Positions 1-64,000 of a DNA stretch of 64,000 nucleotides are shown piece by piece. The stretch covers positions 868,001 through 932,000 of the forward strand of contig JANJGN010000056.1 of NCBI GenBank assembly GCA_026770705.1, read 5' to 3'. Numbering within the stretch: position 1 is the first letter of the stretch; every line of letters begins with the position of its first letter. The notes beneath the pieces were generated by a model. The model saw only the letters and a list, made by a program, of their open reading frames with translations, had not been told where the DNA came from and ran no database searches. This DNA comes from Isurus oxyrinchus (Eukaryota). Made by a program: the position numbers and the translations under genes.

Positions 1-179
1 CACAGGCAAATAGGAGGGAGAGTATTGGCTGTTTTTCTGTTTACAGCAATTTTAGCATGGCCAAGAATATGTTAGAAAATAAGTGCAGGATACAACGCTG
101 TATGATGCTCCTAATAGGCCGCATCTGAAGTACTTGCAGAGTAGTAGCGAACTTACAGCATATCAGGAGGCCACTCTGT

Positions 180-1262
180 CCATCGTGTCAGTGCCACCAA
201 AAAGCACATTTTCCCTTCTCCCCCCCCTGGCGGAATTCAGCAGGTTTTGTTTCCTCCAGTACACCCTGGCCCATGCCTTCATCGCCCTCTACACCTCAAC
301 CCTCTCCCATGGCACCTTGCCATGCAACCGCAGAAGGTGCAACGTCTGCCACCTTACTTCCTCTCTCCTCAACGTCCAAGTCCCCAAACACTACTTTCAA
401 GTCTAGCAGCATTTTACTTGCGCTTCCCTCAATTTAGACTACTGCATTCGCTGCTCCCAATGCGGTTTCCTCTACACTGGAGGGAGCAAACGCAGACTGA
501 CTGTCTGCAAGCATTACCCAGACCTCACTGTTGCTTGCCATTTCAACAGTCCACCCTGCACTCATGCCCAGATGTCCGTCCTTGGCCTGCTGCATTGTTC
601 CAGTGAAGCTCAACGCACACTGGGGAACAACACATCATATTCTGGATCGACACTTTACAGCATTCAGGAATTAGAATTGAGTTCAACAACATCAGACCAT
701 GAAGTGTCTCGTCCAAACTCGTCCGTTTTTGATTTCCTTCCTTCAATATTCATTTTACTATTTTATTTATTTCATTCACGGTATTTTTATAATTGCTTTT
801 TTTAATTTGTTTCATTTTTTTATTTATTGTTTTATCCCCAGCTTTTTTCCTGTTTACGATATTTTTCTTCCCACCACCGTCCCCTCACTCAATGGCGCCC
901 CATTGAGTGACACCTATCACTTGCTCAGATTTTATTCGAAGACTGCCTACCCTGGTCTGCCTATTATCGTATTCTGCCTTCTACCTTAATTGGGCCATTA
1001 GCAGCTCCCTCAGCCAGTATCACCACGATCCTTTCACCCTTCCTTTATGACAATTTTTCCAATCTCTCCTTTGCATCCATCTATCACTGACCTTCAATCG
1101 AGCTGCACCTGTTCCACCCCTCTTGAACAATATATGTTTCATCACTTTTCTGCTTCCCATGAGACCTGAAGGAGGGTCATACTGACTCGAAACATTAACT
1201 CTGTCTTCTTCCCAACAGATGCTGTCAGACCAGCTGAGATTTCCCAGAATTGTTCCTATTTG
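180..1262 (+). mobile_element. Degraded Penelope-like element 3' part (GIY-YIG endonuclease remnant and 3' tail)
   Basis: Frameshifted fragments PCNRRRCNVC, HYFQV and MSVLGLLHCSSEAQR match the 9047-9883 ORF. The tail gactcgaaacattaact...gatgctgtcagaccagctgag matches 10335-10385. Confidence 0.85.
1166..1200 (+). ncRNA. Degenerate minimal hammerhead ribozyme-like motif in the older Penelope copy
   Basis: CTGAAGGA-GGGTC atact GACTC-GAAACATT-AACT. Confidence 0.45.
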
Positions 1263-1334
1263 TGCCCTGGCTAATTCGTCTTGAAAAGCATTGCTTTATT
1301 AACATAAACACTAACTGTTTACTCTGCTCCCCGC

Positions 1335-1920
1335 AACATGTGAATATCTCCTTGTCTAAAATTCTCCACCCATGTCTCCAGTCCCTAATCAATATCTGTG
1401 TTGTCCTTTGTTTAGCACTAACATATCAAGATTCGCTGGCCTAACGCTTACCACCATGTGAATAACACTTGTTCCACGATCAACCTAACACTTCCATTTG
1501 TCTCATAGCCAATGTGTATAGGTATTTGTCAAATCCCCCTAAACAGCCCCGTCGAAAACCTACCATCTGAATAGCCCTTGACTAAACCACCACCACCCAG
1601 TGACCAGTCGTGCCCCTATTTCTTCGTATGCACAGCCCCTAATCTAAAACTCAGGCAAATGAACACCCCTTTAATCAATCAGTCCACATGTGAACAGCCA
1701 TTGTCTAATCCTCCCCTGCATACATGTGAGCAGCGCTGTACATAACCACCTATTTGAACAGCAACCTGCCTGCAACTGCCTCATGTGAACAGCCATCATC
1801 GATCCACCAATTTAACAAAGCCTTGTCTAATCCTTCCAGCATGTGAAACATCCCTTGTCTAACCACCATGCGAACAGCGCTAGTTTAACCTCCCCACTCT
1901 TGTGAAAAGAATCCTTGCCG
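1335..1920 (+). repeat. Degenerate minisatellite, core CATGTGAACAGCCCTTGTCTAA(C/T)C, about 30-40 bp period
   Basis: Recurs at about 1337, 1455, 1565, 1686, 1723, 1782, 1840 and 1867, among others. Confidence 0.75.
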
Positions 1921-3973
1921 AAAGCGTTGCTCATACCAGATGTGCTGCCCTTTGCAATAACAATGGTGCTTGGAACTTTGTACTGCCACTCATCATTGTA
2001 AAATTATTTCATGGAGTAAGGTTGGAAAATTACCATTCGTATTTGATGAGGGCAGTCTGTTATGAAAGCACATAATTGATAAAGAAGTGAAGTAAAACGC
2101 GTGACTGGTCGTATACCATCTTTCCTCTGAGACAGACCCATTCTTTCTTCAAGTCTGTTACTTCAGTCTGCCAAACGCTGAGCTTGTTTTTGTCAGCCAA
2201 TGACTAATTTTCTTCATGTAGTTACTTGTCCTGCAGACATTACGTCCAAGTAAGTAAACCTTCCGTACAGAACAGAAAGCATGGTTTTTCACGCTGGTTT
2301 CTAAATCTTGGAGCAGGTGGCAAGCGGCAGACTTTTACCCTGTTTCTCTATCTTCAGAGATATTGTCAGTCCGAAGAATTCTGACTCTAGGCAAAGCCGT
2401 TAGCAAGCAGCTAGATGTCTCCGGAGTATTGCCCATGAGGTTGCATTGGTCTTAAAATAAGACATCCCTCAGTAGACTCTGTGCAAGATTTTTGCTTTGA
2501 CTCGTTGAGATGCTTGCAGTTTCCTCTGAATTGAATGTGTAATCCTGTGCCAAGATCTTAGAGCGCATACTAGAGAATGCCAGACAAGAATATGACAAAC
2601 AGAACTAGTGTCATCGCTCAGCATGGCTTGATGCCGTTTGTGACAGGAATGTTGTCCTCTGATGGACCATGTTGCATTAAATTTATCATTATGTTATCAT
2701 CAAAAGAACGAATGAAATTGATCAATTTTTCGGAGCTGCCATATATTTAAGACTGGGTTGTATAACTGTTTTTCCAAAAGGGAGAGTTTAGTAATGAGGA
2801 TATGCCTCTGTGCGTTTGGGTGTCTGTGATGTTGTAGGTGGTGTGGGATGGGATGGGTGGTGGTTGTCCGTGTGGGACGATATTTGGAGGGGGTGTAGGT
2901 GGTCAAGGTGGGAATTTTAAAGTGGATTTGAGGCCCACATCAGAAAAAACCGTGATCTTATGGATTGGCAGAGGAGCCTCAACAGACGGAATGAACTAAC
3001 ACTATCCTTCGTTCTTGTGTTGCTGGTAGTTATAAGAAATGCCATCCAAAACAACACAATAATACGCCATCGATTCTGGCCCATTACAGTGAGGGTCTCC
3101 ATCTCCAAATGATTGGCTGAAGAAAGTATATGAAGGCCGAATATTAAATGTTACCCGCGAACTATTCCCCCAGCGTTGCTATCTTGTTAGCTTATGATTT
3201 CATTCAAAAATATTATTTTCCATCCAGCCCATGCAAGTGGGTGAGGAGGAGCAATTGGAGAGTCAGGGGATCGTATCTGAGGGTATATGGCTTTTGGATT
3301 TTTCTGAACATTTCATTTTGCAGTGTTCCTGTTGAGGAAGCAGGAAACTTCTTTGCGCAGTTTCTGTTGCAATTCACGTAACCAGCAATGCCAAAACCCA
3401 AGTCAAATGGTTGCAATGATACATTCCAGATGGAATGGTGTACGTTTCTCTGCTACGCCTTGGAATGCAGGCGAAGTCAACTACAGAAGCGTCAGTTCCA
3501 GAGGAATGTATGGGTGGACCCGGGCAGGTTATGTCTTCACTCTGAAAGTTTCAATGACACAGACACGTATCACACATATGCCATGTTGCAACATAGCATG
3601 GGCCAGACACAAAAACCAATTGTGAACAACTGCTTTTTCCACACTATTTCTCCTGGAGTTTCAAGCCCATTGAGTTTCCTAGATTTTTAAAATCTATATT
3701 ATTAAAGGCTTCTTTCCCATCATTGCTTTGTTGGTCAATCATTTCCCGCCCCGATCAACACATTGAATATTTGCCTGTTGTTTGGTAACATGCAGCACCT
3801 TCCATTGTTTTGTCCGCAGAACTTATTCCAATATTTGAAATTTAACATTGTAGTGGGACATTTCATAATGTTAACCTGGGAGGAGAGAGGTTGATGTATC
3901 CAATTTTTTCAATATCTCAAACTAATATATTTCTTCAGGGAACATGGAAGTGCTAATGGGGATTTACCTGCTG

Positions 3974-3981
3974 TATAAGTG
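3974..3981 (+). promoter_or_regulatory. Putative TATA-like element of GPCR copy 1
   Basis: tgTATAAgt at the same position as TATAAATA in copies 2 (41584) and 3 (58145), inside a block conserved in all three copies. Confidence 0.35.
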
Positions 3982-4169
3982 AGAGTTGCTTTGATCGGAT
4001 CACCTCATCTTTCCAACTGATGCAGTGTATCTGCTTCAACAGGAATTAGCTCTTTCACACTGAATAGAATTTGTTTTGCTTCATCAGTTACTGGTCATTT
4101 ACAAACCTATTCTCGAAGTTCTCGTTATTCTATGTAAGTTTATTTTTATACTCCCAGACTCAACATGCC

Positions 4170-4470
4170 TTTCTGTGTATCCTTCCATTAATTGGATGTG
4201 GGTGAAGCGACCTAGGGCAGCATTTATTGCCTATCCCTAATTGGCCTTGAGAATGTTGTTTGAGCTGTTTTTGAACTGCTGCAGGCTGTGCAGTTCAGTT
4301 ACAGCCACAGTGCCGTTTGCTGGTGGGTGCCAGTTTCGGAGCTTTAAGCCGGAGTAAAGGAAGGACGATACCTTTCCAAATCAGGATGATGAGTGGTTTG
4401 GAGGGGAGGGGAGACTCCAGCTGGTGGCATTCACATGTCTATCTGGCCCTATTGTTTCTAAATAGATTTG
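4170..4470 (-). mobile_element. LINE 3'-tail fragment in the putative 5'UTR intron (equivalents at about 41790-42075 and 58350-58635)
   Basis: gcagcatttattgcctatccctaattggccttgag is the reverse complement of the second-family 3' end. Confidence 0.6.
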
Positions 4471-4731
4471 GAAGGTTATCTGCAGGAACTCATTGATGCA
4501 AAAGGTGGCAGCTTTTATACGTTCCCTGCCATCAATGCTCTGCTGCCAGTTTGACTCCGATGTTCACCTTTTATTGACTGTGGAATCTCCTTCCGAGCCT
4601 CCGGTGATTTTATTCTGTTTTTTGGTTCTCTGAAAAGTATTTAAAGGAGAAGAGGATTTGTATGTTTCAGCTCAACAGTTCCATTCCATCTTGGTTATTC
4701 ATCTCAGCAGGAAACACATTTTCTCAAAAAG

Positions 4732-4801
4732 ATGGGGGAACTGATCCTTCACCAGATAGAAGCCATTTACTATCCTATTCTCCCGGCTATTGGTGTTCCT
4801 G
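4732..4801 (+). CDS. GPR139-like class A GPCR copy 1, coding exon 1 (MGELILHQIEAIYYPILPAIGVP+G)
   Basis: ATG at 4732, 70 nt, YYPIL..IGVP TM1 start, donor G|gtagga at 4802. Phase 1 joins in frame to the acceptor before 17391, giving GVP-V-NAVAIVILSRG. Homologous exons lie at 42331 and 58888. Confidence 0.88.
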
Positions 4802-5384
4802 GTAGGAACCTATGCAAAGCAATTAGACATTATAATTGTTAGTTACCTGCTTTTCAAACGACGTTTCTGATCTCTAAAAGGTGCTGATTTACGTTTGGAG
4901 AGTCTGGGGTGCTTGTTTACCCCTAACATCACCTGATTTCTTACTGCTGACTCATCTTTTACACCGTGTTCTCCAGCGGCGATACATTACTAATTAATTT
5001 GGGAATGATTTAAATGGATGCGCTCTGCAATAAATATCATAACCAAATTCAATCCCAGTTTGAAATTATAGATGACACAATCTGTGATATTCAATGAAGA
5101 GGAACTTTGCATTCTGCAACATTCACCTTGCCATAATTGAAAGCGCTTGCGAATGATTTTCATCTGCTTTTCACTATTACAAGCAACGGGCATCCTATCA
5201 AACGACTTAGATTTTAATGCAGCCATCTTTAACAGATCAGTGTACAGTGAAGGTAGCTGGAAGTTGGGGTAAAACACAAAGCTGGATGTGGTAAAAACAT
5301 TGCGACATCTTACTTACTTGTATCTCGAAAGACATTTATTTATTTAGTCCCGTTTGCAGATCACCTTACTGGCTTTAAATAGAA

Positions 5385-7168
5385 AGATAGAATCATGGAA
5401 AGAAGCCAACAAAAGCAGGAGTGGGCCATTCTCCCATTCGAGCCTGCTACGCTACTCATGAAAACAATAACTAATCATCCAGTTCAATAGCCTGCTCTGC
5501 TTTCTCCCCATATAGTTTGGTCCCTTGCTCTCTAAATGTTATATTTAACTCCTTCTTGAAATCATACAATGTTTTCGCCTCAATTACTTTCTGTGGTCGC
5601 TGATTCCTCAAGCTCACCACTCTATGGGTGAGAATTTTGTCCTCATCTCAGTCCTAAATGGTAAATCCCGTGCTCTCAGGCTATGATGGCTGATTCTGGA
5701 CTGCCCCACATTCGGAACATCCTTCCTGCATCTGCCCTGTCTAGTCCTGTTAGAATTTTATAGCTTTCAATGAGATCCCCTCTCTCCTTTCTGAACTCCT
5801 AAACGACAAAATCTCTCCTCATATGTCAGCTCCACCATCCCAGGAATCAATCTGTGAAACATCTGCTGCACTCCCTCTACAAGAAGAAGATCCTTCCTTC
5901 GATAAGGAGGCCAGAACTGTGCACAATATTCGAGGTGCGGTTCAACAATGCCTTGCATATTTGCAGCAAGATATTCCTGCTCCTATACTCGAATCCTGTC
6001 ACTATGAAAGCCATTTGCCTTCTTTACTGGCTGCTGCAACTGCATGCTTACCATTTGTGACTGGTGTACGAAGACACCCAGGTCTCGTTGCATACTTCCA
6101 TCTCTCAATTCACAGATAATAGTCTTCCATTCTGCTTCTTTTACTCAAGTGATTAACATCACATTTGTGCACATCATATTCCATCTGCCACCCATTTGGC
6201 CACTCATTTAGCTTGTCCAGATCTCACTGAAGCATCTCGGCAACCTTCACACTGCACACCCTCCCAACCAGCATTGTGTCATCTGCAAATTTGGAGATAA
6301 TACATTGAGCTCCCTCATTTAAATCAACAATATTTTGTATTGCTGCGGTCCCAACATCCATCTCTGCAGTACCCGAATCATCACTCCCTGCCATTCAGAT
6401 AAAATACCCATTTTTCCATTCCTTGTTTCCTGCCTTCCAACCATTTTTCTATCCATCTCAATACACTACCCCCAATCCCATGCGCCTTAGTTTTTACTCG
6501 TTAATCTATTTTGTTGAAAACATTCTGAAATGTGAGGAAAACCATATCCACTGGTTCCCCCTCATCAAGTCTACTCATTACTTCCTCGATAAATTCCTAC
6601 AGCTTTGCCAAGCATGATTCTCTTTCTTAAAGTCATGCTGAGTCTGTACGATTCTGCCACTGTTTTCCAAGTGTTCAGCTGTTAAATCCTTTAAACTGGA
6701 CTCTAGAATTTTCTCAACTACCAACGTCAGGTTGACTGGTCTATAATTCCCTTTTTCCCCTCAACCTGCCTTTTTAGCTAGTGGAGTTACATTACCTACC
6801 CACCAGATTGTTGGAACTGCTCCAGAATCTATGAAATCGTGGAAAATGACCACCATTGCATCCATTATTTCTAGGGCCACTTCCTTAGGTATTCTGGGAT
6901 GTAGATGATCTGGTCCTGGGGATTTATCGGAATTCAATTAGATCAGTTTATAAAGCACAATCACCCTACTAATTATGTTTCTTTTTTCAGGTCCTCCCCC
7001 TCACTAAACTCTTTGTTCCCCAAAACACCTGGTATGTTTTTTGTGTCCTCCTTTGTAAAGACAGTACCAATGTACAAATTTAGTTGGTCCAGCATTTCTT
7101 TATTCCCGGTTATAAAGTCCACTGTTTCTGACTGTGAGGGGCCTACATTTGTCTTCACCAACCTTTTC
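5385..7168 (-). mobile_element. CR1 LINE, 5'-truncated and degraded (RT region and 3' tail), specific to copy 1
   Basis: Minus ORFs PHLEYCAQFWPPYRRKD...VQQMFHRLIPGM..YEER and KTNVGP..GNKEMLDQLN..FTKED. A CR1-type 3' end lies near 5385. Confidence 0.88.
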
Positions 7169-7510
7169 AGCAAAGAATTATTAGCCATGAATCTTGTTCT
7201 CAAGTACTGAGGCCTGTATTAAATGTACGAACATCAATACCGGTACAGAAATTGCAACTAGATGAGCCATAACTGGTACACTTTTGAAACACCTGTACAC
7301 TGGGAGTACTTATTTTTCCTTCATTATTCTGATAATTTCAACTTCTCGACTTCCACTTCCTGCTGGTTCTTACTCCAAAATCTATATGATTTATAGTGAG
7401 AATTGAAGTGAATTAAAATTAAGCATTGTCGGACTCCCCTGTGTCATTGGGAAACTCACATTCCCACGTTAACTGCAGGTGCTTTTAAATGGTCATAAGG
7501 ATATAAGATA

Positions 7511-7593
7511 AAAACAAAGAAAACTGCGGATGCTGGAAATCCAAAACAAAAACAGAATTACCTGGAAAAAACTCAGCAGGTCTGGCAGCATCG
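7511..7593 (-). mobile_element. 83-bp Penelope 3'-terminal fragment
   Basis: Nearly identical to about 8077-8157. Flanked by taaggatataagata (7496-7510) and taatgatataagata (7594-7608). Confidence 0.85.
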
Positions 7594-7599
7594 TAATGA

Positions 7600-8070
7600 T
7601 ATAAGATATAGGACTAGAATTTGGCCACTAGGCTGCTCGACCTTGCTCCACTACTCAAGTAAACCATGGCTGAAATCATGGCTCCAATCCATTCTTTTAC
7701 ACTATTTCATATCTCTGGATGCATTAAATACTTAGAATTCAGTTCATCGCTTACCTGAACAGACTCAATGACTGAGCCTCCAAAGAGTCTGAGGCATGTT
7801 CTTCCGAACATTCATCATCCTCTGAACGAATTGGATCCTCCTCATCTCAATCCAAAAGGGCATAGTTCATCCTCTGCATGTGTACCTCCTGTTTTCAGGC
7901 ATGCGCCCCAAGGGCAACATCCATCCTGCATCTGTTCCAATAAAACCCTGTCAGATCATTGTTTGGTTCCGTGAGATAACTTCTAAGTTAGCAAGTCTTC
8001 AGAGAGTGCAGGCTCACTCTCGTCAATAATTCTACCTGGGGCTATTTCAGGTGAATCCAAGTATTCCAAG
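7600..8070 (-). mobile_element. Old CR1 3' fragment shared by all three duplication copies
   Basis: CR1 3'-tail sequence with equivalents at about 43545-44010 and 60085-60560. Confidence 0.6.
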
Positions 8071-8076
8071 GCGTTA

Positions 8077-9050
8077 AAAACACAAAAACTGTGGATACTG
8101 GAAATCCAAAACAAAAACAGAATTACCTGGAAAAACTCAGCAGGTCTGGCAACATCGGCGGAGAAGAAAAGAGTTGACGTTTCGAGTCCTATGATCCTTC
8201 GACAAAACTAGGAGAATCCAAGGAAGGGGTGAAATATCAGCCGTTTTAAGGAGTGTGTATGTGGGCGGGGTGGGTTGGGTGGGGGGAGAGAAGTGGGGAG
8301 GGTGGTGTGGTTGTTAGGGAAAAGCAAGCAGTGATAGAAGCAGATCATCAAAAGATGTCACAGACAACAGAACAAAAGAACACATAGGTGTGGAATTTGG
8401 TGATATATATCTAAACGAATGTGCTAACTAAGAATGGATGATAGGGCACTCAAGGTATAGCTCCAGGTGGGGGGAGCACAAAAGATTTAAAAATATTTAA
8501 AAATCATGGAAACAGGTGGGAAAAAGTAAAATCTATATAATTTATTTGGAAAAAAAAGGAAGGTGGGAGAACCAGAAAGGGGGTGGGGATGGAGGAGGGA
8601 GCTCAAGACCTAAAGTTGTTCAATTCAATATTCAATCCAGAAGGCTGTAAGGTGCCTAGTCGGAAGATGAGGTGTTGTTCCTCCAGTTTGCGTTGGGCTT
8701 CACTGGAACAATGCAGCAAGCCAAGGACAGACATGTGGGCAAGAGAGCAGGGTGGAGTGTTGAAATGGCAAGCGACAGGGAGGTTTGGGTCATTCTTGTG
8801 GACAGACCGCAGGTGGTCTACAAAGCGGTCGTCCAGTTTACGTTTGGTCTCTCCAATGTCGAGGGGCCACATTGGGAGCAACGAATGCAGTAGACTAAGT
8901 TGAGGGAAATGCAAGTGAAATGCTGCTTCACTTGAAAGGAGTGTTTGGGCCCTTGGACGGTGAGGAGAGAGGAAGTGAAGGGGCTGGTGTTATATCTTTT
9001 GCGTGGGCAAGGGGTGGTGCCATAGGTAAGGGTTGAGAAATATCGGGTGA
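8077..9050 (-). mobile_element. Penelope-like element, left (inverted) arm: GIY-YIG C-terminal part and full 3' tail
   Basis: Reverse complement of about 9435-10406. ORF 8603-8914 (-) reads ETKRKLDDRFVDHLRSVHKND...SGLNIELNNFRS. Confidence 0.92.
8172..8209 (-). ncRNA. Minimal hammerhead ribozyme-like motif (degenerate), left Penelope arm
   Basis: The reverse complement reads AGTT-TTGTCGAA-GGATC atag GACTC-GAAACGTC-AACT. Confidence 0.5.
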
Positions 9051-10235
9051 GGGAGGACGCCATCCCATTCTCTCAGTTCCTTCGCCTCTGTCGCATCTGT
9101 TCTGATGATTCTACCTTGAAAAAGAGGTCCGCTGACATGTTCTCCGGCTTTCTTAACCGAGGTTTTCCACCCACGGTCGTTGACAGGGCCCTCAACCATG
9201 TCTGGCCCATCTCTCGCGCATCAGCCCTTACGCCTTCCACTCCCTCCCAGAAACATGACAGGGTCCCCCTTGTCCTCACTTATCACCCCACCAGCCTCCG
9301 CATTCAAAGGATCATCCTGAACCATTTCTGCCAACTCCAGCATGATGCCACCACCAAACACATCTTCCCTTCACCCCCCTTATCGGCATTCCGTAGGGAT
9401 CGCTCCCTCCGGGACACCCTGGTCCACTCCTCCATGACCCCCTACTCCTCAACCCCCTCCTATGGCACCACCCCATGCCCACGCAAAAGATGTAACATCT
9501 GCCCCTTCACTTCCTCTCTCCTCACCGTCCAAGGGCCCAAACATTCCTTTCAAGAGAAGCAGCATTTCACTTGCATTTCCCTCAACTTAGTCTACTGCAT
9601 TCGTTGCTCCCAATGTGGTCTCCTCTACACTGGAGAGACCAAACGTAAACTGGGCGACCGCTTTGCAGAACACCTGCGGTCTGTCCGCAAGAATGACCCA
9701 AACCTCCCTGTCGCTTGCCATTTTAACACTCCATCCTGCTCTCTTGCCCACATGTCTGTCCTTGGTTTGCTGCATTGTTCCAGTGAAGCCCAACGCAAAC
9801 TGGAGGAACAATACCCCATCTTCCGACTAGGCACTTTACAGCCTTCTGGACTGAATATTGAATTGAACAACTTTAGGTCTTGATCCCCCTCCTCCATCCC
9901 CACCCCCTTTCTGTTTCTTCCCCCTTCCTATTGTTTTTTCCAATAAATTATATAGATTTTTTCTTTTTCCCACCTGTTTCCATGATTTTTAAATATTTTA
10001 AAATCTTTTACGCTCCTCCCACCCCCACTAGAGCTGTACCTTGAGTGCCCTACCATCCATTCTTAATTAGCACATTCGTTTAGATAATATCACCAACTTC
10101 AACCCCTATGTTTTCTTTTGTTCTGTTGTCTGTGACATCTTTTGATGATCTGCTTCTATCACTGCTTGCTTGTCCCTACAACCACACCCCCGTCTACTTG
10201 TCTCTCCCCACCCAACCCACCACCCCCCCCACCCC

Positions 10236-10236
10236 A

Positions 10237-10270
<34 letters not shown>
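10236..10270 (+). repeat. (CA)n microsatellite inside the Penelope tail
   Basis: Pure CA run; the mirrored position in the left arm has only gtgtgtatgtg. Confidence 0.95.
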
Positions 10271-10272
<2 letters not shown>

Positions 10273-10311
10273 TAAACCAGCTTATATTTCACGCCTTGCT
10301 TGGATTCACCT

Positions 10312-10350
10312 AGTTCTGTCACAGGATCATGAGGACTCGAAACGTCAACT
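10312..10350 (+). ncRNA. Minimal type I hammerhead ribozyme-like motif (degenerate) in the Penelope tail
   Basis: AGTT-CTGTCACA-GGATC atgag GACTC-GAAACGTC-AACT shows stem I, a core, stem II, GAAA and palindromic ACGT with a GUC site. The core deviates from CUGANGA. Confidence 0.55.
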
Positions 10351-10469
10351 CTTCTTGGCCAACGATGCTGCCAGACCCGCTGAGATTTTCCAGGTAATTC
10401 TGTTTTTATTACCAGGCATTAGTTTGGTGAACTCTGCTTGCCACATGACTTCGCCTCTTAACTCCCCAC

Positions 10470-13400
10470 ACACTTCCCCACTGACAGCCCGTGGCAATTT
10501 TTTTTACTTTGTTATAAAGACCAACAGTGTACGTGACACTTGATTTGCGCTAATGCCCATAAGTCACACTGTTTGGTCGTCAATATTCAATTGCTTCATC
10601 AATGTGGTTTCATCGATACTTTGGAAAGTAGTGGGGATCCCCGTTGATGGTTGCAGAACTAACATTCACACGTCCTCACACCCTGAACGTGGGGTTGCCC
10701 ACATGAGGAAATTTGACGGAAAGTAGCATGTTCTCAGCCTTAGCGTCTGTGAATAACTATCCACAACGAAAATGGAAATCTCCAATTGCTCTTGAAGGGG
10801 TTTGCCATTGCACTATCCGCTACGTTCAGCATCTCAGCATCGTGGTTAAATTAATCGTGCCGGCCGTGTAATAACGGACCTAGAATTGTAGATTAGACCT
10901 TTCAAATTCTGCGGGAAGCATCTCAACTCTTAACTCCTCAGAATCTGACCACCATCAACTGATCATCCGGAGATTTGTGTGACACTTTGAGATTGCCCGG
11001 ATGATTTGAGAACAACCAATAAATTCTGTAACAATTTGAACAACGTGTACTGTTTGATCAGCACCACAACAGTCACCATAAACATTCTGCACGGGAATGG
11101 CAGTGTTGGGGATACATCGGGCTTTAGGTTACACATTCTGTTTGTGCACAACTCTGCTCAGTGCGTCATGAAAACCCAGTTTGAAGTTGCATCTCTGGCT
11201 GAAATGTACGCCATTTAGCACAATGATAGTGCCATACAACGCGATGGAGGGAATCCCCAATGTGAAGGTGGATTTCCTCTGAACAAGAACTGTTGGTAGT
11301 CAATCCAATCAAAAACATTATGGGCACATGGACCCGCGTCGCGTAGGTTGGCGGAGCCAGTTCAGTTAGGGTTTTCCACCTTGTTTGTTCCCTGAGCACT
11401 TGCCAAATACCCAGCCTAGCAGTTATCCTCACGTCCAGACCAGCTCAGCATTAGTTGTGCTACTGAAACTCTCTTGGTCATAAACATCGGAATCCCCCAT
11501 GTAGAGTATAGCTTTTACTTGGAACCCCAAATCTCCCTCTACTGATGATCATCTGCTGAAGGGAACGGTAGGTAGCATAAACCAGGGGGTATTCCATGCC
11601 CATGTTTTAGCTGATGCCATGAGATTTCATTGAATTACCAAGTCGTTTTAATGCTAAGACCAATTCTTCACATTTAACGTAAATACTTTGAAGCAATGGC
11701 ACTTAAGGAAGCAAAAAGTCTATTGGGTGATGCCCAGAAAATGGGTGGAAAATTGACATTTTGCATAAGGTTACTTACTCAGATTTTGGCTGATGATTGA
11801 GATGAACTTTGTAAGCAATAAGAACAATTATTCCGATAAAGGTAAATAGGTTGAATAATGATGGTGACAGAATGCATCACAGTACCACAGGCTGCTTTTT
11901 CCTGGATTAATTCAGTGTTTGTGAATGTTGTTGGAGCAGAACTCATCAAGACAATGTAGTGTATTCTATCACACTCCTGATTTGCGCCTTGAAATGAAGG
12001 CTTTGCAGATTGAGAGGGTGATTTCCTCCCTGCAGGATTCTCAGGTCCTGACTTGCCCGTCTAGTCACAGTTTCTGGTCAATGATATTTCCGAGGATGTT
12101 GGAGATGGGGGACCGAGGATGTTGGAGATGGGGGATTAAGCGATGGTAATGGCATTAACGTTTAAGGATATTTTCATGGAAACTCTGATGGCTACGCTGG
12201 CCACTCTCTGTCAATTATGTGGAGCGAATATTACTCATTGGTTTTCAGCACCAGACTGGATATTGCGGAGGCCTTGTTACACATGGACATGGAATTCTGT
12301 TAAGTTGAGAATGGTGCTGAAGTTTGAGCATTCATCAGCGGGCACTAATCCACCCCAGTTCTGCACATGCCTACCACTCCCTAGACACCTTCAGCACAAT
12401 AACCCCCCTTCTGTGCTATTGTTGGATAGACTTTCAACGATAAAGAAGATGAAAATTGTTTGGAACAGGACTCTGGTCCGAGGATCTCGTGCAATGATGT
12501 AATGAGGCTGAGAGGTACCACCTGCAAATAAACATATTTAATTGTGCTAGGTATTATTCCATTTAATGGAGGCCTTTCCTGCTTATTCTTATCAACTCCG
12601 AAATTCTTTGGGGTCTTTGAGATCATACTCTGTCAATTGTCTCGATATGCAGCGCAGGCTATCTCCCATCACGTCATGAGTTCTCCATGTTTGAATCAAG
12701 ACTGAACTAATAGCTGGGCATCATACAAAACACAAAATTTCCTTCACTGGGTAGCTGACTGTCCGGTAAATGGCAATTTCAACACTATACATTACACTTT
12801 AAATCGCTTTGCTAATGATCAAGAGTAAGTGGGTGGTCTGGAAATTAGATTTTTGTGTATGCCTTGCTTTTGGGGCACGAAAATACCTGTGCTTTTTTGT
12901 TTCCCATGTTCGCTAAAATGCCAATATTTTAGCTGTACTGCTCCAGCTTGGCTCGGATGGCTTGTTGAGGGGCACTGGTCTCCCGCCTTACTGGTAGAAA
13001 CTTACAGGAACCGTAGCCTCTGCATAATCTAGTCCCATCAATCGTTTCATAATATAACGTACTATGCATCATATTGGCTGAAGGCTGTTAACTCAGATGC
13101 TGTCATCCTCAGGAGGAGGCCGGAACGTTTCATCCACTGGTTACTTCAGGATGAATGTGGCTGCAAATCATTTAGCCATATCTTTGAAGTAATGACCTGG
13201 GCTCAACAATCATTGCTGGTGAAGATGCTGATCGAGAGTCCTCAGGCAGTGATTTGTTCAATTGCCCATCACCATTCCAAACAGTATGTAAGAGCCCTTC
13301 AGAGCTGAGATTTGGTTATTTATTTGCCCTGTCAATTGCGCCCTGATTCCCCTATTTTACTTGCAAGTTGTCCTGCCTTGGAGCTGCATCGGGTAAGCAT
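10470..13400 (-). mobile_element. Ancient second-family LINE remnants (EN/RT) in the GPCR intron, shared with copies 2 and 3
   Basis: ORF 11166-11432 (-) ARLGIWQVLREQTR...HLHIGDSLHRVVWHYHCAKW is a LINE EN-linker region. Homologues lie at about 43990-46790 and 60540-63440. Confidence 0.65.
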
Positions 13401-14303
13401 TATCTGTTATTTCTGGTTCAACTCTACGCATATGACATATGTCGACAAAGGTCCTTCCTCAATACCTCTGAGCAGGTGACCTTGAATAATTAGATGTACA
13501 AGGGCAGAATCCACATGGAAGCACAATTACTTGCAAATTCCTTTCCAAGTCACAGATCAACATGACTTGGAAATACATTACCTTTTTATTTCCCGACTGA
13601 CACTGGATCAACAGCTGGAACTCCCTAGCTCGTAGCACAGTGTGTCCATCTGCATCATATGGACTGCAAAACTATAAAAAAAATCCCTTTCAAGGAGAAT
13701 TAGTGAAAACGAATAAACGCTGATGTTATCAATTAATCGATTGAAAGGAAAATGATGCATCTTGCCGAATCTATGCTTATTGCGCCCTTGTGCATTAAAA
13801 TGATGGCCCTTTCTGTTTCTTTCGTGTAGGGTAAACTAAGATTAAATATAACATTCTTATGTTGCTTTAATTTTACCCAGTATTCTCGTCCCTAAGTGAG
13901 GACCTGTATGTTCAATCGCTCGTGAAAATCTAAGCCTGTAACCAAATAAATTGGCCGAATTATTTGACCACAAATCGCCGCCCCCCGCCCCCTATCGAAC
14001 TGTATTCACAGCTTCATAATCTGCCGCCTGAGGTCCTGGTTCAAACTGCCGATTGGACGTGGACCCCACTTTGCATCTCTCATTGCCTCCTCCCTCTTTC
14101 GAAGGGCACATTGCTGTTAAACTGATAAGGCAAAAGGAAGACACTCAGTTGGTTTGTCGCTTATCCGATTGGGTCTTTGCAGTAACGACACCAGAGGAAC
14201 ATAAACCAAAGTGCAGTGCACCTGACCTATGTTTCTTTTCCAAATTACAAATCAATAACGGGTCAAGCACAAATTGCAGATGCATACCTAAATGGATAAT
14301 TCC

Positions 14304-14308
<5 letters not shown>

Positions 14309-14337
<29 letters not shown>
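14309..14337 (+). repeat. (TA)n microsatellite
   Basis: Pure AT dinucleotide run. Confidence 0.95.
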
Positions 14338-14346
<9 letters not shown>

Positions 14347-17300
14347 CTTTTAATTCAGCAGGACATTCCGTGATAATTTGTTTGCTATTGGTACGCGTAA
14401 TTTGATAGCTAAGACAATGAATAATGTATTTGCTAGTTTACTATTCAATTTGGCAGATAATTGAGTACTTGATTCAATGTATATTTCAACGTTATATTTG
14501 GAGGAACATTTAAGAAGTGCATTGACAAGTTATTTTTTTTTTGTAATTAGTTGTATTCTAATTTTGGCTCGTTAAGTACATAGTTGTGTACATTACTGGG
14601 TTTTTGTTAAAGGGTTGCATCTTGACAGTGCTTGCCAGGACAATTTGGGTGATGATATATTGGTGAAACATCTTTATATAAATCAAAACAGTGAAATCCT
14701 AGAATGCAAAATACAACTTAATTCTCTCATTGTAAATTCATGGTGTTGTACTGATACAAATATTGATTTTGCTCAGCTGAAACATTGATATGTATAGGGC
14801 AACTGATGTCAACCTTTATTTTTGTCAACATTTCTCTCGGATTGTAGTTTAACCAAACTGGCTTTGATTTTCCAATGCTTCCCTCCTTTCCAGTACAGCC
14901 TACACTGGCATCAGGAATTGCATTTTCAATTTATGCCCATCACCCAGTCTTTGCAAGTCTGCTTATAATTAGTTGTTGCAGTTCTCATCAAGTCAATGAA
15001 GTTTAATGCTTGTTTTCGAGTTTGAAAACTTTGAATGAGAGGCAGCAGCTGCCACATAAGCTGCGAATGCAACATGAAGAGACGGCTTTTTATTTGGGTG
15101 GTCAAAGCTTATCAACTTTCATTACAGAAATATAAAAATCTGTTTACCTTTCTCCGAATAAATCTACTTATTGCTTTAAAAATTAGTTTAAAGTAGTAGT
15201 CAGCAAATGAATTAAATAATCTTATTCAAAACGCTGCTTCGTCTACCCATCGACAGTCTTGCTTCATTGCATTGTTGCTATCCTAAATGTCAAAAACATT
15301 ACATCATTCTGCACCATTTTGTATAGCCTTAAAAAGCACTTGGTATTTAAATGAACTCCTTATTCATTCTTCCCTCCATTGTGAAAATGTGAATTTTCCA
15401 TTCCGTGAACCGTGCCCCTGTGATTGACCAAAGATTTCAGTCTAAACAATATTCTGCACGATTACCAGATCCATGATTTCCGATCTTACAACACAGCCAC
15501 CAGGGCTCCACGCAAAATTTCAATTCAATTCAAATTCAGAAATTTTCAATTACTTACTTTGGATATTAATGAAAGCACGTGTTCTATGCTTTTTTAAAAA
15601 TTGTACATAATAATTTGACGAACGTATGCAATAAAAAAAGCATTTCCAGTAGCAACAAGTTGGTTCAATCAGTTTAACTGAAAATGTTATAATTCGAAAA
15701 GCATACGGTGGTTAATTAAGTAAGCAACATGAATTATAACATGCAGCGCTGACTAGCTAAGGCTCACAGCAAACTCATTTGATTTATATTCATTATTGAT
15801 TGTAATCAGTAGTTAGACGAAATGATTTACTGTAATCTCTCATGTAATAACTATTCGTTAAATTAATTCACTAATTTATGAAAAGTTTCCTGAATTTTGA
15901 AAAATAAACATGAATGTTCCTAAATACTTTTAAAATTCGCGCTGTTCTGAGCCGCCCAATCTAAAATGAAATTAGCTACAGAGGGTTTTATTATAAATAT
16001 AGTTTTGTTAAGAGTTACTTCGATAATATAAGGTCATCAACAATTCACAAATTCACACTTCTAATCATATCTTAGTTTTCCAATGCGTTACTGACTCAAG
16101 TCAATTTGTTCATCATTGTCAATATCTCTCTGTATCTTCTGCACTTGGTGTCCAACAGGAATCTGTGTTCAGCTTCATGTATCGAAACAGTTCACAATGA
16201 TGCGGTTCTTGAGATGAATAGTAATATTTTCTGACTTTTCAGCAACCAAGAGTTTTGTTCTTCATCCGACCAAAGAAGGGAACATCTCTGCTGACTTCTG
16301 AGTAGCGAAAAGCAGACTTACACCACGTTTGAATAACAATTTTGATTTGCTCATTTGCCATATGGTGGGAATCACTCTGATTCTCATTGCCTCTCCATTT
16401 TCCGATATCGATGCAATGTACATGAAAACTAGCCTGCCCAGATAAACGTTGCCCCGCACAGCACCTCTTCTTGGCCAATATATGTTCCTCACTCAATCTG
16501 AGCAGTCGGTATAGCAATATAACTTCACCCTAGTTGGATATTAAACTGCCCCATCCAGCCTGCCCAGCCTGTGTAACAACTTTAATTCAGTCTTGCTGCT
16601 ATGAAGCAGCGATACATTCCACCTGAACAAGAACTTTATAATGTTCAGCCTGCATATCAATCTTGCAACACTCAAATTGCCTTAAACGACCTGACTGAGC
16701 GGCCCTAAGCTCGCAGAAATACTTCACCCTGCGATCTCAATAAGCATTTTACATTATTTTGATTGTCTTTCACCACCACCGTTAGGATGTCCCAGTGAAC
16801 GTTCACTCAGCCTCGCATATGTTGGTCCCTCTTTGTAGTCTACTCACTGTTACACCTTGTCCTGTTCAATCTCAACTTTACCCTCCCAAGTGTTCTGAGT
16901 ACATTCGTGCATCTGGGCAACATTTTGCATTCAAGCTGTCAGCCTTGTTGCACAATACCCATTCCCAGAACTTATTGCAAGACTCTACATTGCTTCCTCT
17001 GCCCAGATCACGTTGCACCTTTACACATGAATTGGCTCTTTATCGTGTCCCATATCACACTGAAAAATTACCATGCCAAGGCACTTTTGTGACTTCAAAT
17101 TCTTCACATTCTTGCTCAACAGGCCCAACAGCTGCCCAGCCTTAATGGAGGATTTTTCTACCAGAAAACGAATAATCAATGAACGTTTCCCATCCGTGTG
17201 CACTTGTATAAGGTTCAGTCCATGTTTAGCACACGTTACTCTCAGGAAGCATGCAACACATGCTTGGATGAAATACATGAAATGATGCAAAAATAAACAA

Positions 17301-17390
17301 AATATGTATTGAGTACCCTTTGCTGCCATCGGAAAAAAACCGTTTCACCTTTATCAAATATTTCATGTTTTGTCTCTGCATCTCTGACAG

Positions 17391-18280
17391 TGAATGCTGT
17401 TGCAATTGTGATTCTTTCCCGTGGAAGGTGTGGTCTCTCGAAATGGGTTACACGTTATATGATAGCCAAGGCAGCAGCTGACCTCCTGGTTGTTTGTACT
17501 GACGTAATACTTACGAGTACAGTAGATATTTATTGCCCTAGTTCATTCTTCTCAATGCCCCCTGTGTGCTGTCTAACACTAACACTGAGTTATGTAGTCA
17601 CATCAGCCTGTGTCTGGTTAACAGTGATGTTCACATTCGATGGTTTTGTGGCCATATGTTGTGAGAAGCGTAATAAAAAATATTGCACAGAGAAAACGGC
17701 AACTGCTATCATAACAGTGGTATCTGTGTTGAGCTGCTTGATAAACATTCCTTGGTATTTTGCAGATGAACCTGAAAATATAGTGGACAATGTAAATCAC
17801 GGTTGTGTCCTAAAACAGACATTTATCATTTCTGCTGAATGGGCCGCATTTGACTTGTTTACCCTTACCTTAACCCCGAGTGTTCCATTCATTCTAATTT
17901 TGTTGCTAAATATGTTGATGGTTAGGCGTATTTTAGTGGTCAATAAAGTCCGCAGGGGCCTCCATGTTTGCAGCAATGGCGAGCATCACAAGGATTCAGA
18001 GATAGAAAGCCGAAGAAAATTCATGAATTTACCGTTCAATATATCCAGCAGTTTTATATTTTTGTGGGCCACTCTGGTTGTATATTTTGTCTCTTTGCAT
18101 ACAACAATTATTTCATATTCTGGTCTTAATAAGCTTGAATCAGTTGCATATATGCTTGTGCTTCTCAGTTGCTGCACAAATACATTCATTTACGTTTTGA
18201 CACAGGCTAAGTTTAGGAAGGAGCTGAAGAATGGGATGTTGTACCTTAGGAAATTGTGCGTAAAATTATTCAATTCATAA
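17391..18280 (+). CDS. GPR139-like class A GPCR copy 1, coding exon 2 (end of TM1 to C-terminus; spliced product 319 aa)
   Basis: Acceptor tctctgacag ends at 17390. The open frame lies within ORF 17309-18280 and has hydrophobic TM segments and motifs ILSRGRCGLSK, AAADLL (TM2), FTFDGFVAICC (TM3, DRF variant), LTPSVPFILILLLN (TM5), DSEIESRRK, LWAT (TM6) and SCCTNTFIY (NPxxY-like). Confidence 0.9.
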
Positions 18281-18476
18281 TTACAGCTGAAAATGCATTG
18301 ACATACTCAGGAGAACACGCACGTGAACCTTGAAGCAACTCATATTGGCAAAGTGCTTTAGATGATGCTTATACTCTCTGGATAAAATTGTATACCTACT
18401 GTTTTATACTATAAGCTCAAATTGTACTCTTTTTCACCATATTATGTAGTCAAAGGTGAACGTGATGTGTAATAAT

Positions 18477-18482
18477 AATAAA
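18477..18482 (+). terminator. Putative polyadenylation signal, GPCR copy 1
   Basis: AATAAA about 200 nt after the stop codon; a positional equivalent lies at 52420-52425 in copy 2. Confidence 0.5.
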
Positions 18483-19949
18483 ACATTCTAAACAGTGCCG
18501 AATATTATTGCAGAGCTGGAAAGAGTGAATTGACGTTCCAGGCTCTGACCGTATATTTGGAACAGTTGTTCATTTCTGTCAGACACCACATCAAACATCA
18601 CCAGCTGTTTCACCCATGACATGAAAACATTTAACAAGAAAAAGAAACATCACATGTTTTCTGCAATATCTCTTCTGATTCAAAGAGTAATTGTGGTGTA
18701 TGTGTAGAACAAATTTTATGAAATCTGGCACCCTCCAAATCTCGGAAGAGTTGCACAAGGAGCTGCTTCTCAGTTTTCCTTATAGCTCACATGATTAAAA
18801 AAATGCAAGCCTGATCAACATGTATTTTGTGAAAGGATGCGCCTTGGAAGGGGTGATCACAACGTGAAATGAAGCATTGACCCCCCGCCACAACAGCCCC
18901 CGGCCCACTCCCCCACCCGCCATGATCCATAGGGCAGAGAGATTGTTCGATGCATTGGATTAAAAATGTTCAGATCCGATTTCCCTGTGATTCATTTGAA
19001 AGCCCGTAACGCTCATGTATTTTTTTCATGATCACAGAGGGTCCCTCCTCCCCAAATGTTCATTCACAAAACTCTCTGCTTCCTTTTCTCTGGTTATTTC
19101 ACACATGATCAGCAAATGATTGTTATCATAATTCTCATGTTATCCGTTTAAAATTATTAATTTGAAGCCCAATCATCAATCTAACGTGTGATGCTTCAGC
19201 AAGACATCTGCACGATTTCCCAGCTATCAGTCATCCGCTTCCATAATTACTGACCATCAGCTTCCTCCTTTCTATTGTTATGCACATTGAATATGAACAC
19301 ATACTATGTACTTCTTCTCTTTTACATATTCATATCAATTCTTCTCATTTACTTTACTTAAAAACATTTCGAAGAATGTAATCTGATGCTGGTTACAGCA
19401 TAGAAGCAGACCATTGGACAGCCGTGTTCCCTTTCTCCCCCTCAAGGAACAAGCAATCTGGAAACAACCCTTCTGCTTTCTCTGATGATCAGGTCATTCG
19501 ACTTTTCCAGAAAATAACCCAACATCGTCTTGACCATTGCTAGTTGATTTTTTCGAATCATCCCGCCAGATACTTTACCAGAAGAGCTGCCAATTAACAT
19601 GGCGAATGACATTTGGAGTGAAATGGAAATCTATGCCTGTCAGCCTGGCAAACATTCACCTTGTTCAAATGTGCACTCTTTCATGTCATGAGGGGCATCT
19701 CTGTCAAGAACAAAAACAGTTATTTTCAATCCCTAATTGTTCTTAACACACGGTGATCGTGAGCAGACTTTATGAACAGCTACCGTGTAGTTGATATCTT
19801 CGTACTGGCTGCAAAGGACATGGAAATCTGAATATCTACAATAAGCAAATCAAGCAAAATTTTCTAAATACTTGCTCTGACATTTCGGCATCTGCACTTT
19901 CTAAATCTCCACATTAAATGCTCAACCCTCCGTCCTTTTTATTCCTAAG

Positions 19950-20920
19950 GGAACCTGCGTTCGTCAGGGCAGTGTGCTAGATCCAGCCATCTTCAGCTGC
20001 ATCATCAATTACCTTCCATCCATCATAAGGTAAGAACTGGGGCTGTTCGCTGAAGATTGCACAAGGTGCAACGCCATTCTCGGCTCGTCAGGTAATGAAG
20101 CAGTCCGTGATCAAATTGAGAATGAACTGGACAATGCACGCCCTTTAGCTCACAAGTGGAAAGCAACTTTCACGAGGCAGACAATGACCATCATAAAAAG
20201 ATACAATCTATCCATTGCCCATTGAAATTCAATGTCATTACCACGGATAACTTCCACACTATCAACTTTATTCGCTTCTCAATGGCCAGTACTGGATCTT
20301 GAAGAACCATATAAACACTATGCATATCAATACAGGCAAGAGGTTAATAACGCAGCGCATAACTTCTCTCTTGGCTCCCCAAACCCTTCCTAACTGGACA
20401 AGGCACAAGGTCACATTGTGATGTTATGCTCTCCACTTACTTGGAAGCTTACAGCTCCAGCAACACGAACGAAGCAATGTGCCATCCAGGACAAAACAGC
20501 CTCCTTAATTAGCACCACTTTCACAAATATTCACTCCCTCCACCACCGTCGCAATTGTAGCAGCAGTGTCTGCCACCTACAACATGCACTGCACAAATTC
20601 ACCAAAGTTCCTTAGACAACCCCTTCCAAATGCAAGACCGCTTACATCCAGTAGCGCAGGAACAGCGGGTGCACGGGAAAACCTGCAAATTGAACGTTGA
20701 ACTTCAAGACACCCACCATTCTGACTGGAAGTATATCGCCGTCCCGTCACTGTCTCTGGGTCAAAACCCTGGAACTCCCTTCCAATTAGTGCTGTGGTTG
20801 TACGGACACAACAGCAACTCCAGCAGTTCAAAAGGAAACTCACCACCAGCTTCGCAAGGGAACAAATCAATAAATGCAAGCCTAACAAATGGCGGCCAAA
20901 TCTCGTAAAAGAATAATAAT
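19950..20920 (+). mobile_element. Second-family LINE RT C-terminal part and 3' tail (shared with 53840-54800)
   Basis: cagggcagtgtgctagatccagccatcttcagctgcatcatcaat (QGSVL.P), ctgttcgctgaagattgc (FADD-like) and 3' tail caataaatgc. Confidence 0.7.
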
Positions 20921-22427
20921 GATTAAAATCATCTTTCTCGCTGCAGATCTACCGCGCTTTCTAACAGGGTGTGCGGAGGGAAACAAAATCTAGCGTTTTC
21001 AGTCCGTGTGATTATTCTTCACACTCCATTTATTAGCTCTCCAAGCCATTCCGCTGCCTAACTCCCGTCTCAGTCTGAACCAGGCTATTAACAGACGTGC
21101 TATCATACAATTGACGCCATCACTTAGACAGGCCGTTTCTATCTCTCAATTTTAATCCTGCCTCACTGAATTCACTGTTGGAGCCACATCTAAAACTTCG
21201 TTCCCTCTAGACTTCAGAATTCCAACACAGCAATTCTAACCTCCCACACTCTAACTTCCATAAATATGATGTCATTTAAATCTCTGCTGCATGGCCCTGG
21301 CTTACAGCAAGCCTCATTTCTCTATCAATCCTATGTTCTCAAGCCAGCAGGGGATAGCGGGCAAGCATCATGTTGCCTTCAATTTATTAATCTTTCTTTT
21401 TAAATCCCATCAATCACTTGCCTCTCCCAACTCTTGTCATCTCCTCCAGCCCCCACAGCAGTATGCAACTTCTGGGTTCCTCTAATTCCAGCACCTTGTA
21501 TGTTCCTGATTTTAGTCGAACTAGAATGATAGCCAGGGCTGCAGGACCATGGCCCGTAAGCTCTGGAGAGCAGTTTCCAGCGCCATCGTATTTTTTATAG
21601 TACAAACTTGGTGTTTTCCTTTAAGCTCTTATTATTTTCTAAATCTCCACTCGAATCAACGTTGCCTTTTGATCCAAAATATGTCGGTGGCGTCCAGAAA
21701 CTTCGCCATGACTCGATGGGAATACTGTGCTGCTGCCTGAACCACGACACATGTGAAAAGTTTGATCAAACCTCCATATTGTTTAATTTAGGTTAGCAGA
21801 ATACAAGCAACAGGGTTGTAAACTAAATAAATAATTAACTGCACATTGAAAAAAAAATACTTTTAACCAGAGGCTAAAGGAAGAAATATGAACCAGTCAA
21901 TACTAACTCTATGACCTAAACCTCATCCCTCCTTAAAACCCTATTTACAGAGACACAATATTCAAAAGTCACAAGAAACATTGAAAGGGTGAGATGAAAA
22001 AGATTAATAACGGCAATTCCTGACTACAGGGTTCGATTAGTTGATATTGATTAATGTACTTCAAATTCATTTTTGTTCTTGATAATGATACGAGGTGGCC
22101 TTCCAGTGTCTTCAGTCTTTAGCTCACTAGTTGAACACTAGCCTTTCAGTGCTTCGAAAGGTGCTTTTCCCCTTTTCTTCTTGGCAGGGGATTTCCAGAG
22201 AGGGGAAGAGCAGGGTATAGAGATGTTAGGGTGAAAAACAACTGCGTATTATTAGAGAATTATTGTTATATTGTACACACAGGAGAAATATGTTCTGGCA
22301 GCAGCAAATCTGCTGCATGTCTTTCAAACAAGCCCTGGTTGCCTGACCAGGGAACAAATAATATGATGCGGCAATGCAGTTCCCAATTAGATCGGACTCC
22401 TCCTCGGTACCACTCTGTCATACATGG

Positions 22428-22552
22428 TGGGGAGGCAGCGGTGGCATAGTGGTTTTGTCATTGGACTCGTATTCCAGAGACCCAGGGTAATGGTCTGGGG
22501 ACCCAGGTTTGAATCCCACCACGGCAGATGGTGAAACTTGAATTGAATAAAA
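22428..22552 (+). mobile_element. tRNA-derived SINE head with a 14-bp TSD
   Basis: A-box-like tggcatagtgg and B-box-like ggtttgaatcc. Direct repeat tctgtcatacatgg at 22414-22427 and 22553-22566. Confidence 0.85.
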
Positions 22553-22896
22553 TCTGTCATACATGGCAAAGACTGTTCCAGGAGAGCAGAATTATGTATT
22601 TCCCTCACACTGTTCAAGTAAACCAGCCTCTCAAACTGTAGCTTTTGCAATTATAATGCACAGAACAACAGAAACATATGAAAAAAATAGGCTCTCTACA
22701 CAGTGTCCGCATTGATGGTTCCAATGGGAATTACTCTGGAAAAATGGTTTGGTTACCGCTATTAATATTGGTTTATTTCAAGCTGATTTCAGCAGAGGTA
22801 AGGGCAGCTCAGGGACCATATCTTTAGCCAGCTCCTGGCATTCCTGGTTACAATGGCCAAGAGGCATGACCTGCGGTTTCAATTTCACACTTAATA

Positions 22897-25720
22897 CCAG
22901 AAAACCATAAGACATGGGGGTAGAAATTACGCCATTAGGCCCGTGGAGTCTGCTCCGCTTTCAATCATGGCTGATATGTTTGTCAAACCCATTCTCCCGC
23001 CTTCTCCCCATAACCTTTGATCCCGTTACCATTCAAGAACATATCTATTTCGTTCTTAAGTATACTTAATGACCTGGAATGCACAGCCTTCTGTAGCAAT
23101 GAATTCCATAGATTCACAACTCTATGGCTAAAGAATTTTCCCCTTATCTCTGTTCTAAAAGGTCTTCACTTTACTCTGTGTCTGTGCCCTCGGGTCCTAG
23201 TCTCTCCTACTAATGAACACATCCTCCCCGCCTCCACACTAACCAGGCCTTTCGGTATACTGTAGCATTCAATCCGATCCCCCCTCATCTTTCTAAACTC
23301 CCTCGATTATAGACTCAGTGTCCTCAAACTTTCCTCATAAGTTAAGCCTTTCATTTCTGGGATCGTTCTCGTGAACCTACTCCGGACCATCCCCAGAGCC
23401 AGAACATTATTCCCGAGATATGGGGCCCAAAATTGCTCAAAACATTCTAAATGTGGTTTGCCCAGAGCCTCATAAAACCTCAGCAGCATATATCTGGTTT
23501 TATAATCTATTCCTCGCGAAATAATTTCCACCATTGCATTTGCCTTCCTAAATACCGACACAACATGCAAGTTAACCTTAAAAGTGTCCTGGACATAGAC
23601 TCCCAAGCCCCTTTGCACTCCCGAATTCTGAATTCGCTCTCCATTTAGAAAATAGTCTATGCCTCTATTCTTGCTGGCAAACTGCATGGCCTCACATTTT
23701 CCCACGTTATATCTCATCTGCCACGTCTTTGCATATTCTCCTAACCTGTCCAAAATCTACTGCAGCCTCTATGCCTCCTCATTACTACGTGTCTCCCCAC
23801 CTATCTTTGTATCATCTACAAACTTAACCAGGATTCTCTCAGTTCTTTCATCTAGATCATTCATGTATAAAGTGAAAAGTTGTGGTCGTAACACTGACCC
23901 TTGTGGAACTTCAAGAGTTTCCCGCCGCAATCCTGAGAATTGCGCCCTTATTTCCAGTCTCTGCCTCCTGCAAGACAGCCGATCTTCTATCCACGGTAGT
24001 AGTTTGCCTCTAAAACCAAGCGGGTTCTAATCTTACTGAGCAGCCTCCTGTGGGGCTCCTTTTCAAAGGCCTTCTGGAAGTCCAAGTAGGTAATATCAAC
24101 TGCGTCTCCTTTGTCTAATCTACTCGTTATCTGCTCAAAGAATTTTGACAGATTTGTTAGGTGTGAACTCCCCTTGATGAAACCATACTGACTTTGCCCT
24201 ATTTTACCAAGCACTTTCAAGTATTCCGAAATCTCGTCCTTATTAATGGACCCTAAAATCCTACCGATGACCGAGGTCAGGCTATTCGACCTATAAGTTC
24301 CCCTCTTTTCTATAACGCCATTATTAAACAGTAGGGTTACATTAGTGGTTTTCCAGTCATCTGGCACCCTCCCTGACACCGGTAATTCCTGAAAGATCAC
24401 CACTAACGCCCCCACTGCCTCTTCAGCTATCTCCTTCAGAACTCTGGGGGGTAATCCATCTGGTCCAGATGATTATCCACCTTTAGACCTTTCAGTTTTC
24501 CTAGCACCTTCTCCTTGGTAATGGCCACCATACTCATCTCTGCCCTCCGACTCTCTTGAACTTTGGGGATGTTACTCGTGTCATCCACCATGGAGATTGG
24601 CACAAAGTACTTATTCAGTTCCTCCGCCATTTCTTTGTCCCCCATTAGTACTTGTCCAGCGTCATTTCCCAGTGGTCCAATGTCCACTTTTGCCTCTCTC
24701 TTACACTTTATATATCTAAAAATTACTCTTGCAATCTTCTCTTATACTATTGGTTAGTTTACCCTCTTATTGAAACTTCTCTCTCCTTATTTCTTTTTTA
24801 ATTATCCTCTGTTGGTCTTTGTGGACCTCCCAATCCCCTGTTATCCCATTACTCTTCATGCCTTGTTATGATTTCTCTTTAGCCTTTCTGCTGTCCCTGA
24901 CTTGCTTTCTCAGCCATGGTTGACTCATCCTCCCTTTTGTATGCTTCTTATTCCTGGGGATGATTTTTTGCTGTGCCTCCCAATTTACTCCCGAAACTCC
25001 TGCCATTGCTGTTGCACTGTCTTTCCCGCTAGGCTCATCTCCAAGTCAAATCTGGCCAGCTTCTCCCTCATGCCCCTCTAGTTGCCTTTATTCATCAGTA
25101 ATACCACTACATCTGATTTCATCTTTTTCCTCTCGAACTACAGGGTAAATTCTTTCATATTAAGGTCACTTCCTCCTAAGAGTTCCTTCAGCTTAAGCTC
25201 CCAGATCAAATCTGCCTCATTACACATCACTAAATCTAGAATTGCCTGTCCCCTAGTGGGCTCCACCACAAGCTGCTCCAAAAAGACATCTCGTAGACAT
25301 TCCACAAATTCCTTTTCTTGGGATTCACTACCAGCCTGATTTTCCCACTCTACCTGCATATGAAAATCTTTGATCACTGTAACCTTGCGTTTCTTACACG
25401 CGTTTCCTATCTCCTCGGGTATCTTGAGCCCCACATTCTCACTACTTTTCAGAAGCCTGTACATAACTTCCATTATGTTTATATTTTTTACCTTTGCGGT
25501 TCCTCAACTCTACCCACATATTCTAACTCATTTTACTCAACGTCATTTCTAGCTATCGATTTCATTTCATTTCTTACCAAAAAAGCAACCCCACCCCCTC
25601 TGCAAACCCGCATATCTTTTCGATACGATGGAAATTTAGCTCCCAGTCCTGATCCCCTTGCTGCCATGTCTCCGTGATGCCCACCACATCATATCTGAAA
25701 TTTGAATCTGTGCCACACTT
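22897..25720 (-). mobile_element. CR1 LINE ORF2 remnant (APE endonuclease end, RT and 3' tail), about 2.8 kb, frameshifted
   Basis: Minus ORFs EFVECLRDVFLEQLVVEPTRGQAILDLVMCNE, VPDDWKTTNVTLLF, YLDFQKAFEKEPHRRL, WQMRYNVGKCE and PHLECFEQFWAPY. Confidence 0.93.
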
Positions 25721-26189
25721 GCATCAGGACATAGCACTTGTCCCCCTGTACTTCCAGCTCCCCCTTCAAAACATTTTTCTGCTGCTACATCAACGAACTT
25801 CCCGCCATCTTAGATGCGGTATTTACAGATGTTGACCCAGCGTTGAGGAACATTTGCACCATATATAACATACTTGTGCAGTCAGTGCTACATGTGTTGA
25901 TGACACCGAGGCAGGTAGGAAAGTAAATTGTGAAGGTGACATAATGAGCTGATAAAAGTAGCTACACAGGTTACGTTAATAGGATAGAACTGGAAAATTC
26001 AATATAATGTAGAGAATGTGAAATTATCCACAGTGGCAGGAAAATAACTATTTAAAAAGACACATATGATGTAAATGTTGAGAGATTGCTGAACTCTCAG
26101 ATGTGGCATGCAGAGTTGCAGAAGCACCTGAGTGTCCCAATGCAGATACCTGGCTAAATTCAGGTTTTTTCTTCCTCCAGAAACTGATG

Positions 26190-26500
26190 ATCATTAAAGA
26201 AAATAGTTTTCCATATCTGAATTTGCGCCAAATACCGATCACCTATCAGGCCCGGCCTCGTTGACCTGCATGGATTCTTGGTCTCAGATTTAAAATTCAC
26301 CTCCCCTTTGTCAAATCGCAGTATGGCCTTTCCTGTCCCTATCTCTGGAAGACTGTCCAGCCCGACAATGCTCTGAGACATCTCCACACCTCTAATCCTC
26401 AGAGAAACCAGGCTTCAATCTCTCCACCATTGGTGGCTGTGCCTTCAGGTTCCAGAGGTATTGGCTCTGGAACTGCCTCCCTAAAACCCTCTGCCTCTAA
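26190..26500 (+). mobile_element. L2-like LINE/SINE 3' tail fragment (similar remnant at about 21000-21590)
   Basis: ctccaccattggtggctgtgccttcag...ctctggaactgcctccctaaaaccctctgcctct resembles L2 3' ends. Confidence 0.5.
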
Positions 26501-26934
26501 CGTGTTTTCTCCATTCACTCACTTCTATCTTGTGCTCTCCTTTAATTTCCCCCCTTCCTCTCCCAGGCTTCTCATCTCTCAACATTTGACTTTCTGCAGT
26601 CCTGTAGCTGTTTTAGTTCACATCAGGGAAATGTACTTGCAGTATTTCCCACAGCAGCAACTACATTTTCAAAGGACGCCATTGTTTTTAATGTTCTTGG
26701 ATCTTGACTTTGAGACATACATTATATTTCCTTGCGTTCAAAAACGGAAAGGATAAACAAAAACAATGAATTAGGCCAGTCAACACAATGTGAATGTGAT
26801 TTAAATTTTCATTGGAGCTTTTCTGCTGCCCTGCACCACATAACGAGACCAAAACATCTCCATGATTTCTGACCCTTCTTCCAGCCTCCTGACAACCATT
26901 GCACTTCTATTAAAACTATTCAATCCCCGTAATT

Positions 26935-27330
26935 CCCGTTCCCCACCCACTGGAACTCCTTCCCACCAATTGATCGCACTTTCCCATTTACAGATACTCT
27001 CTGCAGCCATTTCATCTACTTTCCCCAGTCAATTAATTTTGTCCCAAATTTCTAATCATCATTCCCCATCCACAGAAACACTTCACATTCATCTCATCGC
27101 ACTCCCCTACCCACTGAAACTCTTCCCAAAATATCCGACCCACCCGCTGGAATTATTCTCAGCCCTGGATCTCCCTTCACCGCCGACTGAAACTCTCAGC
27201 AGTCCTCTGACCTTCCTCTTCCTAAACCCCAAACCCGTTGAAACTCTTCGCATCCATTTGATCGCCCTTAGGCACCCAGTTAAACTGTTCCCAAAACTCT
27301 GGTCTCGCTCCCCCACCTACTGAAGTGTCC
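26935..27330 (+). repeat. Degenerate C-rich minisatellite, core CCCACCCACTGAAACTCTTCCC
   Basis: Repeats at about 26941, 27064, 27105, 27140, 27180, 27230, 27275 and 27311. The translation shows the duplicated peptide ETLxIHLIAL..P.KLFPK. Confidence 0.7.
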
Positions 27331-28249
27331 ACAACAAAAGAAACACTTTTCCATTCTTCTGACTCACTCACCACACTGCGATCAACTTCAACATCCTGGG
27401 AAATATTTCACGTATGCCTAACTTGTTTCCACACTGTAATGGATTTCATGTTTCCTGACACGCTAAGAAATTCTGTTTTGAAACAAAGCAAGTTCATTTG
27501 TCTACCCTGTGGCAACATGGATCAGTTGGTAGAGCCTCGGGTTTGAAAACTGAGAACCCTGTTTTCCCAAAACTGTCTGAATGCTGCTTCCTGCAAAGCT
27601 CAGTCATTTCCCGTGAAAACATGCAAAGTGAGGAATTGCCATTCAATTATGCTGCTCCCTCAAAGGAAGTTACGGACATTCTTCTTGAACCTGCAAAAAT
27701 GTCCATCCTATCAACATTTCAGCAGCTACAATCGTTTTGTTCTTGATTAACAAGTGAGTGAAAGTGTGCTGGGATCTGCAGGGTGAGAACATGTGGGCAC
27801 AATCATATCAACTGTGTTATTGTTAAATGAAGGAGCAGGCAAATGGTCTGAATGGCCTACTATTGCACCAATTTACTAAGGCTTAGACACTTCCCCGTCC
27901 ACTCAAATGCTGAACCTCCCTTCGTGCCCCTTCCCCATCCCGGATGCAATTCCCCAATCCCCAGCGCTTTTCACCGTCCACTTCAAAACCCCGAGAGCCT
28001 TATCTGCACCCTGATGTTTTTGAGACATCCTGCTCCGTGAATGTTCAGAGTGCTGACACCCTGGGACACCAGTTTTATCCCGGTCCGCTTCTGTGTTTGT
28101 TATTCTGACATTTCAGAGGTTCCTTACAGTGAACACCTCACCCCATTCCATGTAATTCCCACATCTTCGTCCAGCCTGATTAGTTCCTCAATCACCTTGT
28201 CATGAGACACCCTAATCTCAAAGTGAAACTAGACACGGGCAAAAATATG

Positions 28250-31200
28250 TGATTAATGCAATGCGTTTTATTTCAGACTGCAGCCCCTTATCCAGACAGC
28301 AATAATACAGGGTTCAGGGTCACTGAGTTAAACAATAAAACAGACCTTGTTTCCAATGAACGAAGATATCATTCATTAAGAACTTGGAGCGCTCAAGCTG
28401 CCAGAATCCGGCACTGGATGTTACCATTTTGGTCTGTAGGAAACTATTTTGTTCCTTTCACAGACGGCGACACGGACGTTGCTTCCACAAATCCGAATCC
28501 TATCACTTCCTCTGTCCACACGGCAGAACACCGGGAATCCTGTAAACCAAAATAAAGTGTGAACGGGCATCTCTTTAATTAGAGCCCACACTTCCCTCCT
28601 CCCCTGGATCTCTACACACATGCGCTTTGCCTGAAAGTCAGTCCAAGATTTGGTTTCTCAAATGGGTACACGATTACACTCACAATCTGAGACCAGAGAT
28701 AGTGCAATGAAAGGTCCGACATTTAAATCGAGCCATTTGCTGTCAGCGAACGTTCAAAAGAGTTGAACAGACCATGAATATTTTCTCTGAAGTGCCAAGA
28801 CTGTTTTATGGAAAACACTGCAGCCAACCAGCTTTCAGCAAACTCCCACGAACAGAGACTGACATTTGATACTCTGAGGAATCTCAGGCCATGTTGAAAG
28901 TGTGATGCTGTTCCAGGACACCACAGAGAACTGCCAGATATTCAAACAATTTACCTGATATAATCGTTTCCGATGAAGAGGTAGACGGGATCTCTATTTA
29001 ATATTTAATCCAAACACTGACGCATCCAGCAATGCAGCACACTCCCTGTGCTGGGGTGGGTCTACTGGAGTGTGACATCAACCCCCAATTTGTTCACTCA
29101 AAACCCGACTGAGGCAGAGTGACAACGGCTAAACTAACCACTTGTCTCACAGACATAATCTGTGTTCTCTCACTCCAATCACTTTGAAAGATGCAGTTTT
29201 ACATAATTTAATGAGCCAGTCTTAAAACGTTTTACCCTCCCCTCCCCCCCCACCCCCCCCACCGCCCCCCGCCATCCTTATGGAAAGCTGACCGATGTCT
29301 GGGGATTTGTTTGACATTCATCGGGTGTCTCTCCGAATTCCTCATTCACCACCTGGGAGGCGGGACAGTGAGAGTGTGTCAAAGGGGCTGAGGGGTCATC
29401 CGTTCGAGTCCATGTACATAGTCCGCACTCTCACACTTCAGAGCCGGTAGCAGTGAACGGAACTGGCTACTCGGGCCTACCACCATGCGGTGCATCTGTG
29501 CAAGATCAACTCTAGAGTCTCGTATGCAGGTCATTCATACACTTGTGATCCACCAGCCCTGCGTTGCCACTTTCTTGGTGTTCGGTTCAGATCAGCTCCC
29601 AACAACCGCTATTCCCTCTAGCTGCTCAACTAGTGGCTAAACATTCAGTGAATTAACCTGTGGAACTGTTTAATGTTAAATCGTTCTGCCTCACGCACAG
29701 TCATCTTACTTCAGCAGATTAAAACATGATTTTCAATTATCAAAATTCAAATGAAAACAAATCAAACTGTACGAAAGCTGGCTGCTGAGTCATCGGTGAA
29801 ATGTAGAATTATATATCTCTGTGGCTCAGTGGGACATCGCTCCAGCAATGGCACTGGGCTGAATAAGCATTAAAACTACTATCAGCAAGATGAAATTTTT
29901 CATTATGTTCAGTGTATTTGCTCAGAGTTAGTATTAGGATGTTGGAGCTGAAGTGCCCTTATTCTAATCTCTGAAATTGTGCTGCTTTTATATTCACACA
30001 CGAACGAGTAGTGACATCAAACACTGAACTTATTGGGACAGAAGGCTTTTCACTTCCTGCTGCATCTCATTTACCTGAGTGAAGGCTTCAGGCCAGAGCT
30101 CCACTCGCTGGCCGCTTGCTGAACGTAGTGAAGGGGGTCTTGAGGTGTATTTAAGTGGTGCAGTGTAGCTGAAACTGCAGCTGCACCTATTGTCAGGAGG
30201 CTGAATCTGAGTTTCCCTGTATGGATTGTCTGTAAAAGGAAAAGGAGCAATGTGGAAGAGTGAAGGATCGGACGGCAGTGTTGCAGTTCTTTAGTCCAGG
30301 GCTCTGCAGGAGGACTGAGGCCACTTTTCTGTGGTGGGCCGTGCAGGAGAACATGAAACAAAACGATCAGGAGGAAATGGTTGCAGGGGGTGAAGGAGGG
30401 AAGTTCCCAGAGTTTCTCCTCGAGGACCAAAAGCGTGTTACTCGAGGTGAAACACCACTGTAGAGTCACTAGGGCAGAGAAAGAAGACAAACGGCTTTTC
30501 CATCAATGCAAGTTCGTGGCAATAAGTGTAGCCCCATCCTCCTCCCTATCCCCATGTCCCTGTAGGTTAATTTCCTCCAAACAATTATTCTTTGATATCA
30601 TGACTATCCCTGCTTCTACATTTAAAAGCAGCAAGTTCCTAATCATTACCATTTGCAGCATCAAAGGTATTGTTCCCATCACCATTACACCCACCCCATG
30701 CCTATGCCTCAGTAGCTCTTCACATAAAGTTAAATTGAGGAGAAAATACACAAGGATGGAGTGTGGAACGAAAGCTGCTCGTGATATTCGAATCAGCACC
30801 TAAATATGTCACAATTATATTAGGAAAAGCACGGTTCGCATAAGCACTGTTGGTCAGTTCAATACTCATAATGATGTTCCTGTCAAAGAAACTAATCAGT
30901 TAGCGGACACGCTGAATGGTAACCATGTTTCAGTTACTGAAGTTGAGGAATAGATCAGCCTGTCAGACATCGCATGGAAACTATTCCTGAATCAGGAGCA
31001 GGGATTCAACAAACTTAATGTGAACAACAATAATATTAATAGACACATTATACATACATGGGAGGGGCAAATCTCCAAGAGAAGAATTTTTAATTCCAGG
31101 GTTTTAAAGGAAGTTAATGGGAACGTTGTATAATGCCCTAATCATAAATGTAACATTTTTTTCTCCACCTTGCTACCACTCTTTTCAATTGAAAAATATT

Positions 31201-31335
31201 ACCTGTCGCTCTGCCACATAAGAAAGGTCTCAGACTGAAACTAAGGAAATATATGGCATTTCGACAAAGCTGTTTCAAAATCGCGAGAGTTGACTGTGAA
31301 TTAAGGGGCCTCTGGACGCCTTCATTTTTTTTTGG
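28250..31335 (-). other. Candidate spliced minus-strand transcript (exons 31335-31203, 30229-30075, 29352-29293, 28539 to about 28250)
   Basis: Each exon has a polypyrimidine tract plus AG, and the first three have GT donors. Phases are compatible, TAG falls at 28446-28444 and AATAAA at 28272-28267. There is no start codon and no recognised homology. Confidence 0.3.
28900..29140 (-). mobile_element. Degraded DeuSINE/SacSINE1-like tRNA SINE (similar copies at about 43060-43320 and 59620-59872)
   Basis: gcaatgcagcacactccctgtgctg...ctggagtgtgac...aacccccaa and the head remnant actgagccata resemble Deu-domain SINEs. This is recognition by eye only. Confidence 0.5.
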
Positions 31336-31399
31336 CTGATAAGAGGAAGCAAACATGTAATTTTTAAAATAAGTCATATTTGGCAATACGCAGTGAATT

Positions 31400-33290
31400 T
31401 TCTTGTCGAGGCAACAGAAGCATTTATCAGTGCAATGCTCACGGATGCTATTTATGTCAACATTCAGAGGGTGCGTGATAACGGCTCACGTCAGAAACTG
31501 TTAGCTGATATTAGCACTGCTGGAAATTCATCTTATGAATTGTCTAGGGCAGAGAGGACGTAAAAAAGTGAATAGTAAAAATGAGAGGCATTATCACGAT
31601 GTTCCGCAAGGATCTCAGATATTCACTGGGCTCAGTAATAAGTAGAATATGGATTTAAACATTACAAATATAATATTACCAATGATAGATTTAGGAACAT
31701 CATTGTAAGCAATGTAGATGCAAACAGAACACTAGAAAAAGACATTGATGGACAATGCAAATGGCGAAACTGTGACATAGGTCGCAGTAAGCACTTTGAA
31801 TTCTAAACATAAGAACTTAAGTATTAATAGCAGGCAGTACCATACAAACCTTCTTTTTCGCTACACCCTTCAGCACAATCACGTGAGACCTCCTGTGACA
31901 ACTTCAGATTCATAACCCCTCCCCACATCCCCTCCCCCAATGTGAATGCCACTCTCCTATTCAAAATACGACAATCACAGGAAATAGAAAACTACAAGCC
32001 AGTTAGCTGAACATTTATAACAGGGGAAGTGTTGGAAACTATATTTTAACATGCTATAGGAAAGCAGCTAGAACAATTCAAGTTAATTAGAAAAAGACAA
32101 GATGATGTTGTGAGTTGGAAGTCATAATTAATCAAACGGCTTCTATTGAAGAAGTAGAATGTGCTGAGGAAAGGGCAACAGGTGGATGTACTGTAATTAG
32201 ATTTCTGGAAGGCAATTGTTAAGTTACCATCCGAAAGGTTAGTGTAGAATATTAAGGCTCAATGTATTGTGGGTAACATATTGGTTTATATAGACGATTG
32301 GCTAGTTAACAGGGAAAGCATAATGAATAGAATGGCCCAAGTGTCACGGTTGGTGTCTCAAGGTTGTAAATAAGCGATCTAATTTATTTTTGCTAAATTT
32401 GCTGATAACACAAATATAGTTATGAAAGGAAGTCGTCGCAAAAGCATCCGGAGACAGAACAGAATTAAGTAAGGTCTGACAAATAGAGTGTGAAATTCAC
32501 CATATTGGTGGGAAGAATATTGTGTAAAGAGTGAGAAATGATATGGCTCTGAGATGCAAAGATATCTTTGTGACTGAGTGCATGAAATGCGAAAGGTTAG
32601 AATGCAGGGACTGCTTTTGTTTAGGAAGGCTAATATAACGTTATTGCGAGCCTAATTGTTTAAAAATATAAAGGGGATAGGCTTCATTTTTACAGGGATT
32701 TGGGGAAACCACATCTGATGCACTGAGTAGAGTACTGGTCTCCTTATGTAAGGAAGGATGCAAATGCGTTGTAAGAAGAACAGAGAATATTTACTGGGCT
32801 ATTACCTGGGATGGGATCGTTGTCCTTTGAGGAAACTTTGGACAAGCTAGGCTTGTATCCAATGGAGTTTCGATGAGTAATAGCGACTTGACTGAAATAT
32901 ATTAAATCCTGATTGCTATTGACATGATGGATGTGGAAAGGATGACTTTCTTGTGGGCGAATCTAGAAATATTGCCCATTGTTAAAAATGACGGGGGAAT
33001 CCCGTAAGATAGAAATAAGGAGACTTTTTTTTTCACTGAAAGAATCACGCACCATTCGAGTTTTCATCCTTAAAGGCCAGTGGAAGCAAAACTTCTAAAT
33101 AATATTTTAAGGCAGAACAAGATAAATTGCTGGTAGGCAAGACGGTTGAAATTTTATCAATGGTAGGAGGGAATATAGAGATCATGATATGGTCAGGTCA
33201 GTCTTTATATTATCAATTGTGGAGCAGTCTCGAGGGGCCGATTGGACTACTGTTCCTAATCAGTATTTTCATATGTTCCCATGTGTTATG
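31400..33290 (+). mobile_element. Degraded CR1 RT and 3' fragments (nested)
   Basis: Recognisable CR1 segments: aaactacaagccagttagc, tagatttctggaaggc, aaatttgctgataacac, ggaaaccacatctg...tactggtctcctta, and a 3' tail ending tgttcccatgtgttatgt. Confidence 0.7.
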
Positions 33291-33530
33291 TGATGGGGAG
33301 GGAAATCTGCTGCAATGTTTGAAACCATAAATACGGTTTCATCTTGTTTAGAGACAAACACGAGCAGGATTAAAAACCACAGAGAGGCTCATGTGACAAC
33401 GAGGGGTACAAATGCTGAGTTGGAGACATTGAACATGTTCAGCATGCTTGTTGGCATTGTGAGATCGTGTTTGCCTTCCGACGAAATGAGACAACAATAA
33501 TCTTGTCATAAGACGGTAGAACTTTGTTGA

Positions 33531-33600
33531 GGCGGGGGGTGGGGTGGTGGGGGGGTGTGGGGTGGGGTGGGGGGGGCGGTGTTGGTGGTGGAGGGGAGAG
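33531..33600 (+). repeat. G-rich low-complexity tract (G-quadruplex-forming pattern)
   Basis: More than four G-runs of at least 3 nt separated by short loops. Confidence 0.8.
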
Positions 33601-34499
33601 AGTGAAATGCAGCTAGACAGAGTCTAAATTTGTCATTTGCTGTAAGATTTTTCAAATGCAACTTTATTTTTCAAATCCTGCATCTGGTTTTACTTTTATT
33701 TGTCTGTAGATTATTTTAACATCATTTTATATATTCGCTCATAATTTAATTGTGTACTTTATTTTTCCATCCATTTCGACCCCTTCCCAAGCCTGATTAT
33801 TTCTTTCATTTTATCACTCCTGCTTTTCCTGTCATTGTACTCACTGTTGAGTTTTGCCTTAAGCCCTGAATCCTAGGCTATCCAATCTCGTATAGACCCA
33901 CCTTCAATTTAAGTTCTCGTGAAATAGCTTGTTCCTTTTTTTTTTATATTACTTTACAATGATTATGGTCAGTTAATCTGCATTTGCTTGAAAAAAATGT
34001 TTTCGATTCTGTTCTCTATCGTTTAGCTTTTTAGCACATACTTATTTACTCACAAAAGCTTTTGTGCTTGACAGTGTCTTTTGTTTCAAATCTTCTTCTG
34101 CACTGGTAGTAGTGTGTTGCTGAATCTGTTGTCCATGTATTACATCTCCTCCATTGTATTGATCATCTTTTTAATATTTCATACTGCTGTGCTCCCTCTC
34201 TGATCATCCACATGTAATAATTGAACGTCATATGTTGCATTTTATGGAGCCCATCATTATCCTTTTCATAGAATTGTCGAACATTACAACACAGCGTCTG
34301 CACCGGCTGAAAATGAAACGTCCAGTCTCATCCCAATTTCGAATTCTCAGTCTGTAGCCCTGCTGTTTACAGCACTTGAGGTGTATATCCATATATTAAT
34401 TGACTTGTGGGTTTTGTTCCTCTGCTGCCTTTCCGGGCAGTAAGTTCAAGGCACCCACATACCTCTGCGTAAAAAGAAAACATGCCTTTTTTAAAGCAA

Positions 34500-36050
34500 T
34501 CCTCTTATCTGGGCGTCGCTAGCCAAGTTATCATGCTTTTGCCGAAACATAAATGCCCTTGACATGGTGCTGGTGAGCTGTCCTCATGAACGGCTACATG
34601 CCTTGTGATGTCTGTGCACCCACAATGCTATTCTGGGGGAGGTCCAGCTCCTGCCCCAGCTGCAGCAAATGGAAGGTGACATATTTTCAATTGATGATGA
34701 TGTGTGTATTGAATGGGAACTCACAGGCGGTGGTTTTCCTGTGCATCTGCTTTGCTTGTCCGTCTAAATGGTAGCAGTTGTGGATTTAGTTGCGGCTGTC
34801 TAAGGGTCTTGGCGCCTTCTTGGATCCATCTTGTCGATAGTACTCAGCTCTGTAACTATGGGTCAGTGTTGGAGGGAGAGGGTATATGTGAATATTGTGC
34901 CAATCAAGCGGACTGTTTTGTCATGGATGGTTTCAAGCTTCTTGCATGTTGGAGCTGACCATCTCCAGGCAAGATCAAAGCATTCCATAAGAAACCTCTC
35001 CTGTGCCCTCAAGATAGGGGACAGGAATCTGGGAGCTGTTGGCCGCAGTAGTATTAGCCTCTGGCCAGTAATTGAAGCCGAGGTATTGATATGGCAGCCA
35101 ATTCAGTCACTGATCAATGATAAATCCCACGCTGTTGATTGTGGGGACTTCAGAGATGGCAGTGCCATTCAATGTCAGAGGCACGGTTAGATTCGGGACA
35201 TTGCCTGTCAATTGTGTGCCTGAATACTACTTGCCACTTGAAAGCCAAATGTTGCATATTGTGCAAACCATGGCATATTTGGATCTGGATTGCTTCAGTG
35301 TCTGAGGACTCACGGATGGCACTAAACCTTGTGCAGTGAACATCCTCACTTGTAACCTTATGATGAAAATAAGGACATTGATGAAGCAGCTGAGATAGCA
35401 GGCCGAGGACACAACAATGTGGAACTTATGCAATGTGCACTTGGACTGAGATGATTGACCTCCAAAAACCACAAATACCTTGCTTTGTGCTAGGTATGAA
35501 TTATGCCACCTGGAATTTTTCCTCTTTAGCATTGACTCCAAATATTCTCGGGCGTCATGATGTCACACTCTGTCACATGCTGCCTTTTTGCTAGAGGCAG
35601 CAACTCTTACTTCGTCTCTGAATATTAATCATCTATCTATTCTTTGACCAAGGCTGTACTATGGTCAATGGCTGAGTGATCCTGGCAGAAAAAAAAAACA
35701 CTGAAGCGAATATGTTATTACTAATTAACCGCTGCTTCATTATATATTCATGACGCCTTCTATCACCACTTCATATGGAGAGCAGACTGATGGTACAACA
35801 ATTGCCTGAGTTGGATTGGCCCGGCTTTATTACTACAGGACGTACCTGGGCAATTGCCCATGTTTCCAGGTATATGCCAGTTTTGCCGCTGTACTGGAAA
35901 GGCTTAGCAATGAGCGCGGCAAGTACTGTAACACAGGTCCACAGTAATGCTGCTGGAATATTGATAAGACCCATTGTCCTTGTGTATCCTCTGCCTTCAG
36001 CCATTTCTTGATATCACGTGGAATGAATCGAATTGGCAGAGGAATGTCCC
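34500..36050 (-). mobile_element. Second LINE family (CR1/L2-group RT) remnant
   Basis: Minus ORF MGLINIPAALLWTC...LIAKPFQYS..TGIY..TWAIAQVRPV..K..QSN...ISLLSI corresponds to the pre-RT and RT domain 0-2 region. The 3' end lies near 34500. Confidence 0.75.
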
Positions 36051-39000
36051 CCTCTACTCTTTCAACAAACATCGTAAATATGTGTCCGCTCGTCACTGAC
36101 CTCTCTGTTCATGCAAATAGACGCTTGCACATACTTTATCCTGGCTCCCCACAGTTTTGTGCATCTCAATTAAATCTCACCAAGTCTCCTCAGTTTCAAG
36201 GAGATGAAGCCCTAGCCGATCCAATCTTTCCTCAAAGCTTTAATTTTCCAGTACTAGCAACATCTTTGGAAATATCTTCTCTACCCTTTTTAATGCAATT
36301 GCATCCTTTCTGTAATATGGCGACATGCCCTGTGCACAGCATTAAGGTTAACTTCTAAGTAATGTTTTAGATAAGTTCCAGCGAAACCTCCGTACTCTTA
36401 TATTATGTGTCTCGTTTAAAAAACATAGAAGCATTCCAGATGGCTTCTCAGCCGCCTCACCAACTTTTCCTGCTGCCTTCAGGCATAAGTGGGCTATCCC
36501 TTTAAGATCCAGAATCCTCAAAACATCTTATTATCATTCCAATAATTGCACAATGATTTCCTTTGTTTGGCCTTATTAAATGCATCGCCTCACAGTTCTG
36601 TGGGTTCAATTCCACTTGAAACATTTCTGTCCACCTGACCAGTCCGTGAATACCTTGCTGAAATCTACAGAATTCCTTCTCGCTATCAATCGCTCGGTCA
36701 ATTTTTTTGAGGCCTACAACTTATTTCTCAGTCCCGCGACATTTGTAACTAAAACCATTAATAAACGTCATACAAAGCAGAGTCACAACTGCTAGGTCCA
36801 GATGAAGCTCAGTGGGAACGGCCCTCGAGTCACAAAAGTAGCTGTCATCAATTATTCTTTGTTTTCACTGGATTTTTTTTTTATATCCAGCTGTTTATAT
36901 TGTCCTGGAACACATGGGCTTCCATAGATTTTAACCAGTCAGCCATGTGGGATTTCGTCAAAGAAACTTGTTCCAACATATTATTAATCCAATCAACCAT
37001 AGTCACTAACATCAAGTTCTCCAATCTATTCGTAGAACATGTAATAATTATTTGTATACATTTTAATATTATTATTATATTCATATTTCTAAATCTGGCT
37101 GATATTGCTTGAAATTACAACTCAACGCTTTCCTAACGCGGGGTATCTAAACATTTCAAGACTTTGGTCGCATATTTTCATCCAATTTTCTCCAAAGTTA
37201 GTTGAGCTGTAGAACGCACATAGCGTTACTGAAACGGTCTATGTTCCTCCCTTCGTCGAGCAGCCTGTTTGCCAGACGGAAATACCGTTTGCAGCAAGAA
37301 CCGTTTGCTGCCTATTATTTTAATGCTGAAGAAACATTTAGAAACTGACTGAATCGCCTCAGTTACAGAGACAGGCTGTGGAAAATAAGGGTGGGTGGAG
37401 GGGGAGGGGAAGCAGAGAAGATGACCAGAGCGAAACATATTGAACTCATGCACTCATCAGGGCATGTGCTAATGATGCCGGGTTAGGTTATTTTGTTAAC
37501 AAAGGTTGAGGCCCCATTTATTTTACTTGTATATCGTCATTTTTTGTCAAACGTTGAACTCTCCATGTAAACTTTCATCCCACCAGCATCAACATATTTG
37601 ATTAAAAGGTTTCTGATTAAATTCAACTACCGAGCAATCTGTTGCTTTCTGTGGAGAAAATTCCAGATTCCCAACGCTTTTCAGTGAAGAAATTTGTTCA
37701 CATCTTACTGATAAATGTCTGACCCTTGCCGCGATTTTCCTGGGTTTAGATTATCCATTTACGTTCAATAATCAGCGACAGATGCATATCCCAGTAACAA
37801 AACGAGTTCAGGATTGGAAGTGGGTGAGGTGTTGAGGCGGGTCGGTGGCAGAGGTTAAAAGCAAAAGGAAGTTTTTTGCCGACAAAAAGACAAAAGAAGG
37901 TCAGATAAAGGAATAGATATTTTTGATTTTCATCACCTTCTCCTTTATTGTCATTTTACTGACGACAGGCAATTGGCTTCCAATTTAATTTCGCGCTGTT
38001 TCATGCAAGCGTCCTCGTTCCTTATTCCTGTTTGGGTAAACCAAAGCCCCTGTGCATTTCTATATTCAGGCGTTTCAAAACTTGAACATTCATCTGTTTA
38101 CTGACTTTACTAATAATATTTAAAAACTCTTACTTTTTAATATCAGACTGCATCTGACTCCTTGTTTCCCCCTTTATTTAAAATGTGCAGTCTATTTGCA
38201 GTCTATTTCTTTTCTCCTTATAGTTGACATTTCTTTCCATCTGTGGACGCTTTCCAGATATAAATACATTAGTCTCCATCAGCTGATCGTTAATACCGGT
38301 TGGGAATGGCAGAGTCTCAAGCAGTAATCCCTCTGGCTCATCCCGAGTTCCAACCTGACAAGTTGAAAATACCCCACCTGTTCCATCTCCCTGCTGCTTC
38401 CCTATTCCAATTTCTCCATTAATAATATCCTGACTACTTCAACTCTGCTCTTGTGTGTTACGATTTCGCGTGTCACAACACGGTCCAGACAGCTTCATGT
38501 AGAGAATGACAGGCTTTGATAGGATTAGGTAAAAAGAGAGAGAAGGTTAAAGGCCGAATCTCACTGCAGACATGTGGTCATATGAACTTCAATTCTTGAG
38601 AAGCGAAGGCTACTTGTTCCTTGCAGCTTACTTTCCCATTCACATTCAACATGCCTGATCATTTAACTTCGCTCCAACTGTAATAAAAAATCCCAACACC
38701 TTTAATCCAGTTTGTACCAAAAACGTCTATCATTTTTATATTGTAAAAACTCAACGTCCGAGCATCAGTAGCTCTCTGTGGTTGAGAATGTCAAAGATTC
38801 GCAACCTTTTAACTGAAGAAATTTTATATCTGTTGCACCTACATTGCTGTCAGTTATTCTGCGACTACAAATTCTCAATTATCCAGCCAGCAGATGAATT
38901 CGTGCAAGATCACATTTTGTAAAATGATTTTGGGAGAGATGGTTGATTAGACGTGGAGGCAGATCTGAGGGGGAGGTTAAGCACAATCAGTCAAAATCCT

Positions 39001-39099
39001 CCTGATTAATGCAAAATCATTTCGGAACAAATATCACTGTCGCATCTGGCACATCCAGAGAAGCTGATTTTAAAAAGTGGTTTGAAAGCTGATTTTTTT

Positions 39100-40260
39100 A
39101 TGTTAAATATGGTTTGTGTGCGTGCTCCACTACTAAAAAGTGTTTAACCAAGGGCTTAACTAAGAGGAGAGAAGCGCGGCAGTATTCGGGAGTTGAGAAG
39201 AAGCACGAGAGGAGCTGGGAGTTGAAGAGAAGCCCGAGAGGAGTCGTGGGTTGTAAAAGAGTTGGGAGAGCAGTAGCGACTAATGGATTTCAGCGACGAG
39301 GGAACGAGATCTTGTGTGAGTATGGTAAGGGCAACGATTCGCTTCTTTTAAAGCATATACTTATTGAAGTTTTATTTTTTTGCTCATCGATTGTCAGGGT
39401 TTTACTCTATAACAAAGAGGAGACTTAAATTAATTGATTTTATGTGATATTAAATATATTCCTAAAGGTTTAATTTAAATTAAGTGGGTAAGTCTGGCAG
39501 GAGGGCTCAAAGCCATGGTGTGTTCCTCCTGCTCTCTGTGGGCAGCCTGGAACACTTCCAGTGCCTGGGTCCAGCATGTGTGCACAAAGTGTCGCCCGCT
39601 GCATATATTAGAAGCCCGGGTTTCGCAGCTGGAGCGGCGTGTAGGGACACTGTGGTGCATCCATGAGGCGCAGAGTATCTTGGATGGCACGTGGTCACAC
39701 CACAGGATTAGAGTCCTCAGACAGGAAGGGAAGGGGTAACCACCAGTCAGAGCAAGAAGACTAGACAGAGATTGCAGGATCTCCCGTGGCTATTCCACTG
39801 AAAAACAGATATGCTGCTATGGAAACATTTGGAGGTAGTGGCCTCTCAGGGGAATGCAACAGCAGTCAAAGCCGTTGCCCCACGGCTGGTTTTGTTGCCC
39901 AGGGGATGAGTGAACATTATAGGGATGAACTTGTAAAAGGTGATTCAATTGTAAGGGGAATAGATAGACGTTTATGTGGTTGCAAACGAGGCTCTAGGAT
40001 GCTATGTAGCCTCCCTGATGCTGGGGTGAAGGATGTCTCAGAGCGGCTAAAAGACATCCTGAAGGGAGAGGGTGAACATACATTGGCCGTGGTACTCGTT
40101 CTTACAAACGACATAGGTCAATGCCGGGATTAGCTTCTAATAGCAGGATGCAAGGAGTTAGGAAGTATGTTGAAAAGTAGGACCTCAAATGATTGATCTC
40201 AGGATTACTACTTTTGTCACGTGCTAGCCAGAGCAGAAATCACAGAACATGTCAGATATT
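39100..40260 (+). mobile_element. CR1 LINE 5' part: ORF1p remnant (zinc finger/leucine zipper and SGNH esterase)
   Basis: CSSC...CTKC..LHILEARVSQLERRV (39515-39739) and IPLKNRY...GDSIVRGIDRRLCG...VLTNDIG (39786-40133) match the vertebrate CR1 ORF1 architecture. Confidence 0.88.
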
Positions 40261-41583
40261 TTCCAGAGAACATTTCAAGGTCTTATCATTCTCTCGTTAT
40301 TTTCTCTGACTTTTCTTTGCTTCCAAGCAATATTGTCCCCATTTCCTTTGTCTCTGCACGTGCTAGCCATTGAATCCTAAATACGAATAGGCCGGCACAT
40401 TTGTGTCACTTAAACAGTCACCTTCAAACTTACCCAGGTAGTAATTGTCGCCCGCATTCACAGGTCACCGCAGCGCAGTCCACATCCGCCCTCAATGTGC
40501 GGTGCCAGGCCCGGTCGCCACAATTTTCCATACCTGAGGCACGGCTCTGTCTGCCATACTCTAAAATCGAAGCACATGCACCTTGGTCCCTCCATTCTAT
40601 CACATTCTTTAGGACAGTGACAGTCCATCTCTATTTCCCTTCATTACCCCTTCTGCCAAACTGTATTATTTTACATAGCAATACAATAAATTGCATCTGC
40701 TAATCCCTTGCATATTCTGCTCGTCTCTCGATTTCCGATTCGTATCATCCTCACTGGTAAACTCCCACCATGTCTCCATCACTAACACTTTTTGAGACGC
40801 TGTGCTGTAATCCAAGATTCAACTGGTCTACGTCGACCAAAAATAAAACAAACCCGGATTCCTGGGGAATGCCACCGGCTACCATCATCCAGACTAAATG
40901 AAAACGATAATAAATAGTTTCTGTTTTCTGTGCATTACCACAATTGATGCAATTGGAAAGCGACTCCTCCCCCTCCCACAATCCGCGCCTCTGTCCTTTT
41001 TAATGAGCGTAAATGTTCTTAAGCAGCCTTATCTGCGATTAGTTGTCAATTAATATCTCAAAATCCACTTTGCCATGTATTAATTCATTAATTTTCTCTG
41101 TTGTGATATCAAAATGCTAGTAGGTTATACAAGCATATTCTTATTTTAAGTCATGGTGTTACAAACCAATGACCATTCTTAATTAAACTCAACCGTCTCC
41201 AATTGCTGGCTAGACTCTTGGCAGTCAGGGCAGGTTAAATTATTCGTTTAATGCGGCAGTTGAACAGGCAGAGCAGTGATTTAGAGAGAGTGGGGAGCTG
41301 ATCACGAACAGGTGACATTTTTTTAAAAGAGAAGTAGATGAGTTGCCAGGGCAGAAAGGTAAAAGAGCGGTAGCTGAGCTGCCAGAGGAGAGTTTTAAAA
41401 AAAAGCTACAGCGAGGTATTCAAAGCAAGGATTAGACCACAGACATCAGTCCAATATTGGACGTTTCACTTTGAAGTGGTTGCTTTCACAAGGAGAGAGA
41501 CTGACGTAACCTGTTTGTTCAATGACTGAAATTGATTTATTTCTTCAGGGAACATGAATGAGCTAATGGGGATTTAACTGTTG

Positions 41584-41591
41584 TATAAATA
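41584..41591 (+). promoter_or_regulatory. Putative TATA box of GPCR copy 2
   Basis: TATAAATA about 155 nt upstream of a conserved donor-like site (gtacgt at 41740). Confidence 0.4.
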
Positions 41592-42330
41592 AGAGTTTCT
41601 CTGAACGGATCATTTCATGTTATCCAAAAGACTCAGTGTTTCTGCTTCATTTAGCGCTTCTCACAGCAAATAGCCTTTGTTGCAATTTGTCAGATACGGG
41701 ACATTTACAAACCAATTGTCGAAGTTCTCGTTGTCTAATGTACGTTTATTTTCACAAACTCAGGCTAACAATAGGAATTTCTCTTATTCTATCCATTCAT
41801 TGAATGTGGGCGAAGCTGGCGAGGCCAGCATCTATTGCCCATCCCTATTTGTCCTTGAAAAGATGGTAGTGAGATGCGTTTTTGAGCTGCTGTAGTCTGT
41901 GTTATAAGGGGGAGGTCCAGTACTTTGACACAGAGGCAGTGAAGGAACGGTGATATATTTCCAAATCCGGACGGTGAGGGGTTTGGAGAGGAGCTACTGG
42001 TGGTGGCTTTCTCATGTCTATGTTACCTTTGTCTTTCTAGGTGGTAGCAGACGTGGGTTTGGATGTTTATGTACAGGGCTTCAAGTCTGTAAAATGTAGC
42101 AGGTTTTCTCTCTTCCCTGTTACGAATGCTTTGGTGAGAGTTTTCCCCTTATATTCTGGGGTTAATTAATGTGGTTTCTCCTTCCGAGTCTCGACAGTGA
42201 TTTTGCATTGTTTATTTTAAGTTTCTGATATTAATTCAAAGGGGAAGGGTATGTTTGTAAGTTCCAGCTCACATCGTTCCATTCCATCCTTTTTTACCCA
42301 TCTCAGGAGGAAAGACTGCTTCTCATAAAA

Positions 42331-42400
42331 ATGGCAGAACTGATACTTCTCCAGATAGAAGCCATTTACTACCCGATTCTCGCAGCTGTTGGTGTACCTG
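42331..42400 (+). pseudogene. GPR139-like GPCR copy 2, coding exon 1 (MAELILLQIEAIYYPILAAVGVP+G); donor is GC
   Basis: ATG at 42331, 70 nt, homologous to 4732-4801. It is followed by gcaaga where copy 3 has gtaaga. Confidence 0.85.
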
Positions 42401-44599
42401 GCAAGAGCCTAAACACAATCAGTGGACGTATAAATGAATATTGACTTTCTTCTCAAATGGTGTTGCTGGTAACGTGAAACCGTTCCTTTTCTGTTGGAGA
42501 GTTATCAAAGTTTAGGTGTCACGTTAACTGATGTCTTACTATTGCTTCATCTTTCATGCATCGTTCTAGAGTGTTGACACCGTATTTATTCTTTGGGGAA
42601 TTTCTTGAATTTGGGTGCGCTCTGCAATAATTGTCATGACCAAGTGCAGACCGTCTTTAAACTTGGAGATAAGACGTGTCTATGAAAATCAATGCAAGGG
42701 CAAATTCGCATTCTCCAGAATTCAGCTTGAACTAATTGAAAGTGTTTGCTCACGGTTTTCCCCTGTTTTCCAATATTGCAAGCAACAGAATCCCTGTCAA
42801 ATCACGTACTTTTTAACAGCGATATTTTTACAAATCAGTGTGAAGTTATGAAATCTGGAAACTTGGCTGAATCACAATGCTGTGTGTGATTAAGACATTC
42901 CGAAGTCTTACTCACTTGTATATTGATACAAATGATTTTCAACAGCCTTTGTTCACGACCACGTTGATGGAATTACTTAAAGTAAGCGTGATTTGTGCTC
43001 TTTAAGCTTCCATAGACATAATGTTAACAATGACCGGATTGTATTATTTTGTGGATTTTAGCTGAGGTATAAATTTCGTTCAGGACACAGGGGGCTACAA
43101 CAATGTTGCTCCTCGAAAAAGTGGAATTGAATCTTTTTACGTTTTCCTCGTGAATCAATTTGACATCTTTTCTTAAAGGTTCTGCTTGTGGAAGTGCAGA
43201 ATTAATTTACTAAGACATTGGAACATTAGCCGAGAACTTTGTTCTGAAGTCCTGGCGCCGGAAGCAAATCGTTAAACATCTATCTCAGCACGGAGATTTC
43301 AACTGACTGAGCCATAAGTGGCCCGATTTTGAAACACCTACACACCCCAAGTAGTTATTTGGTTCTGAATATTCTGCTCCATTCAATTTCTCGCCCTGCA
43401 CTACCTGCTGATGTAAATCAAACTTGCAAGTATATTTGATTTGTATTGAGGATTGAAATTAGTTGGATTAAAGCATTTTCGGACTCCCCTGTCTCTTTTT
43501 GAATCTCGCATTGCTAAGTGACATGCAGGTTCTGACAAAAGAGCATAGAGGCAGAGGCAGTGGGAGCAGAAGTTAACAATTTGGCCGCTTGAGCTTGTTC
43601 AACTACTCAATTATATCATGGCTGTAAAGATGCATTCAATTCATTTCCTTGCACTATCGCATATCTCTGGACGCATTTAACATTTAGAAAATGGTACATC
43701 GCGGTGCCTTCAACATATCCAATGACTGAGGCTCTGCTGCTGTTGGGAGAGATAATTTCAAACATTCGCTGCTCTCTGAGTGAAGAAATTCCCCCTCATA
43801 TCTGCCCTAAATGCACACCTGTTACTCTGATACTGTCTTTCATGATATTAGACACAGCCCCGGGGACACATCCCTCCAACATCTGTAACATCGAACCCTG
43901 TAAGACCTCAGTGAGATCATTTCTCATTTGGCAAAGCTCCAGAAAGCATAGGGTCAGTCTCGTCAATGTCACCACATTGGAAAATCCCAGCTAACTCCCA
44001 GTAATTCAAGGACTTATCTTGTTAACAATCATTGTAGCACAGCTATAACAACAGCGCAAAAACTCACGCCAAAAGGAGAATTTGGAATGCTTGTCCTGCA
44101 CCACAACCATCACCATAATAATGCCACATGAAAATTGAGGAGTTGGAGATAGATTGAGTTTGGAATTGCAAACTAAGGTCGTGCACATCCCTGGTCTAGC
44201 ATATGGCACAAATTGCCTGATGAATGCCCACTTTTATGTTGCTGATCAGATTGAAAACTACCCCATATCGCACAAAGGTGGTGTCACATTATATGATGGA
44301 GGAACTTTCCAATGTGAAGGCCGACTACGTCTGCACAAGGAGCATGCGGTGGCCTATCCTATCATTCCTGTAATGGGCAGGTGCATATGTTGCTTGACGT
44401 TTGGTGAGGCGTGTTCATTTCGGTCTTTGCACCTTGTTGGTTCCCTGATCACCTTCCAAAGACCCAATCCAGCGGTTATATGTCTGACTCGGCCTGATCA
44501 GCCACTAGTGGTGCTACCGAACCTGTCTTGGTCATAGACGATGACAGCACCTGCATACAATAGTTTTTGTTTCTTGCCACTCACCAAAACTTCGTTTTA

Positions 44600-44910
44600 T
44601 GCCCCACAAGAGTGCATAGGTTAAGCGTGAGGTGCAGGTGTTTTAGGAGGGATGGGAGGACAGACATTTTTCCCCTGAGTTTGTTGAATGTCTCTAATGC
44701 GCTGCCTGGCAGGGTGGTAGAGACAGATTGCCACACATCCTTTAAAAAGTAACTGGATGAGCACTTGGCACATCAATACCTTCAAGGCTATGTGTCAATT
44801 TCTGGTAAATATAATTAAGTAGTCAGGACAGGTGTTTTGCACATGCCAGCACAGACTCGAAGGGCTGAAGTGCCTCTTGTGCACTGTGACTCTGTGATTC
44901 TATGATTCGT
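44600..44910 (+). mobile_element. CR1 3' fragment shared by copies 2 and 3 (61130-61435), absent from copy 1
   Basis: Ends in the tandem tail ctgtgattctatgattc in both copies. The equivalent copy 1 site (about 11480-11510) is uninterrupted. Confidence 0.7.
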
Positions 44911-47900
44911 CCATGGATGCTCATTCATTCATCATCTGAGGGGAACGGGAGGTGGTCAACATAAGGGAATATTCAGTGCCCGTGTTTTACATAATGCCAT
45001 GAGGTTGAATATAAGTTTCCCGTGCTCTTAGTGCTCTGAAAAATGGTGCTCACTGAACGGAGAGGCGTGGCCAAATGGTATTTAGGAGAGCAACAATGGA
45101 ATTGGGAGAAGCCTAAATTCCCATTTTCGATGAAGTTATTTTCCTCAGGTGTTGGTTGATGGTTTAGATGAACTTTAAAACCAGTAAGAATAGCTATTCG
45201 CGAGAGATAAACAGCTTGAATCATTAAAGCTAAGCATTAGCTGTCTAACAAGCAGCCTGCTTTGCCGTGGATTAGTTCAATATTGTTGATTGTTATTGAA
45301 GCAGAACTCATCCAGAAAACTGTTGTTTATTCCAGTAGTTTCCTGAATTGTGCATTAAAGATGGAGTGAATGTTTTGCAGAGTCAGGCGGGTACGTCCTC
45401 GCCACGGAATTCCCAGTCCTGACTTATGCTTCTAGACACAGTTTATAGTCAATGGTTTTTCCGTGGATCTTCAAAATGGAGAATTAAACGATGGTGATAC
45501 CATTAAATATCTGTGAGAAATTGTTGGACAATTTTTTTTCGTAGGTGGTCATTTCCTGTCGGTTGTGTGTCTAATATGATTTGTCAATTTTCAGCAGAAT
45601 CCTGGATATTGCCCAGGTCTTGGTAGACAAGGGCAAGATTTCTTCAGCATCTGTTGAATCGCGAATGGTTTTGAAATTTAAACAATCATCAGCGGACACT
45701 CCTGCCACTCACTCCCCTACCATAAGACTTCCTCTGGGCATATGTTGCAAAGAAGTTAATTGATGAAGCAGCTCAAGGTGGTTTGACTCAGGACACTGCC
45801 CATAGGATCTCGTGCAATGCTTTCATCAGGATGAGATGATTCACCTGAGAAACAAAACAAGAAAAAGTCTTCTTTGTGATAGGTATGACAGCAATCAATG
45901 GAGATGCTTCCCCATTATGTTTATTGACCCCAATCCTGATATATCTCCTTCTTACCACAGAATTTCAAATGTTGTCTTGATGTAAATAACATCCGCTCTC
46001 CACTCCCCGCGTGAATTCAGCAGTTTTGACCATGTTTGGTTTAAGGCCGAACCGAGAGTTGGAGCTCATACGAAGCAGAAAATGGTCATCAGTGAGCAAG
46101 TTGCTCACTAGTACATGGCGATTGAAAGCAATTACCATGACCGATTCCATCAATATGTTCATGATGAAGAATAGGGGATAAGGGGGTAATTATTGGTCCG
46201 ATTTGACGAGTTTTGTTTTTGTGGATAGACCCAGCTGTGCGACAGCTCACATTTTCGCTTAGAGGCCAGTGTTTTAGCTGTCCTATACCAGGTTGTCTAG
46301 GAAGATTTATTCGGGAGCACTGAACGCCCGGACGATTGCCGGTATCTGACAGGACCCATAGTCTCTGCATCATCCCGTTCCTTCAGTCATTCCTTTAGAT
46401 GAAGTGCAGTGAATCACATTAGCTCAAAATTGGCATCTGTGACGCTCTCATCCTCAGAAGGGGGACGGGATGTTTCACCCGCCCTTCACGTCAGTCTGAA
46501 TATGGCGGAAAGTTCTTGAGCCATGTGTATGCACTGATGTGCTGCGCTCCACAATCATTGCCGATATGGATATTGGTGGGGTGTTCACCACCCTTGATTC
46601 GTTGCTCTGTCCAACATCATTCAAGATGGCATGAGCAGAACTTCAGAGCTAAGTTAACGTTATTTGCTGGTTGGATCAATTAGCCCTGTCAATCACATTC
46701 TGCATCCATTGCTTTGCATACAAGTCGTCCTGTCTCACAATTCACCAGGCCAATGCCCCGTTTTAAGGTATGATTGCAGCAACTCCTGATATATGACAGG
46801 TGTCGGCAAAAGTCATCCTTTCGAGCAATTCACTTCGAAAGCCTGGAAGGATACGAGCAGAAGTGGCATGGGAACACTCTTATTGCAAAATCCTTTCCAA
46901 GTCACACCCCACACTGACTCCGAGACACATTAGCGTTCCCTGAATGCCAGTGGATCAAACACCTGTAAATCCATCACTCGTAACACTGTGTGTGCAACCG
47001 CATCACATGGACAGCAAGAAGAATAATATCTGCTCTCGGAAAAATGCTGATCCTACCAATGATTCCCCAAAATGAAAGTGCTGCATAATGCCGAATCTAT
47101 GAATGTTTTTGTCATTTGATATGAAAGGACGTTCCTTTATGTTTACTTTGTAGCACTAAACTAAGACAGACTGCAACATGCATGTTTTAGTTCAAATCCT
47201 TTCGCAGTAGTCTGGTTCCCAACTGAGGATGTATATCTTCAATTCGTTCCTGAATACCTAAATCTGTAGCCGAAACGATGGGCTGGACATTTCTCCCCAA
47301 ATTGCAGCTCAAACCTACACACTCACACTCCCCATCACCCCTCGCACCCACCCCGCTTACCACCCCCACTCCCCAGCATCACCCACCCCCATCGAAAACG
47401 TTGTATCTGCACAAATATCAGATACCTGCATCGAGTATAATGGTGTCGTGTACTTACTTCTCCCCAAATGCAGATTGGAGAATGGGCGGGTCAACCATTC
47501 TCAAGTTACTTATTAACAGGTTATTGAGCTTGTCAGTAAACCAATCGTATGTTGTGCTGTTTGGTGCATTGCATTTGCTGTGGCTCGGATGAGAAAAATA
47601 AGTGTTTTTGTGCAGCTATTGTGAGACGGGCAAAGAGCGGTAGGGAACTCCTGCCTCCAGGAGCATGATCGAATGTAGCAGCAGATTGTGCTGGAGAAGA
47701 TGGCTGCATCTTCAAGCTTTATTTCTCACTTTTTCGTTTCTTGCCTGAGCATTGAATGAAAAGTATTTTTCAAAAAAATGTCTGAGTATAGGTTGTTTTG
47801 AGCTTGTAGCCATAGCGACTGTCTGTTCACAGCATTACACTCTGCTGCATGACGTCCAGGCATTCACTGTCGATTGGATGCGGACACCATTTTGCATCTT

Positions 47901-50900
47901 TCATTGCCTCTTCCCCGGAATTGGATGGATTGACGAGGTGGAGGCCGCCTAAGGGAGGATGAGTAGGACAAGAGGGAGTAGGCCACTCATTTTGCATTTA
48001 CCCAATATCACAATGCCGAAAAGCGTGAAATCCAGTCTGATGCCTACTTGATGTAACGTTGCTTTATGAACGTAAATCACTTTCAGCGTTTTTAACCTGC
48101 ACCGGGTGTCTTGGCCTATCTTTCTACTGTTAGTGTTGCTACCGAGTCTGCAGAAATGTGTCATAACCAAAAACACTTTTCAGTGGATCTCACTCTGTGT
48201 TGCTTTAGCCAGAGCATTCACAACGTCCCTAAAATGAATTTGAACTTTAGGATCTGCTTTGCATACAAATGATGCCACCATAAATGTTAATTTGTGCTTA
48301 CATTACGTTGCAAGCAACGCTCCTGAAGTGACATAGAGTTAGGAAAGTGGCAGAAACTAAATCGCTCTGTAGTTCATCAGACTGGGGTATTTACGGAAAC
48401 CACTCCAAGAGGCATATAGGTCAATGTGCATTGAACCTGCTCTATGTTTCTTTTCACAAACAGCAAATCAATAAGAGAAGCAGATTGCATTTTCAGATAG
48501 CAATTGTGCAGCCTATTTAAATGTTCAATTCTCGAGTTATTCGATCAGGGTCTTATGTGGATAATATACTTGATATCTGTACACTTAATTTCACAGATAA
48601 AATGATGTATAATGGTTTGGATAATTCACCGTTGAATTCGTTAGAAAAATCTGTGGTTCATTCCTGGGGCATTTCAATGTTTAATGTAGAAGAAACGTCT
48701 AGAAACATGTGGATAATTTATTGGATATTAGTTTTGATAATTAATTTGTTCAAACATTTGCTGCTTCAATATATAATTGTTAAACTTACTGTCTTTTTCC
48801 TACTTTTAACTGTTTCCTTATTTACAGTTCTGTCAAGTACAGGTTCAAGTGCTAATAATCTGGGTAACCATCTCTGTTTAATTCAAAAATGCGAATTGAT
48901 ATTTATGACTCTGAGTGAAAATTCATGCCATTGTAAGGATATCAATACTAGATTTGTTCAGGGAATAATTTGTTTATGATAAATGAACATAAATCTAACT
49001 TACAAGCTGATACAGAAATGTAAAATTCTGTTTATCTTTATCTGACTAATACCACTTTCTTTTTTCAAAGCTCATGTAAAAAATTAATGAACATCCTCAG
49101 GAATTAATATGATCCAAAATGTTAATTCAACACTCCGTTTATAGACATTGCTCCATTGCATTGATGTTTTCCCAAAAAAAAGTTTGCGGAAGCTACACTT
49201 TCTGTCTGCTCCAGGTTGCAAAGCCTTCAAAGCACTTAGTACTTCATTGAACTCATCCCTTCCTTGTGAGAATGTGCATTTTATATTCCTGAATTTGGGC
49301 ATCCTGAGTCTAACCAGAGATTTCATGCGAAAATCTATTCTGTACCCTTGCAAGAGCCATTAAATCCTATTCTACACCACAGGCATCAGAACCACAAACA
49401 CAATTTAGGAAGCGAACAATTACTTACTTTGGATATTAATTATTAGAGTTATTTAACTTGCTTTGAAATGCAGATAATAAATAAATGAACATGTGCATGA
49501 ACTTAGTAAATGTATGGCAGCAACAAATAGGTTCATTGAGATTCACTGAGAAACTCCATTCTTCAAAAATGCAACGGAGTTTCATTAGTTAAACATCAAA
49601 AACGTTGATGCAGGCACTATTATCTGAGGCTCACATCAATTTCGCTTGATTTACAAAGCTTATTGGATTTAATCAGTAATTAGTAGAAATCTCTCAGTTT
49701 ATTCTTCTGTATAGTAACAGATCATTGAATTAGATAGCTAATTCACAAAAATGTTCTTGCATTTTGAAAAATAAATATGCATTTTATCAAATATTGCTAA
49801 AATTTAAGGATGGTATGATCCGAAACAATCTAAAATGAAAATAGCTGCAACGTATGATAATTTAACCATGCATATGTTAGGAGTTAGATCATTATCATCA
49901 AGTAATCGACACTTCATTGTTTTGCTCTTCTAATCTTATATTAGACCTAAAATAATCTACCTACTCAAATCGATGGGCCCGTCACGGTCCATGTCGACTT
50001 GGAACTTTTGCCCTTGGTGTCCTGCAAGTGTCAGTGTTCAGCTTCACATTTCAAATCATTTCTCACAGATATTGTGAATGACATGCAAGTGACTCCCTTA
50101 TGCCCTTTCGGAAAAAAAAGTGCTTTGATATACAGCTCATCAATCAATGGGAACGTACCCCTGTCTCCCCAGAATAGATAGTTGATTTTAAACACACTAG
50201 AATCACATCTTCGAATTGCTTACTACACTTTAACAATGTGTCTTGTATCGCTGCGAATCTTATTGTCCCTGTTTTTTGCGATATCTATTCACTGCACTTT
50301 AAACTAGTCCTTCCAGAAAGAAGCGTGGTCCTGCAAAATTCCCACTCTGCCTTCCCGTTGGCCAATAAATATTTCACACTTAATCTGATACCTATGTCAT
50401 TGTTCCCATTCGGCCATTAAACTACCCGCCTGATCAGCACCAAATATACACAGTTGGCAAAGAAATGTTGCTTCACTTTTTTTCTGCAATGAATTTGCGA
50501 TGCATTCACCTGACCTAAACCTTCACAATGCCCAGCCTGCATATTAATCTTCCATTACTGAGTTTGCCTTAAAAAAAAACCTGACTCATCTGCCCTCATC
50601 TCCTACCACAACGTTTCAATGAGAATCTGCATAAAAATGTCACCATGTTTTGATTCTCATTGGACCGGATCTGTGAAGTCTCCTGGGTAAACCCTTGTTC
50701 GGCCTCGTCTATGCTAGTGTTTCTTTGTAGCCCAGTGACCATTCTAACATATCCTGTGCAGTTAATATTCCATCTTTACACTCCCAAGCGTTTAGAGTAT
50801 GCCAATGCTGCTGGGCAACAATTTACGTACGAGCTGTGAGTCCTGTGTCACAGCAACCATTTCAAATACTTACCGCATCCATAAACCACGCAGCGCACAT

Positions 50901-51327
50901 TGCACGACTACCTCTTCCAGAGTCTAACTCTGCTTTCCCAAGATTCCATTTTGCGTCTTTATTTCCCAAATGATATTGCACCTTCACACATTAGTTGTCT
51001 CTTTACACCTCCTACTTACTATCTAAAGTTCAACATGCCGAGCCGTTTTTGTACCTTCAAATTGTCCACATCACATTCTCGCTCAAGAAGCTCAATCGTT
51101 ATTGCACACTAGTTGCCCAGTTTAAACTGATGATGTTCCTATCAAAAGAGGAATGATCATTTCCCTGTCCACATTTACTAAGTCCAATCCACATTTAGTA
51201 TATGCTCATCTCGGGAAGCAGGTCCTGCATGTTTGGGTGAAATGCATGAGCCTTTGCTGCAACTGCAAGAGAAGTTGCCTTGTTCATCTGTGACGTCTAT
51301 CTCCTTCTCTCTCTTCCTCACTTACAG

Positions 51328-52232
51328 GTAATGTTGTTGCGATTGTGATCCTTTCCAGAAGAAAGTGTGGTCTCTCCAAATGCATTACATGTTATATGAT
51401 TGCAATGGCAGCGGCTGATCTCCTGTTTATTTGTACTGAAGTCATACTGAAGGAAATGCTGAATATTTATTTTCCGGATTCATTCTTGACCATGAGCACG
51501 GTATGCCATCTAATGGAGACATTGATTTATGTAGTCACTTCAGCCTCCGTCTGGTTGACATTGGTGTTCACCTTCGATCGTTTTGTGGCGATATGTTGTC
51601 TGGAACTGAGAAAAAAATATTGCACAGAGACAACAGGCGCAGCTGTCATATCAGTAGTGAGTGTTTTGAGTTGTTTGACAAACATTCCCTGGTATTTTGC
51701 TTATGAACCTGCATATATAATTGGCAATGTACCTCGCGGTTGCAAACTAAAACAGACATTTTTCAGTTCTGCTGAATGGGCTGCATTTGATTTCTTTGTG
51801 CTAACTTTGACCCCACTTGTTGCATTCATTTTAATTTTGTTGCTAAATGTTTAGACGGTGAGACGTATTTTAGCTGCCAGTAGAGTTCGCAGGGGTCTCC
51901 GCGGTTGCTGCAATGGAGAGCATCACAATGATCCAGAGATAGAAAGACGAAGAAAGTCCATAATTTTACTCTTCAGTATAACCGGCAGCTTTATATTGCT
52001 CTGGACAACTCCAGTCGCATATGTTTTCTCTCTGCATACAACAATCATTTCATATTCTGGCACTAATGAACTTGGGTCAGTTGCAATCATGCTTGGGCTC
52101 CTCAGCTGCTGCACAAATACATTCATTTATGTGCTGACACAGTCTAGGTTTAGGGAGGAGCTGAAGAACGGAATGCAATACTCTTTGAAACGGTGCGTAA
52201 AATTAGTCAAATTACAGCTGAAAACCAATTGA
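51328..52232 (+). pseudogene. GPR139-like GPCR copy 2, coding exon 2 with a single in-frame nonsense codon
   Basis: Acceptor cttacag ends at 51327. ORFs 51345-51854 and 51858-52232 are the same frame, split by TAG at 51852-51854 (TTG/Leu in copy 1). FTFDRFVAICC, DPEIERRRKSIILLF and SCCTNTFIY are intact. Confidence 0.88.
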
Positions 52233-52419
52233 CATATGCAGGAGGACTTAAGAACTGTGCCCGAAGGGAGTCACATTAGCAAAATACTTGAAGTGATGTA
52301 TGCTGACTCTGGATAAAATTACATCCCAGGTGAAAATACTCTTTTATGGTGTAGTCTCAAATTGAACTCCTTTTCACAGTATTCTATAATAAATGGTGGA
52401 CTTGAGGCAAGATGATAAT

Positions 52420-52425
52420 AATAAA
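52420..52425 (+). terminator. Putative polyadenylation signal, GPCR copy 2
   Basis: AATAAA about 190 nt after the stop codon, homologous to 18477. Confidence 0.45.
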
Positions 52426-55400
52426 AAGAAAATTACTGAACAACCCTGGTTATAGTTGCAGGTTTTGAGAGTTTGAATTGTGATGCCAGTCTCTGATCGC
52501 ATAGAGCTCATTGGAGCAGATGCTCTGATCAACAGCCCATACATCACAGGCTGGATCAAAATAACTCGAACAAGCGTAACATAGAGAAACAGCACAAATA
52601 CCCTTCAATGTCTCTTCTGGGCCGAATAATATATGGGGCAGTTTTCAGAACAGGTTTCATGAAACCTGGCTCCCCCCAAATATCCGACTGTTGCACAATG
52701 AGCTGCTACTCAGAGTTCCATATAAATCACATGATTAAAACAAAGAATGCCTGGTGATCACGTGCTTTGTGAAAGACTGGGCATTGGCGCAATTGATCAT
52801 ATGGTAAATTCAAGACTCATTCCCACGATCTATCGGACTTAGAGACGGTTCCATATCATGATTTCGGATTTCCCTACAATTCCTTTGCAAGCTTGCAAAA
52901 CTCAAACTTAATTATTCACGAAGACAGGGACGGCCTCCTCCCCACATGCTCATACACAACAGTCTATGTTTCATGTTTTCTGGTCTTTTCACACACACGG
53001 CCACCAAATGCTTGTTATCACAATTCACAGATGCTGTGGCGTCTGAAAATTATTAACTTGAAGTCCACTCATCAAAACAACGAGTGAAGCTTCCACCAGA
53101 TATCCGCACCAATTCCCAGCTATGAAACGTCCACTCGCTCATGGCCCAACCATAAACATCTTCCTTTGTATTCCTTTGTACTTTGCATGAACAAACATAA
53201 TGTAATTCTTCTCTTCACATATTCTCATCATTTATTCCCATTCACTTAAACACAGATCGTAGATGCAACCATATACAGGTTACAGCACGGAACACAGAAT
53301 TTGACCTGCCCTTTCCTTAATGGCTCCCTGAAGAGGATATGCATCGATCATCCACTCCTACTCCTTGACCATGCTGTCTGGGTCATTCAGTGTTCTCAGA
53401 TACTAACACAAAATCGCCTTAACCTTTCCTAGTTGACCAGTCTAATCATCCAGGGAAATGTTTGGCCACAAGAACGGCCAATTAAAATGGCAAATGGAAC
53501 GTGCCGTTCGATAGAAACCTACACCTGCTGTCAAGGAATAAATGAACATTTAAAAAAAAAGATTTGGTCATGGCATGAGGGTTATAGCTGGCAAGAAAAG
53601 CATTTATTGCCAAACCCCCTTTGTTCTTACAGCAAAGTGAACGTGAACCACCATTTCGAACAGCGACAGTGATTGTGATATATCGCAGACGATGCCTTTG
53701 GCCTGAATTACTAAATAACCACAAGTCGGCCACGCTAGCAATCTTTTCTAAATAGTTCCTCTGACCTTTTGGCACCTGCACTTTCCAAATATACACCCCG
53801 GCTGCTGAGCTCCCAGTCATTTTAGTTCCTGAGGGAACCTGATTTTCTCAGGGTAGTGACCGACGCTCAACAGTGTTTAGTTCTCTCTTCAAAGATCTGT
53901 CCTCCATTGCAAAGTCAATAATGGAGATGTTCGCTGATGATGCACAATGCTCAACAGCATTCCCAACTCCTGATATAGTGAGGCAGCCTAGGCCAAACTC
54001 AGCATGTCCTGGACAATATACAGGCTTTGGCTGACAATTGGCAAACATAATTCAGACCACACATGTGCCAGGCAATCACTGTGTACAAAACAGATAATTT
54101 AACCAACGCCTGTTGACGTTCAATGGCATTAACGAATTTCCCACGAGCAGTGATTATCATTGACTGGAAACTGAATTGGATTAGGCATATAAGCACAATG
54201 TCTACAAATCCACTTCAGAGGCTAGGAATCCTGCGGAGAATAACACACCTTCTGGTTCCCCAAAACTATCCACCATCTTCAAGGCAAAATATAGGATTGT
54301 GATGCTCTACTCTCCACAGGCCAAGATGCTTGCAGCTCCAACAAAACTCAAGAAGCTTGACAGCATTAAGCAGAAAGCAACTGGTTGTTTGACACCACAT
54401 CGACACACATTGAGTCCCTGCACCGCTGACGATCAATGGCAGCAGTGTGTGCCATCTACAAGAAGCACTTCAGCAATTCCCCAACACTCCTTAGGCAACA
54501 CTTTCCAAACACACGACCGCTACCATCTAGTAGGATAAGGGGCAGCAGGCGACAGAGAGCACAAAAACCTCGAAGATTCCCACCGCACACCTCCCCCAAA
54601 CTACTTGCAACCCTGATTTCGAAATGTATTGCTGTTCCTTCTCTGGCGCTGGGTCTAAATCCTGGAAATCCATCCCTAAGAGCACTGTGGGTGTACAAGT
54701 ACACGAGGGCCTACTGCTGTACAAGAAAGCAGCTCTCCACCATCTTCACAAGGGTAAGTACTGATTTGCAAGAAATTCTGTGCCAGCGATTGAAGCCAAA
54801 ATCTCGTGTGCTCCTGAGCTGGCCCAGCTGCTTCCAGCAGCTAAAACAGGCGAATTTACCTGGAAGTGTAGATAGGTGCAGTGGCCCTTTCTGTCCAGAA
54901 ACTTAGGAAACAATCCAAGTAGATACAATGCGACCCCCATTAATGTACTCTCGATCATCAGAATAAAATTGTGGGGGGGGGGGGGGGGGTCGTTGGCAAT
55001 GCTAATTGACATTCCTTCAGCAGTAAATGGTTGGATGATGCTCACTTTGGAATCTGCAAGGATCCCTTAGCTCCTGACCTAATTTTAAAACCGGGGCCAC
55101 ATATGTGCAAATCCGGTAAACTCAAGAGCTGCGGTAAGAGTAAATGCCCTTGATATCAAGGGGAGATTATACCGCTCTTTCACTGCTGGGCTTGGCACAC
55201 TCTGCCATGACTATACTCCAACATTCAGGCTGCACTTTCTAGGTGGCTAAGAAATGAATTGTCAACAGAAAGCTGGCATCTATCAAATCGCCCAAAAAAC
55301 TGTCACTCCTCATGTTTTATTGCACCTCAATATTATTTACCATTTGACAATCGATTTCATAGTAAGGTTATCGCTGCCTAAGACATATAAAGTTGGAACT

Positions 55401-55536
55401 GGAACAGCCATTTGTGATTTACAAATGTATTACTGGATGCAGAAGCACAATTGGAAATCATAATGAAGTCATCAAGCAAAATGGTGACTCTCCTCCTGGC
55501 TGATTATAATTGTTCTGCCGTTTCTCTGCCTTGCAG

Positions 55537-56140
55537 TTAACTTGGTGACGACGGGAATTCTGTCGCAGGGTAAGTCTGGGCTCTCGAAATGTATCACTCG
55601 TTAACTGGTGGCCATGACAGGGGCGAATCGGCTCATCATCATCCTCGACATGATATTAACACACATTCCAATTGTTTTCCAGAAGCAGCTTCTTTTCCTG
55701 AAGTCGATTCCTGTGTTCAATATCCATACCGTTCTGATTTATGCAGCCAGTGTCCGAAACTGAAATGTAAATGTTGCACCGGAAAAACTGCGACTGTCGT
55801 CCTGGAAACAGTGACTGTGCTGATCTGCACAAAGAACATGTTGTGGCATTTTATGGTAAGAGGACTGTGCTGGGCAACGTCCCCTGGTTTTGTTAGGTAC
55901 GCGGGGGTGTTTGGTTGTCACGGTTCCAAGAGGAATTGAGTTCACACCTGAAATTCTAAACCCCGTAGAGTACCATTTATCCTGATTCTGGTGCTCATTG
56001 TTTACACTGTCAGGCACATTTTAGTGAGCAGCTGAGCCAGGAAGAGACTCAGGCCTCACAACAGTACGAAGAGACCCAGAGACCCAGGAATGTAAAGTTG
56101 AAAGAAAACCATTATTATGTTCATTGTACATTCAACAAAT
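55537..56140 (+). pseudogene. Decayed GPR139-like GPCR exon 2 of a different subfamily
   Basis: Acceptor ccttgcag ends at 55536. Manual translation gives VNLVTTGILSQGKSGLSKCITR*LVAMTGANRLIIILDMIL...HTVLIYAA, a deletion, CPKLKCKCCTGKTATVVLETVTVLICTKN, then VPFILILVLIVYTVRHILVSS*ARKRLR...RDPGM*S*KKTIIMF. It has multiple stops and frameshifts. Confidence 0.85.
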
Positions 56141-58144
56141 CGCTGCTGGTCACCTGATCCAAGATGCCACAGCCACTCTGAACGAAAAACACAACAGTTC
56201 AGTGCAGACGTTTGCTAACTTGGCAGCATGTTCTCCAAGAGAACTAACTGAATGAGCAAATTAAACATCGCCTGACAAAAGCAAGTTCGGCATTTAGCAG
56301 GCTGCACTCACTGTCTTCTGAAAGAAAAACATGGAGCTCCTCTCAGATGGAAGATCAAAGACTGTCAGGCCGTGTTTTTTTATCTCAATTCTATGTCAGT
56401 GCGAGATATGCAACATTGATCAGCCTCATTGAAACCTTGTGAAAATATTCCAATTTCACTGTCTGTAATCCATTTCCAACGGTAAGTGGCAGGACTGATT
56501 CCCACACACAAATATTTTTGATACAGCTCCTCTATCTGTGGATATATTGTTAATCGAAAGTGTTCAGAGTCCACAGCAAAGCGCTCAGCATGCAGCTGGA
56601 TATGTCCGGATTCTGCCCAATGCGAGCACAGTAGTCAGCGAATAAGCCTTCACTCAGTCGCTGTTCAGTGACCTATGTGCAAGGTTTTACTCTTGGCCGT
56701 TTGGCAACGTTGCTGTTTGTCCTGAAATGGTTATGTAAGCCTGTGCCAAAATCTTTGAATGTAAACTGGATAATGGCCGGCAAGTATATGACAAATAGAG
56801 CTGAAGCAATGACAGAGACTTACTTGGCAACGCAAGTCACATGAAAGGGGTCCACACTGTCGAACCGCCTTGCGTCACTCTGATTATCAGGTCATCGTCA
56901 AAAGAGCAAATGACATTGATCATTTTTTTCATCTTTTTCAGGGCGGCTTCATATTCCAGACTGGTTTGGATAGTTCATTGACCAATAAAGGATATTGAGG
57001 TCATGAGGACGTATGTGTATGTTTTGTGGAGGGTGTGGAGGGGCGGGTGTGTGACGCAGGTTGGAGAAGTGCAGGCAGGAAAATGGAGCTGAGGCCACGA
57101 TCAGGTAAAACCATTTTCTTTTCGAGTTGCAGAAGGGACTGAAGAGGCCGAATGACCTACCCCTGCTCTTAATTCTTGTGATTTTGGTGTTGTATGAGAT
57201 GCAGCGCAAACCAACAGCTGGAGATTCTGCTTCATTATAATGAGTGATTCCATCGGCCAATGATTGTTGGCAGAAGACATCTGAGGGTCAGGAGTTAAAT
57301 GTTTAGCTTGGAATATTCCCCCAGCTTTGTACTCGAATTAACCTATTATTTTATTCAAAACATTGTTTTTCAATCAGCCCAAACATCTCTCTGGACGTAA
57401 TATGTGAGTGGGTGGAATAGACTGATTTGCTGTCGGGGGGCGGGGTGGGGGGGGGGATGGTTATTGACCATTTATAGGTTTGGAAACGTCTGGAAAGAAT
57501 TATTTTGAAATTTTCTGATTGAGAAAACAAATGCCTTCTCCATACAGATCGTGTTACACCTCACGTAATCACCAGCACGAACCCTCCATGTCCTCTGGTT
57601 GCATTTTTGATTTGCAGGCGGAATGGTGCAAATTTCTGGGCAACGCCATAGAATGTAGGCCCAGTCACCGACGGAGGTATCAGTGCCAGTGTAATCCAGG
57701 AACAATCTGGGCAGCGTATGTCTTCCCTCTGGGAGCTTGAATGTCAAAGACAAGGATCACACACGTGCCTTGTTGGAACATAGAATGGATCCAGAAACAC
57801 AAAACAGTGGGGAACATCAGAAATGTGCCCCCTATTTAGGGAGGTTCAGAACCATTGTGTTGCTAAGATTCATTTTGTGTAAATTAGTGACGAGTAATCC
57901 CGCAACAACCCCTAGTGGCTTAATCATTTCCCGCTCTGACCATCTCCGATAATATTTATCCATTGATCGCTATCATGCAGCCCCTTCAATTGGATTGACC
58001 ACAGACATCAGTCCAAAATTTGATGTTTCACTTTGTAGTGGTTGCTTTCACAAGGGAGTGACTGACATAACCTGTTTGTTCAATGACTGAAACTGATTTA
58101 TTTCTTCAGGGAACATGAATGAGCTAATGAGGATTTATCTGTTG

Positions 58145-58152
58145 TATAAATA
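58145..58152 (+). promoter_or_regulatory. Putative TATA box of GPCR copy 3
   Basis: TATAAATA about 155 nt upstream of a conserved donor-like site (gtatgt at 58300). Confidence 0.4.
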
Positions 58153-58887
58153 AGAGTTTCTCTGAACGGATCATTTCATGTTCTCCAAAAGACTCAGTGT
58201 TTCTGCTTCAGTTAGCGCTTCTCACAGCGAATAGCGTTTTTTCACTTCGTCAGATATGGGACACTTACAAACCCATTCTCGAAGTTATCGTTGTCTAATG
58301 TATGTTTATTTACATACTCTCAGGCTAAAAATGATAATCTCTCTTATTCTATCCATTCATTGAATGTGGGCGACGCTGGCGAGGCCAGCATTTATTGCCT
58401 TCCCTAATTGCCCTTGAAAAGATGGTAGTGAGATGCATTTTTGAGCTGCTGTAGTCTGTGTTATAACGGGGAGGTCCAGTACATTGACGCAGAAGCAGTG
58501 AAGAAATGGAGATATCTTTCCAAATCAGGGCGGTGAGTGGTTTGGAGAGCAGCTACTAGATGGTGGCGTTCCCAAGTCTATGTTACTCTTGTCTTTCTAG
58601 GGAGTAGCGGAAGTGGGTTTGGAAGTTTATGTACAGGACTTCATGTCTGTAAAATATAGCAGCTTATCTCTCTTCCATGTTACAAATGCTTTGCTGCCAG
58701 TTTTACCTTGATATTTTGGGTTTAATTAATGTGGTATCTCCTTCTGAGTATCGACAGTGATTTTACTTTATTTATTTTATGTTTCTGAAATTAATTCAAA
58801 GGTGACGGGGGTTTGTAGTTTCCAGCTCACATCGTTCCATTCCATCCTGTTTACCCATCTCAGGAGGAAAGACAGATTCTCATAAAG

Positions 58888-58957
58888 ATGGGAGACCTGA
58901 TAATTCACAAGATAAAGGCCATTTACTACCCTATTCTCGCAGCTGTTGGTGTACCAG
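58888..58957 (+). CDS. GPR139-like GPCR copy 3, coding exon 1 (MGDLIIHKIKAIYYPILAAVGVP+G); exon 2 outside the window
   Basis: ATG at 58888, 70 nt, canonical donor CAG|gtaaga at 58958. The downstream intron is collinear with the copy 2 intron up to the window end. Confidence 0.85.
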
Positions 58958-61900
58958 GTAAGAGCCTAAATACAATCAGTGGACGTATAACTGGATATTG
59001 ACTTTGTACTCAAAAGGCGTTTCTGGTAACGTGAAATAATTCGTTTTCTGTTGGAGAGTTATCAAAGATTAGGTGTCACGTTACATGACTTCTTAAGGTT
59101 GCTTTATGTGTCACGCAGCTTTCTACAGTGTTGACCATCTTCATTCTTTGGGGAATTTCTTGAATTTGGGTGGGGTTCTGCAATAATTGTCATAACCAAG
59201 TTCAGACCGTGTTTAAAATTGGAGGTAATTGGAGGTATGGAAATCATTGCAGGGGCAAATTCGCATTCTGCAGAATTCGGTTGCACTTATTGAAAGTGTT
59301 TGCTCACGGTTTTCACCTGTTTTCCAATATCGCAAGCAACAAATTCCCTTTCAAATCACCTAATTTTTCATAGCGATAGTTTTGCAAATCAGTGTGAAAT
59401 GATGATATCTGTAAGCTTGGCTGAAACACAATGCTGTCTGCGCTTAAGACATTCCGATGTCTGACTCACTTGTATATTGATAGACATGAATTTGAACAGC
59501 CTTTGTCCATGACCACATTGATGGATTTACTTAAAGTAAGCGTGATCGTCGATTTGTGCTCGGGAAGCTTCCATTGACAACATGTTGACAATGACCGGAT
59601 TTTTTATTTGGTGATTTTAGCAGAGGTAGAAATATCGGTCAGGACATAACTGGCTATAACAATGTTGTTCCTCGAATAAGTGGAATTGAATCTTCTACAT
59701 TTTCCTCGTCAATCGTGAATCTGTTCTTAAAGGTTCTACTTGCGATAGTGCAGAATTACTTCACTAAGAGATTGGACCATGAGCTGAGAACTTTGTTCTG
59801 AATTTCTGGTGCCGGAAGTAAATCGTTAAACATCTATCTCAGCACGGAGATTTCAACTGACTGAGCCATAAGTGGTCTGATTTTGAAACACCTACGAACC
59901 CCGAATAGTTTCTGGTTCTTATTATTCTGCCCCATTTAGTTTCTCGCCCTCCACTACCTGCTGGTCTAGATGAAACTTCCAAATCTAACTGATTTACAGG
60001 AAGAATTGAATTGAGTTGGTTTAAACGATTTTCGGACTCCCCTGTCTCTTTGTGAATCTCGCATTGCTAAGTGACAAAAGGACATAGATTCATAGGCAAT
60101 GGGAGCAGAAGTTAGAAAGGTGGCCGCTCGCGCTTGCTCCACTATTCAACTATATTATGGCTGTAATCATGCCTTCATGTCATTCCCTTGTACTATCTCA
60201 TATCTCTGGGCGCAGTTAATATTTAGAAATTGGTTCATTGCACTGCCTTCAACATACCCAATGACTGAGCCTCTGCCGCTGTTGCGGGAGATAATGTCAA
60301 ACATTCGCTGCTCTCTGAGTGAAGGAATATCTGCAGTAAATGCACATCTGTTATTTTGAAATTGTTTCTCATGATATTAGACATCCACGCCAGCGAAACA
60401 TCCCTCCATCATAGATAACATCGAACACTGTAAGAATGGTGTATGTTTCAGTGAGATCAATTCTCATTTGGCAAAACTCCAGAGAGCAGAGAGTCAGCCT
60501 CGTCAATGTCTCCACATTGGAAAATCGCAGCTAATTCCCAGTAATCCAAGGAATTCTCTGGTTAATTCTCTGTCGCACAGTGACAACAGCGAACACCAAA
60601 AGGAGAAATTGGAATTCTTGTCCAGCACCACAACCATCACCATAATAATTCCGCATGGAAATTGAGGAGTTGGAGATAGGTTGGGCTTGGAATTCCAAAT
60701 TATGGTTGTGCACATCCCTGCTCCAGCTGATGGCCCAAAGTGTCTGGTGAATGCCCACATTGGTGTTGCTGATCTGCTTGAAATCTACCCGTATCGCACA
60801 ACGGTAGTGTCACACTATACCATGGAGGAACATTCCAACGTGAAGGCCGGCTAAGTCTGCACAAGGAACGTGAGGTGTTCTATCCTATCAATCCTGTAAT
60901 GGGCAGGTGCATATGCTGCTTGAAGGTTGGCGAGGCTAGTTCATTTCGGGCTTTGCACCTTGTTGGTTCCCTGATCACCTGCAAAAGAGCCAGTCTAGCA
61001 GTTATCTGTCGGAGTCAGCCTGATCGGCCATTAGTGGTGCTACCGATCCTGTCTTGGTCATAGACATTGACGTCCTCTGCGTCCAATAGTTTTTGTTTCT
61101 GGCCACTCCCTAAAACTGTGTTTTTTGCCCCACAAGCGTGCATAAGTTAAATGTGAGGAGCAAGAGGTTTAGGAGGAATTTGAGAAAAAGCATTTTTACC
61201 CAGGGAGAGGTGACTGTCTGGAATGCGCTGCCTGGGAGGATGTTGGAGGCGCGTTGCCTCACATCCTTTAAAAAGTGCCGGTATAAGCACTTGGCTTGTC
61301 GTAACATTCATGGCTATGGTCCAAGTGCTTGTCAATGTTATTACATATGTATTTCAGGTGTTTCTCACTTGTCGGTGAAGACTCATTGGGCCAAAGAGAC
61401 TCTTCCGCACTATGATTCTGTGATTCTATGATTCGTCCATGGATGCTCATTCAGTCATGATCTTAGGGGAAGGGGAGGTGGTCAACATAAACGAATATTT
61501 ATTGCCCGTGTTTTACATAATGCCAGGAGGTTTCACATAAGTACCATGTGCTCTTAATGCTCTGGAAAATGGTGCACAGTGAACGGAGGGGCGTGGCAAA
61601 ATGGTATTTAGGAAAGCAAGATTGCAATTGTGCGAAGCCTAAAAAGCCATTTTGATGAAGTTATTTTGCTAAGTTATTGGTTGATGATTGATATGATCTT
61701 AAAATCAGTAAGAATAACTATTCGGTAAAGATAAACAGCTTGAATCATTAAAGCTAAGGACTGGTTGCCAATCAAGCAGCCGGCTTTGCCCTGGATTAGG
61801 TCAATATTGTTGAATGTTATTGAAGCGGAACTCATGCAGAAAACTGCTGTGTTTTCCACTACATTCCTGAATTGTGCATTGTAGATGGAGGGAAGGTTTT

Positions 61901-62395
61901 GGATATTTAGGGGGTGATGTCCTCGTGACAGAATTGTGAGCTTCCGACCTGCCCTTCCTTTCACAGTTTCGAGACGATGGTTTTTGCATCGATGTAAAAA
62001 TCGGGAATTAAACGATGGAAATACCATTAAATGTCTAGGAGAATTGGTTGGATACTCTGTTTTTGTAGGTGGTATATGCCTGTCAGTTGTGTGGTGCTAA
62101 CATGACTTGTCAGTTTTCATCAGAAGCCTGGATATTGCCCAGGACGTGATGCACACGGGCAAGATTCCTTCAGTATCTTTTAAGTTGCGAATGTTGTTGA
62201 ACTTTGAACAATCGTCAGCGGACACTACCCCAACCCCCGTCCCCCACCGCAAACCTTCCTCTGGGAATATGATGCAGAGAAGTCAATTAATGAAGCAGCT
62301 CAGGTTGGTTTGGCTCAGGATATTGCCCATAGGATCTCGTACAGTGATGTCATCGGAATGAGTTGATTCACCTTCAAAACAAAACAAAATATAAA

Positions 62396-62506
62396 TCTCG
62401 AAACGTCAACTCTTCTCTTCTCCGCCGATGCTGACAGATGCGCTCAGTTTTTCCAGCTAATTATGTTTTTGTTTTGTATTTCCAACATCCACAGTTTTTT
62501 GTTTTT
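62396..62506 (+). mobile_element. Penelope 3'-terminal fragment of about 110 bp with a 10-bp TSD
   Basis: ctcgaaacgtcaactc...catccacagttttttgttttt, flanked by aaaatataaa (62386-62395 and 62507-62516). It is absent at the equivalent site in copy 2 (about 45860). Confidence 0.85.
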
Positions 62507-64000
62507 AAAATATAAACCTTCTTTTGTGATACGTATGGCTGCAATCAATGTGTAGGTCCCCCATTATTTTTATTGACCCCAATCCTGATATATCTCCTTG
62601 ACAAAACATTATGTGAAATGTTGTCTTCATGTAAACAGGAGCCGCTCTCCAATCACCTCATGAATTCAGCACTTTTGGCCATGTTTGGTTTAAGGTCGAA
62701 CCGAGAGCTGGAGCTGGTATGAAGCAAAAAATGGTCACCAGTGAGCAGGTTACTTCCGAGTACGTGGCGATTGAAAGCAATGCCCATGACGCATTCCATC
62801 ACTTTGTTCATGATGATCATTAGGCACATTTGGTGGTAATTTGATTGTTTGGATTTGACGTGTTTTGTTTTTGTGGATAGGCCCAGCTATGCAACTGCTC
62901 ACCTTTTCGCGTGCATGCCAGTGTTTTAGCTGTACTATACCAGGTGCTCTAGGAAGGTTTATTCAGGAGCACTAATCTTCCGTACAATTGCTTGTATCCG
63001 ACAGCACCCATAGTCTCTTCATCATGCAGTTCCTTCAGTCATTCCTTCACCTCAAGTGTTGTGAACCACATTGGCTCAAAACTGGCTTCTGTGTTGCTCT
63101 CATCCACAGAAGGGGGCCGGGATGATGCATCCACCAGTCACGTCAGTCTGAATATGGTGGCAAGTTCTTCAACCATGTATATGCACTGATATGCTGTGAT
63201 CCACAATCATTGCCCATGTGTTTATTGGTGTTGTCCGCCACCATTGAGTGATTGAATTTTCCAACAACATTGAAGATGACATGAGCAGAACTTCAGAGCT
63301 AAGTTAACGTTATTTCCTGGTGGGATTAATTAGACCTGTCAATTGCATGCTGCATCCGCTGCTTTGCATGCAAGGTGTCCTGTCTTGTAATTCACCAGGT
63401 CAAAGCCGTGTTGTTAGGTATGATTGCTGCTGCTCCTGATATATGACAGATGTGAACAAAAGGCATCCGTTCGAGCACTTCACATCGGAGGCCTGGAACG
63501 GCAAGAGCTGAAGTTGTCTGGGAATACTATTATTGCAAAATAATTTCCAAGTCACACCATATCCTTACTTGGAGATACATCAGCATTCCCTGACTGCCAG
63601 TGAATCAAATTCCTGTAAACACATCGCTCGAAACACTGTTTGTGCACCCGCATCACATGGACAGCAAGATGAAGAATATGTGATATCGGAAAAAAATACT
63701 AATCTTGCCAATATTCCCACGAAAAGAAAGTGCTGCATAATGCCGAATCTATGGATGTTTTTTTTGTCATTTGATAATGAAAGGACGTCCCTGTGTGTTT
63801 ACTTTGTGATAGTAAACTAAGGTGAACTATAACGTGCATGTTTTAATTCAAATCCTTTGCAATAATCCGCTTATCAACTGAGGACATGTGTCATCATTTC
63901 ACGTCTGAATGCCTACATCTGCAGCCAAAACGATTGGCTGTAATTTTCATCACCAAATCGCACGCCAAACCCTCACCCTCACACTTCCTATCACCACTCG

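Follow-up and report, generated by a model that had tools for sequence, protein, structure and literature searches.

Varied predicted ligand pockets in a tandem array of GPR139-related receptors: a candidate chemical-sensing repertoire of cartilaginous fishes

We describe a tandem array of GPCR (G-protein-coupled receptor) copies of class A in a 64,000-nucleotide stretch of Isurus oxyrinchus DNA (the window). The array belongs to a large shark and ray family whose members, within a single species, differ most at the positions through which GPR139, their nearest characterised relative (106.7 bits by profile, against 80.2 for the next solved relative), contacts its ligand. From these sequences we propose, with confidence evenly balanced, that the family is an undescribed chemical-sensing repertoire of cartilaginous fishes, with a varied predicted pocket and, likely, a shared G-protein face.

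Results

Organisation and turnover of the array

The array comprises four copies (A, B, C and D), all on the + strand. An earlier, sequence-only reading had counted and placed them correctly: four same-strand paralogues within 64 kb, one open (A), one with a nonsense codon (B), one incomplete in the window (C) and one a decayed member of another subfamily (D). The units are collinear in their putative promoter region, in exons and in introns, which shows whole-gene tandem duplication, with units C and B 81-83% identical across about 5.9 kb; the stop codon and GC donor of B and the decayed copy D are signs of turnover, and together these features bear out the tandem birth-and-death array which that reading had proposed. 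Introns and spacers are crowded with retroelement pieces; an Rfam search returned 0 matches.

The first coding exon of gene A (4732..4801, + strand) is 70 nt long and runs from the Met to mid-TM1, ending at a GT donor in phase 1. It is followed by a 12.6-kb intron (4802..17390, +), collinear with those of B and C, which holds a Penelope-like insertion (8074-10410) and ends in an AG acceptor (17389-17390). With the large coding exon (17391..18280, +), which is open to its stop, the coding length is 70+890 = 960 nt, or 319 codons plus stop in an open frame. The junction peptide is identical to that of P0001, a 319-aa basking shark protein and the nearest in the database, and Pfam 7tm_1 matches at E 1.9e-14 (54.2 bits; curated cut-off 30.5). 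Gene A, though open, is nonetheless likely to be in decay, as it departs from 12 of 79 near-invariant columns (the maximum among 120 relatives is 7); its large exon carries R3.50G, M50K, S234F and L238P. Position 3.50 is Gly here and Arg in 120/120 relatives and in B, so that the DRF motif attributed to the array stands for B, whereas the open gene reads DGF. On both counts we dropped A as a safe functional model; the loss of Arg3.50 touches its function, not its class A membership.

In gene B the 70-nt first coding exon (42331..42400, +) is followed by a GC donor instead of GT, and the large coding exon (51328..52232, +) keeps DRF and is interrupted in TM5 by TAA (51852-51854); its first half scores 51.2 bits with 7tm_1 (cut-off 30.5). 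At the place of this stop, three DNA runs from two related organisms have TTA in every contig that covers it (14, 12 and 10 contigs), and TAA in none. A search of sequencing runs with gene B listed no RNA run containing it, and one RNA run yielded 0 contigs; neither outcome bears on expression. Of gene C the window holds the 70-nt first coding exon (58888..58957, +) with its GT donor, the intron running out of the window. Copy D (55537..about 56140, +) is a decayed large exon with the AG acceptor and phase of the other copies, and its best matches lie in another, distant subfamily; it has several stops, a deletion that shifts the frame has taken out its DRF region, it ends at the start of TM6, and no first coding exon accompanies it within the window. 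Three of the four copies are thus broken or likely decaying, and the window may be without any working receptor, given the conserved columns (including Arg3.50) broken in A and the stop and GC donor of B.

A conserved upstream block with a TATA-like site, which in A ends the block as a putative promoter, is found for A (3934..3978), B (41544..41588) and C (58105..58149), each on the + strand. Its pattern has three matches in the window, one per first coding exon, and 0 in 100 shuffles; since it was derived from these same copies, we take it as a sign of shared descent, not of function. A GT, and an AG behind a pyrimidine tract, are likewise retained upstream in A, B and C, and in A would bound a putative 5' UTR intron (4134..4707, +; its GT donor-like site lies at 4134 and its AG at 4706-4707). 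Given these sites and the TATA-like block, the 70-nt coding exon is probably not the first, a non-coding exon preceding it; of the gene layout first read, the 70-nt exon, the phase 1 and the intron inside TM1 hold, and the rank of that exon as first probably does not. Gene A alone is preceded by an array of repeats of about 27-29 nt (1337..1895, +), oriented and in decay, whose five copies are 69-100% matches to a reference; 7 of the 9 window matches to the motif fall there, all on the + strand (chance, for the whole window, 3.5 +/- 1.9). TRF at score 30 did not detect this array, and none like it lies ahead of B or C.

Family, relatives and fold

A family search returned 907 matches, the best 120 of which are all elasmobranch, from 15 shark and ray species, as expected for the large lineage-specific family that had been foreseen; among these best 120 of 907, 52 come from one species and 35 from another, sets of paralogues that may include haplotype duplicates or isoforms. 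In a careful tree of 37 rows, which omits 45 of 82 (including the long P0265, P0181 and P0184 and both lamprey rows), the window genes sit in a chondrichthyan clade (support 96/93), and the sister of this clade (97/90) is a gene with one row each in 20 amphibian species, plus sturgeon. A chimaera protein nests within the expanded clade. The 82-row tree was made by a quick method, and all trees were built without true GPR139 or GPR142 sequences. On these trees the expansion descends from one lineage that remains single-copy in amphibians. Nesting within a conserved family had been named beforehand as an outcome that would speak against such a repertoire: low-copy vertebrate relatives do exist, and the window genes fall instead in their expanded sister clade.

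In sharks, rays and chimaera the expanded family itself appears as RefSeq models called 'probable G-protein coupled receptor 139'; the name is automatic, and under it two or more conserved single-copy clades are merged with the expansion. Orthology to GPR139 was ruled out. GPR139 orthologues are single-copy and at least about 70% identical across vertebrates (PMC7318219), whereas the shark family is multi-copy and fast-turning, gene A reaches just 30.8 bits with human GPR139, ligand residues are lost in A and B, and a published orthogroup table lists GPR139 and GPR142 as separate genes of bamboo shark. The likeness lies in two coding exons (as reported for GPR139), the missing NPxxY proline and CWxP cysteine, and the retained Trp6.48 and Met7.39; the shark family differs in having 24 residues ahead of Asn1.50 (43 in GPR139), a Cys3.25 and ECL2 cysteine (GPR139 has Asp at 3.25) and Thr for Pro6.50.

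Several features first taken as peculiar prove less so. TM1 had been placed about 12 aa after the Met, and the P0001 model puts it at residue 2; nor is the short N-terminus special, single-copy relatives having 25-26 residues before Asn1.50. The idea that the motifs are all shark-specific oddities was dropped, since relatives and human GPR139 (LWAP, NFFLY) share most of them: neither the lost NPxxY proline nor the lost CWxP cysteine sets the expansion apart, and the loss of Pro6.50 (LWxT) is the only motif change derived in the expansion.

Membership of class A is clear from 7tm_1, which exceeds its curated cut-off of 30.5 in A, in the first half of B and in P0001 (68.4 bits). The structure model of P0001, a stand-in for the window proteins, has seven helices and helix 8 (pLDDT 89.5, pTM 0.86) and matches many class A receptors at Z 27-29. 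Fold searches with this model do not discriminate inside class A: GPR139 is rank 33 in Foldseek and is not among the 50 entries listed by VIA-align, where Z values are tied. Profiles for OR, TAAR, V1R and T2R gave no match, 7tm_1 being the only hit at E up to 0.1 (A) and 0.05 (P0001). A metagenome scan for paralogue DNA found five loci of 21-23% identity, too distant for codon tests.

Variability of the predicted pocket

Thirteen pocket positions were fixed in advance from the GPR139 structure paper, and their mapping agrees with the profile alignment. At these positions same-species shark paralogues have a pairwise identity of 0.30-0.36, against 0.69-0.75 at other helix positions, whereas two single-copy control clades give 0.96 against 0.84 and 0.77 against 0.67. 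Pocket entropy in the two paralogue sets is 2.02 and 2.30 bits, compared with 0.72 and 0.87 over 155 other helix columns (p 1e-5 and 5e-6) and with 1.07 and 1.21 over 68 outer non-pocket columns (p 5e-4 and 1e-4). The corresponding control values are 0.09 (pocket) against 0.42 in the amphibian orthologues, whose polar pocket is invariant, and 0.63 against 0.92 in the second single-copy clade, which is more divergent overall (0.60).

The two species' sets contain 47/52 and 33/35 distinct pocket strings, charge swaps are frequent at pocket positions, and variability peaks at a spacing of 3-4 residues on TM3, TM6 and TM7. Variability is lowest in ICL1, ICL2 and the inner halves of the helices, and Trp6.48 is invariant (87/87 paralogues). 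Sister pairs from different species retain their pockets (identity 0.69-0.92; nine pairs, six of which belong to one group of four), whereas pairs from the same species, at matched helix identity, stand at 0.31-0.50. Measured as amino-acid variability, which is not a codon test of positive selection, this pattern is that of a repertoire diversified for its ligands while sharing one signalling face.

For the GPR139 ligand residues F3x33, H5x43, W6x48, R6x51 and N7x38, gene A has Y, T, W, L and Y and gene B has Y, V, W, P and I, so that His5x43, Arg6x51 and Asn7x38 are lost in both; among the 87 paralogues these three occur in 38, 11 and 19 respectively. Neither A nor B retains the site for aromatic amino acids, so the amino-acid sensing at first suggested for these genes is not implied.

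Discussion

We suggest that new copies arise by unequal crossover, and that one with a changed pocket is kept when its specificity is useful and otherwise decays, A and B being likely at the decay end. Each copy would bind different outside molecules through its varied pocket and, on the model of GPR139 (which uses Gq/11 first and Gi as well), would couple to a Gq or Gi/o pathway; charge swaps in the pocket, and the peptides and amino acids that serve the wider group as ligands, suggest ligands that are water-soluble and polar. Candidate cell types are olfactory cells, taste cells and the solitary chemosensory cells found in skin, gill or gut. In favour of an olfactory role, the known shark olfactory families are small; against it, the catshark nose is described as consisting almost wholly of TRPC2/Go microvillous neurons and as expressing V2Rs robustly, which leaves no evident room for a further olfactory family.

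Immune or barrier receptors would be expected to show the pocket pattern just as much. Tetrapod MRGPR/MAS and formyl-peptide receptor arrays combine varied pockets and tandem birth and death with a short N-terminus and degenerate activation motifs, and sentinels akin to these, which on leukocytes, on mast-like cells or on sensory endings of skin and gill would detect peptides from microbes, parasites or damage, would fit the same tandem turnover and pocket variation. Charge swaps suit peptides, and the fold matches are peptide and chemoattractant receptors, with all class A tied; cartilaginous fishes are reported to be without MAS1 and related receptors, so the sentinel role may be filled by another family. 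Nothing speaks directly against this reading, but GPR139 is brain-expressed and neuromodulatory, which would suggest a neural origin, and we regard a sentinel role as rather unlikely. As to sequence, no MRGPR or MAS receptor is among the 60 best of 578 profile matches, and the shark family differs from those arrays in keeping the TM3-ECL2 disulfide.

Receptors for the animal's own signals (neuropeptides, or sperm-egg or conspecific peptide cues), co-expanded with a varied ligand family, seem to us improbable. The class A orphans GPR139 and GPR142 respond to L-Trp, L-Phe and melanocortin peptides, amidated neuropeptides are the ligands of the protostome sister group, and the invariant polar pocket of the amphibian sister suits one endogenous ligand, but 47/52 distinct pockets in one species, with rapid gene death, would be unusual for endocrine signalling. 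Least probable is a largely neutral expansion through unequal crossover in repeat-rich DNA with ligand binding unconstrained, for although three of four copies are broken or likely decaying, amid retroelement pieces and with a decayed repeat array ahead of A, the inner helices and loops and Trp6.48 are conserved across paralogues, dN/dS between A and B is 0.39, sister pairs from distant species retain their pockets, and the stop of B is absent from contigs of two related organisms.

Read as a chemical-sensing repertoire, the family resembles the vertebrate OR, TAAR, V1R/ORA, V2R/OlfC and T2R families in its tandem clusters, pseudogenes and species-specific expansions, and in a pocket varied among paralogues and retained among orthologues. 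It differs from OR, TAAR, V1R and T2R receptors as an unrelated class A branch with a coding intron inside TM1; OR and TAAR coding sequences generally have none. FMRFamide-type protostome receptors belong to the same wider group as GPR139 and GPR142, and FMRFamide/srw-type receptors of nematodes, gastropods and planarians include lineage-specific candidate chemoreceptor clades, most of whose genes are unconfirmed as sensors. Atlas look-alikes of the shark family carry srw domains in 17-74% of members, whereas the window proteins and P0001 do not match the srw model, as befits an independent vertebrate expansion.

No description of the expansion was found in the literature as searched, namely titles and abstract openings, with subscription journals mostly outside the coverage, and to that extent it is new. 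Its conserved low-copy relatives are likely already known: Rinne et al. 2019 (PMC6504862) placed three low-copy subtypes of 'GPR210' orphans, from gar, coelacanth and fishes, close to GPR139/GPR142, and these are likely the same group as our single-copy clades, sharing their short N-terminus, both disulfide cysteines and motif losses. The word 'shark' is absent from the main text of that paper, and hence the expansion is not described there. The tables examined for whale shark, shark lymphocytes, catshark cartilage and little skate contain no family name, blanks that are not evidence given that naming by LOC number alone is possible, and gut atlas tables name only true GPR139/GPR142, family members being perhaps under LOC numbers.

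Sharks and rays have been described as GPCR-poor, smelling almost only with about 34 V2Rs. A family that has no fewer than 52 distinct members in a single species under an automatic GPR139 label, and a pocket pattern characteristic of sensing repertoires, would alter that picture, whether the family serves the senses or immunity. More tentatively, and on balance doubtfully, these sequences may represent a further vertebrate chemoreceptor family, larger than the V2R set, derived from a GPR139-related orphan that is single-copy in amphibians. If so, the family would be sparsely expressed in sensory epithelia, parallel the protostome FMRFamide/srw expansions and help to explain keen chemical senses despite tiny OR, TAAR and V1R sets. 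The amphibian single-copy sister, with its invariant pocket, likely reflects the starting state and offers a practical handle in Xenopus and axolotl.

Architecture of the array

The sequence-only reading had proposed a same-strand array of receptors, and this is borne out with corrections: four copies, all on the + strand, were located by frame, tblastn and exon scans. Receptor pieces lie at 17.3-18.3, 51.3-52.2 and 55.5-56.1 kb, each on the + strand (six-frame scan, and tblastn with two long frames), and an ungapped scan using the exon at 4732 as query found further 70-nt copies at 42331 (60/70 identical) and 58888 (57/70), with none on the opposite strand of the window; a scan with 431 proteins found no receptor piece in the window beyond these copies. 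Gene A, the open copy, has coding exons at 4732-4801, followed by a GT donor, and at 17391-18280, preceded by AG at 17389-17390 (+ strand; 960 nt, or 319 codons plus stop); the nearest protein in the database, basking shark P0001, matches it in length (319 aa) and has the same junction. Gene B (+ strand) comprises 42331-42400, with a GC donor, and an exon at 51328-52232 that carries a TAA at 51852-51854. C is present as its first coding exon only (58888, + strand), and D, from 55537 to about 56140 (+ strand), has the acceptor and phase of the other copies, along with several stops and a frameshifting deletion that spans the DRF region; its best matches (P0140, P0158 and P0167 among them) are placed in the tree at a distance from both A and B.

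Introns and upstream DNA align collinearly among the three units A, B and C (62-76% for A-B and A-C, 81-83% for B-C), which shows that the tandem duplication was of whole genes. Other pyrimidine-tract acceptors, 2 bases before the Asn1.50 codon, occur in three loose-end rows from runs X1, X5 and X11, and the intron position is therefore common to other paralogues; on 51200-52400, these runs gave 165-245 contigs per run over 1.2 kb at >=88%.

An expansion in cartilaginous fishes

The family is large. A protein search returned 907 matches. The best 120 are spread over 15 species of sharks and rays (Heptranchias 52, Heterodontus 35) and almost all carry the automatic name 'probable GPR139'; one species alone has at least 52 clusters at 90% identity. 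Among 50%-identity representatives, 119 matched at E <=1e-30; look-ups identified 16 of them as shark, ray or chimaera proteins and three as belonging to an amphibian, a coelacanth and a teleost. Of the relatives with a solved structure, human GPR139 scores best by profile (106.7 bits, the runner-up 80.2). In a careful tree of 37 rows, which like the quick one contained no true GPR139 or GPR142 sequence, the chondrichthyan genes, including a chimaera protein, group in a single clade (96/93), the sister (97/90) of an amphibian-sturgeon clade, a second conserved clade standing apart (100/97); a quick tree of 82 rows agrees (support 85 and 96). A and B cluster with proteins of the basking shark and the white shark (100/95), which makes a lamniform shark the likely source of the window. 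GPR139 and GPR142 are themselves separate genes in bamboo shark, according to supplement rows of a published orthogroup table.

The amphibian-sturgeon gene is represented by a single row per species in 20 amphibians (66-74% to its member P0221), plus sturgeon, with no teleost or amniote row among its 25 matches. Its pocket is polar and invariant. The receptor would itself be well suited to ligand discovery. Among the best 120 of 145 rows, the second clade has members in reptiles, amphibians, fishes, coelacanth and three sharks, and none is named as a bird or mammal protein; Trp6.48 is replaced by Ser or Cys, and two of its models carry the name of TMEM183A isoforms, hinting that TMEM183A adjoins this gene. 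Both single-copy clades likely correspond to 'GPR210', the name given by Rinne 2019 to three low-copy orphans near GPR139/142 in a paper whose accessible text lacks the word 'shark' (PMC6504862). The accessible part of a GPR139 review describes one conserved gene (PMC7318219), and literature listings and abstract openings yielded no published description of the expansion, the genes of which are already in RefSeq under their automatic name. The family is a GPCR repertoire of the birth-and-death type, for which this branch has no known precedent among vertebrates; what the window newly contributes is the amphibian-sturgeon sister gene, a controlled pocket test and an open gene, A, that is likely dying.

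Modelled with AlphaFold (pLDDT 89.5), P0001 shows seven helices plus helix 8; its TM1 begins at residue 2, and its fold matches are generic class A. The short N-terminus remarked on earlier is present (median of 24 residues before Asn1.50 in sharks, against 43 in GPR139 by residue numbering) and is old, since the single-copy clades have 25 and 26. Among the motif losses, only the replacement of Pro6.50 by Thr is derived, as this proline is still present in the amphibian sister; GPR139 reads DRY, LWAP and NFFLY, so that the absence of the NPxxY proline and CWxP cysteine is likewise old. Cys3.25 and the ECL2 cysteine are retained in 52/52 Heptranchias proteins (among the best 120 of 907), unlike in GPR139, where the pair is not kept.

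Variability of the predicted ligand pocket

Thirteen helix positions that contact agonist or are required for activation, as given in the GPR139 cryo-EM paper (PMC8807744), were mapped onto the relatives by hand from motif anchors, and profile alignment agrees. Within the Heptranchias and Heterodontus paralogue sets (52 and 35 proteins), the mean entropy of these positions is 2.02 bits in the former and 2.30 in the latter; the corresponding values are 0.72 and 0.87 for the remaining helix columns (n = 155), and 1.07 and 1.21 for outer non-pocket columns (n = 68). These contrasts, which give one-sided p values of 5e-6 to 5e-4 with columns taken as independent, describe amino-acid variability rather than codon-level selection. 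Pairwise identity is 0.36 and 0.30 in the pocket versus 0.75 and 0.69 at other helix positions, and 47/52 and 33/35 pocket strings are distinct. Variability peaks at a spacing of 3-4 residues along TM3, TM6 and TM7, is lowest in ICL1, ICL2 and the inner helix halves, and in several pocket columns takes the form of alternating basic, acidic, polar and aromatic residues; A and B have 6/13 pocket residues in common.

Both control clades behave differently: pocket entropy is 0.09 versus 0.42 bits elsewhere among the 20 amphibian orthologues, and 0.63 versus 0.92 (p 0.10) in the second clade (74 of 120 listed members), which is more divergent overall (0.60). Within the expansion, nine cross-species sister pairs, six of them drawn from one group of four, have pocket identities of 0.69-0.92 (above the other helix columns in 6/9 and below in 3/9), versus 0.31-0.50 for same-species pairs at 70-90% helix identity.

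Possible roles of the repertoire

The evidence shows tandem duplication, turnover, a single ancestral lineage, and pockets that vary while the signalling face stays conserved; the interpretation offered by the sequence-only reading, of a lineage-specific sensory repertoire, is supported in part. We consider it highly probable that the repertoire is functional and diversified for ligands. Every surviving copy would bind its own set of polar, water-soluble ligands and, by analogy with GPR139, signal via a common G protein. For GPR139 itself, coupling is reported to Gq/11 first, and to Gi as well (PMC8807744).

Whether such a repertoire would detect outside chemical cues is, in our estimate, evenly balanced. 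In favour of the chemosensory reading, the OR, TAAR and V1R sets known from sharks comprise 4-9 genes, and V2R about 34 (PMC10116579, PMC11979771), and the FMRFamide/srw-type receptors of protostomes include some clades that are lineage-specific candidate chemoreceptors (PMC8557429, PMC11682238). It is weakened by the catshark nose, whose neurons are reported as almost entirely microvillous, with robust V2R expression (PMC10116579), and by the equally good fit to sequence of an immune or barrier sentinel repertoire. This alternative, for which it may also count that MAS1-related receptors are reported missing in cartilaginous fishes (PMC8455134), seems to us rather unlikely; receptors for endogenous or reproductive peptides are improbable, and a neutral expansion is less probable again. 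That the family will prove to be a sensory receptor family in the full sense is somewhat doubtful.

Probable decay of genes A and B

The DRF motif noted at first does not apply to the open gene: A reads DGF, where Arg3.50 is present in 120/120 relatives (the best 120 of 907). A is off-consensus at 12/79 columns that are >=95% conserved, including M50K, R108G, S234F and L238P, and B at 9/79, its stop included; among the 120 relatives the median is 1 and the highest count 7 (5 and 4 in the two closest), a comparison that somewhat favours them, as the consensus was partly built from these mostly intact annotated models. Even so, gene A, the sole open copy, is likely to be decaying. The stop codon of B reads TTA in every covering contig (14, 12 and 10 contigs in the three DNA runs, which represent two related organisms and mix orthologues with paralogues), and is therefore recent, private or an assembly error. 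Between A and B, dN/dS is 0.39 over 289 codons.

Upstream regions and retroelements

In A, B and C, a TATA-like block is kept 740-760 nt upstream, together with a site resembling a GT donor and, immediately 5' of the start codon, an AG that follows a pyrimidine tract, which suggests a non-coding first exon; the 70-nt exon would then be the first coding exon, and not exon 1 as first described. The conserved block (3934-3966, 41544-41576 and 58105-58137) has TTC-N3-GAA adjoining a TAAT core, an arrangement that resembles a STAT site and also the Ebf/homeodomain site pairs known from odorant receptor promoters; it may reflect function or descent, which three related copies cannot separate. The homology of B to A and C ends about 110 nt before this block (40600-41430), and the DNA farther upstream of B has therefore been lost or displaced. 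About 2 kb before the TATA-like block of A, and before A only, lies a decayed oriented array of 27-29-nt repeat units (1337-1895); the corresponding place upstream of C is occupied by copy D.

The 21-kb spacer between A and B, in which the scan with 431 proteins found no receptor piece, contains decayed pieces of a LINE-type reverse transcriptase (23310-25503, - strand; RVT_1 E 5e-6, below cut-off). Two related Penelope-like pieces lie at 148-802, at the window start, and at 8074-10410, in the intron of A; the latter region includes a 285-aa frame (9026-9880) that matches GIY-YIG weakly (E 3e-4, below cut-off), and part of it is duplicated in inverted orientation at 87% (8110-9057 versus 10410-9428).
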